DNA from: Dudresnaya verticillata
Taxonomy: Eukaryota
Assembly (NCBI GenBank): GCA_977862235.1
Contig: OZ374561.1
Span: 992,001-1,056,000 of the forward strand
Length of the DNA: 64,000 nucleotides
Direction of reading: 5' to 3'
Shown here in pieces: positions 1 through 64,000 of the stretch. Made by a program: the position numbers and the translations under genes. The notes under the pieces are model-generated. The model did no database searches and was not told the DNA's origin. It saw only the letters and a program-made list of their open reading frames with translations. How positions within the stretch are numbered: the first letter of the stretch is position 1; each line of letters opens with the position of its first letter.

Positions 1-617
1 GTACGGCTTGTTCTTCCGGTGCATAGGGTTCTTCCCTGACGGCATGACCGATGACCATCTTGACGTATAAGCAGGGAATGAACCATTCTAGGCCTGCTCT
101 AATTGGAAACAGTTGATTTCCCAATATGGAAAGAACAGTGATGCCTGTTGCCAGAGATCTTCGAAGATAAAGAGGCGCTGCAAGAACTGTAGAAACAGCA
201 AGTTGTAGCAGCACGTACCAATAAATTGCCATTCTTACATTACCGCCAAGCAGATATGCGGCGAGGATGGGTTGTACGTGTATAGCGGTGAAGATTCGTG
301 CGTCTTTGACGAGCCAGGCACCAGTTCCTTCTCCTTCTCGAACGGGAGAGTGGTAATAGCGCTTGCAAGAGTTGAGCATGTTCGCAACAGCGCCACCGGC
401 AATGTCGTAGGCGAAGAAGGCGAGGACGAGGACTTTGCGGTCGTGCGCGATGGGTGTTCCGCCCAGAATATCCACTGCGAGGATGATGATCATGAGAAGA
501 GCGAAGAAGAGCGGCGAAGCCGTGGGCAAGGATTCTTTCAGAGGAACTGGCTCCTGTGCCGCACAGAGGGTCCGAAGTGCCGGAGTAGGTCCACTGGATG
601 CGTGGCTGGGATGACAT
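1..617 (-). pseudogene. Multi-pass membrane protein of unknown function, one frameshift near 507; 3' end runs off the window
   Basis: Hand translation: MSSQPRIQWTYSGTSDPLCGTGASSSERILAHGFAALL, then a shift to ALLMIIILAVDILGG...FFAYDIAGGAVANMLNSCKRYYH...PLYLRRSLA...GLEWFIPCLYVKMVIGHAVREEPYAP. Open to base 1, with several hydrophobic helices. Confidence 0.65.
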
Positions 618-1492
618 TGTTAGTACGACGGGTGGGGCTTGTGGGCAATGAATGCTTGTGTTGTCGAACCTCAGTTCGAAAAGTCGTCTGGGTTCGTCCT
701 TGGTTCGGATGTGGGTCTGGCTGAGCGCAGCTTTATGTCGGGTCCTGATTCTGATCTGCTGGTAGAGAAAGAGCGTTGGTTGGCATTGGTGATGTTCTCC
801 AGGCTTACTTTCGAAAGTGAATAGGCCTTTTCATCTGGAGGTGATGCCAAGCACAAGTCGGTGCTGACTTTCGAGTCTCTCTCGGCTGGCTGATGTCATC
901 CGCAATAGCCAGTGGAACTCCTAAAGGCAGCATAAAGCCACATGGGCCAATAAACGCGAATGGCTTGGCTACAACTGCGGACAATTCACTTGTTGAATTT
1001 TTGATGACGCTTTTGTCGTTTATGCATTACACAGAGCGGGTGTCTGCTCCTTGGTCGCGTTTTTCTTTGGAGGGTTCCAAATGGGCTGGCGTGCTTTCCT
1101 GATTCTCTGTGGGCTACTTGTCATGCATCTCGCTTCCATTTTTTGGGATGTGCATGAGGCAAGGGGTTTCCTCACACCAAGGGTGTGCCCACACAAATGA
1201 CAAACTTCCCACTTGATGGAGTCCTGGCAGGCAGGTGATGACCCTCAAGGCCGGTATTATATCTGAGCCAAGGGGCTGGAAAGAAATACGGGTCACTGTT
1301 CTTCCTTATTGTAGTTGGTGGCTGAGTTATCACCTGCGGGGTGAGGCTGTTCACCTCTCGACGGCGCAGACGGGAAGGGGAATATTTATTGCGTGGATTG
1401 CAGGGTAACTATAATCCCGGTAGCGGGTAGCGGGGCACCAATCGCTTGCACTAATCGCCGCCTTTTTTGGGCAGTGCTTAGCACTGTATAGT

Positions 1493-2250
1493 CTAGTCCA
1501 AACTTAGAAGCACAGCTGGGCGTGAGGAAGGCAGCATATAGTCAGTGCAACCGCTACATGCGGGTCCTTTCTTTGCCGGATTGTCACAACCGATGAGACA
1601 CAAGAGTTTCGGGCACACATTTGGAACAAGCTTCGGCCACTGCTTGCACCGGATGACACGTTTGCGCTTATCTCTCTCCAAGGCGCACTTGGCCTTAGGA
1701 CCATTCCGCGAGCAGTACAACAGCGTACCCGGCCGAGCGGCTGGAAGAGGCGATGGTGACGGTGTCTTAAGTCCATCGCATACCTGAGGTGGGGGTCGGA
1801 ACGTACAACGGCTTGAAATTGGACTTGCAACTGTCGAAGTTAAAGCGACAAGCAGGGCAGGCGAAGCAGAAGGGGCCTTTCTTGGGAAGTCGATTGCATG
1901 CTACGGCGTAGGGGATCTTTGGACATGCATCAGGATCAATCTTGGACCATTTGCGGCACCCAATGGCAAGCTTCTGGCCAGGCTCTTTTCGCGAAGAAAC
2001 ACGTTGCCTTGGCGACACGTGCCATACAGACGTCCAAAGCGTCGACATAAGAGCCGAGCAGCCTCAGTTTTGATCTCTGCCAGGTCTGAAACCGTTGATC
2101 AGACATTGAATCTGTCCTTAGGGTTAGGCTGGGAGGGCATTTACACCCGTATGTGGCTTCTGTTGGTGCCATTTTCAACTTCTCCAGACGTGATCCTAGC
2201 CGACTGGGTTGATACCAAAACAGCAGCGACTGAAATGCAATGCAGCGCCT
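1493..2250 (-). pseudogene. Degenerate Cys-rich protein with two tandem modules
   Basis: Two similar modules in different frames: GCRKWSKIDPDACPKIPYAVACNRLPKKGPFCFAC and RCKQWPKLVPNVCPKLLCLIGCDNPAKKGPACSGC, separated by a Pro/Ser linker. 5' limit is approximate. Confidence 0.55.
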
Positions 2251-3429
2251 CTACGGTTGGGCTCGGCAAACGTCGCGCAGTGAGGTTGAGGTGACGTAAC
2301 CCAAACAGCTCTGCCGCTAGTTTCCGCTCAACTGGAAGCCCAGGGCGGCCTCTCGAGTTTCCCGACAGAGCGAGAAGTATCTTCTGGCAGCGATGCAACT
2401 CAGAAAAGCCGGTGAGGGAATGCCTGCCGGAAGCGTTTCACAGCAATGCTCATGCGCGCTCAGAGCCCAATCGGGCCATTATCCACCACTCAAAGTCTTT
2501 CTTCGACGTCACGCTGCACGCCAGAAGAGGATTCTTTGCACCACTGGCTGCACGGAGCTGCGTGCGGAAGAGTTCTATCAGCCTGGTGGGTCTTGCGTCG
2601 TTGCGGACAAGGCTGATGTCGCAGTCTCATAAGACGACCGCTACAACGTCTTCACCGCCTTCTGCTGCAGCCACTTTCCCCGGTAAGCGGGGTGTATCAC
2701 TTCCTGCCAGTCTCGCCATGTCTCGCAGGGGCCGGAGCGCGAATGTAGGTATAAAAGCCCGCTGCATGAGCCACTCCCGCGTAGTCTGTGCGTCCGCGAT
2801 GCCTCTGCTGGTCCCTACGGCTACATTCGCCCAGGGTTGTTTCAAACACCGCGGGATTACAAGAAATGTCACTACAATCTCCTAAATCCGTGCTACAGTC
2901 TCCAAAAGAACCTCACAAGCTTCCTCATCGGACTGATCCAAAGCAACAGAAAACTGGACTAAACTCTGTCAATACAACACGGGTCCGAGATATTGCTGTG
3001 GACGTCTTGGACGGCGAGACCGTTGTCTTTGAGCACTTTGAAGGAACACGACATCATGTCGCTATCGATCACGGGGATGAACGCCTTTCAAAGCCTCAAT
3101 ACGTTGCCGAAGACGTACTTGACGAAGAGGTCGTTGTGTTCGAGCTTCTCGAGCACGGAGAACGATCCGTCTCAGGATGAACATGGGGCCTAGTTCCTGA
3201 CACATCGGAACCGTACATTTCCTCTTGTTTCAAGGAGTCACAGCGAATGGTACTTCTCAACCGTCCCAGACAACTGCTGGCGTTTTCTTACAGATGCCCC
3301 CCAACTCCGCAACTCTGCTGCAGTCCACTATTTTCCCCTTTTAAATGCCAACTCAGCTTTAACATTCTCTTCCCGCACAGACACACACCGGAATAGGTAT
3401 TCCGGAGATAAGTGATGACTCTCTATTTT

Positions 3430-5240
3430 CTCTATTCGAAGAAAAATGAGGATTCATCTTCAAGAAACGTACATCTACCTACTGAAAGAATCCAGTCACA
3501 CTGCCATGTTGCCCCGGTGACACGAAATCTTTGGTGACTCTTTAGTACGATCTCTGTGTTCGTAGTACGTGTCCTTCTTAATTTCTCAACCATTAGATTC
3601 CCTGTTCTCATGGCCTCTTGGTTAAACCTTTGATCATCAACCGTGCAGATCTGCCACGTCTCGTGCTTCAGCGCTCCACGCACCGAAGGGATCATCATGT
3701 GCAAGGGCGCAAGCAATTTTCTCACGTAATTTGCTTGCTACTATGTAGTTTTTTTTGCAATGTCTGTGTAACGCGCACGCAACATACTAGCCCCTTGTTA
3801 TCTCCTCGCAGCCTCATTCGGGAGGCACCCTTACCGTTTCGAAGACATCGCTTCTTATCACTTCAGCGCGTCGGATATATTCTCACATTGTAATGAAGCC
3901 AAACGATCCGGCTTCCATCGACTTCACTCGCCTGTGGAGATTATTGAGCGTTGCATTGGGACGAGGCTACAAGCACCCGTTATACCCAGGAAAGCATCAT
4001 TTCCGGCCTTCGAAAGAAAGCTTGGATGCATTATGATTCTGTGTGTACGTGAATACCAGCCTCTGTGCGATTGATATTCTGCACAAGAATGCATAAGCAT
4101 TCTTGTTCTGCTCGACTTTGCATAATGCTCTCTTTGCTCTTTGCCCTGACTGCTTCGTTGCTGACGAAAGTCCATGGCACTTAAAATTCTCTTCTTTAAT
4201 GCTGCCAAAGCGAGCTTCCAGAATATGGATCACATCGATCTGGATCCTTATTTCAATATGCCCCAACGTATACGTCCTTTGAGACTTTTAGTCTGATCAA
4301 GGCTTGTCATCCTGTTACCATATTTTTCTTCAACTTCTGCATTGAAAGACCATATTTTGTAGGATGATTCCGTGGTTTACGGAAAAATGCTTCCGAAGCT
4401 TTGCTACAGTTATGGACAATGGAAGTTCATATCCTTTCAGGCAATCTGACAAAGAATCCTAGGGGCAGGGAACATACATTCCTGCCCGCTTGGTCAAAGC
4501 CAGCTCTGAACGCACGGAATGCCGTATCGATAGATCGGCAGTCTCCAATGGACTGTAACTGTGAGTAATCAACATCATCGCTGCGAATCTTAGCTCGCGT
4601 GACCGAAGCCAATACAATTGTTGTTGGATACCTTTAGAAGGAAGGGTTCAGTTTGCAAGCGAGGCAAAACGCCATGGTCCTCTATTTTATTTATTTTCAA
4701 GTTTCGCTGAATAAAGTGCATATCTCTTATTTCTTTGGACCGCCAGTGGATTTATCATCACATGGAAGCTTCCAACTTGTCTTAGAATGCACAATTCGCA
4801 ATGTGGAGTCACGAAAAAGCATTTGCAGCCGACTAGTAGTTTAGTTATTTCCAACGTACCTGTTAATACCTTGTGGTCTCTCTTTCCAACAGCATAGGGC
4901 ACATTTTATACCTCTACTTATTGTCACCTCGAGCTCCGTGTGATGCGCATCACTGATCGGTTGTTCTGTCGTAGCGATGTCCTATCGAGGAGACGAATCT
5001 TCCAGAGCCTCCATATGGATTAAACATTTCCTCGCCGTGCACGCCACGGATTCAGTTTCCGACCCATTGCTTTGTTTGATTCGGTCTCCAGCCTCTGCAA
5101 ATTCATGTTCAACGATACAACAGTTACGCTGTTTTGAAGATCCACAATACCCAATTTCCAAAGCAGTCGGCGACTTTGCCCAAAACGAAGGCAAAACCCG
5201 GGCTTGAAGCCCCAGTGTATCCCCAATTGTTCTTCGCATT
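3430..5240 (-). pseudogene. Possible decayed coding remnant, unidentified
   Basis: Co-oriented protein-like fragments (YQSHRGWYSRTHRII; YSQLQSIGDCRSIDTAFRAFRAGFDQAG) broken by stops; no family recognised. Confidence 0.25.
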
Positions 5241-6585
5241 CATTTTTTCATATTGGGTGAACAGTAAATTATGGCCATATTGGGCCTCTCTAGTGGAGTC
5301 TCCGCTACTCTGATTGTTTTTACTGAACTAATAAAACCAATTGTTGGTTAAAGGAATTGGTATTAAAACAACTTCTGACTAAAGCATGTTTTAGCATACG
5401 AACAGAACATTTCTCCTGTTAGTGATGACGTGAAAGTAATATACAGTGTGAACCGCAGTTACAGGTAACTGTGGCTTCTATTTAGTTCCTGAGTGTAGTG
5501 CTAACCAATTCCAAGGAAGACAGGTAGAGAACTCGAGTAGAAGAAACTTTGGTTTAATGAACAATGTTTTCCAAATCTCCTTGGTGCTAAAGACGAACAG
5601 TTCTGGATTTTTGCAGAAAACTCCTCTCATATGCCCGCGCGTTGTCCAGATTTTACCTCATCGTGTCGATGATTGCGCCGTACCGTAGCTCTACGATTTT
5701 TCCTACTGGGTTTCTATCAGAGCATAGGGCGTAGAACATTATGCGCGCGGAAAAGACTGCATAGTCAGCAAGACTCTCAGGGTCGTATGAGATTTTCGAG
5801 ATACGTTCATCGGTCTCGATGCAGAACTGTAAGGAAGGTTACGGCTAGTCAATCCAACAATTCATAGCCTCGAGTGCGATGCTCTGTACGGAATGCACAG
5901 ACGATTTTTCGATGCAACAAAGTCGTACAAATGCTACTCTTCTGGTGCTGCTTGATTACCACTGCTCAGTCTCAGAGGAGGATCCTCGGCACAGTGGCTG
6001 TCGACGGTTCCCCCTCCACACATGCCGCTGAGGAGCGACAAGGCGAAGAAGCTGAAGGTTCTCTCAAGCCTCCGCTCCATTTGCAGGAAATGTTTCTAAG
6101 AAGAGCCTTGTGTTGGCGGCAGTGGAAAATCATTCGCGCTTATGGGTCCATCTCTTGACACGCATGTTACACAAATAAGCATACCCGGGGGAAGAAAAAA
6201 AGAGGCGAGCCATGGTGGAAACACTGTTTTGCTTTCACATCCGCTTTTAAACTGATACTACGCGAGGACCCAGCAGTGGAAGGTTCGATCGTTGTCCTCA
6301 TGGCATAGCCAGTGCAAGTCCCAGGGTCTCCCGCATTCATAATGCCAACAACGCTGGTGCAATAATTCTTTCGGATAACGCTATGCTATGCTTTGCTCTC
6401 AAACTGTCTTACCTTACAGGTTTCCCTCTACGCCTACCTCAAGTGAAGCGACAAAAACTTCTTTGTGCCCTACGTGAATACCATAGTGGCGGCCCCAACA
6501 ACTAGAACGAACCTGCACATCCTGCAACAGCAGAATCTGTTGAATCACAAGGCAGCGTAGCAACCAAGCAACTTCGATATCCAAC

Positions 6586-8228
6586 ATGATTTCTGTAATT
6601 CTCACCTTTATCCTGCTGCACCTGGCCACCGTACTAGCTGACTGCCCACCGGGCTCTTATCAAAGCATTTCGTCAGGCTGTGTTGAATGTCCTGCAGGTA
6701 CTTCCAATTCATTTCCAGGTGCTCTAGGACCAGATTTATGCCGAGACTGCCCCGCCAACACTTTTAGCTTGTCTGGTTCATCTAAATGCCAGCCATGCCC
6801 TCCCGGCCAGATCTCTGAACAAGCCGCATCAACATGCTTGGTGTGCCCGCCAGGGAAAGAGCTCAACTTCCGCTCCTGTGAACGATGTGCGAAGGGGTTT
6901 TATAGCGACCAGCTAACTTGGACTGCCTGCCATGTCCGCCCGGAACGACGACGAAGAAGACAGGAGCAAAGTCCAAGAATGCCTGCCGTCCCACCCCGAC
7001 CCCCAGCTGTGTTGTTGAAGGCAAAGCCTGTGATGACTGTGATGCCGGTGAGTTCTACAACTTTGAAACTCAGAGTTGTGAATCTTGCCCTTCTGGAACA
7101 TTCTCGAGTAGTCGTCGCTCCGTGAAATGTACCCCTTGCCCGCCAGGAACGTTTGCAAAGCATTCGTTCTCAACAGAATGTACGCCATGTGCAAACGGGA
7201 GAGTTGCCCCAGAGCCCGGCAGCGTCATCTGCTGATTCGCCGGCTTTCCTTGTCCATCTAACTACTTTGAGGACAAGATGGGTCGCTGCAACACCTGCAA
7301 ACCAGGTTTCCGCCTAGACAGGAGCAAGAAATTATGTAAGCCGTGCAAAGGGAACAAGTGGGGCAATGGTGGTAACGTAACAAAATGCTTCCGATGTGGC
7401 AAGGGCCGAGTTGTGGTACCTAGCCTTAACGATTGTCTTTGCAAACCAGGACGTTTCCCAACGGTAGATGGGCGTTGTGCAAAGTGTCCACGAGGGACGA
7501 GACGACAAAGTGCGTCGAGCAATCCTGTATGTGAGCGCTGCTTCTTCGGATCTGTTGGGAAGAAGAAAGGTTTATCGGAGTGCACAGTATGTCCAAAAGG
7601 GAGCTTCCAGCCAAAGGAAGGTCAGAAGAAATGCTTACCATGTCCAAATGGAACGGTGCAGAAACCGTTTTCGTTCGGAAGATCATGCGTCTCGACCAAG
7701 ACAAACTGTCCTCTTGGATTCAAGCGGGTTCAGATCAATGCGAATTCGTTCCGCTGCGACCAGAGGCCCTGCCCGGCAGGCACTTTTGAGCAAGACGTAG
7801 GAAACGGACCCGTATGTGCAACCTGCTTCCCAGGACAGCGATATGTGCCGGAAACTGGAAGGTGCCTGGAGTGCGGAGACAGAGATATCAGTCCCGGTGG
7901 GCTTACAACTTCCTGTACACGTTGTCCGAACGGACTGTTTAGGTACAGACCTGAAGGAGATAACTGCCGGTGCGTAAATGCTGGGTACGGACTCGAGAAT
8001 GGAGAGTGTAAGCTGTGTCCACCAGGAACGTTCTCAGTTTACTATAAGGACTTCTGCACACCTTGTCCAGTAGGCACTTTCGCTGCTAGAGCGGGAACTT
8101 ACCTGGGGTGCACAGCATGTCCGAAGAACACGTTTACGGACCAGGCTGGTTCGAGTTCTTGTAAGCCATGCCCAGCTGGGAGGATTAGCTACGGGGTGCA
8201 GGAAAATAGCTGTGTTGGGAAGATATAG
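6586..8228 (+). pseudogene. Secreted Cys-rich repeat protein (GCC2/GCC3, ephrin-receptor-like CxxCPxGT repeats), disrupted
   Basis: Signal peptide MISVILTFILLHLATVLA and many CxxCPxG[TF] repeats. Frameshift near 6915. In-frame TGA at 7233-7235, with the same frame continuing into ORF 7278-8228. Confidence 0.8.
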
Positions 8229-9658
8229 CTGAACAGGGAGCTCCTCGTCCGAATACATAGAGAGCGTTAGCCCCTATCCACTAAACAATGGGTACTAATC
8301 GTGCAAGTATACTTCACGTTGATCATCACAAGGACGTGAGCCGTCCGTAGAGGGATTTCAATACTGTAGCAGAATATGTCATCTCTCGCTCCTGGGAGAA
8401 GGCTTTGTCAGGTACTGGTGACTGAGAAAAGGTTGACAAAAAGGATAGCCGACAAACATCAACACCGCAATGTCAGGCTTAAGGTGATGAAAGAATCAGG
8501 AAAGAGGCGTTTGATGCTGAGGCTTCAAAGGCTGGAGAGCAATCGAATATACGTATACGGTTCCTATTCATTGACAGGAAGAGAGGAAAAGAGAATGAAG
8601 AAGGCAACAGCAACAGGACGAGGCAAAGGTGATACTGTGATGGTAAACATTTACTAATTGTTTAGGGCGGTGCCGCACGGGCAACTACAGTAAGACCCAT
8701 CAGCAGGCGCACCAGCACAAAATGCTGTACAGTACTGCGCGCTATCACAGGAGTACAATAAGATACCACTCCAATTTCTGAAGAATCTCGACAAATGAAT
8801 GTCTCGTACAGTATACTGTTCCAAACATCAAAGGCACTAGTCAAGCCTCATCATAGCCATAAGTACGGCACTTTTACAGGCAGTTAGCTGGAGGGTTGCG
8901 TCTACAGCTCGAAGAGTCAGATGACAGGGTCTGGCAGTCAAGCCGCAGTTCGTTTGGCTTTTGACGTGCATCTATGCCAAACTCTAACATACTCCTGGGT
9001 ACCACACTGTCCGCGAACGCCAAAAAACAACTTCAACAACAACACATCGATTTGCACTCTGCTTAACACACGCCATGGTTACGGGTACAGTATTTGCTGT
9101 TGTGTTGGCGTAAATTACCTTCGTCGCTGGCTCGAAATGCCTGGAGTTCAGATTGTAACGCGGGTCTGTGCGGAAACATGTCTGCGTTATCATCTGAAAT
9201 TTCCGGTACAAGAGAAACCGGGACCCGTTTGTTTCATGTTCACTGATGAAAGCAAGCGACTAGATTAGTCCCTTCTCACCTTGTTCACTAACTACATGCT
9301 TTGCCGACCATCTTATCTTAATTTCTGCGTCATTAATCTTAGGAACAAGAAGTTTAATCAATAACAAGGAGTCCAGTCCGCTGACTCCAGGAAGGCAGAA
9401 TTGAAACTCCTATCGTTAAAGGAAGGGGCTATACGAAGCCCTGTGAGGTAGGTTACTACCAGCAAACTTCGAACAGCGCTTATTAGCTGAAAGCACTCGA
9501 CAGTCAATGGGGCGAGTGACGAAGTGTAGCCTGCAGCTTGCTCAGACTCTAGATAAGTTGAGCATGTGACATCAGAGCACAACACAAAAATCTTTTGGGA
9601 TGTGATGGTCTCGGGATTCTCTGCATGTCGGGCCAACTACTCAGATGTGTTGCTCTGA

Positions 9659-9898
9659 CTAGTAGCTGTAGCACAGGAAAGATTTGTAAAGCGACAGGCA
9701 AATGCCTGATGAACCGGTGCCTCCCGAAACACAGCAAATATAAGGGCCCGTGCAATCTTCGTCAGTGTAGCAACTAATCTTGGCGGCAACGTTGTCGAGG
9801 TCCACCTTCGAAGCGTCTACTGCCGGTTCCTTGGTGATCACTGTCGCAGCAGAAATGGTGAACAGGACAGCCATGAACAAAGTCGAGAAGCGAAACAT
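9659..9898 (-). CDS. Small secreted Cys-rich (knottin-like) peptide precursor, 79 aa
   Basis: Signal peptide MFRFSTLFMAVLFTISAA, acidic pro-region, then a mature part with six Cys in C-C-CC-C-C order. Upstream TATA box. Confidence 0.75.
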   Translation of the reverse strand: MFRFSTLFMAVLFTISAATVITKEPAVDASKVDLDNVAAKISCYTDEDCTGPYICCVSGGTGSSGICLSLYKSFLCYSY

Positions 9899-9988
9899 AG
9901 TTGCTGTGTTTGTTTGCAAGGTAGAGGTCAGCCGTTGGTTTGACAGTAAGGAATGGGCTTCGGAGTGTGCGTACGCGTAGGTGGTGTA

Positions 9989-9997
9989 CTTTATATA
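9989..9997 (-). promoter_or_regulatory. TATA box of the peptide gene
   Basis: TATATAAAG on the minus strand about 90 nt upstream of the ATG at 9898. Confidence 0.55.
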
Positions 9998-10321
9998 CGT
10001 TTTGGAAAGACCAATCGGTGCTTTGAAACAGTCGCTGGGGGGTACTTTGACATGTGCTGCAGCACAGAGTAGGCGAACAGATTATTACTTGCGACAGGCG
10101 CTCTCCTGTTACACTTCCCTACGGCTGCCATTGGCACTCTTATTGGCATACCTCTGGGATCTCGAAATCTCGGACAGAATCGATCGCAACACCAAAGGAG
10201 CCAATGCGCTTCTATGTGCAAAAAAGACTACAGCAGTTTCGTAAGTTATTATACAAGACCGTGCGGCGGGGCGCCGTACTAATTTGCGGAGCTCTTGCTG
10301 ATTTCCTTTGGAGAGATTTTA

Positions 10322-10543
10322 CGTCAGGTGTAGACCGCAGGTTTATGCAGATGAAACAGCATGCAATATATAGCAAGGCCGGCCACAATGCATCGTCACT
10401 GTCATGTGGCGTGCGCGCCGCGTATGGATCGGCTCCGTGATCCGATTTGATCCGTTCGCATCGCCGCCGTCGCTTGCGCGGTCAAGTTAAGAGATCGGTT
10501 CGGGTGGCGACTGAGTGCCCCTCTTGGCATGCCTCTCTCTTTC
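10322..10543 (+). repeat. YR element direct repeat, left copy
   Basis: Matches 45628-45849 with 3 substitutions seen; contains the TATA-like AATATATAG. Confidence 0.95.
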
Positions 10544-11310
10544 TCAAAGAGAGTCCCCAGACCATCTGGCGGTAGGCAGCTTTCTATTGTGCGGTCAAAC
10601 GGATCCGATCAAGCGTACAATACTACGCAAAGTCTACGATGGATATCTCAAAGACATTGGAGCTGACGGAGGACCTGCTGAGCAGGGCAAAAGATGTGGC
10701 AAAGGGCAAGACTCTCTCCGCGGCGGGCCCGCCGGCATTGATCCGAAATGGATGGTTGCATACGGTACCATCACTCGTCGAACCCGGGACGATAAGGACT
10801 TGGGACTCACTCGCTTGCCGTACGAACAAGGCCCAAGTGTAGGCGCGTTTGCAGGAGGATTTTTTGAGCATCGGGACTGGCCGATTCGTAAAGGGATGGA
10901 ATGCCACAAGAGCATGCGTGCTGTGTTCGAGTACGAAGCCAACTACATCAACGCAGCAGGGTTCTGGATGGCCTTCCATCAGTCTGCCATGCGTCTCCGA
11001 GCCGAAACATTTGACAAAAAGAAAATCAACCGGGCTGAAACATATGATGTGTGGGCGAACATAGCCATCCGGTATGGAATAAGGGTGACTGGCTTGCGCG
11101 TAGAGTTTTACAAGCTTGTGGCACAAGATCCGGTCTACGCCCAACTTTTCATGCCTAGTCTCGAGAAACGTAACGAAAGTTCTGCTGCTGATGATATGAT
11201 AGAACCCTTGGAGAAGCTTGACTCCCACATGACGACACAACTGATGAAATATTTCGCGACACTCAGTGCCAGCAATGCAACAAAGAAAGCTATAAGAGGT
11301 GGCGCCGCTG
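10515..11310 (+). pseudogene. YR element gag-like ORF (last codons at 42514-42524)
   Basis: Lies between the left repeat and RT once A is removed. The ORF-track tail (VWYNDPP...) is read-through into the LTR. Confidence 0.65.
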
Positions 11311-11999
11311 TGTGGTACAATGATCCGCCAGCGGCTGTAAGCACGTACACGTGTTTTGCGCCTATAATGCGCGGGTAATATTTCGCGTGGCATGCGCCTG
11401 TAAGGCGCCGCCCATACTGCCGCCCTGTAAGGCCCGGTGCATTGTTGGCCACCCCATATGGTATTGCTGGGAACAGCACGGCGCCAATGAGATGGCTAGC
11501 CGTGATTGGCTGATTTACCATGGCCTTACGCGCAGGAGCACGCCCGAGTCATAAGCACCTTACGTGCGCCGGGCGGAGTACGACCGCTCACCACCTCATT
11601 GTAATTATTAACGCTAACTTCAATAGCTTAGAATAGGAATAGCGGCGAAGGCGCTTTCGGCCTTCGCCATATTTATTGCCCCCTGACTAGCAGGGGTCTG
11701 CTGAATAGAACCCTACGGTGGGTTTCGGGTCTGTACGCTTTCTTTGGTCTACATGGGCTCACCGTACTCCCCCTTCCAGGTTCTTTACAAGCTTTAGCCT
11801 CGTACGGCTTTGTACTCTACGAGTGTTAGGGTGGCGCCGCCCCTTTTGCCTTTCTTCCAGGCACGCTAGCCTTTTCCCTTTTCCCTCAAAGTCTCTACCA
11901 ACTCCCCATTGAGTTACCCTCGTTAGGGTGTGTGCGCGCACGGGACAGCTGTCCTTGCCGTTTTAGCGGGCTACTGGCTCATCGCGCCATACTACTACA
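11311..11999 (+). repeat. Element A 5' LTR
   Basis: TGTGGTA...TACTACA; direct repeat of 41783-42508. Confidence 0.95.
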
Positions 12000-12000
12000 G

Positions 12001-12018
12001 TGGTCTCCCGACCTAGAA
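12001..12018 (+). promoter_or_regulatory. PBS of element A
   Basis: TGGTCTCCCGACCTAGAA, 1 nt after the LTR; identical in D, F and G. Confidence 0.9.
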
Positions 12019-12488
12019 TCGGTTCTGGGTCGATTCCCTTTATTACCTCAACGTCAGTCCATCGCTTTGGAATTTTCAAGGATCGAGTTTTCTCCCTGCA
12101 AGATCTCAAGGTTCGACTTCCTGGCGTTGAAACCCTAGTCGTCCGGGTGACGACGGTCCCTAAGCTTCATATCGAGCGCTGGAGTTACGCCAAATCTAGT
12201 GCAAGCACCCCTACCGCCGTGGCGGTTTAGTAAGTTCAACGAGCACATCCTAGTCGCGGATTGACGCCCCTTCCGGGAGAACCTCAACAGGTTATCGTAA
12301 TACCTGTACAAAAAAATACGTCCTTGTACGGGCTGTGCGGGCGCGCATTGCGGAAAGACCGCGTGGCCAGAATCGCCCGTAACCCCGAGAACGACGGTTC
12401 TGAAGAAGATTGCCCACTTGGAAAATTTTCCCGTCAGGCAACCACAGGACCGATACCCTTCGTTTAGGTCGACAAGACCGACCTGAAC

Positions 12489-15181
12489 ATGCCGACTTCC
12501 AACGGCGAGACCACCCGACCGGGATTGACCAGTCGTGGTGGAAGCCGTTCCGGCAGTCTTTCCTCCGTGAGGACAATTGGGACGAGAACCCGTGCGGCCG
12601 TCGCCGCTCTTGCCCAAAATCCTTTAGTAGGAGAAGTGGAGCGCCCGCCCCGAATGGCGGGCGCGCCAGGAGATGAGGAACCACCTGTTCCAGAGAAGGG
12701 ACAGGCCCCGAATGAAGAAAACACGGTCAGTACCGCTTCCGCAAGCGCCGCCAACTACGGCGCGAATGAGGGTCCTGACCCTAGTATGCCGCCGCCGCCC
12801 ATCAGCCGCGCTAGTCAGCACGGTACGGGCGGACAGGCCCTAGAAGATGTGACGACGTCATCATTGCCCCCGGACATAGGGTTGCCAATGAGAACGAAAG
12901 CCAATTCGACCGACCAACGGTGTTTCTCCGAACGCGAGATAGGCCAGATGGTCGAATTGGGCATCGAAAATGCTCTCGTCACGAGCGTCCGAGCGTTGCT
13001 CGAGAGCCAAGCTGACGAAACCCTCTCGAGGGTGAAGCGTTATTTCGACGACTCAACAGCCCGCCGGGGCGATCAATTGTTGGCAAAGGTCCAAGAAGAG
13101 ATCGATTCTCGATGTCGACAAACCTCCTCTCGAGGAGTAGACGAAGAACGAGTCGAGACCCTACAAGCCCAGGTCGATTCCTTGGGGGACCAATTAGACT
13201 TGGTCCACCAGGAATTAGACCAGGTTACAACGGACGCCGACCGTTCAAGACAAGAAGCCGCTTTGGCTATTTCAGACGCCCAGTTGGGCGTAGACAACAC
13301 TCGTTGTGTTGAACAAGACAGACGCATCGAGCTCCTCCAACAGGAGCTCGATGCGGAGAAGCGTCGAGTCGCTATGATAGCAGCACAAATGCGGCGACTC
13401 AACCGCGAAAGGGAAGTCGTCCCTGAGATAATGCGGCGTCGTTCGGCAGTGCCAAAAGTCACGCGCGACCGTCGCAGAAGGTTACCCCATCACGGGTCAG
13501 GCCACGAATCTCAATACGATGAGGAAATGGCCCGGTGTCCAAATCACCGGGGGTGTAATTGCAGCCGACCGAGTCAACCTCGGTCTCGCCCCGATAGGCA
13601 TTCTAGCCATCGACATGGCGGGGACCCCATCAGGAAGCATATCCTACCTCAGGTCCGTCCGAGGACGAAGCGCCACAGTCAAGAACTTTCTCCAGACCCT
13701 CCTGGTCTTCTTGGAAGGGACCCCGGCGTTCCGGGTTGAAGGAATTGATTCCGAGGAAACCTGCCTTCATACCCGTACTTTCATACAGGAGGTATAGGTT
13801 GTTGAACCTGGATGACTGTGCAATGACTATCGGGGACCCGAAGTCACGGAGACTACGACGAAGAAGATAAAACGGGTGAAGACCGTGATGAGAAGTCGCC
13901 GGTTCGACGGAAGTGACCCAGTATCCATTATTGGATTTCTCGCAACGCTGAAACGACAGCTGGACCAAGCTCACATTAGTGAAGGAGCAGCTATCCTTGT
14001 CATCCCAGAATTTCTGGAGAAAGATGCCAAAGACATGTTTGAAGCGAACTTCGACGCTGCAGGAGATGATAATGATGGATTCACCGAATGGGCCGAGGCC
14101 GTCAATTACCTTCTTCGCACGTGTGCGAAAGACGTCTACATATGTATCGATATCGAGAGGATCGCCTCTAATATGGACACGATGGCACAAGAGCCGAATG
14201 AGGACGAGGTCACCTTCTCTCGACGGTTGCAAAATCAGGCGCGACGAGTCGCTGGGGTCTACACAGAGCAAGACTTAAATAACACGCTTTATTAGGGGTC
14301 TTCTCCCCGCGGTGAAGCCGCTGCTGAGTACTACCTCTCTGGATCCACGTACCGCCCGTTTGGCAGATTATGTCGAGCTCGCCACCGCCCAGGGAGATTC
14401 TCATCGTGCCCTAGTGTGTGGTAGCCGAGCGAAGAAAGCGACCTCGACGCTGCACAGGAAAACCCTCGCGAAGGTACGGACGCACAAACCTGGTCGGGCA
14501 CTGCTCATTCGCCAGTCGAGGCGGTCGGGAGCATCTGACTCCGAATCCTCAAAGAGTAGCGACTTTGAGGACGACAACGAAGATGCCGTCGTCGCGACTA
14601 TATATGAAGAAGCGCCACCATCGACGGCAACCCAATCAGACAGCTGGTCCTCCGGGCAGTACTCCTATAGCCAGCCATATTATGGCGAAGTGGATGCGGT
14701 CATCCAAAACTACAACCATAGGCTCCCAGCCTGGGCTTAGCCAACAAGGACGCAGCGTCCTGGATGGCAGACTGTCGAGGACCAACCAAATGACATCTGC
14801 TTTGAGTGTTATGGCGTCGGCCATAAAAAGCCAAATTGCCCTCACCTGGCGCGTACGGACGAACAGCCTTTTGAGACTCTAAAAAGGAGGCAGTTCCAAG
14901 CGCTCTCGCATGAGCAGAAGGCATGGTTGGCAACTGTAGGGCGACTACCCTACTTCGCAAATGGACCGGCCTCGACAGGCCAAGCGATTGGGCCACCGAC
15001 AGGCACGCGTCAAAATATGGGGACGGGCGCCGGCGGAAATAGGCAAGTTCAATTTCATCCGGGTCTGAATCACCCCATCGACGCGCCAGGGCAAGCGCCG
15101 AGGTCACCAAGACCAGGGTCACGACCCTTTCCGCCACCACCACCGTTACCACGGTTTCCCGCGCTCAAGGCGAAGAACTAG
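12489..15181 (+). pseudogene. gag: Element A gag (frameshifts and stops)
   Basis: Coiled-coil N-terminus, capsid-like FDGSDPVSIIGFL, zinc knuckle CFECYGVGHKKPNC near 14797. Confidence 0.85.
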
Positions 15182-15758
15182 AGAGGGGGAACCGGTTTCG
15201 GTTGACTCGATCACTCAGGTTACATCGGAACCCCCGATCGATTCGCTGAACGCAGCTTCACTAGCACAAGCTTCGACAGCTTCTCCACGGATCGACCGGT
15301 TTCACATGAGAATGTCGCTTCTGTTCCGAAGAACATCTTAACCCGCCCCATGGGCTTACCCCGTGGGCGTACGTATGACGAGTATTGTAAGGACCCAGTC
15401 TGTTCCCTGTCACGCTACAACTATAAAGTTGCTATGTCCGTCGGGACTTCTGTGGACAAACTCACTCGAGTACTATCTGTATTGGATACAGGGGCTGGCC
15501 CTAATCTGATCCGGGCGGACGTTCTTTCTCCGGAAGAAAATAAACGCATCTCGACGAACAGGTCGATCGTCAACTTGACGTCTGCGTCAAGTCATAGACT
15601 AACTACACTGGGAACCATCTCGCTGGTTGTACGCGTGGGCTCATACACGGTTCGACAACCTTTTGTTGTCGTCAAGGCGCTTGCAGTGGATGCCATCCTG
15701 GGATGCACGTTTATCGATACCCACGTCGAGGGTCTACGTGTTCGGAAACAGAACATCG

Positions 15759-16667
15759 TGTGGAGCAGGGGGAGGTGAGCCCTTTTTCGCTGAAAGCGGG
15801 CAGACCAAATACGTCGACCAACGGAGAAACCGCCACCGGCGCTCACCACCGCCGTTGGCGCGCGAACACGTCATCGACGGCTCACTGGGGCGCGCGCGCA
15901 CAATGCGCGCCGCGCGCCACGCGGGCGCTGTACGGTGATGGGCCGACGTGGCGCCCCGGGACACTGTAATACGGATCCAGATGGGATCCGGATCCGGTAT
16001 CCAGATTGGCTATCCGGATCGCCTAAGCTCTAAGATCCGCGCCTGTAAGGCTGCGGGTATTCGCATTGCTGGCCCGATCCGGATGGGATCGGGATCGGAC
16101 AAGTATCGGATTAGATCCAAGGTGCACGCTCTACAGTATGCGCGCGCGCACGGCTGTAAGGCACACGCGTCCACGTGTGCGTGTAAGCACCCGCACAGGG
16201 GGTTGTACAGCAATCTGTCAGGCGCGCGGCTGCATGCGATGGGTGATCTGTCAGACGCACCTCGGGACGACACGTGTCCCGAGTTCCCGCGCTACGCACA
16301 CGCACCGCCGCCGCCGCATCGCCGTACTATACTTAGGTAAGCCGTCCCAGACGTAACAGTAAACGCCCGGGCAAGCCGGCCTTGGTCCAGACTTCCCCGT
16401 TCCGCACGCGCGTACCCTACCGCTGCCTACGGCTAAGCGTCTACCTCCCGTTCTTCCACGTCTACCATCGTCCTTGACGTGTTCCCTTTCTGTTTCCTTT
16501 TCCCTTCCTTCACACCTTCCGCCTCGGGCGTTTACAGTCCTCCCAAGGCGTGTTCCTTTGCTCTACCAACAAGTCGCCCACGGCGGGACCACCCATCGCC
16601 GAGGGCGCAGCTACCCACCGAGCCCCGAACTGCTCGGCGGTCTATCGTCTCAGACGTTTGCACCACA
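15759..16667. mobile_element. Solo LTR B (909 bp)
   Basis: TGTGGAGCA...TGCACCACA termini, TSD CATCG/CATTG; protease resumes KQNI|VLRDG. Confidence 0.9.
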
Positions 16668-19100
16668 CATTGTTCTCCGAGACGGGTCGATACACCCTAT
16701 CCTAAGGCGCCGTTGCGGCATACCCCGTGAAGGTTCACCCTCAGAACCAATGGATGTCCCTCCTTTAACTACCTCGCGACTAATACGAGTCACCGCACGC
16801 ACTAACTTAGCGACGGGTAGTGAGACATGGGTCGCCGTGACCTGCTCGGCCCAAGGAACGCACTTCCTAGAATCATTTCCACGGTTATACGACCGCCAAC
16901 ACGTGGTCGTGACCAACGGTATCGTCGATGTACAATCGAATCGGCTCTTCCACATGAAGGTTGCGAACTTCTCGCCACGCATGCAGCAGCTTCAGAAGAA
17001 TCAAAGCCTCGGAAAGGCTGTACCAGCGCCCACCCGGACGCCGGTGTACGCTGTTTCCATCGAGGAATCTGATCCTGCCCTCAATCCTGACACCTCCGTG
17101 TCCAGTCCTCAACCGGACACATTCCCCGATGTGGGGGGGCGGGACTTGCTGCTGCTCTTGGTAGCGAAGGTGCAAAGCCTGGAATTAAAACAGCAACCTC
17201 TACACCGTCTCCCATGTCAGTCGATGACTTGGCACTGGAGCACCTGTCCGAGCCGGACCGTCGTCGAGTACGAAAAATGCTCCGACCGTTCGCCGGTATG
17301 TGGGACGGCCAGCTGGGAACAATCCAGGTGACGAAGCACCGAATTGAACTACAAGAAGGTTCGAAACCTGTATTCTCGCAACCCTATCGGTCGGGCCCGA
17401 AAGCTAGACAAGTCGAACAAGACGAAGTAAACAAGATGCTAAAAGAAGGCGTTATCGAGCCTGCTCGCACGGAGTTCGCAAGCCCCGTGGTGCTGGTCAA
17501 GAAACCAGATGGGTCCCTACGTTTCTGCGTCGATTACTGCAAGCTCAACGCTATCACAGTGAAAGACACTTACCCTCTCCCGCGGATGGACGAGTGTCTG
17601 GACTCGCTGGGAAACGCCCAATACTTTACGACCTTGGATTGTAATTCCGGGTATTGGCAAATTCCAGTCGAGGAAGATGACAAGCACAAAACGGCTTTCA
17701 CTTGCCATGCCGGATGTTTCCAGTTTTGCAGAATGCCCTTCGGGCTCTGTAACGCTCCCGCGACCTTTCAACGTACGGTTGATATCCTACTCTCCGGATT
17801 CAGGTGGAAAACCTGTTTAGTCTATTTGGACGACATCATTATTTTCTCGACGACGGTCGACGAACACCTCAAACACGTGAAGGACATTCTAGAAGTACTT
17901 CAAGAAGCAGGCGTTTCGCTGAAACTAAAGAAGTGCAACTTCTTCACGAAGAGCGTTGATTACTTAGGGCACGTGATCCGCCCGGGATTGCTAGAAGTGG
18001 CAACCAAGAATACCCAAGCCGTCGAAGGGTTTAAGGAGCCGAAGACTCAGACCCAGTTACGGCCACTTATTGGAATCTGTAATGTGTACAGGCGCTTCGT
18101 GCCTAACTTCACGCGCGTGGCGGCCCCGCTCAACGCACTCCTACAAAAGGATCAGGGCTTCGAGTTGCCAACGTTCGACGAACGTCAGCGAGAAGCGTTT
18201 GAACTTCCCAAGAAAGCGTTAGTCGTTCCGCCGATACTGCGGATCCCTCAAGAAGGTAAGGCTCTCTCCGTCGACACGGACGCCTGTGATTACCAAATCG
18301 GTTGCGCATTGATGCAAATAGAAGAGGATGGCACCCGACATCCCATAGGGTTTTGGAGCCGCGACCTAACGAAGGCGGAAAAGAACTACTCGGTAGGCGA
18401 GAAAGAATGCCTAGCAGTGGTCTGGGCAACGCAGATGCTTCGTCCATATTTGGAACGGTCCCACTTTGACCTGTATACGGATCATCAAGCTTTTAAATGG
18501 ATGATGAGCATGATCGATGCTTCAGGGCGACTGGCCCGTTGGAGGCTACGCCTGTTGGAATATGATTTCACGGTGCAATACCGAAAAGGAAAGAAGAATC
18601 AGATCGCTGATGCCGTCTCCCGGCTGCCAACCTACGGCTTTACCCAATGGGAACCGGACCTCGAGATCCCCTGTTTTGTAATCGAAGACGATCGAAGGGA
18701 CGCCTGCGACGAACAGTCGCCAACGCGGAAACCACGAACGGGGGCGCAACCCCAACCCTTAGAAGTTTGGGAAGTCGAACCTGAGGACGACGACCCTTCG
18801 GGTGACGAGCAGCTGATAGCGCAAGTGTCCGACAAAGAGTCGAGCCAGAAGGGTCTCTCCCTAATAACGGTGGAGGAGTTGCTCCGAGACCAGAAGTCCG
18901 ATGACTTTTGTATATGGGTCCGACGGAACCTCGAAACGGGAAAACCCGGTTGCTACCTCGAAGATTAGCGCGGGCTCCTAGTGCGTAAGTCATACATCGA
19001 CCGCGCGCTACAGGCACTCGTACCTAGATCTCTGAAAGAAAAGGTTCTACACCTAGCACACTACCCGGATTTGGCCGGCCACCCGGGTGGCACCAGGATG

Positions 19101-20083
19101 TGTGGTGCAAAACGTCTAGGACGGAAAAGCACGCCCGGGCAGTTCGAGACCCGGCGGGTAGCACGTCAGAGACGGTAGGGGTGGTAGAGCATGGACAACG
19201 CCACAAGGCGGACTGTAAACGCCCTGGGCGGTAGGTAGATCGAAACCAAAGAAACGAGACAAGACGGAAATGGAAACACGTCAACGACGGTGTTGCACGT
19301 GGAGGGACGGTGGTACCGACGCTTTGCCTAACGGAAGCGGTGGCGACGCACACACTAGCGGGAAGGGGCATTCGGCTACCAAGGCCATAAAGGGGGAAAA
19401 CAAAAGGGGATACACGTCAAAGACGGACATTGACGCGGAAGCGCGATCGTCGCAACGCGTAGCCAACGTCGGTAGCGGCAGTGACGCTAACGAGCGAAGG
19501 GGCGAAGTGTGAAGGCAGACCGGCTTGCCGGGGTTTACTGTGACGTCCTAGACGGGTTACCTAAGTATTACTACTACTGCGTGGGCGACGGCGGTGGCGC
19601 TGCGGCGCGCGGGAACTCAGGACACGTGTCGTTCCGTCGTGCGTCTGACAAGCGCCCTCGGAATGCAGCCGCGCGCCTGACACATTTTCCCACGCCACCG
19701 CGCGCGCCGCGCTAATGCTTACACCTACACGTGTTCATGCACCGCGCTTACAGACTCTTGGTCCCATTGTCCTCCGCTGCCCTGTGACACGTGCCACGTG
19801 TGCAAGTATGCCACGGGGCGCGGCCGTGCCCCAGTAACTACACCTCACGCGTTCTCTCAACCCGACATTGCCGTCACTATCCGCTGTGAGCGGGAGGTCT
19901 GGTTCTTGACCAAGTTGCCCGACAAAGTCGAATGACTAGCGCCATCGGCGGAAACAGGGATCACGAGCGGGTTCGCGCCTCAAGCTCGATCCCAGTCGCC
20001 AAAGGCGGTAAAAACGTCAAAGACGGGAGGTATCCGTCTAGGACGGTACAGAGCGCCAGTGGCGTGGGATAATTTGCACCATA
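19101..20083. mobile_element. Solo LTR C (983 bp), related to B, opposite orientation
   Basis: TGTGGTGCAAA...TTTGCACCATA termini, perfect TSD GGATG. Confidence 0.9.
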
Positions 20084-20793
20084 GGATGTATCACAACCTT
20101 CGACGTCAGGTATATTGGCCCGAAATGTCTCTCGATGTTTACGCGACAGTAAGAAATTGCGTCAAGTGCGCACAAGAACGCGTCCAGCTTCGACAGCCTA
20201 CTTCCCACATGAAGCTATTCCCGGCAACACTGCCTTTGGAATTCGTAGGGATCGAAATCCTCGGACCCCTGACCCGCTCAGGGAAAGGAAACGAGTTTCT
20301 CTTAGTCATGACTGACAGGTTCTCCAAGCTCACGCGAGCGATACCACTGAAGACAGTTACGGCTTATACCGTAGCCAAGGCTTTCTGTGAGCATTGGGTC
20401 TTCATATACGGTCCACCCCGTTATGTCCTTTCGGACAATGGCTCGCAATTCGCGTCCAAGTTCTTCCTCGCCGTCTGCGACATCCTTCGAATTAGGAATA
20501 TGTTTACGTCGACCTATCATCCTCAGACCAACGGTCAGACCGAACGGTTCAATCGGACCCTCTTAGCGGGTTTGCGACACTTCATCGCTGAGGACCAGAA
20601 GGACTGGGATGAATTCACTTCGGCGTTGACGTACGCGTACAATACTACTGTACATCGGGCTACGGGCCTGGCGCTTTTCGATTTGGTGCTATCTAATCCA
20701 CCAACATCCATCTTGATGGAACAAGCAGAGTCGGTGAACGTCGATCGCATTCCGGCGACTAACGTCAAGAAGCGGTTAACAGCTCGCTTGGAG

Positions 20794-23048
20794 TGTAGTA
20801 TCTCGAACGACACCACCGCGTACGGCAGCCGGGCGATCGTAGAGTATTTGGCCACAAACCTTCGGTAGACATTGCAAGCTCCCAAGAAGGACCGGAGTTC
20901 CGTAAGGGTACCTGGAAACGCGGCCTCTTGAATGGCCTTGGTTCCTTGCATGGCCATACTCAGCTTCCCGGGGGGTCACCACGTGACCTAGGTAATCTAC
21001 TTTGGCCTGGAAGAACGAACACTTCTTCAGCTTCAATGTAATACCGGCCGCCTTCAACAAGGTAAGCACCTCGTCTAGATGGCCCAAGTGATCCTCCACA
21101 TTCTTAGAAAACACTATGACTTCGTCCAAGTAGATGAGACATATTTGCCAACGGACGCCGGACAAGACTATATCAAGCGCACGCTGGAATGTGGCCGGTG
21201 CGTTCTTCAATCCAAATGGCATTCGATTATACCGGAATGTCCCCAAACGGGAAGTGAAGGCCGTCTTATCCTTATCTTCTTCGGCCACTGGTATCTGCCA
21301 ATAACCGGAGTTACAGTCCAACGTAGAAAACACGGCCGCATCTCCAAGGGAATCTATGCAGTCATCCATGCGTGGGAGCGGGTATGCGTCGCCAACTGTC
21401 TTCGCGTTGAGTCGGCCGTAGTCGACACAAAAGCGGAGAGTGCCATCCTTTTTGGGCACCATGACAATTGGCGAAGCCCATTCGCCATGCGATGGCTCTA
21501 TCACTCCAGCCTCCAACTTCTTCTTAATGTCGGCCTCAGCGATCGCACGCAAGGCTGGTCCTTGTCGGTAGGGCATGGCTCTTATTGGCCGTGTTCCATC
21601 CTCCAAGTCTATTCGGTGTTCGGTGGCCATGATCTGTCCCAAGGAACCGCCCCACATCGCACTGTGTTTCTCCAGAATGGCCATTATCTTTTTGCGTTGC
21701 TTCTTGTCCGGGATGTGATCGAGCTTGATCTTGTCCCGCCATTCTTCTGCGTCGTTTCTGGGTATCTCTGGTTCCGAGGACTTGTCCTTTTCTTGGCCGA
21801 CCTCTTCTACTTCTACTTCACTAATGTCCTGCTCCACCAGAGGGGTGAGTCCAAGTACATTGGCCATATTTTCCACGCTCTGTCGGTGTGGAGTCAGGAT
21901 TGCCATGGGGTGACGGACGGCGTAGCCGACTACCGTACCCTTTGGTAATAAGACATCCTTTCGTCCCCAGTTGGCCAGCATTACCTGGAATGGCTTCTGC
22001 GGCCGAACTTCTGCAACTCCATTGGCCATTCGCGTATGGTGCCGGAAGCTCAAAGAATGTTTGGGCTCTAACACGCATAACCCCCGGCCGTCACTGCGAA
22101 CAGACACGGTAGCCTGTTGACCTCCCGTATGGTCAGACCTTTCGTCAAGCGTACAGTGGCCGCGTAGTGTCGTGGAGGCTTGCGTTCCGTATTGGCCGAA
22201 TTGGAATTACCACCCGGAGGCGGGGCCCCCTTCGCAGGGCCCCTTCTAGGTCGGGAGACCAGTGTAGTATCTCGAACGACACCACCGCGTACGGCAGCCG
22301 GGCGAGACCCCAAGAAGACCCAAAAGACCTGTCGGATTTCGTGGCAAAACGGCCGAACGTAGAACGGACCTGCGCACCGGTAGCAAATGCGGTAGAGCGG
22401 GAGCGCGCAGACGAAGTCGCGGCCAAAAACCTGGATGAGCAGCGGAAAATGGCCGAGTTGGGAAAAGGTTGCAAAACTTTACTGCCAACCTCTGGCGGGA
22501 CGGCTTCGTACCTATTCTGGCCAAGCCGTGGTTTGTGGCCGTCTAAGTAGGCCCAAAATCGGCCACTAGAGCTAATCTAGAGCTATTCTACATATTCTAC
22601 AGTTAGTGGCCGAGGTTACTCCCCGTCGGCCATAATATCTACTTGTATTCCGGCGTCGGGCCAATATTGTACCCTTACCAGACTAAACCAAGTACTTGTT
22701 CGTTAGTGGTTGGCCAAATGAGTTAGATTTTCCCTTGATTTTTCTGCTGTCTTTTGCTTGATTTCATGCGCGGCCAAATCCAATTTCCTTTCCGCACTTG
22801 CTTCCAGATCCGATCACACCGATCATACGTGTACAGCGAGCCACGTGGTGCGCTTGGGTGTCGTAGGTGGCCACGTGTGACACACGTGTACACTTGTTGG
22901 ACACGTGTGCCTCTTGCGCATTGTTCACCGTCGCCCGCTCGGCCGCACTGTCGTCGGTTGGCCAAACGTATCATTCTGATTGGGCTGGCTGTCCCACTTG
23001 GCCCGGCCGGTTACGCCCGTTTTGGAGGCCCCTTGGCGTTGCGCCACA
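20794..23048 (-). mobile_element. Internally deleted Gypsy element D
   Basis: TSD TGGAG, full 5' LTR 22263-23048, PBS 22244-22261, RT fragment, and only about 43 bp of 3' LTR (20794-20836). Confidence 0.9.
20837..22107 (-). pseudogene. pol: Element D pol fragment (RT)
   Basis: RFCVDY, LDCNSGYWQ, MPFGLKNAPATFQR; catalytic motif mutated to YLDE. Confidence 0.9.
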
Positions 23049-24039
23049 TGGAGAAGCTGATGGATACGGCGTTGCCTCGAATGAAATTAGCGCAACGGCG
23101 CTATGAAACTAATTTCAATAACCGAATCAGGCCTGCTAACCAGAGGGTAAGAACCGGATCGTGGGTGTTCCTAAAAAGGGAAACGAAGGTGAAGGACGCT
23201 TCAGGTGTGGCCCGCGAAGGGAAGTTGTTCCCTAAGGCTCTCGGGCCGTATAAGGTTCTAGAACGTGGAACGCACGTTGTCGTTCTAGACATCAAAGGAG
23301 ATAGAGAGACGATATCTCTGGACCGGGTTACCTCGGCCCCCTCGCCGCATGAAGAACCAAGCGCGCAGGGTCAAGACCCTTCAGTAGTGGGCCTCATGCC
23401 ACAAGGCGCATATGCGGATAGCGATCCTCACACTCCCGAGAGACAGGGAGTTACCGATATTACGGATAATCCGACTCTCGCGGTGCAGCCTGCTGACGGG
23501 ACATCCATACCAAGTCCCGAAGAGACAGTGGCTGCGGCCCCTTCCGATCCGGATCGCGATCCTGAAACCGCCGCGCCCAACACTTCGGCGACAATGCCGA
23601 ACGACACCACCTCCCCGCGGAAGTTTTCTCGTTTTAAGAAAGCGCCGCCGCGCGAGCGAGTTTACGACCGTATTGTGTCGTACGACGCTGATCGACTCCT
23701 CTACCGCGTTCGGTGGTTTCAGCTCCCAGCCTCCGAAGACACCTGGGAGCCCAAGGAACATCTTCCTCATAACTTGGTGGCAAGATACCATCGAGTCAAA
23801 GGGGTCGCTCTCCCGTAATAAGCGTCTCACGCTAGGTCATCGCTCAAGAAGAGCAAGTTCGCCGAGAAGAGGCTAGATCTGGCCCCGCAAACTCAGGTGG
23901 CAGTTGCGAATAAGCGCCTAACGAGGTTAACCCATTGTGGATGACGAGCACTAAGCTCTGCAGTAGCGATAACAAGAACGGCCAATGGGCCTGTGTATAA
24001 CAATAGGAAATGGGAATGACCATTCCCCCTTTTAAGCTG

Positions 24040-24310
24040 ATGAGCTGACTAACAACAAACTGTATAGATGGAAATAGAAGAGTCAAGACTCTGGAAATGG
24101 ATAGATGATTCAAGAATCGAGATTCTGGATAGATGAGCTGTATAGCTACATGGATAGATGTGGAAATGTATAGATGTGATTAGGAAGACATGGAAGAATC
24201 AAGATTCTGGATAGAAGAAATGTACATACGTCGAACACATATATGTGTGAATCGAGGAAAAACCCGAGCCGTGGGTCGCACCAACAAGAGAGAGAATCGA
24301 GATTCTGTGC
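24040..24310. repeat. Short-motif array in the 3' region of element A
   Basis: Repeated (T)GGATAGATG / GTATAGATG and AGAATC[GA]AGATTCT units. Confidence 0.7.
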
Positions 24311-24495
24311 GAAGCACGGCTGCCACAACACAACCCAGCCGCACCCTCCGGCGCTACCGACGCTTCGGCAGGGAAAGAGACCCCCCCTGATGGCAACCCT
24401 GGCTAGGGCCAACGGAGGCTATCATCAGACTGCCTAAAATTCGGCAGTGGGGCCATCGCCTAAACATCGATGAGCCTTGAGAACCGGCTGAAAAC

Positions 24496-25271
24496 TGTGG
24501 TGCAACGCCAAGGGGCCTCCAAAATGGGCGCAACCGGCCGGGCCAAGTGGGACAGGCAGCCCAATCAGAAAGATACGTTTGGCCAACCGACGACAGTGCG
24601 GCCCAGCGGACGCCGGTGAACATGCGCAAGAGGCACACGTGTCCAACAGGTGTACACGTGTGTCACACGTGGCCACCTATGACACCCAAGCGCACCATGT
24701 GACTCGATGTACACGTATGATTCGTGTGATCGGATCTGGAAGCAGGTGCGGAAAGGAAATTGGATTTGGCCGCAGGTGAAATCAAGCAGAAGACAGTGGA
24801 AAAATCAAGGGAAAATCTAACTCATTTGGCCAACCACTAACGAACAAGTACTTGGTTTAGTTTGGTAAGGGTACAACATTGGCCCAACGCCGGAACACAA
24901 GTAGATATTATGGCCGACGGGGAGTAACCTCGGCCACTAACTGTAGAATAGCTCTAGATTAGCTCTAGTGGCCGATTTTGGGCCTACTTAGACGGCCACA
25001 GACCACGACTCGGCCAGGATAGGTACGAAGCCGTCCCGCCAGAGGTTGGGAGTAAAGTTTTGCAACCTTTTTCCAACTCGGCCATTTTCCGCTGCTCATC
25101 CAGGTTTTTGGCCGCGACTTCGTCTGCGCGCTCCCGCTGTACCACATTTGCTACCGGTGCGCAGGTCCGTTCTACGTTCGGCCGTTCTACCACGAAATCC
25201 GACAGGTCTTTTGGGTCCTCTTGGGGTCTCGCCCGGCTGCCGTACGCGGTGGTGCCGTTCGGGATACTACA
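24496..25271 (+). mobile_element. Solo LTR E (776 bp), same family as D, inverted relative to D
   Basis: TGTGGTG...TACTACA, TSD AAAAC; reverse complement of 22263-23048 with scattered differences. Confidence 0.95.
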
Positions 25272-26013
25272 AAAACGTGCTTCGCGTGAGTCTATTGCGC
25301 CGGCCGACGGGCCCCAAAGGCAAAAACGGACTCCCTCAAGGGATCTCGCTAGGAGTCGGAAAAACCCCACGGCTTGTAGAGCCTCTCGCCGTAGTCCAAC
25401 CTTCGACAGGATGAGAGAAGCAAGGGTCGCGTAAGACGCATGAGTCTCAGCGTGCCCGCCCATAGGATGGCTGCTCGGCGATGAAAACGGCCTTGGCGCC
25501 AAAAACCTCTACAGTGCATCATCTCGCTACTGTAGAGAGAGAGGTCCGTCGCTGGTAGGCCCTCATAGCCTGGGAGGCGGAATGAAATACCCAATGAGGG
25601 CGCGCTAACGGGGCGCGAGACGCAGCAAGTACAGTGTTCCCGACGCTATTGTGGGCCAGTGTCGTCCCCTCTCGGGCATTACGCCACATTGCTGGCACCC
25701 TCTCACTCCTCGAGTGGCACCAGAGAGGCGGATTGATTACCCAATAACGGGGTCGTCCCACGGCGCGTGGCGAAGACACCGTCGCGTGGAGCGAGGTTCC
25801 CTACCTGTATGTGCTCCGGTTACTACGCTGGCACTGCACAACGCGATGAAATCCGCTAAGTCCCCGACGGGACAGGATGGAGTCGCCAAGTCGCATAACG
25901 CCACCGCGCACGCCTTCCACAGGCAAGGGAGTCAAGCATACAAGACGAATTTATTCAGCGGACCAGCCGCTCGCAAGTCTAAGGCATGGAGTCTGGAGTC
26001 GACGCGCTACCCG

Positions 26014-28244
26014 CTAATCGGAAAGAAGGTCAATGACCTCATTCTCCTCGAGCGGAGGGTTAGGCCCAGACGGCGCACGCATCGTCGTGACGCGGCGCAC
26101 TTCGCGCACAATGCGCGCTCCACGCCATCGACGAGGGCCGCGACCTCGACGTCCACCAAAGCCTTCACTGGCTGCGCCATCACGTCCTAAACCCTGCCCC
26201 TCGATATCCATGGGAGAGCCATCGCGCTCACCCTCGCCCTCCATGGGCTCTATTTCCTCCTCCTCTTTGAGGAGGAGCTCCGTCTTCACAATGACTTCAG
26301 AAGTTATCGGGTATGACGTCAAAGGCGCACCGGCCGTAACTGGGGCCTCCGTAGCCCCTGCTTCAGCCCCGACGGGCTGCGTTGCGGCAGATTTGTTGGC
26401 CGACGGGACCTCCTGACCTTGGTCATCAGTAGCCTGAGCCACATCGGCGGAAGCCGAAGAAAGCGGCTGAACAGGCGGCACCAAAGTCAGCCCGGGCTGA
26501 ACAACCGGCGGGACCGGGGCTTCTACATTTTCCTCGCGAGGGATCTTGCTGGTATCAGCCTCAGTGGCTTCACGGGCATCAAGCCCCAGGTTGGCGCCGA
26601 TCGCCCCTTGGGCTACAGCAGCTGGACGCTGCGGATGACCCAGCCCTTTTCAGCTCTTCTTGCCAACCTCATCCACCGAGCTCGAAGTCTTGGCCTCAGC
26701 CTTGACACCACCCAACGGCGGAAGCGACCGCAAGTGAGCCCCCAAACGGGCTTGCTCGATAGGACCCGGTGTCTCTATCCAATGAGCCTCGTACTCGGCT
26801 AGAACATCTTCTACCCAATCCGCTAACGAGGACAGGTTCAAATGTGTATGTTCCAATGAACTGCCAAGCGGATGGCTAAACCACGACGGTTAAACAAGTC
26901 GCGGATTTCCGCATCTGCACGATAGTGATGAGGCACAGGTGGCGCGTATGGGCCTTGCGGCTGTCCATCGACCGTGTCATCAAAAGCTGGCACCTCATCT
27001 GGGTTCGAGGGACCCTCATCCCACCATTTGACGCTAACCCAACCGCGGGTGTAGCCGGAACGGCGCTCACCCTCGTCCAACGAGATGGTCCCGCCCTCAC
27101 CAGGGCACTCCGCCATCATGAAGTCGGGCAAGATGGGAGTCCACTTCTCCTGATCGAACTCCACCCAATCACCCCGGTCATAGACGGGCGTGATGTGCCC
27201 AGTGTTTTCGGGCAAGAAGCGGTTCCGCTTAGTGACCCGACTCCAGCGGACCCGCTCCACGAATTACAAGATGGAATCCAGATCCGCGGCGTCTTCCGCG
27301 TTGGCGGTAAAGGCGGTCGAGCCGATAAAGCGGATACGAGCCCGCAACGGCTTACTGATGAAGAATAAGAAGCCCCAACGGGCCTCGTACATGAAGACTT
27401 GGGCCACCATTACGATCCACTCGTGTCGGAAAATTGTCCATAACTGGGATTCGTCGTAAGGGACACTCATCATCTCTAAACCAAGGTAAGCCAGAATGGC
27501 TGGAGTGCCAACGGGCATCGAATATGAAACTTCCAATCCAACTTGGTCATCCGGGACTTGAGGATACTTAATCCGGTAGAACTCTGGACGTATGGACGTC
27601 ACCTCCTGGCAGTGAGTCGGGACGAAACAGCCAGTACGATGGCTATGACGACGCTCGAAGCGTACTAAATCGGTCGGCATGGCCGTCTGCGGATTATCTA
27701 AGGCATAATTGAAGTTTGACGACTCGTCCCACCGGACAATCCGCGCCATCGTATACGGGTAGTTGTCCCTTCCTGGACGAATCAGGGGCCTGGGGTGGCA
27801 GATGATAGCCAGATCGTAAGTACCGGCGTTGTGCACGGCGTTGAGCTCATCCATACGGAAGTTGATAAGCCGTGACAAGGCGGAAGTGTACTGTACCTCA
27901 TGACGAAAACGGGGGTGTGCCAGATCCCACTTCAAGGGGGCGTCCAAAGTCGGCAACTCGCGATTGAGTCCCGTCAAGAGACCCAGACGGTGACGACCGT
28001 GAGCATGTCAAGTGCGGCGTTGCGCACGGCGCGCGCCGCGGCGTCGGATCTCGCTGCGGTCGGCGCCCGCGTTGTTCTTGATGTGGACAAGGTCTGTGCG
28101 CACGCGCCAATCACGGCTATTCTTGATACTAAAAGGCACGCCTGCCTCATCCATCTCCACACCGAGTACACCGACACTCGACCCAGCGGCACCGAATGCC
28201 ATGTGTTGGCTCCCGCTCATCACAAACTCCGGCTCCTGAGCCAC
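26014..28244 (-). pseudogene. Antisense accessory ORF of element A (disrupted), homologous to the F antisense ORF
   Basis: ORFs 28008-28244, 27264-27977 and 26838-27260 share one frame and are separated by single stops. A frameshift then leads to a low-complexity acidic tail. Motif blocks align with 29479-31161. Confidence 0.8.
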
Positions 28245-28560
28245 TACGAGGCTTTCTTGTTCGACTTGTTCACCCGCACCCTAGTGGGCTCTCTTCAACT
28301 TCTCGAGAAAATCTCCTTTCGCCAAGACGGGGCTTCGGGGGTGCGCGGCGCCGCGCGGGCAAAGACGGGATGCTCGCTGCGAAATTACGGACGGCTACGC
28401 CGCTGGGATGCACGCCCCCGCGGGAGCACAGCGTCACGACGCGACGAACCGTCAAGGCAAAGGAAGCACCAGCGGCGCTGTGGAAGATACAAGCCAGGCC
28501 AGATGGAGACAAAGGCACTCAGCGGCCGACGCTAAAAGTGTTGAGGAGTGTGGTACTGGG

Positions 28561-29335
28561 TGTGGTGCAATCCACTCGGTAGAATTGAGGGTGCACCTCA
28601 GGCGGTTCGGGGGCCTGGCGGTAGCAGGTGAGGTAATAGCGGTAGAGCAGGGGAGTAGCCCCGTAGTGCGACTGTAAAACACTACAAGGCCGAGAAAGGG
28701 GGTTACCCTAGAAAGGAAGAGAAAACAAGGGAAAAACAGGAGAAAAACAGGATTCTGTACGATGAAGAAGGGTAGCGGATGTACTGGAGTCCAGCCTAGA
28801 GAGGGAGTCGATAGGGTAGGAGGGTACGTCTCGCTGGGCCCAAACTTAGCCGTTTATTGTATGGGGGCGCACCTCAGGGCCCTAATATACTATGTAGGAG
28901 GCGGGTGCGCCTTGGTGGCGGATTAAGATAGGGGAAGGGGGCGCGCCACTTGGCATTACGTGGCGCGCGCAATTCTATAATTATCTAAAAATATCAACTG
29001 TCAGCCTAGCGGTAGTGCGGCTGAAAGGTGTGCGCCAAGGGGGCGCACGTGTGCACGTGTACGCGTTGTCGCGTTGCGGGGCCATCCTTGCTGGCAGAGG
29101 GCGCCGCGTACTGTCAGGCCGGGTGCCTTACAGAGGCATTTCCCCATTAGCATTGCTGGTGCGTGCGCGTGGTGCCAGAGCTCATTATAGAAATTGGCTC
29201 TGAGCTCAATCACCCGCACAGCGGTTGATCCGCAGGAACCGGCCGTTGGGCGTCCGTCGTCCGCAGTCGCGTGAGCCGCGGGTGGCGGCATTATGAAGAA
29301 TTCTTCAGTAGGGCGCCAAGGCGATTTGCGCCACA
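28561..29335 (-). repeat. Element F 3' LTR
   Basis: Direct repeat of 40712-41486; adjacent to the PPT. Confidence 0.97.
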
Positions 29336-29478
29336 TCTCCCCCCCGTTAAGCGGCGAGTACCCGCACGAGCCCACAGGGACCACTTCCTTCGTCAGGCGT
29401 AAGTTGGCACGACGCCTCGCCATCTCATCTTGCGGGGGTCCGCTCATCGTGTGTGCACAGCGAAGCGGACGTGTTGCG

Positions 29479-31161
29479 ATGCCTCCCCACTTTTCTCTTG
29501 CGGAACTTGACCGCGTGTTACTGCACGCGCCGCAGAGTTCTGCAAGTTATCCGACGCCGGCCGACTTCGAGGGCAAGACGCCGTGGAACGACTTAATCGA
29601 CTTTGCGAATGCACCGTGGATGTTCCACTCTAACTTTGGCAATCATGCCCTGATTGAACAATATGTCTCGAATGATGGTTACTTACCTGGGGGACTGCCC
29701 CTCCGCGTCCTCCGTACGCCTGACTGGCGTCGCCATGGTGCGATTCGGCCGGAGTGGATCCGTCGCCATGGTGGCGAGGACGTCCGCAAGGCGCGACTGC
29801 GGTATGTCCGCTTGGTTCTGCAGCGATTGTCGCGTACGCCGGGTCGAGAGGTTATTCCTCATGGATACTGGTTGGATTTGGGTGTGTATCGCACCAATGG
29901 GGAAATCCCCTATGCGGATGCCCTCGAGAACCTCCCCATCCCGCACGCGTGGGACGGGGTGGAGCCGCGGGTTCGTCAGTCGGCGCTCCTGATGGGCGTA
30001 CAGCTCCGTGCGGAATTCCGCTTCATACGCAAGCGGGCGAACAACGCGTATTGGGATAAGATCAGGTGGGAGCGGCGCGTCCGCTCCCGTCTGGGATTCC
30101 TGGTCACATATCCAAATGTCGAGATCTACGCGATTCACCGCAACTATCGAGATCGATGTTATATTCGGCTGCCAGTCCCGCAATGGGGACTGGTGGAGAG
30201 CTGTGAGGGATTCCTCGTGGAGTTGTCGCCTGCGGTGAGTTACACCATGTCGTCGGTCATCGGCTACCCGCAATCCGGGTTGTGGACCGTCTACTACACG
30301 GAATTCGTGGCGAAGACGGCGACTCAGTGGCTGTGGGAACTTTACGACACGTACCGCATGTGGTACGTGTCGCCCACAGTCCTGGGGTGCTTTGACCAGT
30401 TGGACTTCAAGGTGGTTCTTGGCGGCGTTAATAATGAAGCGGAGTTCCGCGTATTGTTGGGGTTCTTCTCCCAGATCGACTGGGACCGCGACGAACAGCG
30501 CGTCCCGTTGTGTAACAACAAGAGGAGTTCCTCGGCTACGAACTTTTCGCCTGGGCGTGGGCATCCCGTGTGTGGCGATTGGGCGTGGTTCGACCCATGG
30601 ACGCGCACATTTGTTTCTGCGGACCGTGCCGCTTGGTTGCGCAGCCATCCGCGTTCGATGCCACCGGGGCAGCCGCGAGGCTACCTGGTGGACCCCGAGG
30701 CGGTTGGGGTACCAGAGTCGGACGACGAGGAGTATTTCTCGGGTTCAGGTGACAATGGGGAGTTCCCCGAGGCCGATACGATGACGGTCGATGAGCCTGT
30801 GGGGGAAGACTACCCAGCCGTGGCATCGCCGACTACCGCGGATGCCCCGGTTGCGGCGACGGGAGTGGCGGCTGACGCGGGTGGGAGCAGCGACGGCGGC
30901 GCTGTTATTGCGAGCGTGCCAATCGTTCGGCCGCCCGCTATTCGGCTGCCGTCGCCTGACCCGGAAAGCCAGCCTCGCGCACGTCGCGTGCGACTGAGCT
31001 TCAGTCAGCGCATTGCCGTAATCGGCTTTTTGCGTAGAACGGGAATTCCCGAGATTGCCATTCGCGGCAGTGATGAGGAGCTCCTCGAGGTCGCCGTGGG
31101 TAAAGGTTATAACCCGGATGGGGAGGATGAAGCAGGCCCAAGCGGGCCTGCTGATGTCTAG
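29479..31161 (+). CDS. Intact antisense accessory ORF of element F, 560 aa, unknown function
   Basis: Long ORF on the strand opposite gag-pol and not overlapping it. Trp/Tyr/Arg-rich globular region plus acidic low-complexity tail. An upstream in-frame ATG (29293) lies inside the LTR. Confidence 0.85.
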   Translation: MPPHFSLAELDRVLLHAPQSSASYPTPADFEGKTPWNDLIDFANAPWMFHSNFGNHALIEQYVSNDGYLPGGLPLRVLRTPDWRRHGAIRPEWIRRHGGEDVRKARLRYVRLVLQRLSRTPGREVIPHGYWLDLGVYRTNGEIPYADALENLPIPHAWDGVEPRVRQSALLMGVQLRAEFRFIRKRANNAYWDKIRWERRVRSRLGFLVTYPNVEIYAIHRNYRDRCYIRLPVPQWGLVESCEGFLVELSPAVSYTMSSVIGYPQSGLWTVYYTEFVAKTATQWLWELYDTYRMWYVSPTVLGCFDQLDFKVVLGGVNNEAEFRVLLGFFSQIDWDRDEQRVPLCNNKRSSSATNFSPGRGHPVCGDWAWFDPWTRTFVSADRAAWLRSHPRSMPPGQPRGYLVDPEAVGVPESDDEEYFSGSGDNGEFPEADTMTVDEPVGEDYPAVASPTTADAPVAATGVAADAGGSSDGGAVIASVPIVRPPAIRLPSPDPESQPRARRVRLSFSQRIAVIGFLRRTGIPEIAIRGSDEELLEVAVGKGYNPDGEDEAGPSGPADV

Positions 31162-33055
31162 TCGAGCGTCGACATTTGGCGTGGGGCAACCGACCCTGTG
31201 GGAGTAGCCCATGCGCTGTAGTAGGGAGAGCGCCGCCATGATCAGGACTTATTAAAGTTTGCCTGTTGGTTGTGTTGTTTGCCGTAACGCGGCGCGTCGC
31301 TCTTAGGGTAGTTTCCCTCGGCGAGTGGTAATGCGTAGCGACTCGCATAGGCATATGCCGATTGCGGAGGACGAACGCGATATGTCGCCAGTGAGGCGCG
31401 TGCCGTTCAGTGTGGAAGTCCACATTTCGTTAGCGACTTGGAGGTAGGGGTTCCCCCGTCGCTAGAGGTGCGAACGCTCAAGGCCGTTGGCGGCTTAGAG
31501 CGGTAGGTACGGATTTCCGTTTTGGGCATGGCTCGTAATGCCGACTTAGTCGTGAACGACTTGGCGGAGGAGGTGCGGCGTGCTTGCGGTCGTCCGCTAG
31601 GGTGGGCCGCTGTGTATACGCATGGCAGGTGATTGGTGCGGAGTGCGCCGGCACCGTAATTATCCAATGGATATTCATGGAGTGGCGCGCCGCACGTGAC
31701 TTGAATGCCCACTGCGGCGCGTACAGTAGACCAAACGCGCACTGTGGTCTAGCCACATTAATTGGTTATACAGAAGTCTGTTGACGAGCGTGCTTGCCTA
31801 CGTTGCATGCTGACCCGGCTAACCGGACGCAGTTGCGTACGCGCCTCTCTGAGTAGTTAGGCGATAGGGCGATCCAGCCCGTCTAGATAAGTGGAATGCC
31901 ACGCGAACAATGGCCTGCCCACTGTAGGAGCGCCGAAGGGCTTGGGCGCGGATTTTCGGTTGTGTGGAATACCACTTGTTTCGAACGTTTGCGGAGGTAG
32001 GTGCCGCATGGCCACACGCAGGCGGAAGTACACCCTTATCGTTGAGTCAGGGGTACACCGGTCCGCCAGTGGCCCGCGGTGAGTGTTCACGGAATTCCGT
32101 TTCAGCGTAGTTGCTGTTATAGAGTCTGCCGTAGGCAACGGGAGGTGGCTACAGTAGTTGGCTATGGCCTTTGTAGGGGTGTTCCCCATTTGTTGGTCAT
32201 AAAAGGGATTTCGTGGGGCACCACATCGTAGTGAGGTAGGGGGCATCGCGTCGGGTCCGATACGTGCGCCCCATGATGTGGCATTCCACTTTTCGTATGC
32301 GGCCTACGTGAAGGCATCCCCTTTCAAATGGGGGAACCGATGCCTGAGGCAATCGACGATACACGGTAGGGGTTACCGAGTCCCATGTGAGGCATAATTG
32401 CCTTTGGGTTTGCGGGCCCATTCGTGACGGTATCGGCCGACGATTACGGAGTTCCGTTATAAGCATGAGTGCTCTTGGCAGAATCCACCGTGGACGGCTT
32501 TGGCGGCAGCTGCGGGGCGCACTGCGCCGACTGCGCTGTGTTACAGTCCGTACAGGGGTGTTCCCCATTTGCGTTTGCCGACAAGGGCGTTATGGGGCGC
32601 CTCATATGAGCGGGGTCGGGAGCGTTGCGTTGTTTTTGGACGCGAGTGTCCCGTGATGCAGAATTCCGCTTTTCGTGTACAACCTGAGTCGAGGCGTTCC
32701 CCTTCGTATGGGAGAGCGGGCGCTCAAGGCCATTGATGGCTTGGAGCAGTAGTTACGGAATTCCGTTTTGTGTTTGCTCGCGTTATGGACTTAGTCGCAT
32801 TCGACTTCGGGAGTGGTAATGGCGATAGCTTGCGGCAGACCGCTAGGGTGAGTGGGCGCGCGTAGGGAATATCCGATTGGCGCTGCGATAATTAATATCT
32901 CGTCCGACCAATAAGGTGCCATACCGTGGTGTACAGTAGTCCCATTGTACTTGCGCCAACTACTGTAGCATCGACTCTTGGGCCCGACTCTTCAATGTGG
33001 TATGTCCACTCCATTTGTGAGTTAGCAGACGTCTGCACGCTTGCTGTCTTGGGGT

Positions 33056-36000
33056 CTAGCCCACCATGGCCTTTGTAATAGTGGCGGGGACGCCGAGGCA
33101 TCTCCCTTTACAGTAGGAGATGACTTGGCTCCGGGGGAGGTGCTGTATGGGCTCCCACGTATTTTGGGATGACGGGTACCCGTACCATTTCACTTCGAAC
33201 AGAAGCTCTGTATTATCATAACTGTGGTTCGCCACTTTTTCGATGACATACTCGTCACGTGGCGGAGTATCTCCATTGTGTCGACGCCCTGATGACAGGG
33301 TGTCGTCTGGCGCCGGTGCTTGAGGTGGATCCTCTTGCTGAGGGCCTGGCTGCGACGCGCGTGGCGCGACGGCAGCAATACGGCGACTCCGTCTGGGGCT
33401 TGGCGTGCCAAGGGTCACGGTTGCAGCTCGATTGCGGCCTGCCACTTCCGATCCGAGGCTTCGGCTCGCGAGAGGCCGCGTAGGGATTTCCCTAATGCGG
33501 TCGTCAAATGTGACGCTCTTTCTTGATGGGCGTGGAGAATTCTCCTTGGGATGGTCTTGCGTTCTAGACGCACCTGGCGAAACATCGCGTGTCGCGCTGT
33601 CGAGGGCGTGATCCTTCCCATCAACGGGTCGGGTTTCGGCTCTTCTAGGGGACCCTGGCTCGGGGCTCGCGGTTATTCGACGAGTAGACGAGCCTTTGCG
33701 GAGTATATCCGGCTTTGTTGACTCTTGTGGGATATCCACATTATCAAGGGTAGTTCTCGTTGGTTGCGAAAGGGGCTTCCCTTGAGGAGTATGCCCCAGG
33801 GCGGCAGTTGTGCCGGTATCGTGTGCAGGTTGCTGCTGGCGAGGCATTTCCTCTCCTACTGTACCGTCGACGGCCTTGGTGCTTTTCGTAGCGGCGTGCG
33901 GTTGATCCGCAGTGGGGTGCTCATTCGCGTGGGCGTCGTTCGCTGGCACGGATTCCGGCTCCAGACTTGCGGATGCAGGGGTTGGAGTGGGGACGGCGGC
34001 TTCGGCGCGTGTGGTAGGTAGCGAGTGCATTGCGGTAGTCCGCGCGCGGACGCCAGCGGTGCGTCCGGGTACCGTCAGCGGTGGTAAATCCGCCAACCCG
34101 CGATCATTTCGTGGCTGTATGGCTGGTTCCACAGCATGAAAAGTAATTGGGGCATTTTCCCCGCGAGACACAGTAGCTCCGTCAGCGCACTGCATTCGAG
34201 TATGATCATTATTGGGATCGTTTGTTGGCGGTAATTCCGCATCTATCGGATCTGCCGTCCCTTCGGCGTTGGCTTGGTTGGCCGCGTCCCTTGGTGGGGC
34301 GGGTGCCAACACGACTCTGTCGCGGGAAATCCGCTCGTATTCAGGCCCGTCCTTCTCGACTGTGACCGTCTTATCATTTGCGTCACTCACGCGATAGGGG
34401 CCGTCGGCCATAGGCGCCAGTTTGTGTTTCGGGGTATCCTTCCCATAGTACTCCTTGCGTACGTAGACGTAGGAGTCTACTCCGATGACTTCGCGTGAGG
34501 GACGTACCCTGTTATCAAAATTGCGCTTGTATCGCGCTTGTGTCTGGTCAACGCTTTTTGTGGCTGTTGATAGTAGTCCTGTGAGCCAGGACTGCCACTT
34601 GGCGTGGAATGTAGCCGAACTCGGCACTGGTTCCAATGAGGGATGTGCCTCGATGCTTAAAGCGTGTGGAGGTCTGGAAAGTACCAACTGGAAGGGGGCC
34701 AGGTTTGTGGTAGAATGAACTTGCGTATTGTACGCGTAGGTGATGGCATCTGAGAATAAATCCCATTCATGCGGATGGTCCGCAACGTAGTGCAGTAGTG
34801 CGGCGCGCATTGTGCGGTTGAACCGCTCAACCTGCCCATTGCATTGGGGGTGGTAGGTTGTAGTAAAGAGGTTTTTGATCCCCAGAGTTCCACATAACGA
34901 CTGAAACAACTTTGCGGCAAATTGTCCGCCATTATCCGATAGTAGGTACAACGGGGGTCCGTAGACGTAGACCCAATGCGTAATGAACGCTTCGGCAACT
35001 TTCGCAGCCGTAATCTTCTTCATCGGAACTGTCCGAACGAGTTTGGAGAAACGGTCTGTGATGACCAAGAGGAATCGATTGCCTCGTTTCGTACGAATCA
35101 GTTCGCCATAGATGTCAATGGAGACAAACTCCAGGGGTGTTTTGGCTGGAAACAGCTTCATATGCTTGGTATTACGGCGTAGCATAACGCGATTGCGTGC
35201 ACACGTTGTGCAGTTTCTTACGGTGGCGTAACAGTCCACAGCCATGGAAGGCCAGTAGAATGATCTACGGAGTGAGTAATACACCTTGCGACCACCGGGA
35301 TGCCCGGATAGTTTCGGGAAGTGTGCCAGGTGTAGCACACGTGCGTGAAGAGTAAAGGGTATCACGATTTGAGGAAGTGCCTCTCGCGTGCGAATGAGGA
35401 CTCCTGTCTCGTCCAGCGCGAAAGGTAACCCCTCCCCCCCGTTAAGACGAGAACGCAGCGAGGTGCAGAAAGCATCTTCTAATTGCGTTTGAAGAAGTTC
35501 TTCCGTCGTGATGGGGCGCAAGAGCTCAGGTTGGTCGGACGGCGGATTCGCCAGAAGAAGTTGGTCGGAGACTTCGTCGTCCAATTCGAGGAATTCCTCC
35601 TTATCGCAAACGGCGCAGGTTGACGGAGCGTCCGCCTCAACGTGGAAACACAGAATTTCGTCGTCGATATCGACTTGGGTTTCGCCAAGCGTTTGAAGAC
35701 GCGAAAGGGCGTCCGCTTGGGTATTAATGCGTCCCTTCTTGTAGCGGACGTCAAAGTCGAATTCCGACATACGTAGGCGCCAGCGCATTAGGCGCGCGGA
35801 GGGGTCATTAATCTCCATTAGCCAACGAAGAGAGGAGTGATCGGTGTGTATGGTAAACTTTTCCATTTGTAGGTAGGGCCGTAAAGTGGTAACAGCCCAC
35901 ACCAGTGCCAAACACTCCTTCTCGGAAACCGAGTAATTCTTTTCGGCTGCTTGTAGAGAACGGGACCAGTACCCGAGGGGTTCGTGCGTACCGTCGGCGT

Positions 36001-38188
36001 GCGTTTGGAATACGGCGCAACCGACCTGGTAGTTTGACGCGTCGGTATCGACAGAATAGGGCAAGCCAGGTTTTGGCAGAGATAGTACGGGTGGTTCCGT
36101 GACAGCTTTGATCAGCGTCTGGAACGCGGCCTCTTGTTTGTCGTCGAGCGGCTCAATATTGTCCGGGTGATCCTTTTTGAGGAGCCGGTTCAGTGGTCCT
36201 GCCACGTGAGAGTAATTGGGGAGAAACCTCCTATATACGTTACACAATCCGAGGAAAGACCTCAATTCCGTTTGCGTGCGTGGGTGTTTTGCTTTGCGGA
36301 GTGCCGCCGTGACCGTTGGGTCGACCCGCAGTTCGCCGGGGCGGATGATATGGCCCAGGTAGTTGACGGTGTTTGTGAATAAGTCACATTTCTTCAGTTT
36401 GAGGGTAACCCCGGCTTGGTCCAATGCAGTCAGGATCTGTTCGACGTGTTTAAAGTGGGATTCCACGTCCTTGGAGTAGATGATTACATCGTCCAAATAA
36501 ACGAGGCATGTCTGCCACTTGAAACCTGAGAGCAGGATATCCAGGGTCCGCTGGAAGGTAGCGGGTGCATTGGTAAGGCCAAATGGCATTCTTTTGTAGC
36601 GGAAGGTTCCCGCATGGCATGTAAACGTGGTTTTGTCACGATCGCGACCGTTGATGGGGATTTGCCAATACCCCGAGTTGCAATCGAGCGTAGTGAAGAC
36701 GTTTGCTTCGCCGAGTGAATCGATGCATTCATCGATGCGAGGTAACGGGTATGTATCCCGAACGGTTGCGGCATTTAAACGTCGGTAGTCGACACAGAAT
36801 CGTAAGGTACCGTCCTTTTTAGGCACCAAAACAACTGGAGACGCCCAGGGAGATTGTGCCGGTTCTATAACGCCAGCTCGTAGCATGCGGTCAACTTCCG
36901 CTTGTTCCACTTGGCGTTGCTTCGGACCCGCCCGATAGGGTGGGCACGAGAACGGCCTCGTACCCGGAATCATATCGATGTAATGTTCCGTAGTGGTGAT
37001 TTCACCTAGTGAACCATCCCACATTGTAGAAAACCTACCAAGTAAATCCTGCACGCGCTCGGCGTGATTCTCCGTCAAGTGGGATAAATCCACGTCGTCC
37101 ACCGAAGGTGGAGGTTCGTTTTCAACTTCAAGGGTCTTCGCGTGAGCGTCACCTTTGTTTGTCGTATTCGACAGTCTTCCCAGTCGTTGGGTTTTTGTTG
37201 CGGTATCGTCCGCTAAGTCAGCCAACCCAAGCACGTCCGCCAGCCGGATGGGACTGGGCACCACGGCGGTGGGGTGCGGGAGGGCGGTAGCGACGACCTG
37301 GTTCTTAGGAAGAACTTGGTCGTGCGAAGTGAAGTTCGCGACTAGAATGAGGAACGGCCGCTTTGGTTCAACATGGGCTATCCCATTCGTTGCGATAATT
37401 CCCTGCCGATGATACGGCTTGTCGTAGGGTTGAAGGCAAATCAGCCCCGCGCGTTCTGTGGTTACTGCAACCCACTTTTGCGCTTGGGCTGGGATTACGG
37501 TTCGTCCCGCTACGCGTATTTCCGTTGAGGTATGGCCTCGTAGTGGCTCATACTCCTGATCGTCAGGTAGTGGTGGAGCCGTGGGCGGTCGCTTCAATGG
37601 TCGCCGCGTAATCGGCACGCGAGTCCCATTGTCGAGTTCGACTTCACGGGTCCTCGGATAGATGGCTTCTACGAACCGGTCGCAGAAGTCACATCCGAGG
37701 ATGACCGGGGTGGCGAGTCTCTCGCAGACAATAAAGTCAAGCTTGACAATACGGTCGCCCAGCCGAACGACCAAGGCGATGACGCCGGATGTTTGCAACG
37801 GCCGATTGTTGGCGTCGCTGATGGTGGGGATGTCCCCTTCTCGAATGCGGGACTCCGCTTGAGGTGGTAGTTCAGATTTTCTGATAACGTTAGGGCCGGC
37901 ACCGGTATCTAGCACAGTAAGTTTACGCGATAGGTAGCTTGGGTGTAAACCCGTATCTGCGTATACTTTAAAGTTGCGCTTTGCCGCTATCAGCAATTCG
38001 CCTTGTGCATGCGGTGGACGGTACCGGTGCCAGGTCCTGCTTAATCCTGGCATTGGTGGCGAGGGCGAGGTCCGTCTAGTCCTTGCAGGGTTCTGCAGTA
38101 TAGTGTTTGGAGTTATATCCTCCTGCTTGTCGGGTCGTGACCCTTGAGCTTCGATCGGAAAGGGTTCCGATTGAAGTTCCCCAGTCAA
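33056..38188 (-). CDS. pol: Element F Pol polyprotein (PR-RT-RH-IN-chromodomain)
   Basis: 1710 aa. LDTGAGPN, YLDD, TDASNYQVG, HHCC, DDE integrase, GPY, chromodomain FEVKWYGYPSSQNTWEP. Confidence 0.97.
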   Translation of the reverse strand: MTGELQSEPFPIEAQGSRPDKQEDITPNTILQNPARTRRTSPSPPMPGLSRTWHRYRPPHAQGELLIAAKRNFKVYADTGLHPSYLSRKLTVLDTGAGPNVIRKSELPPQAESRIREGDIPTISDANNRPLQTSGVIALVVRLGDRIVKLDFIVCERLATPVILGCDFCDRFVEAIYPRTREVELDNGTRVPITRRPLKRPPTAPPLPDDQEYEPLRGHTSTEIRVAGRTVIPAQAQKWVAVTTERAGLICLQPYDKPYHRQGIIATNGIAHVEPKRPFLILVANFTSHDQVLPKNQVVATALPHPTAVVPSPIRLADVLGLADLADDTATKTQRLGRLSNTTNKGDAHAKTLEVENEPPPSVDDVDLSHLTENHAERVQDLLGRFSTMWDGSLGEITTTEHYIDMIPGTRPFSCPPYRAGPKQRQVEQAEVDRMLRAGVIEPAQSPWASPVVLVPKKDGTLRFCVDYRRLNAATVRDTYPLPRIDECIDSLGEANVFTTLDCNSGYWQIPINGRDRDKTTFTCHAGTFRYKRMPFGLTNAPATFQRTLDILLSGFKWQTCLVYLDDVIIYSKDVESHFKHVEQILTALDQAGVTLKLKKCDLFTNTVNYLGHIIRPGELRVDPTVTAALRKAKHPRTQTELRSFLGLCNVYRRFLPNYSHVAGPLNRLLKKDHPDNIEPLDDKQEAAFQTLIKAVTEPPVLSLPKPGLPYSVDTDASNYQVGCAVFQTHADGTHEPLGYWSRSLQAAEKNYSVSEKECLALVWAVTTLRPYLQMEKFTIHTDHSSLRWLMEINDPSARLMRWRLRMSEFDFDVRYKKGRINTQADALSRLQTLGETQVDIDDEILCFHVEADAPSTCAVCDKEEFLELDDEVSDQLLLANPPSDQPELLRPITTEELLQTQLEDAFCTSLRSRLNGGEGLPFALDETGVLIRTREALPQIVIPFTLHARVLHLAHFPKLSGHPGGRKVYYSLRRSFYWPSMAVDCYATVRNCTTCARNRVMLRRNTKHMKLFPAKTPLEFVSIDIYGELIRTKRGNRFLLVITDRFSKLVRTVPMKKITAAKVAEAFITHWVYVYGPPLYLLSDNGGQFAAKLFQSLCGTLGIKNLFTTTYHPQCNGQVERFNRTMRAALLHYVADHPHEWDLFSDAITYAYNTQVHSTTNLAPFQLVLSRPPHALSIEAHPSLEPVPSSATFHAKWQSWLTGLLSTATKSVDQTQARYKRNFDNRVRPSREVIGVDSYVYVRKEYYGKDTPKHKLAPMADGPYRVSDANDKTVTVEKDGPEYERISRDRVVLAPAPPRDAANQANAEGTADPIDAELPPTNDPNNDHTRMQCADGATVSRGENAPITFHAVEPAIQPRNDRGLADLPPLTVPGRTAGVRARTTAMHSLPTTRAEAAVPTPTPASASLEPESVPANDAHANEHPTADQPHAATKSTKAVDGTVGEEMPRQQQPAHDTGTTAALGHTPQGKPLSQPTRTTLDNVDIPQESTKPDILRKGSSTRRITASPEPGSPRRAETRPVDGKDHALDSATRDVSPGASRTQDHPKENSPRPSRKSVTFDDRIREIPTRPLASRSLGSEVAGRNRAATVTLGTPSPRRSRRIAAVAPRASQPGPQQEDPPQAPAPDDTLSSGRRHNGDTPPRDEYVIEKVANHSYDNTELLFEVKWYGYPSSQNTWEPIQHLPRSQVISYCKGRCLGVPATITKAMVG

Positions 38189-38205
38189 AGGGGGTATGAC
38201 CCCGA

Positions 38206-40621
38206 TTAGTTTTCCGAATTGCGGATGTCCGCTCGTCCGTCGCGCCCATTCGTAGGGGACTTTCCAACGGTCGCGAACGCCTGAGGGTGACGTTCGCTAG
38301 TGTGGGGTACCACATTGGGCGGTCCCTGGGGTCGACCTTGAGGACTTGCCTCATCGTATTGTGCCTGTGCTTTCGCCTTCATGTAGGACGTAGCCGGCAC
38401 ACGCTCGCGGTCGACCGCACTTAGCGACTCATAATTGAGGATAATCCCCAGGTAGTCCTTCCATGCTAAGAAGCATTCCGGCGAAACATGCCCAGGCTTG
38501 TAGCAAATGTGACAGATGATTGTCTGCTTGGGACCGAAGTTCCTTTGGGGATTTCCCCTATCTTGCCAGCCCGGTCGTGCGCGTGTCATGCCAGGTGAAT
38601 GCTCCTGGTATGGTATGCGCGGGGCCGGGACTTGACGAGAGCGCATGAGAAGCGCATTATCTTCGCTTCCGTAGGATTCTACTTGTGAGTCGGTAGGTGG
38701 GTCGGACGACAGCAGTGCCGCGTCCGGGTACAAAAGGTGCACCTCGGCATCCTGCTCGCCCACCTGCCTACGTGGAACTCCACTTCCGTCTCGGAACTCA
38801 ATTGATGACTCGGCCATCATAGCGGAATTTCCGCGTCCTGGACGACGTCCTCCTGAAGTTGCGGTGCGGCCAGCGAGTTGGTCTTGTCCAGCGCGTGGTG
38901 CGCGACTTCTTCCACGGTGAGCTTCACCTTCATCTTGTGCATAATGCACTAGTCGTTCAAACGACAATTCATGGCGAGGAGTTTCCTCTCGATACCGGGC
39001 GACCAGCGAACGGATGCTCGGGTCGAGGCCGTCGATGAAGTACGTCATCTTCTCCCATGCTTTGTGGACATTGCCACATCGGTTACACGCTTTCGAGACT
39101 CGCATCCCGAAGCGTGTTTCCGATTCGCCCGCGTTCTGCCGGAGAGCGCGGAGCTTGAGGATTGCCTCACGGAGCGCGCTCGGTGTCGCGTAGGTCCGCA
39201 GAAGATACTGCACAGCTTCGGGCCATGAGGATACTCCTCCATTAGAACGGGACGGAGCGGCCTTGACGGAGCGGAATTGAGTAGCGGAATTTCCGTGTAA
39301 GAAGTAGGGCAAGGCGATGAACGCCTGTGCTTCCGACATGTCGAGAGTGTCGGCTTCGTCGACTAACCGGGAGAGAAACTCCAAAATCAACACGGGGTCT
39401 TCCCCATTAAAGGAACAATCCTTCATGGTTAACTCCAGTCTTTTGATCTGGTCTTTGATCTTGCCGGTCTGTCGGCTCGTACGGGATTGTTCCGTATTCT
39501 GTAGGCGGTAGTGCCTGTAGGACAGCTATTGGTCGTACAAGGGGTTCGTGGGTTTCAGCTCCTTGAGGTGCTTATACCGCGGCCCCTTGCGTTCATGTAC
39601 CATCATCGTGACAGGGATTTCCCCAAACTTCTCCATCGGAGCGGTCTGAGTCCGAATTGTCGGAAGCTGACCTGGAGGAACTTCCGTAGCCGTGACGATG
39701 GTGACGGCGACTGCGGGTATTCCGCGTTGAGGTACGATGACGGTTTTGGCGTCGTGATTCACGGTGGTCTTGACGGTAGTCGTCATCATGAGGGTGGTCC
39801 GTACACCCGTAAGGGCAACTGTCCTTGGGGTAAGTGTCCCCATGTCGAGCGTGACTGTCCAATTCGACTTGTCTTCTGTTCGCGCCTCGGCCATCGTGAG
39901 GCAGGGGCGGTTCGCGCTCGTTGAGGCATATGCCCTCTAGAAGCTCCAAGCGGTCGGCAACCCGCGTAATGCGGTCATCGAGCGGAAGTTCCGCGGGTAG
40001 GCTTGGGGGATTCGGACGGGGCCCCCTTGCGGGAGTAGCCCCGTAGGTTTCGAGGAGGCGGTTAACGTCTTCTCGAAGCGTGCGGACCTCGGCGGCGAGG
40101 TCCGGGTTGTTCTGTGGAGGATTCTCCAGGACGAGGTCAATTCGAGCACCAACCTCGTCGATACGTTGGTTGACCAGAGCCAGGCTGTCCGTTATTTGGC
40201 GAGACAGCCGGGCGGCAAAAGCCTGGTCTTCCATGAGGCAAACCTCTTGAATTGCACTTCGCGGAATAGTTGTCCCGTGTATGAAGGCAACACGAGGTGC
40301 TTCCTCTTGGATTGTGGGTGGCTCCACCTGCGGCGGAACTGATGCCGAAATCGGCGGCGGAGGATTGGGCAGCGGCGGCGGAGTAGCCGGCTGCCCGCCT
40401 TGGTCTTGCCCAGTCGGGAGAGTCCCGGCTGGGGCAGGAGGTACGATCTCCACCGAGGGGGGAATACGAGGAACCCCCTCATTGGGTATTGCCGAAAAAG
40501 CGGCTTGGACCGCAGGACTTGCCTGCGCACGTGCACGCGTCACCATATTGGCAGCAGTCTGCGTTGGTACAGACCTTGCCGATGACGGCTGTCGACGGGT
40601 GGGCATGGCAGATAACTGCAA
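38206..40621 (-). CDS. gag: Element F Gag (one frameshift at ~39.9 kb)
   Basis: FNGEDPVLILEFL and zinc knuckle CHICYKPGHVSPEC; N-terminal part is in other frames. Confidence 0.85.
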
Positions 40622-40711
40622 CTTAAAGGTTTGAACTAGAAGAACGGGAGTTCCGTAACGTAGGTAACGTAGCCAATCGGAATTTCCGAACTTCTAGGTC
40701 GGGAGACCAAA

Positions 40712-41486
40712 TGTGGTGCAATCCACTCGGTAGAATTGAGGGTGCACCTCAGGCGGTTCGGGGGCCTGGCGGTAGCAGGTGAGGTAATAGCGGTAGAGCA
40801 GGGGAGTAGCCCCGTAGTGCGACTGTAAAACACTACAAGGCCGAGAAAGGGGGTTACCCTAGAAAGGAAGAGAAAACAAGGGAAAAACAGGAGAAAAACA
40901 GGATTCTGTACGATGAAGAAGGGTAGCGGATGTACTGGAGTCCAGCCTAGAGAGGGAGTCGATAGGGTAGGAGGGTACGTCTCGCTGGGCCCAAACTTAG
41001 CCGTTTATTGTATGGGGGCGCACCTCAGGGCCCTAATATACTATGTAGGAGGCGGGTGCGCCTTGGTGGCGGATTAAGATAGGGGAAGGGGGCGCGCCAC
41101 TTGGCATTACATGGCGCGCGCAATTCTATAATTATCTAAAAATATCAACTGTCAGCCTAGCGGTATTGCGGCTGAAAGGTGTGCGCCAAGGGGGCGCACG
41201 TGTGCACGTGTACGCGTTGTCGCGTTGCGGGGCCATCCTTGCTGGCAGAGGGCGCCGCGTACTGTCAGGCCGGGTGCCTTACAGAGGCATTTCCCCATTA
41301 GCATTGCTGGTGCGTGCGCGTGGTGCCAGAGCTCATTATAGAAATTGGCTCTGAGCTCAATCACCCGCACAGCGGTTGATCCGCAGGAACCGGCCGTTGG
41401 GCGTCCGTCGTCCGCAGTCGCGTGAGCCGCGGGTGGCGGCATTATGAAGAATTCTTCAGTAGGGCGCCAAGGCGATTTGCGCCACA
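40712..41486 (-). repeat. Element F 5' LTR
   Basis: Adjacent to the PBS; followed by TSD CTGGG. Confidence 0.97.
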
Positions 41487-41782
41487 CTGGGATGACAGGG
41501 GAGGTCTACTGGCAACGCGCCGAATAGCGCTTGAAATACCCAGCTGAGCGAGAGGCTTTCGCGCGGAAGCGATAATGGATACCCGTCGAGACGGGACACC
41601 CGACGCCGGAGGGGCGTACGATGATTTGTTGCCACGCGGCCGTCACGAGACGGGCGTTTTGGTGGCGGTTACACCTGCCCTCAACGGGCCGTTTGGGACG
41701 TCCAACGCACGTCCGCCCCAACCGGGCCAATGGAAACAGCGTTGCTGGCTTCGCGGGTCTCTCAGCTTTAGAGAGGGGGCCG

Positions 41783-42508
41783 TGTGGTACAATGAGCCGC
41801 CAGCGGCTGTAAGCACGTACACGTGTTTTGCGCCTGTAATGCGCGGGTAATATTTCGCGTGGCATGCGCCTGTAAGGCGCCGCCCATACTGCCGCCCTGT
41901 AAGGCCCGGTGCATTGTTGGCCACTCCATATGGCATTGCTGGGAACAGCACGGCGCCAATGAGATGGCTAGCCGTGATTGCCCTATTTACCATGGCCTTA
42001 CGCGCAGGAGCACGCCCGAGTCATAAGCACCTTACGTGCGCCGGGCGGAGTACGACCGCTCACCACCTTATTGTAATTATTAACGCTATAGCGTATTCCT
42101 ATTCTAAGCTATTGAAGTTATAACTTCAATAGCTTAGAATAGGAATAGCGGCGAAGGCGCTTTCGACCTTCGCCATATTTATTGCGCCCCTGACTAGCAG
42201 GGGTCTGCTGAATAGAACCCTACGGTGGGTTTCGGGTCTGTACCCTTTCTTTGGTCTACATGGGCTCACCGTACTCCCCCTTCCAGGTGCTTTACAAGCT
42301 TTAGCCTCGTACGGCTTTGTACTCTACGAGTGTTAGGGTGGCGCCGCCCCTTTTCCCTTTCTTTCAGGCACGCTAGCCTTTTTCCCCTTTTCCCTCAAAG
42401 TCTCTACCAACTCCCCATTGAGCTACCCTCGTTAGGGTGCGTGCGCGCACGGGACAGCTGTCCTTGCCGTTTTAGCGGGCTACTGGCTCGTCGCGCCATA
42501 CTACTACA
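41783..42508 (+). repeat. Element A 3' LTR
   Basis: Preceded by PPT TAGAGAGGGGG; carries a 34-bp segment absent from the 5' LTR. Confidence 0.95.
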
Positions 42509-42549
42509 CACTGGCGACCGTTAGTCATTATCGGAGAAGGGCGTCCACT

Positions 42550-44502
42550 TTGGCGTGGTCACAGCGGACCACACATCCGCAGACCAAAGTCATTTCATGG
42601 CGCCAGCTGGGTTGTTCAGAGTTCCTCTGTCGAGCCATGCAATTCGGAATCTTCGAGAAGCCAACGAGCCCCTTCATCCAAGGGGAGGGCGAACAGCTTC
42701 CCGAGGTTCCGCAGTCTCCAGAGGACAAATCTTTCGCGGCAGAAGACCTGAAGGAGGGATGTCGATCTGGAATCTATCAGGAAACAAGTCCAGACCACGC
42801 CAAGAAAGCGTTGGCAAAGGGTGCTATGATATCGTCAGCCTTTGTCGTTTGGCAGGAGGGAGAAGAGGGACTGAAGGGACGGTTTGTCGTCAACCTGTCC
42901 AAGCAGTCCAAGCATTGGCCCAAAGGGTCGGTGCGGATGGAGTCAATTTCCGAATTCTCCCTCGAGCTTCAGAAAGGAGACCATTTCCTTTCCATGGATT
43001 TGTACAAGGGATACCGTCACTTCAGGCTGGCTCCAGCGATGAGAGACTGGTTCATATTCAGATATCAGGGACGCTATTACCAGTTTGTCGCCTTGTCATT
43101 TGGCTGGGGACGTTCTCCTCTTTGGTTTACACAGTTGATGGTCGTCTTCGTGAGAGAGCTGCGTCGAATCGGCTATCGCGTTCTCTCATATCTCGACGAC
43201 TTTCTGATCGCCCCTTCCAGGTTGGGCATTAAATCGTCACCTATTCATTGTCAGGAAGCTTCGCAGTTCATAGACAGGCTGTTAAAGAAGCTTGGTTTGC
43301 GAAGATATCCGGAGAAAGGCAGCTGGGTTGGGACTACCGACATAGAACATCTCGGTGTCCGCATCGACAGTGTGACAATGCGATTATTTTTCGCGCCCCG
43401 CAAGGTGCGAAAAGTGCAGAGTCTGTCAATAAAGCTCCTGCAGCAGGTTCGTCACGGAAGACGTTGGGTGAACCGAGACAATGTTGCTCACTTCTGCGGG
43501 GTATGCGTGTCACTCTCCCTGTCAATGCCCTGGGTACGTTTCTATACGCGATCGCTATACTGGGACATGGGCTCCAGACAGCCATGAGACACCCGTGGGC
43601 GTATCCGCTTGAGTCATCAAAGCATCAAGGATCTTCGGAAGTGGAAGCAATTGAGTGCGACGGAGCTAGCCGGCCGTCCTGTGACCCCTCCCAACGCTAC
43701 AGCAGCTCTGCATACCGATGCGGCGGATGTAGGTTAGGGTGGAACATTGAACGAAGCCGACCTTCGTCCAGGATTACGCGGTCAGTGGAACGCTCAGGGT
43801 ATCTGGAGCTGGAGAGACCGGGCCGAGTCTATCAGCTACCGCGAGCTCAAGGCCATCCGGCTGCTTCTCACCGGCTCGCTGGGCTCTCAGCTCCTTCGTC
43901 GAGGGCATCGAGACTTGCTCTTGCACGTCGACAACCAGGCCGTGGTGCAAATTACGAATGCTCTCGTCTCAGCAAGTCTTCCGATGATGCGGGAGTTGAG
44001 ACGGCTGAAATCTGTCCTCGATCTGCACGGGTTTCATATTCGGTCCGAATGGATCCCCTCCGTGGCCAACCGGTTCGCAGATGGCCTCTCGCGACGCTTC
44101 TCCCGCGGCGACTTACAGATCAAGAGTCAACTTCGGCGTTCCTTCGTGGCTGGGATGAAGGCCCCGACCGACGCATTTCCCTACTGACCAGTGGGCGAGC
44201 ATCCGACATTCGCTCGACGGAGGGCTTACGCCGAGTTAGCGTCCCCTTGGGACATGCGAGAAGTTCGCCTCCTTTGCCCACCCGTGGATCTTATCCCAGC
44301 CACCTTGCACAAGCAGCGGCAGACGCGGGCTCCAGCGCTCCTCTTGATTACTGCTTGGAAGCGTCACGGTTCGTATCACACAGCGCTGCAGATGGCATCG
44401 CTGGTGGAGTCAATCCCCCTCCGACCCGAAGAGGTGTGGGCCAGCCACCGTCGCTTGAACCCCGATTGGCAAGCGCAGTTGATGGAGATCAACCTCGCAT
44501 AG
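42550..44502 (+). pseudogene. YR element RT-RNase H-methyltransferase-like ORF with two in-frame stops
   Basis: DLYKGYRH, LSFGWGRSP, YLDD; TDA, ISYRELKAI, VDNQAV, NRFADGLSR; CPPVDLIPATLHK..ALLLITAW. Stops at 43585 and 44185 are in the same frame. Confidence 0.9.
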
Positions 44503-44522
44503 GCGTTCACTCGACACAGCGC

Positions 44523-45566
44523 ATGGCAATGGCGGATGCCGCGCTAGAGCGTCTCGGAACGTGCCGCCCTTCTCCTGATCTTCTGCGCTCGTCTGCGTTG
44601 CTCTCTGCGTTCGCCTGGAGCGGGCGCACAACTGCAACTCGAAACTCGCAGTGGCGGGCTTGGGTCGAGTTTTGCACTGCCGATGACCTTCCACTCTTGC
44701 CTGCGACGGAAGCACACTTCATTTCCTTCGTAGGCTGGCTTACTTCAGAACGAGAAGCTGGCCACCGCACGGTAAGCACTGCTTGGCTTCCGCAGTACTT
44801 CAGTGCCGTCCGGCAGATGCAGGTAGTGCTTACGGGCATCCCCGTGCCGCAGTTCCCCTTCCTTGCACACGTCGTCCGTGCTTATGCTCGTTGGGAAGAG
44901 GCTCACTTTCCCCGAAGGGCAGTGTGTTGCGGTATTCCCGCTTCCCTCGTTCAAGCAATTTGGGGACTCGGAATGGCCACATCTGACCCTTCTTGTCTCC
45001 GTGATACCGCGATGGTAACCTTTGCATACTGTCTCAATGGCTTGCGCGATAGCTCCGTCATCTCTATCGAGACTAGCAAAGTGGATGTCCAGCCTCATTT
45101 ACTCGTGGGAAGACTGTCGGTGGTGAAAGGACGCCAGGCTAGTACCGTTCCCTTGGTGCGCTATGACCGGCTCACACCCTCCCATCCTTCCCCGGTTGAC
45201 CTCTGGATTCGTTGGCAACAGGCGCGAGGCACCCATCCATCCTTCTTCGCACTTTCCGGGGGGCGCGACAGCCTTCCTGAGCAAACTTTGACGTGGAGTC
45301 TAGAACGTTGCTTGGCGCGGTTGCATGTCGTCGCGCCCGCTGGTTCGAAATACACCTCCCACTCCCTGCGAATTGGCGCACACACAGAACAAGTGTTGTT
45401 AGGCTTCCCGCTCGAAGTACGGTTGACACGGTTTGGATGGGGCCCGCGAAGTTCGGAGATGGCTACCACGTACTTTGACCGCACGATAAGGCTGCCCGCG
45501 GCGTCGTTCTGGGTATTCGGGCTCCCATTCCGTGGTGTGGGGCCCGACTCCCCCGCGACAGTGTGA
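44523..45566 (+). CDS. Tyrosine recombinase of the YR retrotransposon
   Basis: Catalytic motifs GLR, KGR, HSLRIGA, GW and TTYF are all present; open from ATG 44523. Confidence 0.9.
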   Translation: MAMADAALERLGTCRPSPDLLRSSALLSAFAWSGRTTATRNSQWRAWVEFCTADDLPLLPATEAHFISFVGWLTSEREAGHRTVSTAWLPQYFSAVRQMQVVLTGIPVPQFPFLAHVVRAYARWEEAHFPRRAVCCGIPASLVQAIWGLGMATSDPSCLRDTAMVTFAYCLNGLRDSSVISIETSKVDVQPHLLVGRLSVVKGRQASTVPLVRYDRLTPSHPSPVDLWIRWQQARGTHPSFFALSGGRDSLPEQTLTWSLERCLARLHVVAPAGSKYTSHSLRIGAHTEQVLLGFPLEVRLTRFGWGPRSSEMATTYFDRTIRLPAASFWVFGLPFRGVGPDSPATV

Positions 45567-45627
45567 CGCGGCCGTTGCGCTTCGCTCTCCGGTTTGCGCT
45601 CTTGCGTGCGTTCCTTGTGGAGCGTTT

Positions 45628-45849
45628 CGTCAGGTGTAGACCGCAGGTTTATGCAGATGAAACAGCATGCAATATATAGCAAGGCCGGCCACAATGCATC
45701 GTCACTGTCATGTGGCGTGCGCGCCGCGTATGGATCGGCTCCGTGATCCGATTTGATCCGTTCGCATCACCGCCGTCGCTTGCACGGTCAAGTTAAGAGA
45801 TCGGTTCGGGTGGCGACTGAGTGCCCCTCGTGGCATGCCTCTCTCTTTC
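45628..45849 (+). repeat. YR element direct repeat, right copy
   Basis: Matches 10322-10543. Confidence 0.95.
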
Positions 45850-45882
45850 CCCGCCCCCCCGCCGGTTCGAAACTCGAACATG

Positions 45883-45999
45883 CCTTCTCTTGGAGGTAAT
45901 GGGGTTGTTTTATATAAAACAACCCCATTACCTCCAAGAGAAGGGGGTTGGAAGCGTTTCACACTTAAAACCCATATGGGTTTTAAGTGTGAAACGCTT
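45883..45999. repeat. Two adjacent perfect palindromes (62 bp and 48 bp)
   Basis: 45883-45944 and 45952-45999 are each self-reverse-complementary with no spacer. Confidence 0.95.
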
Positions 46000-46429
46000 G
46001 CCGGGCACGCCGCAAGACGAAAAAAGGAATCCATTTAGGGTTACAACTGGGGGAGCTCCCCCAGATACGGTGAAACCCCCCCTCGCTACGTCCATAATGG
46101 GTGCCGCGTGCTCAGGTACCTGACGCCGTCCTCCGTCCCCGCTGCCGCAGTTCCGTCGGGCTCCCCAGCGCAAGGCCGGTTCCCAGGTGGGGAAGATGCA
46201 GAAACTGCGGTATTTATACTAGACGGTTGTGGGCGAGGCGTGAGTTCGATTCCCACGGCGGGTGATCGTAGAAATTGCTTCATTTCTTTTGTTATCCTTT
46301 TGTAGATTTGTCCTGAGACACGCGGGCACTCCAGTAAGGAGGGGGCCCGCAACGGGGCTCTGGCCGCAAATAAAGACAAGCGTTTGTTTCTGGTAGATTA
46401 AGAGAAACTTCTAGAGACATATGGAGTAG

Positions 46430-46600
46430 AGCAGTACATATAGCGTTGGAGTGGCCAAGGCCTGGGCCGCCCCGCCTCCCCTCCCCCTCGCCCCGCGCGC
46501 CCGCCGTCCCGCCCGCACGTCCAGCTCCCCCGCCCCCTCGCCCCGCGCGCCCGCCGCCCCGCTCGCGCGTCCCGCCCCCCGTCTCCGGAGTGTGCGTGTT

Positions 46601-46642
<42 letters not shown>

Positions 46643-46830
46643 TGTGTATGTGAGTGTGTGTGCAGTACATTTAGCGTTGGAGCGGCCAAGGCCTGGGCCG
46701 CCGCCGCCCCCCTCTCCCTCGCTCCGCGTGTCCGCCGCCGCGCCCGCGTGCACCACTCCCCCCGCCTCCCCGTCTCGCGAACGTAATGCAAACGTTGTGT
46801 GCGTGTGTGTTTGTCTGTGTGTGTCACGCG
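46430..46830. repeat. GC-rich duplicated unit with (GT)n microsatellite
   Basis: AGTACATWTAGCGTTGGAGYGGCCAAGGCCTGGGCCGCC occurs twice, each followed by a C-rich tract and a GT run. Confidence 0.85.
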
Positions 46831-49800
46831 TGCTCAGCTGCGTCCGTCGCCTCTGTACGCGCTTATCATAACGAGCCAATTTGGCTTCTTATGATAAGTG
46901 ACATACAAATAAGCTTACAGAGAGAACTGACAGCGGTACGGTGATACAAGTGTTGATATTTAAGCATTACAGTCGAAGCTTGTTCATTTTAAGCTTTACA
47001 CTTGTCGGAATTGCATTCGGCACACGGAACAATGGGTAGAAAACGCACTGTTTTGCAAAGTGAAATTGGGAACGATTGAGGAGATAATTTGGAAAAGAAA
47101 AGATATAAGAGAGCCGCAGTGCAGCCGGAACCGATTCAAGAAAGAAACAGAGAAAGAAAACAAAAAGTCGACAGATGCAGTGTAAGTCACAAAGGGAAGC
47201 TACTTCCTGTTTGATGCATGATAAAGATGATGATGGTTTTACAGAGAATTTAGGAAGTGCTGAGGAACATTCGAAAGTCAATTCGGTGGGTCAGAAACGC
47301 AGCAACCATTTAGTACACCTAGATGATGTTTCAGAGCCCGATGTAAGGGAAGATGATGAAGTATTTCATGAACAAAAGCGGATGAGGCCAGAGGTTGAAC
47401 CGAAATCAATTCCAGAAAGAAACAGGGAAAGACAACGCCTATATCGACTGAGACATTCTGATCCACTCAGGACACAAAATGTGTCTGACTTTCCTTCAGT
47501 TGAAGAAGAAATAACAGATCGCGATCACAGCGATGTGTGGAGAATGAATAACCAAATTAAAGACTTGAAAGAAACTAAAATCGAACAGGAAAAGGTTCTG
47601 TTTGTATTAAACAAGTACGAACGTGACCAAAACGAATCTCGAAGACAATACGATTACCATCTGTTTTTCAATAGTGTGCTGTATGCGGTAAACAAATAGA
47701 GGATCCAAAAGTATTACAAACTTCGTATTGTAAGGAGGACGTTCTTTTTGAACCTTTGCACAAAAAGCATTCGGAACCTGACGTACAAACATGTGCCATT
47801 GAAAATACGAAACAGGAAGCTTGGATAGGCTACTACGATGAAGGTGATGCAGCTGTGAAAGTTTGTGGGACAGGTTTGAAAGCTCTGAGAAAACAACAGG
47901 TTCCAAAGTTTTCCCGAAGAAATATTCCAATAGCTATGCCTTCAAACCCCCTTAGGTCGTTGTCAGAATTTGAACAGCTTCTTATATCTCCAGTCCTTCC
48001 AATGATATATGTTTACAGGTTTCGTGGCTACGGGCAATTTCTTTCGAAAGGGCAGTGTATTTCTTTTCATAACGATGTTCAGAAAACTGCTACAGTCCTA
48101 CCGCGACATCCTTCAGGCATTATTATCAATGTTTCAAATGTTTATGGTCGAGGAGTTGTTTCTCACAGACCGAAATGTATACATTTTGGAAATATTTGGT
48201 TGGTCTTGCTAGAACTGAAAAGGACTGGGCATCGTTCTTTTAAAAATATCACAATCAGCGAGGAAAATTTCCAAGCTTTAGAAGAATTCGCTTGTCGAAC
48301 ACGTCTTCAATTGAAGACGTGTTCGACAAGCGAATTCTTGTTAACAAGAACGTCAAGTGAAAATCGCACTCTAGCAGTAGAGGCTGAGAAAAAATGTTCA
48401 AAAAGGACTGCAATGGATAGCCTACGAGACATTGGGCAAAGACAAGATGTAGAACAAGATTTTGCGGAAAATGCAAGTAATATGCCTGTTACAATTAAAA
48501 CGACGTCAAGGAAAGCTTTAAAAACAGCAGTAGTTGAACTTTTCGGTCCATTTTAGACCGATCGGCTCGTCTTTACTCTAGTTCCTCATCTAGAGAAGGT
48601 TGGGCAGAGCGGTTTCCATGCCTTTTGCCTGATGGAAATGGGGGACCTGAAGGCTAGTTTGTTAATGTTACATTGAAGGAATGGATATCTTACGTTATTG
48701 ATATTCAAGTTTTAGATTTTCACAAACACATCATGTTAATTTGTTATTCAAACATGTTTCTCAGACGCCAGAAAGTAATTGGAATTACTGCAAGGAAACC
48801 TATCGCACAAAGAATATCAAAAGCAGTATCTTCTTTAATCGCTCTGTTGAAGAATGAAAATATTGCTACTATTCCGGATAGTGTTGCTCAAGTTTTAGTC
48901 AAAAATGTTCGCTTTCATGTCTCTCAAATACCAGGATCAATCTCAGACATGAGTGAATTTAGAAAAGATTTGCTATCTATGATGACGAAAAGGGGTCCTT
49001 CTTCTTTGTTTGTAACTCTCTCTGCAGCTGATACACTGTGGCCGGAGACATACACTGAAATATCTGGTGGAAACCTGTCGTTACAGGAGGCAAGAACCCT
49101 AAATGTGAAGGAAAGGCTTGAGCTTCTTGCAAATAATCCGGTCCTTGCAACAAATGCATGGAAGCGACGTGTTAGGGCTTTCTTACATTTTGTATTGCAG
49201 GGATCATCCAAACCTTTGGGAGAAATTCTTGAATATGCTTTAATTAAAGCTTTAAAACTTTAAAGTTTGAATGGCAAGGAAGACTTTCCGAACATGTATG
49301 TACATATTCTATTCTGGCTGAAAACACCAATACCATCGATAGACATGGAAAATGACTCAGTTCAGAAACATCCTCCTAATGGATTTCTCAATGAACTGAC
49401 GAGCAGGGTTGAATCATTTGCAACTGCAATGCTTCCTTCAAAAGCCAGTTTGCCGACAGAAAGAGAAGAAATAAATCCTTTTTGAGGCGATTAGAAACAA
49501 TCCAACTGTATTCAGGGTGTCTTTAAGCAAGAAAGAACAGTGCAAAGTAAATGTTTGCGGATCTGATTGTGGGTACACTGATGTTGCGAGCTTCAAAATA
49601 TCAACTAGAACAGGATGATGTAACAAATATCAACTTATACTGCAAATCGCGTGATGTTTTGTACAGTGAGTCTTGGTTAGAAGCAATTTGGATTTTCGCG
49701 AAATAAAAGCAAGTAAATGCTCACTTAGAACAAGTTTCGAGCCGTATGGCAGTCAGCAGAGGCATTTTCCGAATGTGGTGTAACGTTAAGCTTGAAAAAA

Positions 49801-50155
49801 ATCCTAAATAAAGATCTGACACGAGAGGCATTGTATCAATTCTATACGTCTCCGCATAAAATCACATCTGAAAGGAGAAAGCATTTACCATATGTCGATT
49901 ATTTTCCAGGCCATATAATAAGCTTGAACCGTAACTGCCAGTTTGGGGTCTGTACAATAACGCAAAAAAGCCCGTGTTGTTGGTATAAGCTTCTCAAATG
50001 GGCAGCTATTGCACCCCTTCCGAACCATTTCAGAAGTAATTTCAGAAGTACTTTTAGGCAAGAGTTAGAACTATGAGCTTCTTATGCAACCTTTACAACA
50101 TTTTAATGGTATTTCTGCTATTGACGAACTGCCTGGTGTTATTTGTGTTCCATGG

Positions 50156-50991
50156 TATGGCATAAACGTCAGGTCGAACTGACGTCTAGCTGCGCTGGTC
50201 GATCGGTCGCACCCAGACCCGTCGAAGGGTGGTAGCTGTGGTGGTAGAGCGGTGGTGTCGGCCGCGCGCGCCGTCGACGGTCGCGGATCAACGGCGTCGA
50301 AGCCTGAGCGCGCACGGGGCGTACCGTACGCGGGCGGCAGCGGCCGGATCCCTGCGTCCCCGTCGTGGGGCGGCACGAAGCCGACGGTAGGGAAAGGAAA
50401 AGGAAAGCCTAGACGGCTAGGGAAAGAGGGAAGCCGTAGGGCGAAGGACTGGGAAAGAAACCCAAAGCAGAAAGGGCAAGCCTGGCGTAGGCTGGCTTGC
50501 CTTGGTTTACTGAAGCCCAGAGGGGCGACTACTAGATATACTACAGGGCCTGCGGCGGCACCAACCCGTGAGGTGCGCCGGCGCGCCCCAACACGCGTCG
50601 ACGCGTACGGGTAACGGTAACCCGGGGGCGCGTAGGCGGAACGGTCCACACGTACTCAACGGCTCGACGCCGGAGTGCGCGCGCGCGTGTCACGCACTCA
50701 ACGGCTCTGCGCCGGAGTGCGTGCGCACAGCGCGCGGGACAGCAGGGTGTTCGACCGCCGCTTACACTAGAGGGTGCTGTACACTTACAAAACAATAAAC
50801 GTAGAAATTACATGGGAGTTTCAGTGTCACACGCGAACGCGTGTACACGTGGGCGCCACTGCGCACTCCCTTACAGTTCAGCGGGGCTTCGGCGCCACCG
50901 GCTGACAGCGTGCGCACAGCAGTGCACACGTGGCGCAGCTGGTCTTACAGCTGCGCGTGCGTGGCACAGCTGGTCTTACAGCTATGCCACA
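50156..50991 (-). repeat. Element G 3' LTR
   Basis: Direct repeat of 62690-63526. Confidence 0.95.
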
Positions 50992-51323
50992 CAACCCCCC
51001 CTCAAGCGCGAACGCCTCGGTCGCGACCGTTACAACGCGCACGCTGTGGGGTGGCCAAGACGGCGCCCGGGATTGGCCAGCGGGCTCCCGGGCGTCCGTC
51101 GGTGACGGGCGTCGATGCCACGTCGGGTGTGCCCGCGCTGAGCCGCGACGGGCTATTTAGGGAGCCGCCTCTGCGGCTCCGAGGTGTGGGTGGTCTGGTC
51201 ATCGCTCACCACGACCACCAACACTCCCTCCCCCACGCGTACAGCTGCCTGTCGACCAGTGCCATACGCGCCAAGCTTTCGACGCTCTCAACTTCCTCCC
51301 CCATCGCCAGCGTCGACGCGGCA

Positions 51324-54150
51324 ATGGAGTCACGCGAACCGATCGCGGACGGCGCCCCCGCCGAGGGGGCGCCGGTTACCAAGCCCACCTCCTCGACTGA
51401 GTCAGTCGTAGGGGGTGGGCCTGCCGAGCCGGTGCCAAGGGCGCCGGCTGGCGGAGAGGCGCGGCCTTCGACGGCCGCGCCAACCGCAGAGCGACCTTCG
51501 ACGGTCGCTACAGAAGAGGCGCAACCTTCGACGGTTGCGCCAGAAGAAGCGCCCCCATCGACGGGTGCGCTGGGCAAGACCGGGGCTGCTGCGCCGGCTT
51601 CGTCCGCCGGGGCGGGTGGCGTCGACGCCAACCCCACCCCAACGCCCGCCGCTGACGTCTGGTCAGAGGCGGTGGCCCTTGCTGCGGCGCAGGGCAAGAG
51701 AGTGAAGGACCCGAGTGGGGCGGCCTCTGCCGCCCCGCGCCCAGTAGCGGCGGCTCGGGTCTTTCAGCCGACTGGCCCGCCTCGCGCAGGGCCTACGGCT
51801 CACAGCAATCAACCCGCGTCGACGCGAGGAGGGGCACCCGCGGAGCAGCCTTCGCGCTCCGCGGTGCCGATGGTGGCGAGGGTGCTCGACCTGAGTCGGT
51901 CGAGGTCACCCACGCCATCAGGGTCGGGGAAGTCCCCGCCGCGGCGGCACCCTTTGTGCCGCGCGATTCTAGTGGCTTGGGACCGTCGACGGCCCCGAAG
52001 CCGTCTCCCGTGGCCTCTTCCAACGCAGAGGGGGAGGCCGCGGGCGTGGGTGAGTCCACCGCTGCGCCCGTCGTGCCTCTTGTTGGGGTGTCGGTCTCAG
52101 TCGGACCGCCCCTCATGGGCCAGGCGCCCCCCGGACAGCACGCGCCCCCGACCGAGACGGTCTTCGCCTGGGGGGCGCCGCGCCACCAGATCCCGCTGGA
52201 TCAGTGGCGCGGGCTGCAGGAGCCTCGGGCAGATGTCCGGCGGCTCCTGAGGGTGGCCCACGCGAGCGTGGACGGAGGGGCGGCAGCCTATGCCGGCTTC
52301 CTCCCGGCGGACGCCATAGTCTGGCTCACGCCGTTGGGGTTACCCTGCGACGTTTCTTACGTCGCCTCCCTTGAGGAGCTTCGGCGGGTGGACAGGGCAG
52401 CCGATGCCCTCTTCCTGACACCCGCCGATGAGTGGGCCCCGCCCCTGCCTGCCACCATCCCAGAGATGCGCACGGTGCCCGTCGACGAGCCCGTGGACCT
52501 CGCGCACCGTCTGGCCGATGCCGACTCTGCGCGCCACCTCTTCGGGGTGTGCTTCGGGGAGCGGGACTGGGACGTGTGCAAGGCCCCGGGCGAAGGACGC
52601 CCGTCAAAGGGGTGCAAGTTGCACCCGGCGCTCGACGCGGCCTGGTTCCCATCAGCGGAGTGGTACTCCCACCGGGAGACGCCATCGGGATTCACTATCC
52701 CGTGGATAACCGTAGACCGGTATTTCCACTACGCGACAGTCGGTCGCGTAGCTGCTCGTCGTGAGCTCCTGGCTAGGCGCTCAGATGAATACGCCTTCGA
52801 GGTGGGCCGCCGCTACTGTAGCGAGCTCCTCGCGAAGGGGACAGGCTGGGTTTTTGACGACCGCCTAATTAATTTCCTCGCGACCGGCTGGTCAAGCGAG
52901 AGGCCGTGTTTCCCAGACTTGCTCCGTCCTTCAGATGGCACGTCTTTTGGGTTCGGCGAGCTACTCGGCGTAGTCCGCCGAGTGGCTGCGGAAACGGAGA
53001 AGCACACACGGAGGCGTCACTTCTCTTCACGCGTCGACGCGTTCGTGTGTGGCTTCTTGCCAGAGACAGGGGGCCTCTATAAGATCCAGCGCAATCGTGG
53101 CGCACGTGACCGGCGGGAGCGCGTCGAGCGCTCCGGGTTCGCCTCGATGGCCGACATGGCCCGCACTGAGCGCGCCGGTCGTCGCCGTCGTGGCGTGGGT
53201 GCTAACCCTGGGTCAGCCGCGGCCGTGATGGCGGCGGAGACCGAGTCATACATCCCGCCGCCCGCAAGGGCGTCTGCGCGTCGTGCGCCAGCCACCCCTG
53301 CGGCAGTCGGCGGACCGGCTGCTGCGGGGCCGTCGACGGCCCGCGCCCCTCCGGCCGCTGCCGTTGAGGTGTACCAGCCCCCGCCGGCCCCGTCTGGGTC
53401 GCCGGCGGTGGCTTATGTCCCACCTCCTCCAGTGGTCGACCCACTGGACGAGGCGGTGAGTGCGGCAGTCTGGGCCGATCCGACTGTACGCAGTGCGGCC
53501 TCCTTGGCGCGCGTCGGGCAAGGCGTGTCGACACGCACGCTCCTGCAGGCCCTGGCATCGAGCGCAGTGGCGCTGCAGGAGGATGTCAACGCCTCCAATG
53601 CCGTCGCGGTTCGATACCGCGACGAGCGGGACGGCTTTGCCCGCGAGGTGCAGAGGCTCCGCGGGGAAGTCCAGCGCATGTCTTATGCGCCGGCGCGCAA
53701 GAGGCTTCGCGAGGAGTACCAGCCACCCCCGACGGGGTATGCGTCGATGCAGCCGATGCAGTCGTACGCTCCGGGCCCTTCTGGCCCGGCTGCCCCTTGG
53801 CAAGGCGCCGGGCAACTGATGTACCCGGGCGCTCAGGGCGGCGCAGGCGCGCCGCCCAGTGCTGCAGGCGTCGTGCCACAGCAAGCGGTTCTTCCCCAAG
53901 TGAGGGGCCCGTCGATGGGCCCTTACCGCCCTGCAGCTCCCATAGGTGGGGGCGCAGTGGCGTACGGAGGCTCGGCGCCTCCGCTTCCCGCCGGGGTCTT
54001 CCACCAGCGCCAGCGGCAACCACAACGGTGGTTGAGGGATACGTGCCCGTGGCGCAGCGGGCTCTGCGCCCGCCTTTCCCGGTGTGGGTCCTGGGGGCGA
54101 GGCCGCCCAGTAGTTTTGCCGTAGTGGCTTATGCTGTAGAAGCATCCTAG
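51324..54150 (+). pseudogene. Antisense accessory ORF of element G (frameshift at ~51.95 kb, possibly another near 54.0 kb)
   Basis: Ala/Pro-rich N-terminus, central Trp/Phe-rich globular region, coiled coil (ALQEDVNASN..EVQRLRGEVQRM) and NLS-like PARKRLR. Same position and orientation as in A and F. Confidence 0.75.
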
Positions 54151-55582
54151 TTCGAGGCGGTCGATCGCCTCGCTAGTTTTTAGACCGCCGCTGCGTGTCT
54201 GGTTCATTAAAGGGCAAGGGGTGGGCGAAGACTTCGGTCCGCGTCGACGCGTTTTCAACAGCTGCGCCTTCGACCGCGCGGCTGCGTGCGAGCTATGCTC
54301 GCTGTAGCAGGTGGTGGGGCTTCGACGCCCCACCTCATCATGGGTGCTATTGTGCCTGACCCGCGTCGAAGCGGGTGGCGGTCCGCAGTGCTGGCGTCGA
54401 CGCCACACAGGGGGCTGCCAGCGCGCGCAACGCCGCGTCGATGCGGAGCGTCAGCGCGGAGCGGGTGCCCCTAGTGGCGTCGCGGCTTTGCGCCGGAGGT
54501 GACCGCGTCGAAGGGGTCCTCTCCGCCGGGAGTAGCCACGAGCGTGGCGGCGGCTTGGGCAGCCAACCCCAGGCCAGGGGCGTCGATGCCCCTGGATGAG
54601 TGGGCAGAGGCCCGGGGGTGTTGGACCCCATTGGGCGTTCCCAATTATTTGTGTTTTGGCTACAGTAGACACTGTAGCCTGAACACAAATCTGCGCCTCT
54701 GCGCTTGTGGGGCGCACGCGTCCCAAATATGGGTAAGGGCGCGCCTGTATTTGGCAGGGGCCGGTCGTCTGCCGCGGTGCCCTCGGCCTTCCCATCGTCG
54801 CGGTGGTTGTGCCGCTCACGCGTCGAAGCGCAGCGGTGCAACTCGAAGGACGCCGGCCTTCTTGGCTCTGGTGCCCCACATCGACGTGGGGGCTGTGCGC
54901 GTTGGCACCCCGCCCGGCTAGGCGCCAGGGCGGTGGGTGTTGGCCGAATATTACGCGCGACCGCGCCGCGGCGTTGGTGAAGGGGGCGTCGACGCCTGCC
55001 CTCCGCCATCTGCGTGCAGCTGCCACTTGACGCCGACGTCGGTGGCGCTTCGGCTTGGATGGCTCAGTGGCTTCTCCAGCCTGGTCGCGTCGAGCTTCGA
55101 CGCTCGTTTCGCGTGCGCATATGGCGAGGGCCCTCCTTCCGAGTCGACTCGGCGTGCGCGTGCCCTCGTTTTTGCCTGGGCTTCTGCCGCGTGGCGGTGG
55201 AGAAGAGGGCGTCGACGCCTGCCCTTCGCCACCTGTGCGCGGCTTCGCGGCGGCGTTGGTCAGACAACCCCCGACGGTGCGGGTTATATTCCGCGTAGCG
55301 GGACTTCGCTACTGACGGGCGTCGAGCCGGTAGTAGCGAGGGGCGTCGTGCCCAGCGTTCCTGCGATGCGCAGTTCGCAGAGCACCCCTGCTCCTTGGCC
55401 TCTGCCATTGGCGCGGGGTGCTTTCAGCTTGGGCCGCCGGCTTAGGCAGCCGCAATTCATGCCCTTACCGTGGGGCTTAGGCCCCACGTGGTCCCGTCGC
55501 TGGGAAAAAGGAAAAGGATGCCTGGATGAGGTTAATAACAGGCAAAGAATGCCTGAGGCAAAGAATGCCTGGGGCCCCCTCC

Positions 55583-58500
55583 TTAAGCACGAGGCGCCCC
55601 CGCCGAGGGGGCGAGTGGAGGGGATGGGGCGTCGAGCCCAGAGCCCTTCCGACGCTTCTGCGCGCGGAAGTAGTGGCTCACCATCTCCTCCGGCAAATGG
55701 GATCGAGGTTCCCAAGTCGGCTTAGAGTAGCCGGTCCACTTGACCTGAAAGAGCATCGTGCCGTCTTCGGCCGTGCCATGGTCAAGTACCTTGTCCACCA
55801 CGAACCGCGGGCCGTCGACGGCCTTGGAAGCGAGATCGTTGGCGGTGGGCAAGTACGCGCTTCGACGCGCGGTGTCTTCCCGCAGAGGCGGGGGACAGAA
55901 GACGGCTCGGTCCGCTGCGATGCGTTCGACCAAGCCGTCTCTGTCGATAAACAACGTGCGCTCGTCGTTGAGCAGCACGCGATAAGGCCCGATGGCCGGG
56001 CTCTGCAACTTCGGTGGTTTCGTCACCCCGTCAGTTGCGTCGATGAAGACATAGTCTCCGGCCTTGATGCGGGAGTTGACCTTCCGGACCCGTCGGTCAA
56101 AGTCCTTTTTGTAACGCCTCTGCGTTTTGGCCAGGGCGGCAGAAGCCAGGCCCATAGCGGTGTCTAACCGCTTGAGGAAGTCCGTTCGGACATCCTCACT
56201 AGGTTTCGGGCGGTCGACCGCCGAGTGAAACTTAGTAAATTCCGGCGGAGTCCGTGACAGCACTAAGCTGAATGGAGTCGTCCGCGTCGAGCGGTGCACG
56301 TGACAGTTGTAGGAATACATCAACGCAGAGGCGTATCGATCCCAATCGTTTTGGTGATCGTTGACGTAATTCCGCAACATGGCCATGACGGTCCGGTTGT
56401 AGCGTTCAGCCTGCCCATTCGACTGGGGGTGATACGCGGAGGTGAACACGTTGTTCAAACCCAAATACCGGCAGACGACTTGGAAGAACTTCGATGTGAA
56501 CTGCTTTCCGTTATCGGAAAGCAAGGACCTAGGCGGCCCGTAGTGGAAGACCCACTGTTCACAGAAGACAACTGCGACGTTGTAGGCCGTAATGGTGCGC
56601 AGAGGCGCGACTTGCGTCAGCTTAGTAAAGCGGTCCGTCATGACGACGAGGAATTTGCGACCAGACTTGGTCTTGGGCAAGGGGCCCTGTATGTCGATAG
56701 CGACGGATTCCAGCGGCCTGGTGGCCGGGAACAGCTTCAGTCTATGAAGGTGTCTGCGCAGTCGAATGCGGTTATGGGCACAGTGCCTGCAGTTTCTTAC
56801 TGTCATGGCGATGCTGGCCGCCATATGCGGCCAGTAGTAGGTCTCACGCAGGGAATAGAACATCTTGTTCTGCCCTGGGTGGCCCGCGAGGAGGGAGTGG
56901 TGCGCGAGCGTGAGCAGCCGAGGCTGTAACGACTCGGGCACCACTATCTGGTCTAGCGAAGCTATGACCGGATGATGGCGGCATAGAAGCCCATCCCCGT
57001 CCTCGTAAAAATGGCTATCCCGTCGACGGGACTGCCTGGCCAGTACGGTCTGGCAGAAGGAGTCGTGCCGCTGCGCGTCCACAAATTCCTCGACGGAAAT
57101 AGGTGAAGGGAGCTTCACTGGCTCCACGGACGTCAATTCCGATGGCTCGTCTCCCGCGTCGACGCGGAGGAGATCGAAGAGGTCGACGTCGTCGGTGTCG
57201 TCCCACGCCGCTTCGTCGGCCAAGTCCGGGGGTTCGTCTGCCGCGACCGTCGTGGGCGCGGTGCCGGTGATGCTTCCCCGGACTGGCTTCGGGACGGGCT
57301 GCGCTGGGGCCGAACGCGTAGATGCGTTGGCCCGCGAGCGTGTGGTTACCAAGACGGGAGCCGCGGGTTCTGTACCCGAACGTGCCACCGGCGTCTCAGC
57401 CGAGGACTCCCCTTGCTGGCGGTCGATCGCCGGGGGGTCAAAGGTAGGGACGTCGTCGTCAACCTCCTCCTGTTTCCGCTGGGGTCGAACCAAGCGGGAC
57501 AGGGCATCCGGGACTTGGTGAACCCGCCCGGGGCGGTACTCGATCTGGAAGTCGAATTCCGCGAGCCGCAGGCGCCACCGGGTCAGTGGACCCGAAGAGT
57601 CGGTCAGCGACATCAGCCATCGAAGCGCATCGTGATCGGTTCGAACCGTGAATCGCGTGCCTTCGATGTATGGCCGCAGGGTTGTGATCGACCACACCAC
57701 TGCGAAGCACTCACGCTCAGTGGCGGAGTAATTGCGCTCCGCCGAGTTGAGCGAGTAGGACCAGTACCCGACTGGGTGTAGCTGGCCGTCCTCCTGCTCC
57801 TGCAGTAGGGCGCATCCGAGCTGATAAGCCGATGCGTCCGTATCGAGGACGTAGGGTCTACCCGTCTTGGGGAGCCGTAGGATAGGGGGCGATATGAGCT
57901 TCGCTCTGAGCGTCTCATATGCCTCGAGCGCGTCGGCGCTTGGATTGTCGAAATCCAAATCCGCGTCTTTGCGGGTCATGTCCGTCAGAGGACGCGCGAT
58001 CTTCGCGAAGTTGCGCACGAAGCGGCGATAGACATTGCACGCGCCGAGGAACGACCTCACCTTAGTCAGGGAGGTCGGGAACTGCGCATGGCGGAAAGCG
58101 TCGCTGCTCGTCTGCGCCATGCGTAGCTTCCCCGGTTCGATGACGTGGCCGAGATAGCCAACGCGTGACTGAAAGAAGTGGCACTTCTTCAGTTTCAGGG
58201 ATGCTCCTCCCTTGTGCAACAGAGTCAGCACTTGGTCTAGATGACCAACGTGCTCCGCGATCGACCGCGAGAAAATGATCACATCGTCTAGATAGATCAG
58301 GCAGCACTGCCATCGGACTCCGCTGAGGATGATGTCCAGTGCGCGCTGGAAAGTCGCGGGGGCGTTCTTCAGCCCGAAGGGCATTCGCAAGTAGCGAAAC
58401 GTCCCTAAGAACGAAGGGAACGTGGTCTTATCCCTGTCAGCCTCTGTGACAGGGATTTGCCAGTACCCCGCGTTGCAGTCCAACGTCGAGAAGACGGCTG

Positions 58501-60186
58501 CGTCGCCTAGACTGTCGATGCAGTCGTCCATCCTCGATAGAGGGTACGCATCACTTAGTGTTTTCGTGTTGAGACGTCGATAGTCCACGCAAAACCTAAT
58601 TGTGCCGTCCTTCTTGGGCGCCAGGACGACTGGCGATGCCCATTCCGAGGTGGCGGGTTCGATAACCCCTGCACGAAGCATGTTATCCACCTCGTCCTGC
58701 ACCAGCTTGCGCATGGCAGGGCCCTGTCGGTAGGGCATGGAGCGGATGGGGCGAGTGCCCCGTTCCACGTCGATGTGGTGTCGGGTGGCGGCAATAGTGC
58801 CCAGCCTCCCGTCCCACATGGACTGATGCTTCCTGAGCATGGAGAGGACCTCCGTGCGGGTCACCTCGTCTTCGATAGACGAGAGATCGACCTGCGCCTC
58901 CCAGTCCTCGACGGACGGGTTGGCCTTCGCTGCGGCGGTAGCTGCGCCCTGCAGCGGCTGGGCGTCGGTGCCCTTCGCCGTCGACGGCGAGGTGGATGGT
59001 TCCACGGCACCCTGATTGACCGGGGGCCTCTGCCCCCGTGGTGGTAGGGTGGTGATGTTCATCACCCGCCCATACTCCTCCGCGACTTTGCGGTCTGGAG
59101 TTATCAGTGCCACCGGGTTCCTAACCGCGTAGCCGACAACGGTACCCTTAAGCAGGGTCCGAGGCTTGTCGGTGAAGTTCCCGACGATGGCCCCGAAAGG
59201 TCGCATCGACTCGACGTCGTGCACCCCGTTGGTAAGTCTCACGCCGTGGCGGAACTGCAATGAGGGTTTGGGTTCGGTGTGGATCAGCCCACTTGCTCCT
59301 GACGTCACGGAGACGAGCCTTTGGGAATAGGCTGGGAGCACCATCTGCCTAGAGAGGCGGATGGTGTGGTTGTCGTGATCCCAGTCGAGGAGCTCCCTCT
59401 GGTGCTTCCTCGACAAACCCGTCGACGGGTTCTTTGGCTTCGATGCAGGCTTGCGGTCCTCGGCAGGTCTACTGCGCTTGAGGGGGACACCGAGCCCCCA
59501 CGTCGGAGCGATAGGCGTTTCGACTCGACGTCGATGCCTCGCACGTGCGCATTGAGGAACTGCGTTCCTACCAGGACGTCGACGGCCAAGGTGTCTGCCA
59601 CTATGAATGGCACGCGGAACGTCGTGTTCCCCAACCTCATCGAGAGGTGCGCCACCCCTGATAGGCTCAGTGGGGTCTTATCAGCCCCGGCGAGGCGAGG
59701 AGTCGACTCCATCGCCGCCGCATGCTGATCCCATCCGGGCGGCAGCGCCCGCTTCGCGACGAGGTTGTACCCGGAGCCGGTGTCCACCGCAATGGTGTGG
59801 GGTATCATTACCCCTGGGTCAGCGCCGAGCGACCCAGACACGCGGTATATCTCCGAGGACAAGAGGCACACATACCCGTCGGGGGTAGTGGCCGGCTCCG
59901 CGTCGACGCAGTGAGCCATGGCACCTTCGCGTCGAGCGGAGGGTGCCTCAGGATCCGTCGACGGACCCCTATGCGCTCGGCGTCGTGCCTGTCGCTTGCG
60001 TCGACGCCGCGGGGGCCAAGGTGGCCTGGAGCGCGTGGCTTTCGACGGCTCGTCGCAAAGCGGCCCCTCAGCGCTGCTGGGCGAGGGGGTCCTTCGTGGG
60101 TTGGGACTCGACGTACTGCCTGCCGTCGACGGCTTGGCGGAGGATGGTGGGTCTGGGGTAGAGAGAGACGGTGCGCGCGACCGCAC
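55583..60186 (-). CDS. pol: Element G pol (PR, frameshift at ~59.45 kb, RT-RH-IN-chromodomain)
   Basis: VDTGSGYN, YLDD, TDASAYQLG, YHPQSNGQAERYN, chromodomain FQVKWTGYSKPTWEP. Confidence 0.95.
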
Positions 60187-60200
60187 GAACGGCGCCGCCT

Positions 60201-62621
60201 TTACTCTTTTTCCGGTTCGACCCGGTCAACATTATTTTCGGAATCCGAGCTATCTTCCTCGGATCCCATTGGCTGGCTAGGGGCCGGGCCGGCGCCTCGC
60301 GTCGATCGCGGCGGCGTGTCAAAAAGGAGCGGGGGCTGCTCGACCTGCCCCCGGGCGGACTCGCCCTTGCTCTGCGCATCGAGCGCTCGCGGGAGCCACT
60401 CGTCGGCTGCTAGCCCGGTGTGCTCCTGCACGGTCATCACTGCCCGAAGCAGTTCACGCTGCGGGTCGGGCCTCGAGGGCGTCGACGCCCGAGGTTGGCG
60501 ACCGGCTTGGTCGTCAAACCCGACCCGCTTGTCGCGAGTGAGGAACCGCGGGACGTCTGCCGTTCGGTATTCGCGGCGCGGATCTCGACGATCCCCGCGG
60601 TACTGTCGTGGCTCCCCGCGATACCTTTGCGCGTCGAAGCGCTGCGGGGGACCCCTATCGTCGAAGCGTCGGGCCCCACCCCGCTGCGCGTCGAAGCGTC
60701 TTGCGGGGTAACTTGCCTTGGCGCCTGCCGGCATGCGCTCGTCGATGAGCTGCTGCAAGTTGTTGCGCGCGTGCGGCTGCGTCTCCAGTCTATGGTTGCA
60801 GTTCGCATACGCGCAGTACAACTGCTGTTCCTTAGTAAGGAATGGGCACGAGTACATGATGTGCCCAAGTTCTCGGCAGAACCAGCAGATGTACCACCCC
60901 TGTCGATCAGGGGTGACAGCGCGGGCCATGCCCTCTTGCGCCGGTGTGAGCGGAGGGATCCTCCTCGGCAGGATGGCATCGATGCGTCCTGCGATGTCGA
61001 GGGTCTCCTCGGCTTGCGCCGCCCCGGCTGTCGACAGCGCGGGCACGACCATGACGGGTTCGAAACCATCGTCATCGGGCGCCACCAACATCGTGCCGTC
61101 GAAGGCCGCTTCCCTATCGGGTGTGTGTGGCGCCTCGATAAGCAGCGTGCGGCCGCTTGGCGAACTGCTTCCCCTACCGCGCCCCGAAACGATGGCCGGC
61201 GTCGACGTCTTGGCCATGCGGGCGCGGTAGGTTGTGCCCTCACTGTGGGCGATCCGACGAACGGTACTGAAGTTGGTCTGCTCGAGCATCGGCATCTGCC
61301 TTACCTTCTCCGCTACTGCGGGTCGGGTGGTCGGAAGCAGACCACGCAGGAACTGGTGCGTCAGGTTCTCGTCGGAGTAGACGCCGGCACAGTCATTTGC
61401 GTAGCCCTCTAGACGAGAGGCGAACTCGAGTTCTGACTCGGTGTCCCGCTGCCGGGCGGTGGTCAGTCGGTCGTGCACGTCGGCGATCACGTCGTCGGTG
61501 ACGAACCTCTCGACGAGGGTATTGACTACCGAGGCCCAGCACGGGGGGGTGCCGCGACTAGTCGTCCGGACCCCCGAGAAAAGGTGACTCGAATACACCT
61601 GGGATGCCGTTCCATCTAGGAACCAGGACACCACTCGCGCCGCTGCGCCTTCCGACAGGCCGACGCCGTTGAAGGCTTGGCGTAGCTGTCTAAGCACGCC
61701 AAGCAAGCGGATGGGCTCCTTGCCGTCGTAGCGATCTAGCCGCGGCATGAGAGCCTTCATCCGGCTGACAATCTTGGTGGTGTTGCCATTGCAGAATTGC
61801 TGCTGATTGTCCCGCTGCCTTATGTCGTCTAGACGATAGGAGCGGTAGTCGATCGCCTTCGCGAATTCGGGGACCAAGGTGCTCAGCGGCTCGACGCCCG
61901 GCATCAATGGCCCCCAGTGCCAGTAGGCCGACACGGGACCTTCGTGTGGTGAGGGGCTAGACGCCCCTCCAACTCCGCGCCCGTCGAGGGCGCGTTGTAG
62001 TAGCTTGGGGTCGACCACGTAGAAGGGTTCGTCATCTCTTGTAGGGCGAGGGGACCCTTGCCCACTCCTAGGCGGAGAGGCCGGTGGAGAAAAAGGGTTT
62101 CGCTGAGCACGACGCTCAGCGAGGAGGGCCTTGGCCAGTTCGCGAACCGGATCCGCTTGAGACGGCGATCGCGGAGGACGGCTCCGCACCGGCGACGGGC
62201 TAGGCGCCCGTCGGTCATACCGCGCCGGTGCGTGCTCAATCAACTCAACGCGTTGGCGTAGCTCGTCGAGGAGCCCTTGGGTTCGGGTTAATCCTTCCTC
62301 GACGGAGGCGAGAGTTCCGCGTCGAAGCGACTCCAGGTCACGTTGACCTTGTGCCCGCGCGTCTGCGGCTGAGGCCATGAAGGTGTCGTACACTTCCGAA
62401 AATGAGTCCATCGTCCCCTCGTAGAGTAGTTGGAGGTCGGTCGCAGAGACCGCTGTCCCTCCTAGGGCCTTGGCGATAGCAGCCCTGCGCTCGATGCGCG
62501 GTTCCTCTAGGGGAGCTCCTGAGACGCCGACGTTACTCAGCAAGGAAGTGCGTCGACCGCCAACTTCACCTGCCGCAGCGTCTGCCGGACCGGCAGCGGC
62601 CGAAGTAGGTACCGGCGGCAT
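60201..62621 (-). CDS. gag: Element G Gag, 806 aa
   Basis: YDGKEPIRLL capsid-like region and zinc knuckle CWFCRELGHIMYSC. Confidence 0.92.
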   Translation of the reverse strand: MPPVPTSAAAGPADAAAGEVGGRRTSLLSNVGVSGAPLEEPRIERRAAIAKALGGTAVSATDLQLLYEGTMDSFSEVYDTFMASAADARAQGQRDLESLRRGTLASVEEGLTRTQGLLDELRQRVELIEHAPARYDRRAPSPSPVRSRPPRSPSQADPVRELAKALLAERRAQRNPFSPPASPPRSGQGSPRPTRDDEPFYVVDPKLLQRALDGRGVGGASSPSPHEGPVSAYWHWGPLMPGVEPLSTLVPEFAKAIDYRSYRLDDIRQRDNQQQFCNGNTTKIVSRMKALMPRLDRYDGKEPIRLLGVLRQLRQAFNGVGLSEGAAARVVSWFLDGTASQVYSSHLFSGVRTTSRGTPPCWASVVNTLVERFVTDDVIADVHDRLTTARQRDTESELEFASRLEGYANDCAGVYSDENLTHQFLRGLLPTTRPAVAEKVRQMPMLEQTNFSTVRRIAHSEGTTYRARMAKTSTPAIVSGRGRGSSSPSGRTLLIEAPHTPDREAAFDGTMLVAPDDDGFEPVMVVPALSTAGAAQAEETLDIAGRIDAILPRRIPPLTPAQEGMARAVTPDRQGWYICWFCRELGHIMYSCPFLTKEQQLYCAYANCNHRLETQPHARNNLQQLIDERMPAGAKASYPARRFDAQRGGARRFDDRGPPQRFDAQRYRGEPRQYRGDRRDPRREYRTADVPRFLTRDKRVGFDDQAGRQPRASTPSRPDPQRELLRAVMTVQEHTGLAADEWLPRALDAQSKGESARGQVEQPPLLFDTPPRSTRGAGPAPSQPMGSEEDSSDSENNVDRVEPEKE

Positions 62622-62689
62622 TCTTGGCCTCGATCGCGTCGACGCGAGAGGTGATAGGGTCTTCTGCGACTTCTAGGTCGGGAGACCAG

Positions 62690-63526
62690 TGTGGCATAGA
62701 CGTCAGGTCGAACTGACGTCTAGCTGCGCTGGTCGATCGGTCGCACCCAGACCCGTCGAAGGGTGGTAGCTGTGGTGGTAGAGCGGTGGTGTCGGCCGCG
62801 CGCGCCGTCGACGGTCGCGGATCAACGGCGTCGAAGCCTGAGCGCGCACGGGGCGTACCGTACGCGGGCGGCAGCGGCCGGATCCCTGCGTCCCCGTCGT
62901 GGGGCGGCACGAAGCCGACGGTAGGGAAAGGAAAAGGAAAGCCTAGACGGCTAGGGAAAGAGGGAAGCCGTAGGGCGAAGGACTGGGAAAGAAACCCAAA
63001 GCAGAAAGGGCAAGCCTGGCGTAGGCTGGCTTGCCTTGGTTTAATGAAGCCCAGAGGGGCGACTACTAGATATACTACAGGGCCTGCGGCGGCACCAACC
63101 CGTGAGGTGCGCCGGCGCGCCCCAACACGCGTCGACGCGTACGGGTAACGGTAACCCGGGGGCGCGCGTAGGCGGAACGGTCCACACGTACTCAACGGCT
63201 CGACGCCGGAGTGCGCGCGCGCGTGTCACGCACTCAACGGCTCGCGCCGGAGTGCGTGCGCACAGCGCGCGGGACAGCAGGGCGTTCGACCGCCGCTTAC
63301 ACTAGAGGGTGCTGTACACTTACAAAACAATAAACGTAGAAATTGCATGGGAGTTTCAGTGTCACACGCGAACGCGTGTACACGTGGGCGCCACTGCGCA
63401 CTCCCTTACAGTTCAGCGGGGCTTCGGCGCCACCGGCTGACAGCGTGCGCACAGCAGTGCACACGTGGCGCAGCTGGTCTTACAGCTGCGCGTGCGTGGC
63501 ACCGCTGGTCTTACATCTATGTGACA
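62690..63526 (-). repeat. Element G 5' LTR
   Basis: Adjacent to the PBS; followed by TSD CATGG. Confidence 0.95.
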
Positions 63527-64000
63527 CATGGTCTTCAGTGCGCAAACGAATGTTTGGAGTTCGTAAGATACTTTCAGGTCCTCATTGTGTGCCTTCTAAT
63601 GAAATTACTTGTCACCAGGCGCAAGGGGCGACTTTTCCAAAGGCAGTGGCATGTATTTCAAAAGACTTTCGGCAGTATGGAATGTCTAATGTAGCACTCT
63701 CACGTGTCCCGGATGACAACAATTTCGCACTGGAGAATGCAATATCGGCCGATATATTGCAGCCTGCTCCCAATATCTCCACATTCTTCGAATCGGAGTG
63801 CATGAGAAGTGAACGTTTAATCACTGATTCACACAGATAATTACTGTCCATGATTTCAAGGACAATACCATCATGTTGTTGAATAACCACAACCGAGAGT
63901 TATCTCTGGGAAGGTGAAATGTAACCGTTGTGTGGCACACGTTGTGATAGCAGAGAGTGAGTCGGCATAACTATTGATAGTCAGATCTGGGTTATGCAGC

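Follow-up and report, generated by a model that had tools for sequence, protein, structure and literature searches.

The window, a stretch of 64,000 nucleotides from Dudresnaya verticillata, contains nested mobile elements with the following features.

10291-45849, forward strand: DIRS-like element A, which carries B as an insertion; used as a control
11311-42508, forward strand: Gypsy element B, with LTRs at 11311-11999 and 41783-42508 and a primer-binding site (PBS) at 12001; host to nested insertions
15759-16669, reverse strand: solo LTR X, related to C and situated within B; target-site copies CATCG/CATTG
19101-20082, forward strand: solo LTR C; target-site copy GGATG
20794-23048, reverse strand: Gypsy element D with an internal deletion; 5' LTR at 22263-23048, PBS, partial RT and a 43-bp remnant of the 3' LTR
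24496-25271, forward strand: solo LTR E, of the D family (94% identity)
26014-28010 (approximate), reverse strand: antisense gene of B, interrupted by stops and a frameshift
28561-41486, reverse strand: Gypsy element F, with 99.7% identical LTRs; target-site copy CTGGG
29479-31161, forward strand: antisense gene of F, open, 560 amino acids, its frame starting inside the 3' LTR
33056-38296, reverse strand: pol of F, in one uninterrupted frame (1746 codons) that encodes protease, RT, RNase H, integrase and a chromodomain-like end
38206-40606, reverse strand: gag of F, in two frames (break near 39530-39600), with a CCHC zinc knuckle
50156-63528, reverse strand: Gypsy element G, with 98.6% identical LTRs
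51324-54124, forward strand: antisense gene of G, in more than one frame, the longest stop-free stretch being 822 codons
55583-62621, reverse strand: gag and pol of G; gag at 60201-62621 with a CCHC knuckle, protease in a different frame from RT-RNase H-integrase

The Gypsy elements have LTRs, a primer-binding site, a purine tract and target-site copies; only G is without matching copies. In pol, protease, RT, RNase H and integrase are followed by a terminal chromodomain (Pfam Chromo, E = 1e-7 on B; the ends of F and G match). Judged by this domain order, B, F and G are chromodomain-bearing Ty3/Gypsy LTR retrotransposons. ARAGORN revealed no primer tRNA on the 10 loci searched. As an earlier sequence-only reading of the window had noticed, every full-length Gypsy element (B, F and G) has an antisense frame. 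These frames are long and follow pol, ahead of the 3' LTR; only that of F is intact. The loss from D of the region that would hold such a frame, also proposed there, is confirmed.

The same reading held that each family is loaded with its own short motif, and for G, D/E and F this enrichment is confirmed. CGTCGACG occurs 26 times in G (0.9 expected), YGGCCR 32 times in D (3.6) and 13 times in E (1.4), and GGA-N1-2-TTCC 27 times in F (3.0), with expectations from 200 local dinucleotide shuffles. The excesses also hold against trinucleotide shuffles, and none of these motifs is enriched in another element. Most coding regions likewise exceed 1000 synonymous-codon shuffles: CGTCGACG in the pol gene of G (6 against 0.7), YGGCCR in the RT of D (16 against 6.0) and GGA-N1-2-TTCC in the antisense frame (7 against 2.1) and second gag frame (6 against 1.7) of F. 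The exception is the pol gene of F, where GGA-N1-2-TTCC as written is not significantly enriched in these shuffles (4 against 2.0, p = 0.15). Motif accumulation goes well beyond base and codon composition, coding sequence included, and the refutation by composition or codon bias that had been considered fails. The DIRS-like element A shows no motif excess, Rfam returned 0 matches, and no tandem arrays hold the motifs except for one 30-bp repeat in G. The GGATC cluster had been assigned to the wrong element: the GGATC/ATCCGG cluster, with its 12 GGATC sites at 15973-16118, lies inside the previously unlisted solo LTR X rather than in B proper, and GGATC over B including X amounts to 38 against 34.1 expected. 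Solo LTRs C and X have a fixed dyad of their own, with seven copies of CGTC-N3-GACG in C (0.1 expected) and four of CGTC-N3-GAC in X.

In F and G, the motif is an inverted repeat whose two arms vary together, rather than a palindromic word of fixed sequence. The earlier description as short palindromes misread this. In both elements the unit consists of 4-bp arms around a 4-7-base spacer, with arms or loops specific to the family. Around GGA-NN-TCC in F, successive flanking positions pair in 19/24 (7.1 expected), 20/24 (10.6) and then 2/24 (7.3) cases. The corresponding counts in G are 48, 50 and 35 of 58 (22.5, 20.1 and 16.0 expected), then 20 (16.1). GGANTTCC, the target proposed for the F protein, does not cover the full unit of F: this is RNGG-N4-7-CCN'Y, its arms paired, and about 99 perfect inverted repeats of this form are present. 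In G, N-TCGA-N is the centre of 41 perfect hairpins with 4-bp arms (70 if three of four pairs suffice), and other loops, AGAG among them, also occur. Where three pairs are in place, the fourth is paired at 0.35-0.42 in all seven clade elements tested (controls 0.26 and 0.28), and the fifth drops to 0.23-0.30 in six of the seven (0.35 in L050, one of the related loci). In strict synonymous shuffles the hairpin excess is 2.15-fold in the pol gene of F (206 against 96), 1.95 in the pol and 1.65 in the gag gene of G, 1.78 in the RT of B and 1.56 in the antisense gene of F, each reached in 0/500 shuffles; there is no such excess in the RT of D (1.01) or in the DIRS element (0.95).

The excess extends to relatives of these elements. 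B has a 2.3-fold excess of 4-bp-arm inverted repeats with a weak arm preference and 29 sites of the F type (8.8 expected), and hairpins are 1.7-2.4-fold in excess in B and in each of the 10 relatives found in another assembly, against no excess in 8 other integrase-bearing contigs of that assembly. Within the window it is absent from D (0.99) and from A (1.08), and co-resident Helitron elements likewise show none. Four related elements, L044, L046, L047 and L051, have CTCN-N4 in common. Clade members D, L036, L055, L057 and L058 have little 4-bp excess (0.99-1.41), and fixed dyads take the place of co-varying arms in D, C/X and L036. The flanks of the 32 YGGCCR sites in D do not co-vary, and conservation of YGGCCR between D and E was not significantly better (2/84 against 37/692, p = 0.42).

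The antisense proteins of the three elements do not form one family: those of F and B share homology (profile i-E 4e-33 over 27683-27138), and that of G is not detectably related by the profile methods applied. The F/B family comprises 1,337 clusters by full profile search and is unnamed; its gene also lies antisense behind pol in L044, L046 and L047. Between F and B the antisense proteins agree at about 20-27%, against 66% for RT, so that the antisense protein diverges much faster. By homology, the F/B antisense gene represents a real, conserved and fast-diverging family, placed antisense in independent relatives. No homolog of the G protein was found by word-based search, a weak result because the same method gave two proteins for F. 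A likeness between G and F seen by eye (long helix, short strand, helix) failed in profile tests: against five sub-profiles of the F family, G did no better than shuffles (at best, 19/1000 reached its score), and the hhalign probability was about 1% or less. Pfam had no family for the F, G or B antisense proteins at E 10, and none above cut-off for 29/29 homologs. A match of the F protein to UHRF1 (E = 0.097) disappeared with another alignment and was taken as chance. The ESM Atlas gave no usable match for F and scores up to 0.76 for the G protein. Scanning metagenome and viral contigs gave no loci for the antisense protein. A look-up of sequencing runs listed none for F, which speaks neither for nor against.

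The predicted F protein has a globular core of about 390 amino acids (pLDDT 93.5, pTM 0.91) and a low-complexity tail; the single-sequence model of G is uninformative (pLDDT 35.9). Residues conserved in the F protein include D133, R138, E142, E198, R199, R202 and W269. Fold searches with the whole F model in PDB and viral libraries gave no match at E 0.001 (best Z 2.3), which does not prove a new fold. VANC21 (PDB 9LNK, cited in PMC13547354) was not among the matches from these libraries, which may or may not include that entry. The model indicates no nucleic-acid-binding fold. The core of the F/B family is not basic on average (mean net charge +0.7, 56 sequences), and a simple basic localisation motif occurs in the tail of just 12/51 long homologs.

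Scanning for the pattern of the PBS yielded 39 loci, most of them short, of which five were dropped by eye (GC-rich, unrelated, no gag/pol match). The contigs of L036 and L049 stop 0.6-0.7 kb past pol, and L051, a candidate element without the antisense frame, was rejected as such, its contig end reading by eye as the basic tail of that frame; therefore none of the three tests absence of the frame. The table of families by motif is near diagonal, and motif type follows element lineage. This does not single out the antisense protein, because motif, gag-pol and antisense gene are co-inherited. The trees built for RT, integrase and the antisense protein are broadly consistent but have poor resolution, and cannot pick the reader of the motifs.

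We hypothesize that these elements have a VANC-like self-recognition system, in which family-specific inverted repeats are read by a protein of the element, most likely the antisense protein; we put the probability of this reading at roughly 0.35. The repeats throughout the element would be a code that marks copies of its own family, maintained by selection and not by mutation. Recognition would be independent of strand and therefore probably take place on DNA, at a site with two-fold symmetry that, where arms co-vary, may open out as a small hairpin. Unaided opening of four-base stems is not expected in relaxed duplex DNA. The antisense protein would be the candidate reader, and the purpose, as for VANC, would be to sustain the family's activity in the face of host silencing or of competing families, by way of site density. 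The geometry reaches beyond the protein family, because G has it with a protein not detectably related to that of F and B.

The inverted-repeat pattern is mostly strand-neutral. The loops of G are near-equal in the two orientations (NTCGAC 23 against GTCGAN 17; AGAG 6 against CTCT 6), the sense strand has no excess of G-T pairs, and the folding z is the same for both strands in G and B. These observations speak against an unlikely alternative, that the family's Gag recognises RNA stem-loops as dispersed packaging signals and packages its own RNA, the antisense protein doing something else. The fixed dyads of D and L036, which are unable to form a 4-bp stem, also speak against it. F does lean to the sense strand (A/T 1.58 against 1.23 in unpaired positions, p = 0.005; RNA folding z -1.85 against -1.18, p = 0.025 uncorrected), as packaging would have it. 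The geometry, like gag, is common to all branches of the clade, including G with an antisense protein not detectably related to the others, and all seven gag proteins examined have a CCHC knuckle. Packaging-signal-mediated assembly has as its hallmark stem-loops that are scattered along the genome as variations on one motif, in the portion of the source used here (PMC6281560).

Each hairpin has a footprint of 12-15 bases, and there are about 23-27 per kb compared with 13-14 in controls. Such an element-wide and strand-neutral pattern could also act through structure as such, the stems blunting small-RNA silencing on both strands, or attract a host chromatin protein; family flavour would then be drift, and no protein of the element would read the stems. 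Many centromeres are enriched in short dyad symmetries, for which reading by a host chaperone has been proposed in the part of that work cited (PMC5889037), and B, L048, L050 and L053 combine a 2-fold excess with little arm preference. We regard this explanation as likewise unlikely: generic structure would not need the strict family specificity of F, G, C/X, D, L036 and the L044 group, nor arms that end at four pairs, and the DIRS, Helitron and other integrase-bearing elements resident in the same host have no excess.

Hairpin positions turn over between sister families while density stays, and only 21-38% of hairpins are kept in position between sister elements. Four-fold sites in the arms changed less between sister elements in three of four pairs, with no effect in the fourth; the p values are too small, both directions of each pair having been counted, and the lower rate could reflect ascertainment. 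Fast turnover, perfect Watson-Crick arms without wobble, the absence of a strand bias, occurrence in a single RT clade and that possible ascertainment would all suit a functionless footprint of fold-back copying by RT, beside which the antisense gene would be an unrelated accessory. This is improbable, since the arms stop sharply at four pairs, spacing is more even than random in F (CV 0.70 against 0.88, p = 0.008), G and L046, LTR pairs show no clustering of their differences (7 against 5.4, 1 against 0.3 and 2 against 1.0, small numbers), fixed dyads are left unexplained, and D, although it falls within the branch of G, carries a fixed word and lacks hairpins. It is very improbable that the fixed dyads of D/E, C/X and L036 are sites for dimeric DNA-binding proteins of host or element and the hairpins of B, F, G and the L044 group an unrelated RNA structure: the two classes do differ in co-variation and no element is strong in both, but they replace each other within one clade, both are dense through coding sequence, and the C/X arms are exactly 4 bp.

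Our best guess is self-recognition by an element protein. We counted in its favour the co-varying arms, their sharp 4-bp size, the excess over synonymous shuffles, the near-diagonal table, even spacing, arm conservation, strand neutrality and the antisense gene in relatives. Counted against it were the G protein, not detectably related, the weak arms of B, co-inheritance, the lack of an indicated nucleic-acid-binding fold, the core that is not basic, the sense lean of F, spacing no more even than random in B, L044 and L051, and the clade members with low excess. Nothing connects protein and motif as the sequence-only reading had suggested: G has the same geometry with a protein not detectably related, and B a homologous protein with weak arms. 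The earlier observation is thus partly confirmed and its interpretation partly supported. We speculate, as a tentative and rather unlikely extension, that the clade writes a mini-hairpin barcode for each family and that an opposite-strand protein of new fold reads it on either strand, protecting or licensing its own family. If barcode-reading holds, no earlier retroelement would have offered an anti-silencing system based on self-recognition, and DNA would be read in a new way. The clade offers an intact antisense protein with a confident model, together with a precise candidate target specific to the family. An inverted-repeat code at synonymous sites, which differs between families and keeps a constant density despite turnover, is, whatever its reader, a constraint on retroelement sequence, and it touches on the question of how related families that share a genome distinguish their own copies from those of others.

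We found no description of an element-wide, family-specific inverted-repeat code in the open-licence literature. The dyad symmetries of centromeres are similar in their excess of short inverted repeats over shuffles and in the proposed reading of non-B DNA, but in the part of that source drawn on they belong to satellites (PMC5889037), in contrast to a family code inside protein-coding mobile elements. The packaging signals of MS2 and hepatitis B virus, to the extent covered by the sections cited, are also small stem-loops around a shared motif, spread genome-wide with coding sequence included (PMC6281560); they act on one RNA strand, whereas the pattern here is mostly strand-neutral and some families have fixed dyads.

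The antisense additional open reading frames of the plant elements Retand, Grande and RIRE2 encode a TRP28 domain and are proposed to be regulatory, and the function of antisense extra genes in LTR retrotransposons is given as not known, in the passages of both sources that we rely on (PMC11963269, PMC7264820). Their position in a long region between pol and the 3' LTR, as far as those passages describe it, is that found in B, F, G, L044, L046 and L047. Retand is a non-chromovirus with TRP28, whereas here a chromodomain ends pol and the antisense proteins have no Pfam match; the family-specific tandem arrays noted in those passages contrast with element-wide inverted repeats.

The VANDAL/VANC system of Arabidopsis, taken here as a model of a possible mechanism, is similar in that an accessory protein stands beside short motifs enriched in one family and rare in others. 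In the parts of the source available, the motifs of VANC have a fixed sequence without palindromic symmetry, lie mostly outside coding sequence, share one orientation and are spread by tandem repeats, their density marking the family (PMC5735166). Here they are inverted repeats with co-varying arms, spread through coding sequence in either orientation. The host element is an LTR retrotransposon and not a Mutator-like DNA transposon, and VANC carries DUF1985/DUF287, whereas the antisense proteins have no Pfam domain. The comparison with VANC made by the sequence-only reading therefore fails as membership, on motif placement, host element and domains, and stands as an analogy, through motifs specific to the family.

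The window is a nest of mobile elements:

10291-45849: DIRS-like element, enclosing Gypsy B
11311-42508, forward strand: Gypsy B, host of the X, C, D, E and F insertions
15759-16669: solo LTR X, within B, absent from the list of the sequence-only reading
19101-20082: solo LTR C, within B
20794-23048, reverse strand: Gypsy D, deleted, within B
24496-25271: solo LTR E, of the D family, within B
28561-41486, reverse strand: Gypsy F, within B
50156-63528, reverse strand: Gypsy G, after Helitron remains

The DNA comes from a eukaryotic host, presumably a red alga. None of the three long elements (B, F and G) is wholly intact. A chromodomain lies at the pol end, and the primer-binding site TGGTCTCCCGACCTAGAA is common to B, D, F and G (positions 12001, 22246, 40694 and 62673) and to 34 related loci (among L001-L039); it is not the initiator-Met site usual in plant chromoviruses. 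F is very young (LTR differences at 2 of 775 sites); its gag (38206-40606) is split over two frames, its pol and antisense gene are open, and its non-coding region (31162-33055) contains an old internal repeat (31475-31604 versus 32721-32850, 76% identical). The LTRs of G are 98.6% identical, yet the target-site copies at 50156 and 63528 do not match, and G may have arisen by recombination between two copies. The LTRs of C (19101-20082; 5 versus 0.7), D (22263-23048; 5 versus 0.6) and E (24496-25271; 3 versus 0.4) contain CACGTG clusters, which may be G-box-like sites for host factors. The window also holds a host gene for a cysteine-rich protein with ephrin-receptor-like/TNFR-like repeats (6544-8228), two long perfect inverted repeats immediately past the end of the DIRS-like element (45880-46000), and Helitron remains with DUF6570 and Helitron_like_N (47109-49263).

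The family-specific motif enrichment proposed for G, D/E and F is real. Compared with 200 local dinucleotide shuffles, CGTCGACG occurs 26 times in G (0.9 expected), YGGCCR 32 times in D (3.6) and 13 times in E (1.4), and GGA-N1-2-TTCC 27 times in F (3.0). Each excess is confined to its own element and withstands trinucleotide shuffles. Synonymous-codon shuffles leave it standing in pol, gag and antisense ORF of G, RT of D, and gag and antisense ORF of F; in F pol the motif as written shows no significant excess. The GGATC cluster assigned to B actually sits in solo LTR X. X is about 55% identical to C over the alignment and shares its CGTC-N3-GAC dyad; the local ATCCGG/GGATC cluster of X, absent from C, is a gain of its own. 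The original observation is confirmed in part and sharpened, and its interpretation partly supported.

In F and G the motifs are inverted repeats whose arms pair. The next two bases flanking GGA-NN-TCC in F vary among sites yet are complementary (19 and 20 of 24; 7.1 and 10.6 expected), and pairing ends at the following base (2 of 24; 7.3 expected). Flanks of the G core are paired at 48, 50 and 35 of 58 sites (22.5, 20.1 and 16.0 expected), with chance level beyond. The true unit of F is RNGG-N4-7-CCN'Y. It occurs 99 times in perfect form, also within pol, at one per 123 bases and with spacing more even than random. The main unit of G, a 4-bp arm around N-TCGA-N, has 41 perfect copies and none in the window's other elements. 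In B, 4-bp arms exceed expectation 2.3-fold, with weak preference for particular arms; the D/E (YGGCCR) and C/X motifs are fixed dyads, symmetric words whose flanks do not co-vary. Under a stricter shuffle preserving protein, codon use and following base, the hairpin excess is 1.56-2.15-fold in all five frames tested from B, F and G (0/500 each), with none in D (1.01) or DIRS (0.95).

The 4-bp-arm hairpin excess is a property of the clade. It reaches 1.70-2.36-fold in all ten pol relatives L044-L053, eukaryote-type contigs within one bacterial assembly (G001), and 1.69-2.30 in clade fragments L004, L056 and L059-L062; fragments L055 (1.32), L057 (1.41) and L058 (1.21) show little, as do L012, L019 and L030 (1.19-1.33, a figure that takes in flanking DNA). 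More distant integrase-bearing contigs of the same assembly give 0.87-1.26 (8/8), four viral-collection elements 1.14-1.44, and window controls 1.08-1.23. The fourth arm pair is enriched in all seven clade elements tested, and the fifth is at background in six. Lineages have their own flavours, such as CTCN-N4 in L044, L046, L047 and L051 (9-18 copies versus <1), and a few G-type sites occur in L053 and L056, relatives of G. L036 (1-8142) carries 185 CC-N5-GG fixed dyads versus 50 expected, one per 44 bases, running through LTR, gag and pol with arms that do not co-vary. G001 (L044-L070) contains many eukaryote-type LTR retrotransposon contigs, evidently carry-over; one of them, L046, is a complete element of 12.7 kb whose ends overlap.

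Loops in G occur in both orientations (23 versus 17; AGAG 6 versus CTCT 6; one minor loop 6 versus 1). G-T pairs on the sense strand are not favoured in B, F, G or sister comparisons, and local folding is equal between strands in G and B and leans to sense in F. Together with the fixed dyads, this strand neutrality points to DNA or both strands, with RNA possible. Sister elements keep only 21-38% of hairpins in place. Four-fold sites within arms change less in three of four sister pairs, and a somewhat larger share of double changes restores pairing than in controls (0.40-0.61 versus 0.33-0.45), with p values that are too small because both directions were counted.

The antisense ORF of F runs open for 560 aa. 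Built from this protein, two homologs and a fragment of B, a profile matched 1,337 clusters at E 0.001 and 134 at 1e-30; none of 20 looked up was named, and none of 29 members passed the Pfam cut-off. The broken antisense gene of B belongs to this family (i-E 4e-33), as do antisense frames at the matching position in L044 (1007 codons), L046 (853 codons) and, truncated, L047 (profile-profile probability 99%). The F core is confidently modelled (pLDDT 93.5, pTM 0.91) as mostly helical, and matched no solved or viral structure (best Z 2.3). The G antisense gene gave no homolog and no detectable relation to the F/B family in searches weaker than those for F. In the long antisense proteins of L044 (7213-10233) and L046 (10134-12692), the core is followed by a stretch resembling a coiled coil and by a basic tail; by eye, the G protein (at 53600-53700) has a similar layout, with no detectable relation.

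We hypothesize that such a sharply sized, dense, family-specific unit, rebuilt at new places under sequence drift, would be a code that is read. Its family specificity among elements residing together points to a reader encoded by the element, and strand neutrality favours reading on DNA. The candidate is the antisense protein, fast-diverging and the sole gene without a job; for these reasons we rank self-recognition by this protein first (roughly 35%), the protein-motif link being our inference. Its main weakness is that the hairpin geometry has spread wider than the F/B protein family. That the repeats are packaging signals read by Gag is rather unlikely, and slightly less likely again is structure that the host reads or that has been selected to counter its silencing. 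A mutational footprint of RT seems improbable, and two unrelated phenomena least probable of all. That this is a new kind of self-recognition system is less likely than not, though conceivable; searches of the open-licence literature found neither the hairpin pattern nor the F/B family described.

For comparison, we used PMC11963269 and PMC7264820 for antisense ORFs of known elements, PMC6281560 for packaging signals and PMC5889037 for centromere dyads. Judged by PMC5735166 and PMC13547354, the window elements are not members of the VANC system, to which the sequence-only reading had likened them: they differ from it in class of element, in domains and in how the motifs are laid out. The likeness stands as an analogy.

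Follow-up and report, generated by a model that had tools for sequence, protein, structure and literature searches.

A nest of chromodomain Ty3/Gypsy elements

The DNA analysed here (64,000 nucleotides in all, hereafter the window) holds the Ty3/Gypsy elements A, B, F and G. The elements that carry the antisense gene described below have gag followed by RT-RH-IN and are marked by TG...CA LTRs, a PBS, a PPT and a 5-bp TSD. A, F and G all carry RT-RH-IN-chromodomain, and the integrase C-terminal chromodomain (PF00385) is matched at E 1e-9 in F, 1e-7 in A and 5e-6 in G. One PBS is common to A, B, F and G (four matches, against none in 100 shuffles); by the C1-G72/A73 identity rule it presumably fits tRNA-Tyr.

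Element A, on the forward strand, runs from its 5' LTR (11311..11999, with the PBS downstream; TSD CGCTG/CACTG) to its 3' LTR (41783..42508); over 689 aligned bases the two LTRs show 16 mismatches, and a further 37 bases fall in gaps. Its gag-pol-chromodomain region (12468..23818) is broken and split by insertions. The inserts in A are B (20794..23048, reverse strand; TSD TGGAG), which is of the same lineage, has an internal deletion and sits in the A integrase; a solo LTR of the B family (24496..25271, forward strand; TSD AAAAC) in the 3' spacer; two smaller ones in pol; and the complete element F. A (11311-42508) has at least five insertions nested in it and is a visible insertion hotspot; three of these insertions belong to its own chromodomain lineage. 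The two smaller inserts (16212-16568 and 19182-19686) are related to each other, lie in opposite orientation and are 71-74% alike; a scan found no 5-bp TSD for either.

F as a whole (28561-41486, reverse strand; TSD CTGGG) is nested between the start of the antisense ORF of A and the 3' LTR of A, and so separates the two. From its 5' LTR (40712..41486, reverse strand) it continues through the PBS (match at 40695-40714), gag and pol with RT-RH-IN-chromodomain (40693->33056) and a non-coding spacer (31162..33055), which separates the pol stop from that of an antisense ORF and in which two decayed repeats in direct orientation retain 74% and 68% identity. The two F LTRs differ by 2 mismatches in 775. 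G (50156-63526, reverse strand; TSD CATGG) adjoins A. Pol identity between A and F is 55%, or 60% over RT-RH, and blastn found no match between their LTRs, which the earlier note on this DNA had called unrelated. CpG observed/expected is 1.03-1.20 in the element ORFs of A, F and G, with no sign of CpG depletion, the oldest copy included.

Homologous antisense genes in A and F

According to the same note, A and F each have a large ORF that runs antisense to gag-pol and lies between chromodomain and 3' LTR. In F this ORF (29479..31161, forward strand) is intact and encodes 560 aa. It lies 144 bp from the 3' LTR (28561..29335, reverse strand, TG...CA), which is upstream of it and may serve as an antisense promoter; the frame is in fact open from 29275 onwards, and an ATG in the same frame lies within the LTR, at 29293. 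The longest frame in the 3.7 kb between the F chromodomain and this LTR measures 607 aa, whereas in 300 shuffles the median was 171 and the highest value 350. For A (28244->26014 in the earlier description) the reading has to be amended to a broken gene (about 28280->26014, reverse strand) with three in-frame stops (28010-28008, 27266-27264 and 26652-26650) and one frame change, between 26889 and 26841; position 28244 is a GTG and the first ATG is at 28220.

The homology of the two proteins is well supported. All ten peptides quoted earlier are present in the translations, and the Smith-Waterman score, with the A protein read with X at its stops, is 122 against 39.8±5.6 in shuffled controls, none of 1000 reaching 122. 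Among the 36 possible frame pairs only antisense/antisense aligns (z 14.7; the other 35 have z at or below 2.7), so the likeness of A and F is not a shadow of the sense gene and conservation is indeed at the protein level. A family profile built free of the window picks a 247-aa piece of A at E 1.2e-25 among 1528 window ORFs, and in the family alignment the two share 79 of 348 aligned residues. Four of the five co-linear blocks proposed (1, 3, 4 and 5) hold, but block 2 was out of register: D-x4-R-x3-E-x2-Y-x3-L of A pairs with D133/R138/E142/Y145/L149 of F, not with F 149-166. Likewise, the acidic low-complexity tail said to end both proteins exists as an acidic stretch, but this is mostly a linker directly after the core and not the entire tail.

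G has an antisense ORF at the same position (51324..54124, forward strand, in two overlapping frames), the third such element of the lineage. No homologue of it was found and homology to the A/F family was not detected; it is either a replacement gene or an extremely diverged family member. Its approximately 930 codons specify Ala/Pro-rich ends, a globular-looking middle and an apparent coiled coil.

A diverse protein family with a conserved core

A phmmer search of 1.84 billion representatives returned 422 clusters at E<=1e-3, 182 at E<=1e-10 and 54 at E<=1e-30; family identity is 26-49% among the best 150 of the 422 matches. One member, CAN8068179.1, is an annotated protein of Agarophyton chilense, 42% identical to F. 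When 21 clusters were looked up, one named an organism, one was a "hypothetical protein" and the rest were ENA, JGI or Logan records, so the red-algal assignment of the family rests on the Agarophyton record.

The core (approximately residues 20-405 of F) has 25 columns conserved at 85% or more, mostly W, Y, P, G, R, E and D, of which F keeps all 25 and A 16. Six acids (D133, E142, E198, E240, E275 and D367), together with five arginines, show at least 74% conservation and are kept even in divergent A, which forms a long branch far from F in a tree of the 65 near-full cores (87 shorter rows were left out). In the 150 proteins no core column has Cys or His at 70% or more, and the core has no conserved Cys, His or Lys.

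Linkage to the lineage in a second genome

Does the gene travel with these elements? Scanning for the junction of PBS and LTR yielded 10 loci: five Gypsy pieces (four in genome G001, one in G002), four bacterial chance matches and one other. The family profile had three matches in G001 and none in G002. In three G001 elements gag-pol-chromodomain lies on the forward strand and a homologue on the reverse strand, 0.7-1.7 kb past the pol stop. That of L019 is intact (853 aa stop to stop) and lies 1667 bp past it; that of L020 is intact (1007 aa stop to stop) and lies 701 bp past it; and that of L025, which tblastn joins to L020 at E 3e-63, is only a C-terminal half cut by the contig end. The chromodomain (PF00385) is matched at 7e-8 in L020, 2e-7 in L025 and 3e-4 in L019 (20.9 bits, below the cut-off of 25.1). 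A homologue is thus present in three of the four G001 lineage elements with at least 700 bp of sequence beyond pol; none was found in L024, where the sequence ends 2.1 kb past pol, before the LTR, nor in L026 and L027, which belong to other lineages. L017 has the antisense gene without element context. A profile of the L017, L019 and L020 proteins matches the family core with probability 98.7 (E 3.9e-16, 238 columns), and reciprocally it ranks F first (E 1e-5) and A second (E 0.011) among the 1528 window ORFs. The linkage to Gypsy 3' regions thus holds for this lineage, the second genome included, and a long antisense ORF placed after pol and before the 3' LTR (aORF-3R layout) is found in five elements, A, F, L019, L020 and L025.

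In a tree of RTs (21 rows, FastTree, rooted on L005, with no topology test and no reference chromovirus RTs), one branch with support 1.0 unites A, F, G and B with nine elements of G001. Both basal branches have the antisense gene, as does the L019/L020/L025 clade, and an ancestral gene kept by descent would be the simplest reading. Together with the intact frames, the conservation pattern suggests that the antisense gene is under selection. To us it is almost certain that this family of genes exists and is linked to the Gypsy lineage described.

A captured host gene, or a passenger without a role for the element, is highly improbable. One of the 422 clusters is an annotated algal protein and G has no detectable homologue, which speak for it; but place and orientation agree across five elements that have only 57-60% RT identity to F, the frames of F, L019 and L020 are intact, and 422 clusters at 50% represent a diversity unlike that of a single-copy host gene.

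G001 (loci L008, L009, L012, L014, L017-L030) is filed as bacterial and yielded 14 eukaryote-type Gypsy RT matches, an apparent host contamination of the bin.

Predicted fold and tail modules

The F protein is predicted to form a single rigid domain of approximately 385 residues and, after it, a disordered tail that bears small modules for interaction. The predicted core fold has pLDDT 93.7 and pTM 0.91 (92.9-93.7 over five models); it is loop-rich and rich in Trp, Pro and Arg, and both of its ends have little regular secondary structure. No structural neighbour of the predicted core was found among the solved structures searched, and it is a candidate new fold.

Two readings of such a core deserve mention. 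It could be an enzyme with an unrecognised fold, for example a metal-dependent modifier of nucleic acid or protein that the tail brings to its target. The six acids and five arginines retained in A would suit a catalytic role, 385 rigid residues would be a large domain for an adaptor alone, and enzymatic accessory genes of red-algal DNA transposons are described in bioRxiv 2025.02.11.637652; however, the core lacks conserved Cys, His or Lys and the acid/Arg pairs could equally well be salt bridges, so we consider an enzyme possible but unlikely. The same loop-rich fold, and a position that is that of env-like genes, could also indicate a structural protein of the particle or a cell-to-cell movement factor, possibly from an unknown virus. 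Env-like ORFs are defined by sense orientation and membrane spans; the ORF here is antisense, a hydropathy peak of at least 1.8 (membrane-span-like) occurs in just 3 of 65 proteins, and the ends of all four G001 proteins are NLS-like, which together make this reading distinctly improbable.

The linker after the core is acidic, with a median charge of -8 over the first 60 tail residues, and runs of acids occur in 14 of 63 tails (shuffle mean 3.9). A two-helix module of approximately 32 residues is found in 34 of 63 tails (best reversed decoy at E>=5). In F it is weak (residues 517-538); its predicted fold has pLDDT 85-91. The module may resemble HEH/SAP, but its fold matches are tied and generic. 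SIM, SUMO-site and NLS patterns are consensus motifs. SIM-like motifs occur in other members, including the G001 proteins and A, which has a SIM-like VIDL at the end of its tail. Of the four G001 proteins, obtained after the motif definitions were fixed, three have a loose SIM pattern (equalled in 6 of 2000 shuffles); all four have K[KR]x[KR] within their last 35 residues (0 of 2000 shuffles, for a window size picked post hoc). The tail counts are limited by post-hoc choices and by kinship among the proteins. The G001 proteins also show what by eye is an apparent coiled coil, and have basic C-termini.

SIM-like motifs suit the recruitment of repressors as well as their inhibition, and the gene might instead restrain its own element, the protein or the antisense RNA damping copying. 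The convergent antisense layout can yield dsRNA, and antisense retroviral genes are regulatory (PMC7264820, PMC11963269). Nevertheless, a role of the RNA only would leave the one-frame conservation at the protein level unexplained, and the sign of an effect cannot be read from sequence; we regard such self-restraint as rather improbable.

Relation to known antisense genes and proposed role

Boty and Chlamydomonas REM1 bear chromodomains. That no antisense gene was known for chromodomain elements had been put too strongly, since fungal Boty has one between pol and the 3' LTR (PMC7264820; as brtn in PMC8365987). Like brtn of Botrytis Boty/BcGypsy1, the family described here is an antisense gene at the equivalent position of a non-plant Gypsy element; its core of approximately 385 aa without conserved Cys sets it apart from brtn, by description only. 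Antisense aORFs of unknown function are listed for Grande, RIRE2, Retand, PvRetro13 and Boty (PMC7264820). The plant Tat/Retand aORF-3R genes, including maize Grande gene23, rice RIRE2 and Silene Retand (TRP28, PF04195), as given in PMC7264820 and PMC11963269, share with ours the antisense ORF that separates pol from the 3' LTR, its retention across the lineage, a long 3' region with repeats and a proposed nuclear role. Unlike the Tat/Retand elements, which are non-chromoviruses of flowering plants, those here have a chromodomain in the integrase and their host is probably a red alga. Moreover, the proteins match neither PF04195 nor the plant mobile domain PF10536 (at the sequence level only: no match in 87 members at E<=10 and none in the four G001 proteins at E<=0.001), and no known domain was recognised, in agreement with the earlier note.

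Accessory genes of transposable elements have been proposed to act on chromatin in the case of red-algal Plavaka PAG1-3 (bioRxiv 2025.02.11.637652) and of the VANDAL/VANC anti-silencing proteins. According to the same preprint, PAG1-3 are mobile between TE families and PAG1 has no known domain; Plavaka are, however, DNA transposons, and the methylase/SET and ParB/2OG domains of PAG2/PAG3 were not found in our family. Chromodomain Gypsy lineages unrelated to chromoviruses are reported from Ectocarpus (PMC12477816), and retrotransposon chromodomains were reported absent from three red algae in 2012 (PMC3350952). We found no description of this antisense gene in red-algal Gypsy elements in titles, abstract openings and text passages, coverage that lay outside most subscription journals, Repbase reports and supplements. 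Thus, the layout is known, the lineage-wide protein family is undescribed and its fold is a candidate new one.

With moderate confidence, we propose that this is a third gene of one chromodomain Ty3/Gypsy lineage, whose hosts are probably red algae, and that its protein works in the nucleus as an accessory factor, its target being the chromatin or the integration complex of the element, whose copying it would aid or tune. By analogy with maize Grande gene23, a separate antisense mRNA would be transcribed from the 3' LTR side; GENE23 of Grande is nuclear and antisense-transcribed (PMC7264820). The basic motifs may import the protein into the nucleus, where SIM-like motifs or the two-helix module could dock it on SUMO-marked silencing or chromatin proteins, while the conserved Arg/Trp/Tyr/acidic core might bind nucleic acid of the element or one of the host's silencing factors. 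Elements steered by their chromodomain into silent, TE-dense chromatin could then still be expressed or integrated. A more specific version is offered tentatively and is on balance unlikely: that a new-fold antisense protein of a red-algal chromodomain lineage counters SUMO-dependent chromatin silencing, as an analogue of VANC and viral SIM-bearing anti-silencers that is paired with a chromodomain targeting silent chromatin.

The origin and function of antisense accessory genes in LTR retrotransposons are stated open questions (PMC7264820), and the plant examples are mostly heterogeneous (PMC6317226). Here, one family extends across a lineage; its members are diverse and number in the hundreds, there are intact copies, the model is confident and the invariant residues are defined, so that its function is directly testable. 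For red seaweeds, on whose chromatin there is little work, it offers a handle on how transposable elements evade silencing.

Other features of the window

The region 42436-45849 encodes an RT (PF00078) followed by an ORF that by eye resembles RNase H and a tyrosine recombinase, and it looks like a DIRS/Ngaro-like element. Because 10291-10543 matches its end at 95%, the element may have been split by the insertion of A. A 287-aa frame (10515-11378), for which Pfam gave no match, is cut by the 5' LTR of A. The stretch 47675-48556 matches DUF6570 at E 2e-12, presumably a Helitron-like remnant. Perfect palindromes of 48-62 bp are found at 45883-45999, 48282-48339 and 42094-42147. Finally, pieces of a host gene with Cys-rich ephrin-receptor-like/TNFR-like repeats (PF07699, E 1e-21) lie at 6544-8228.
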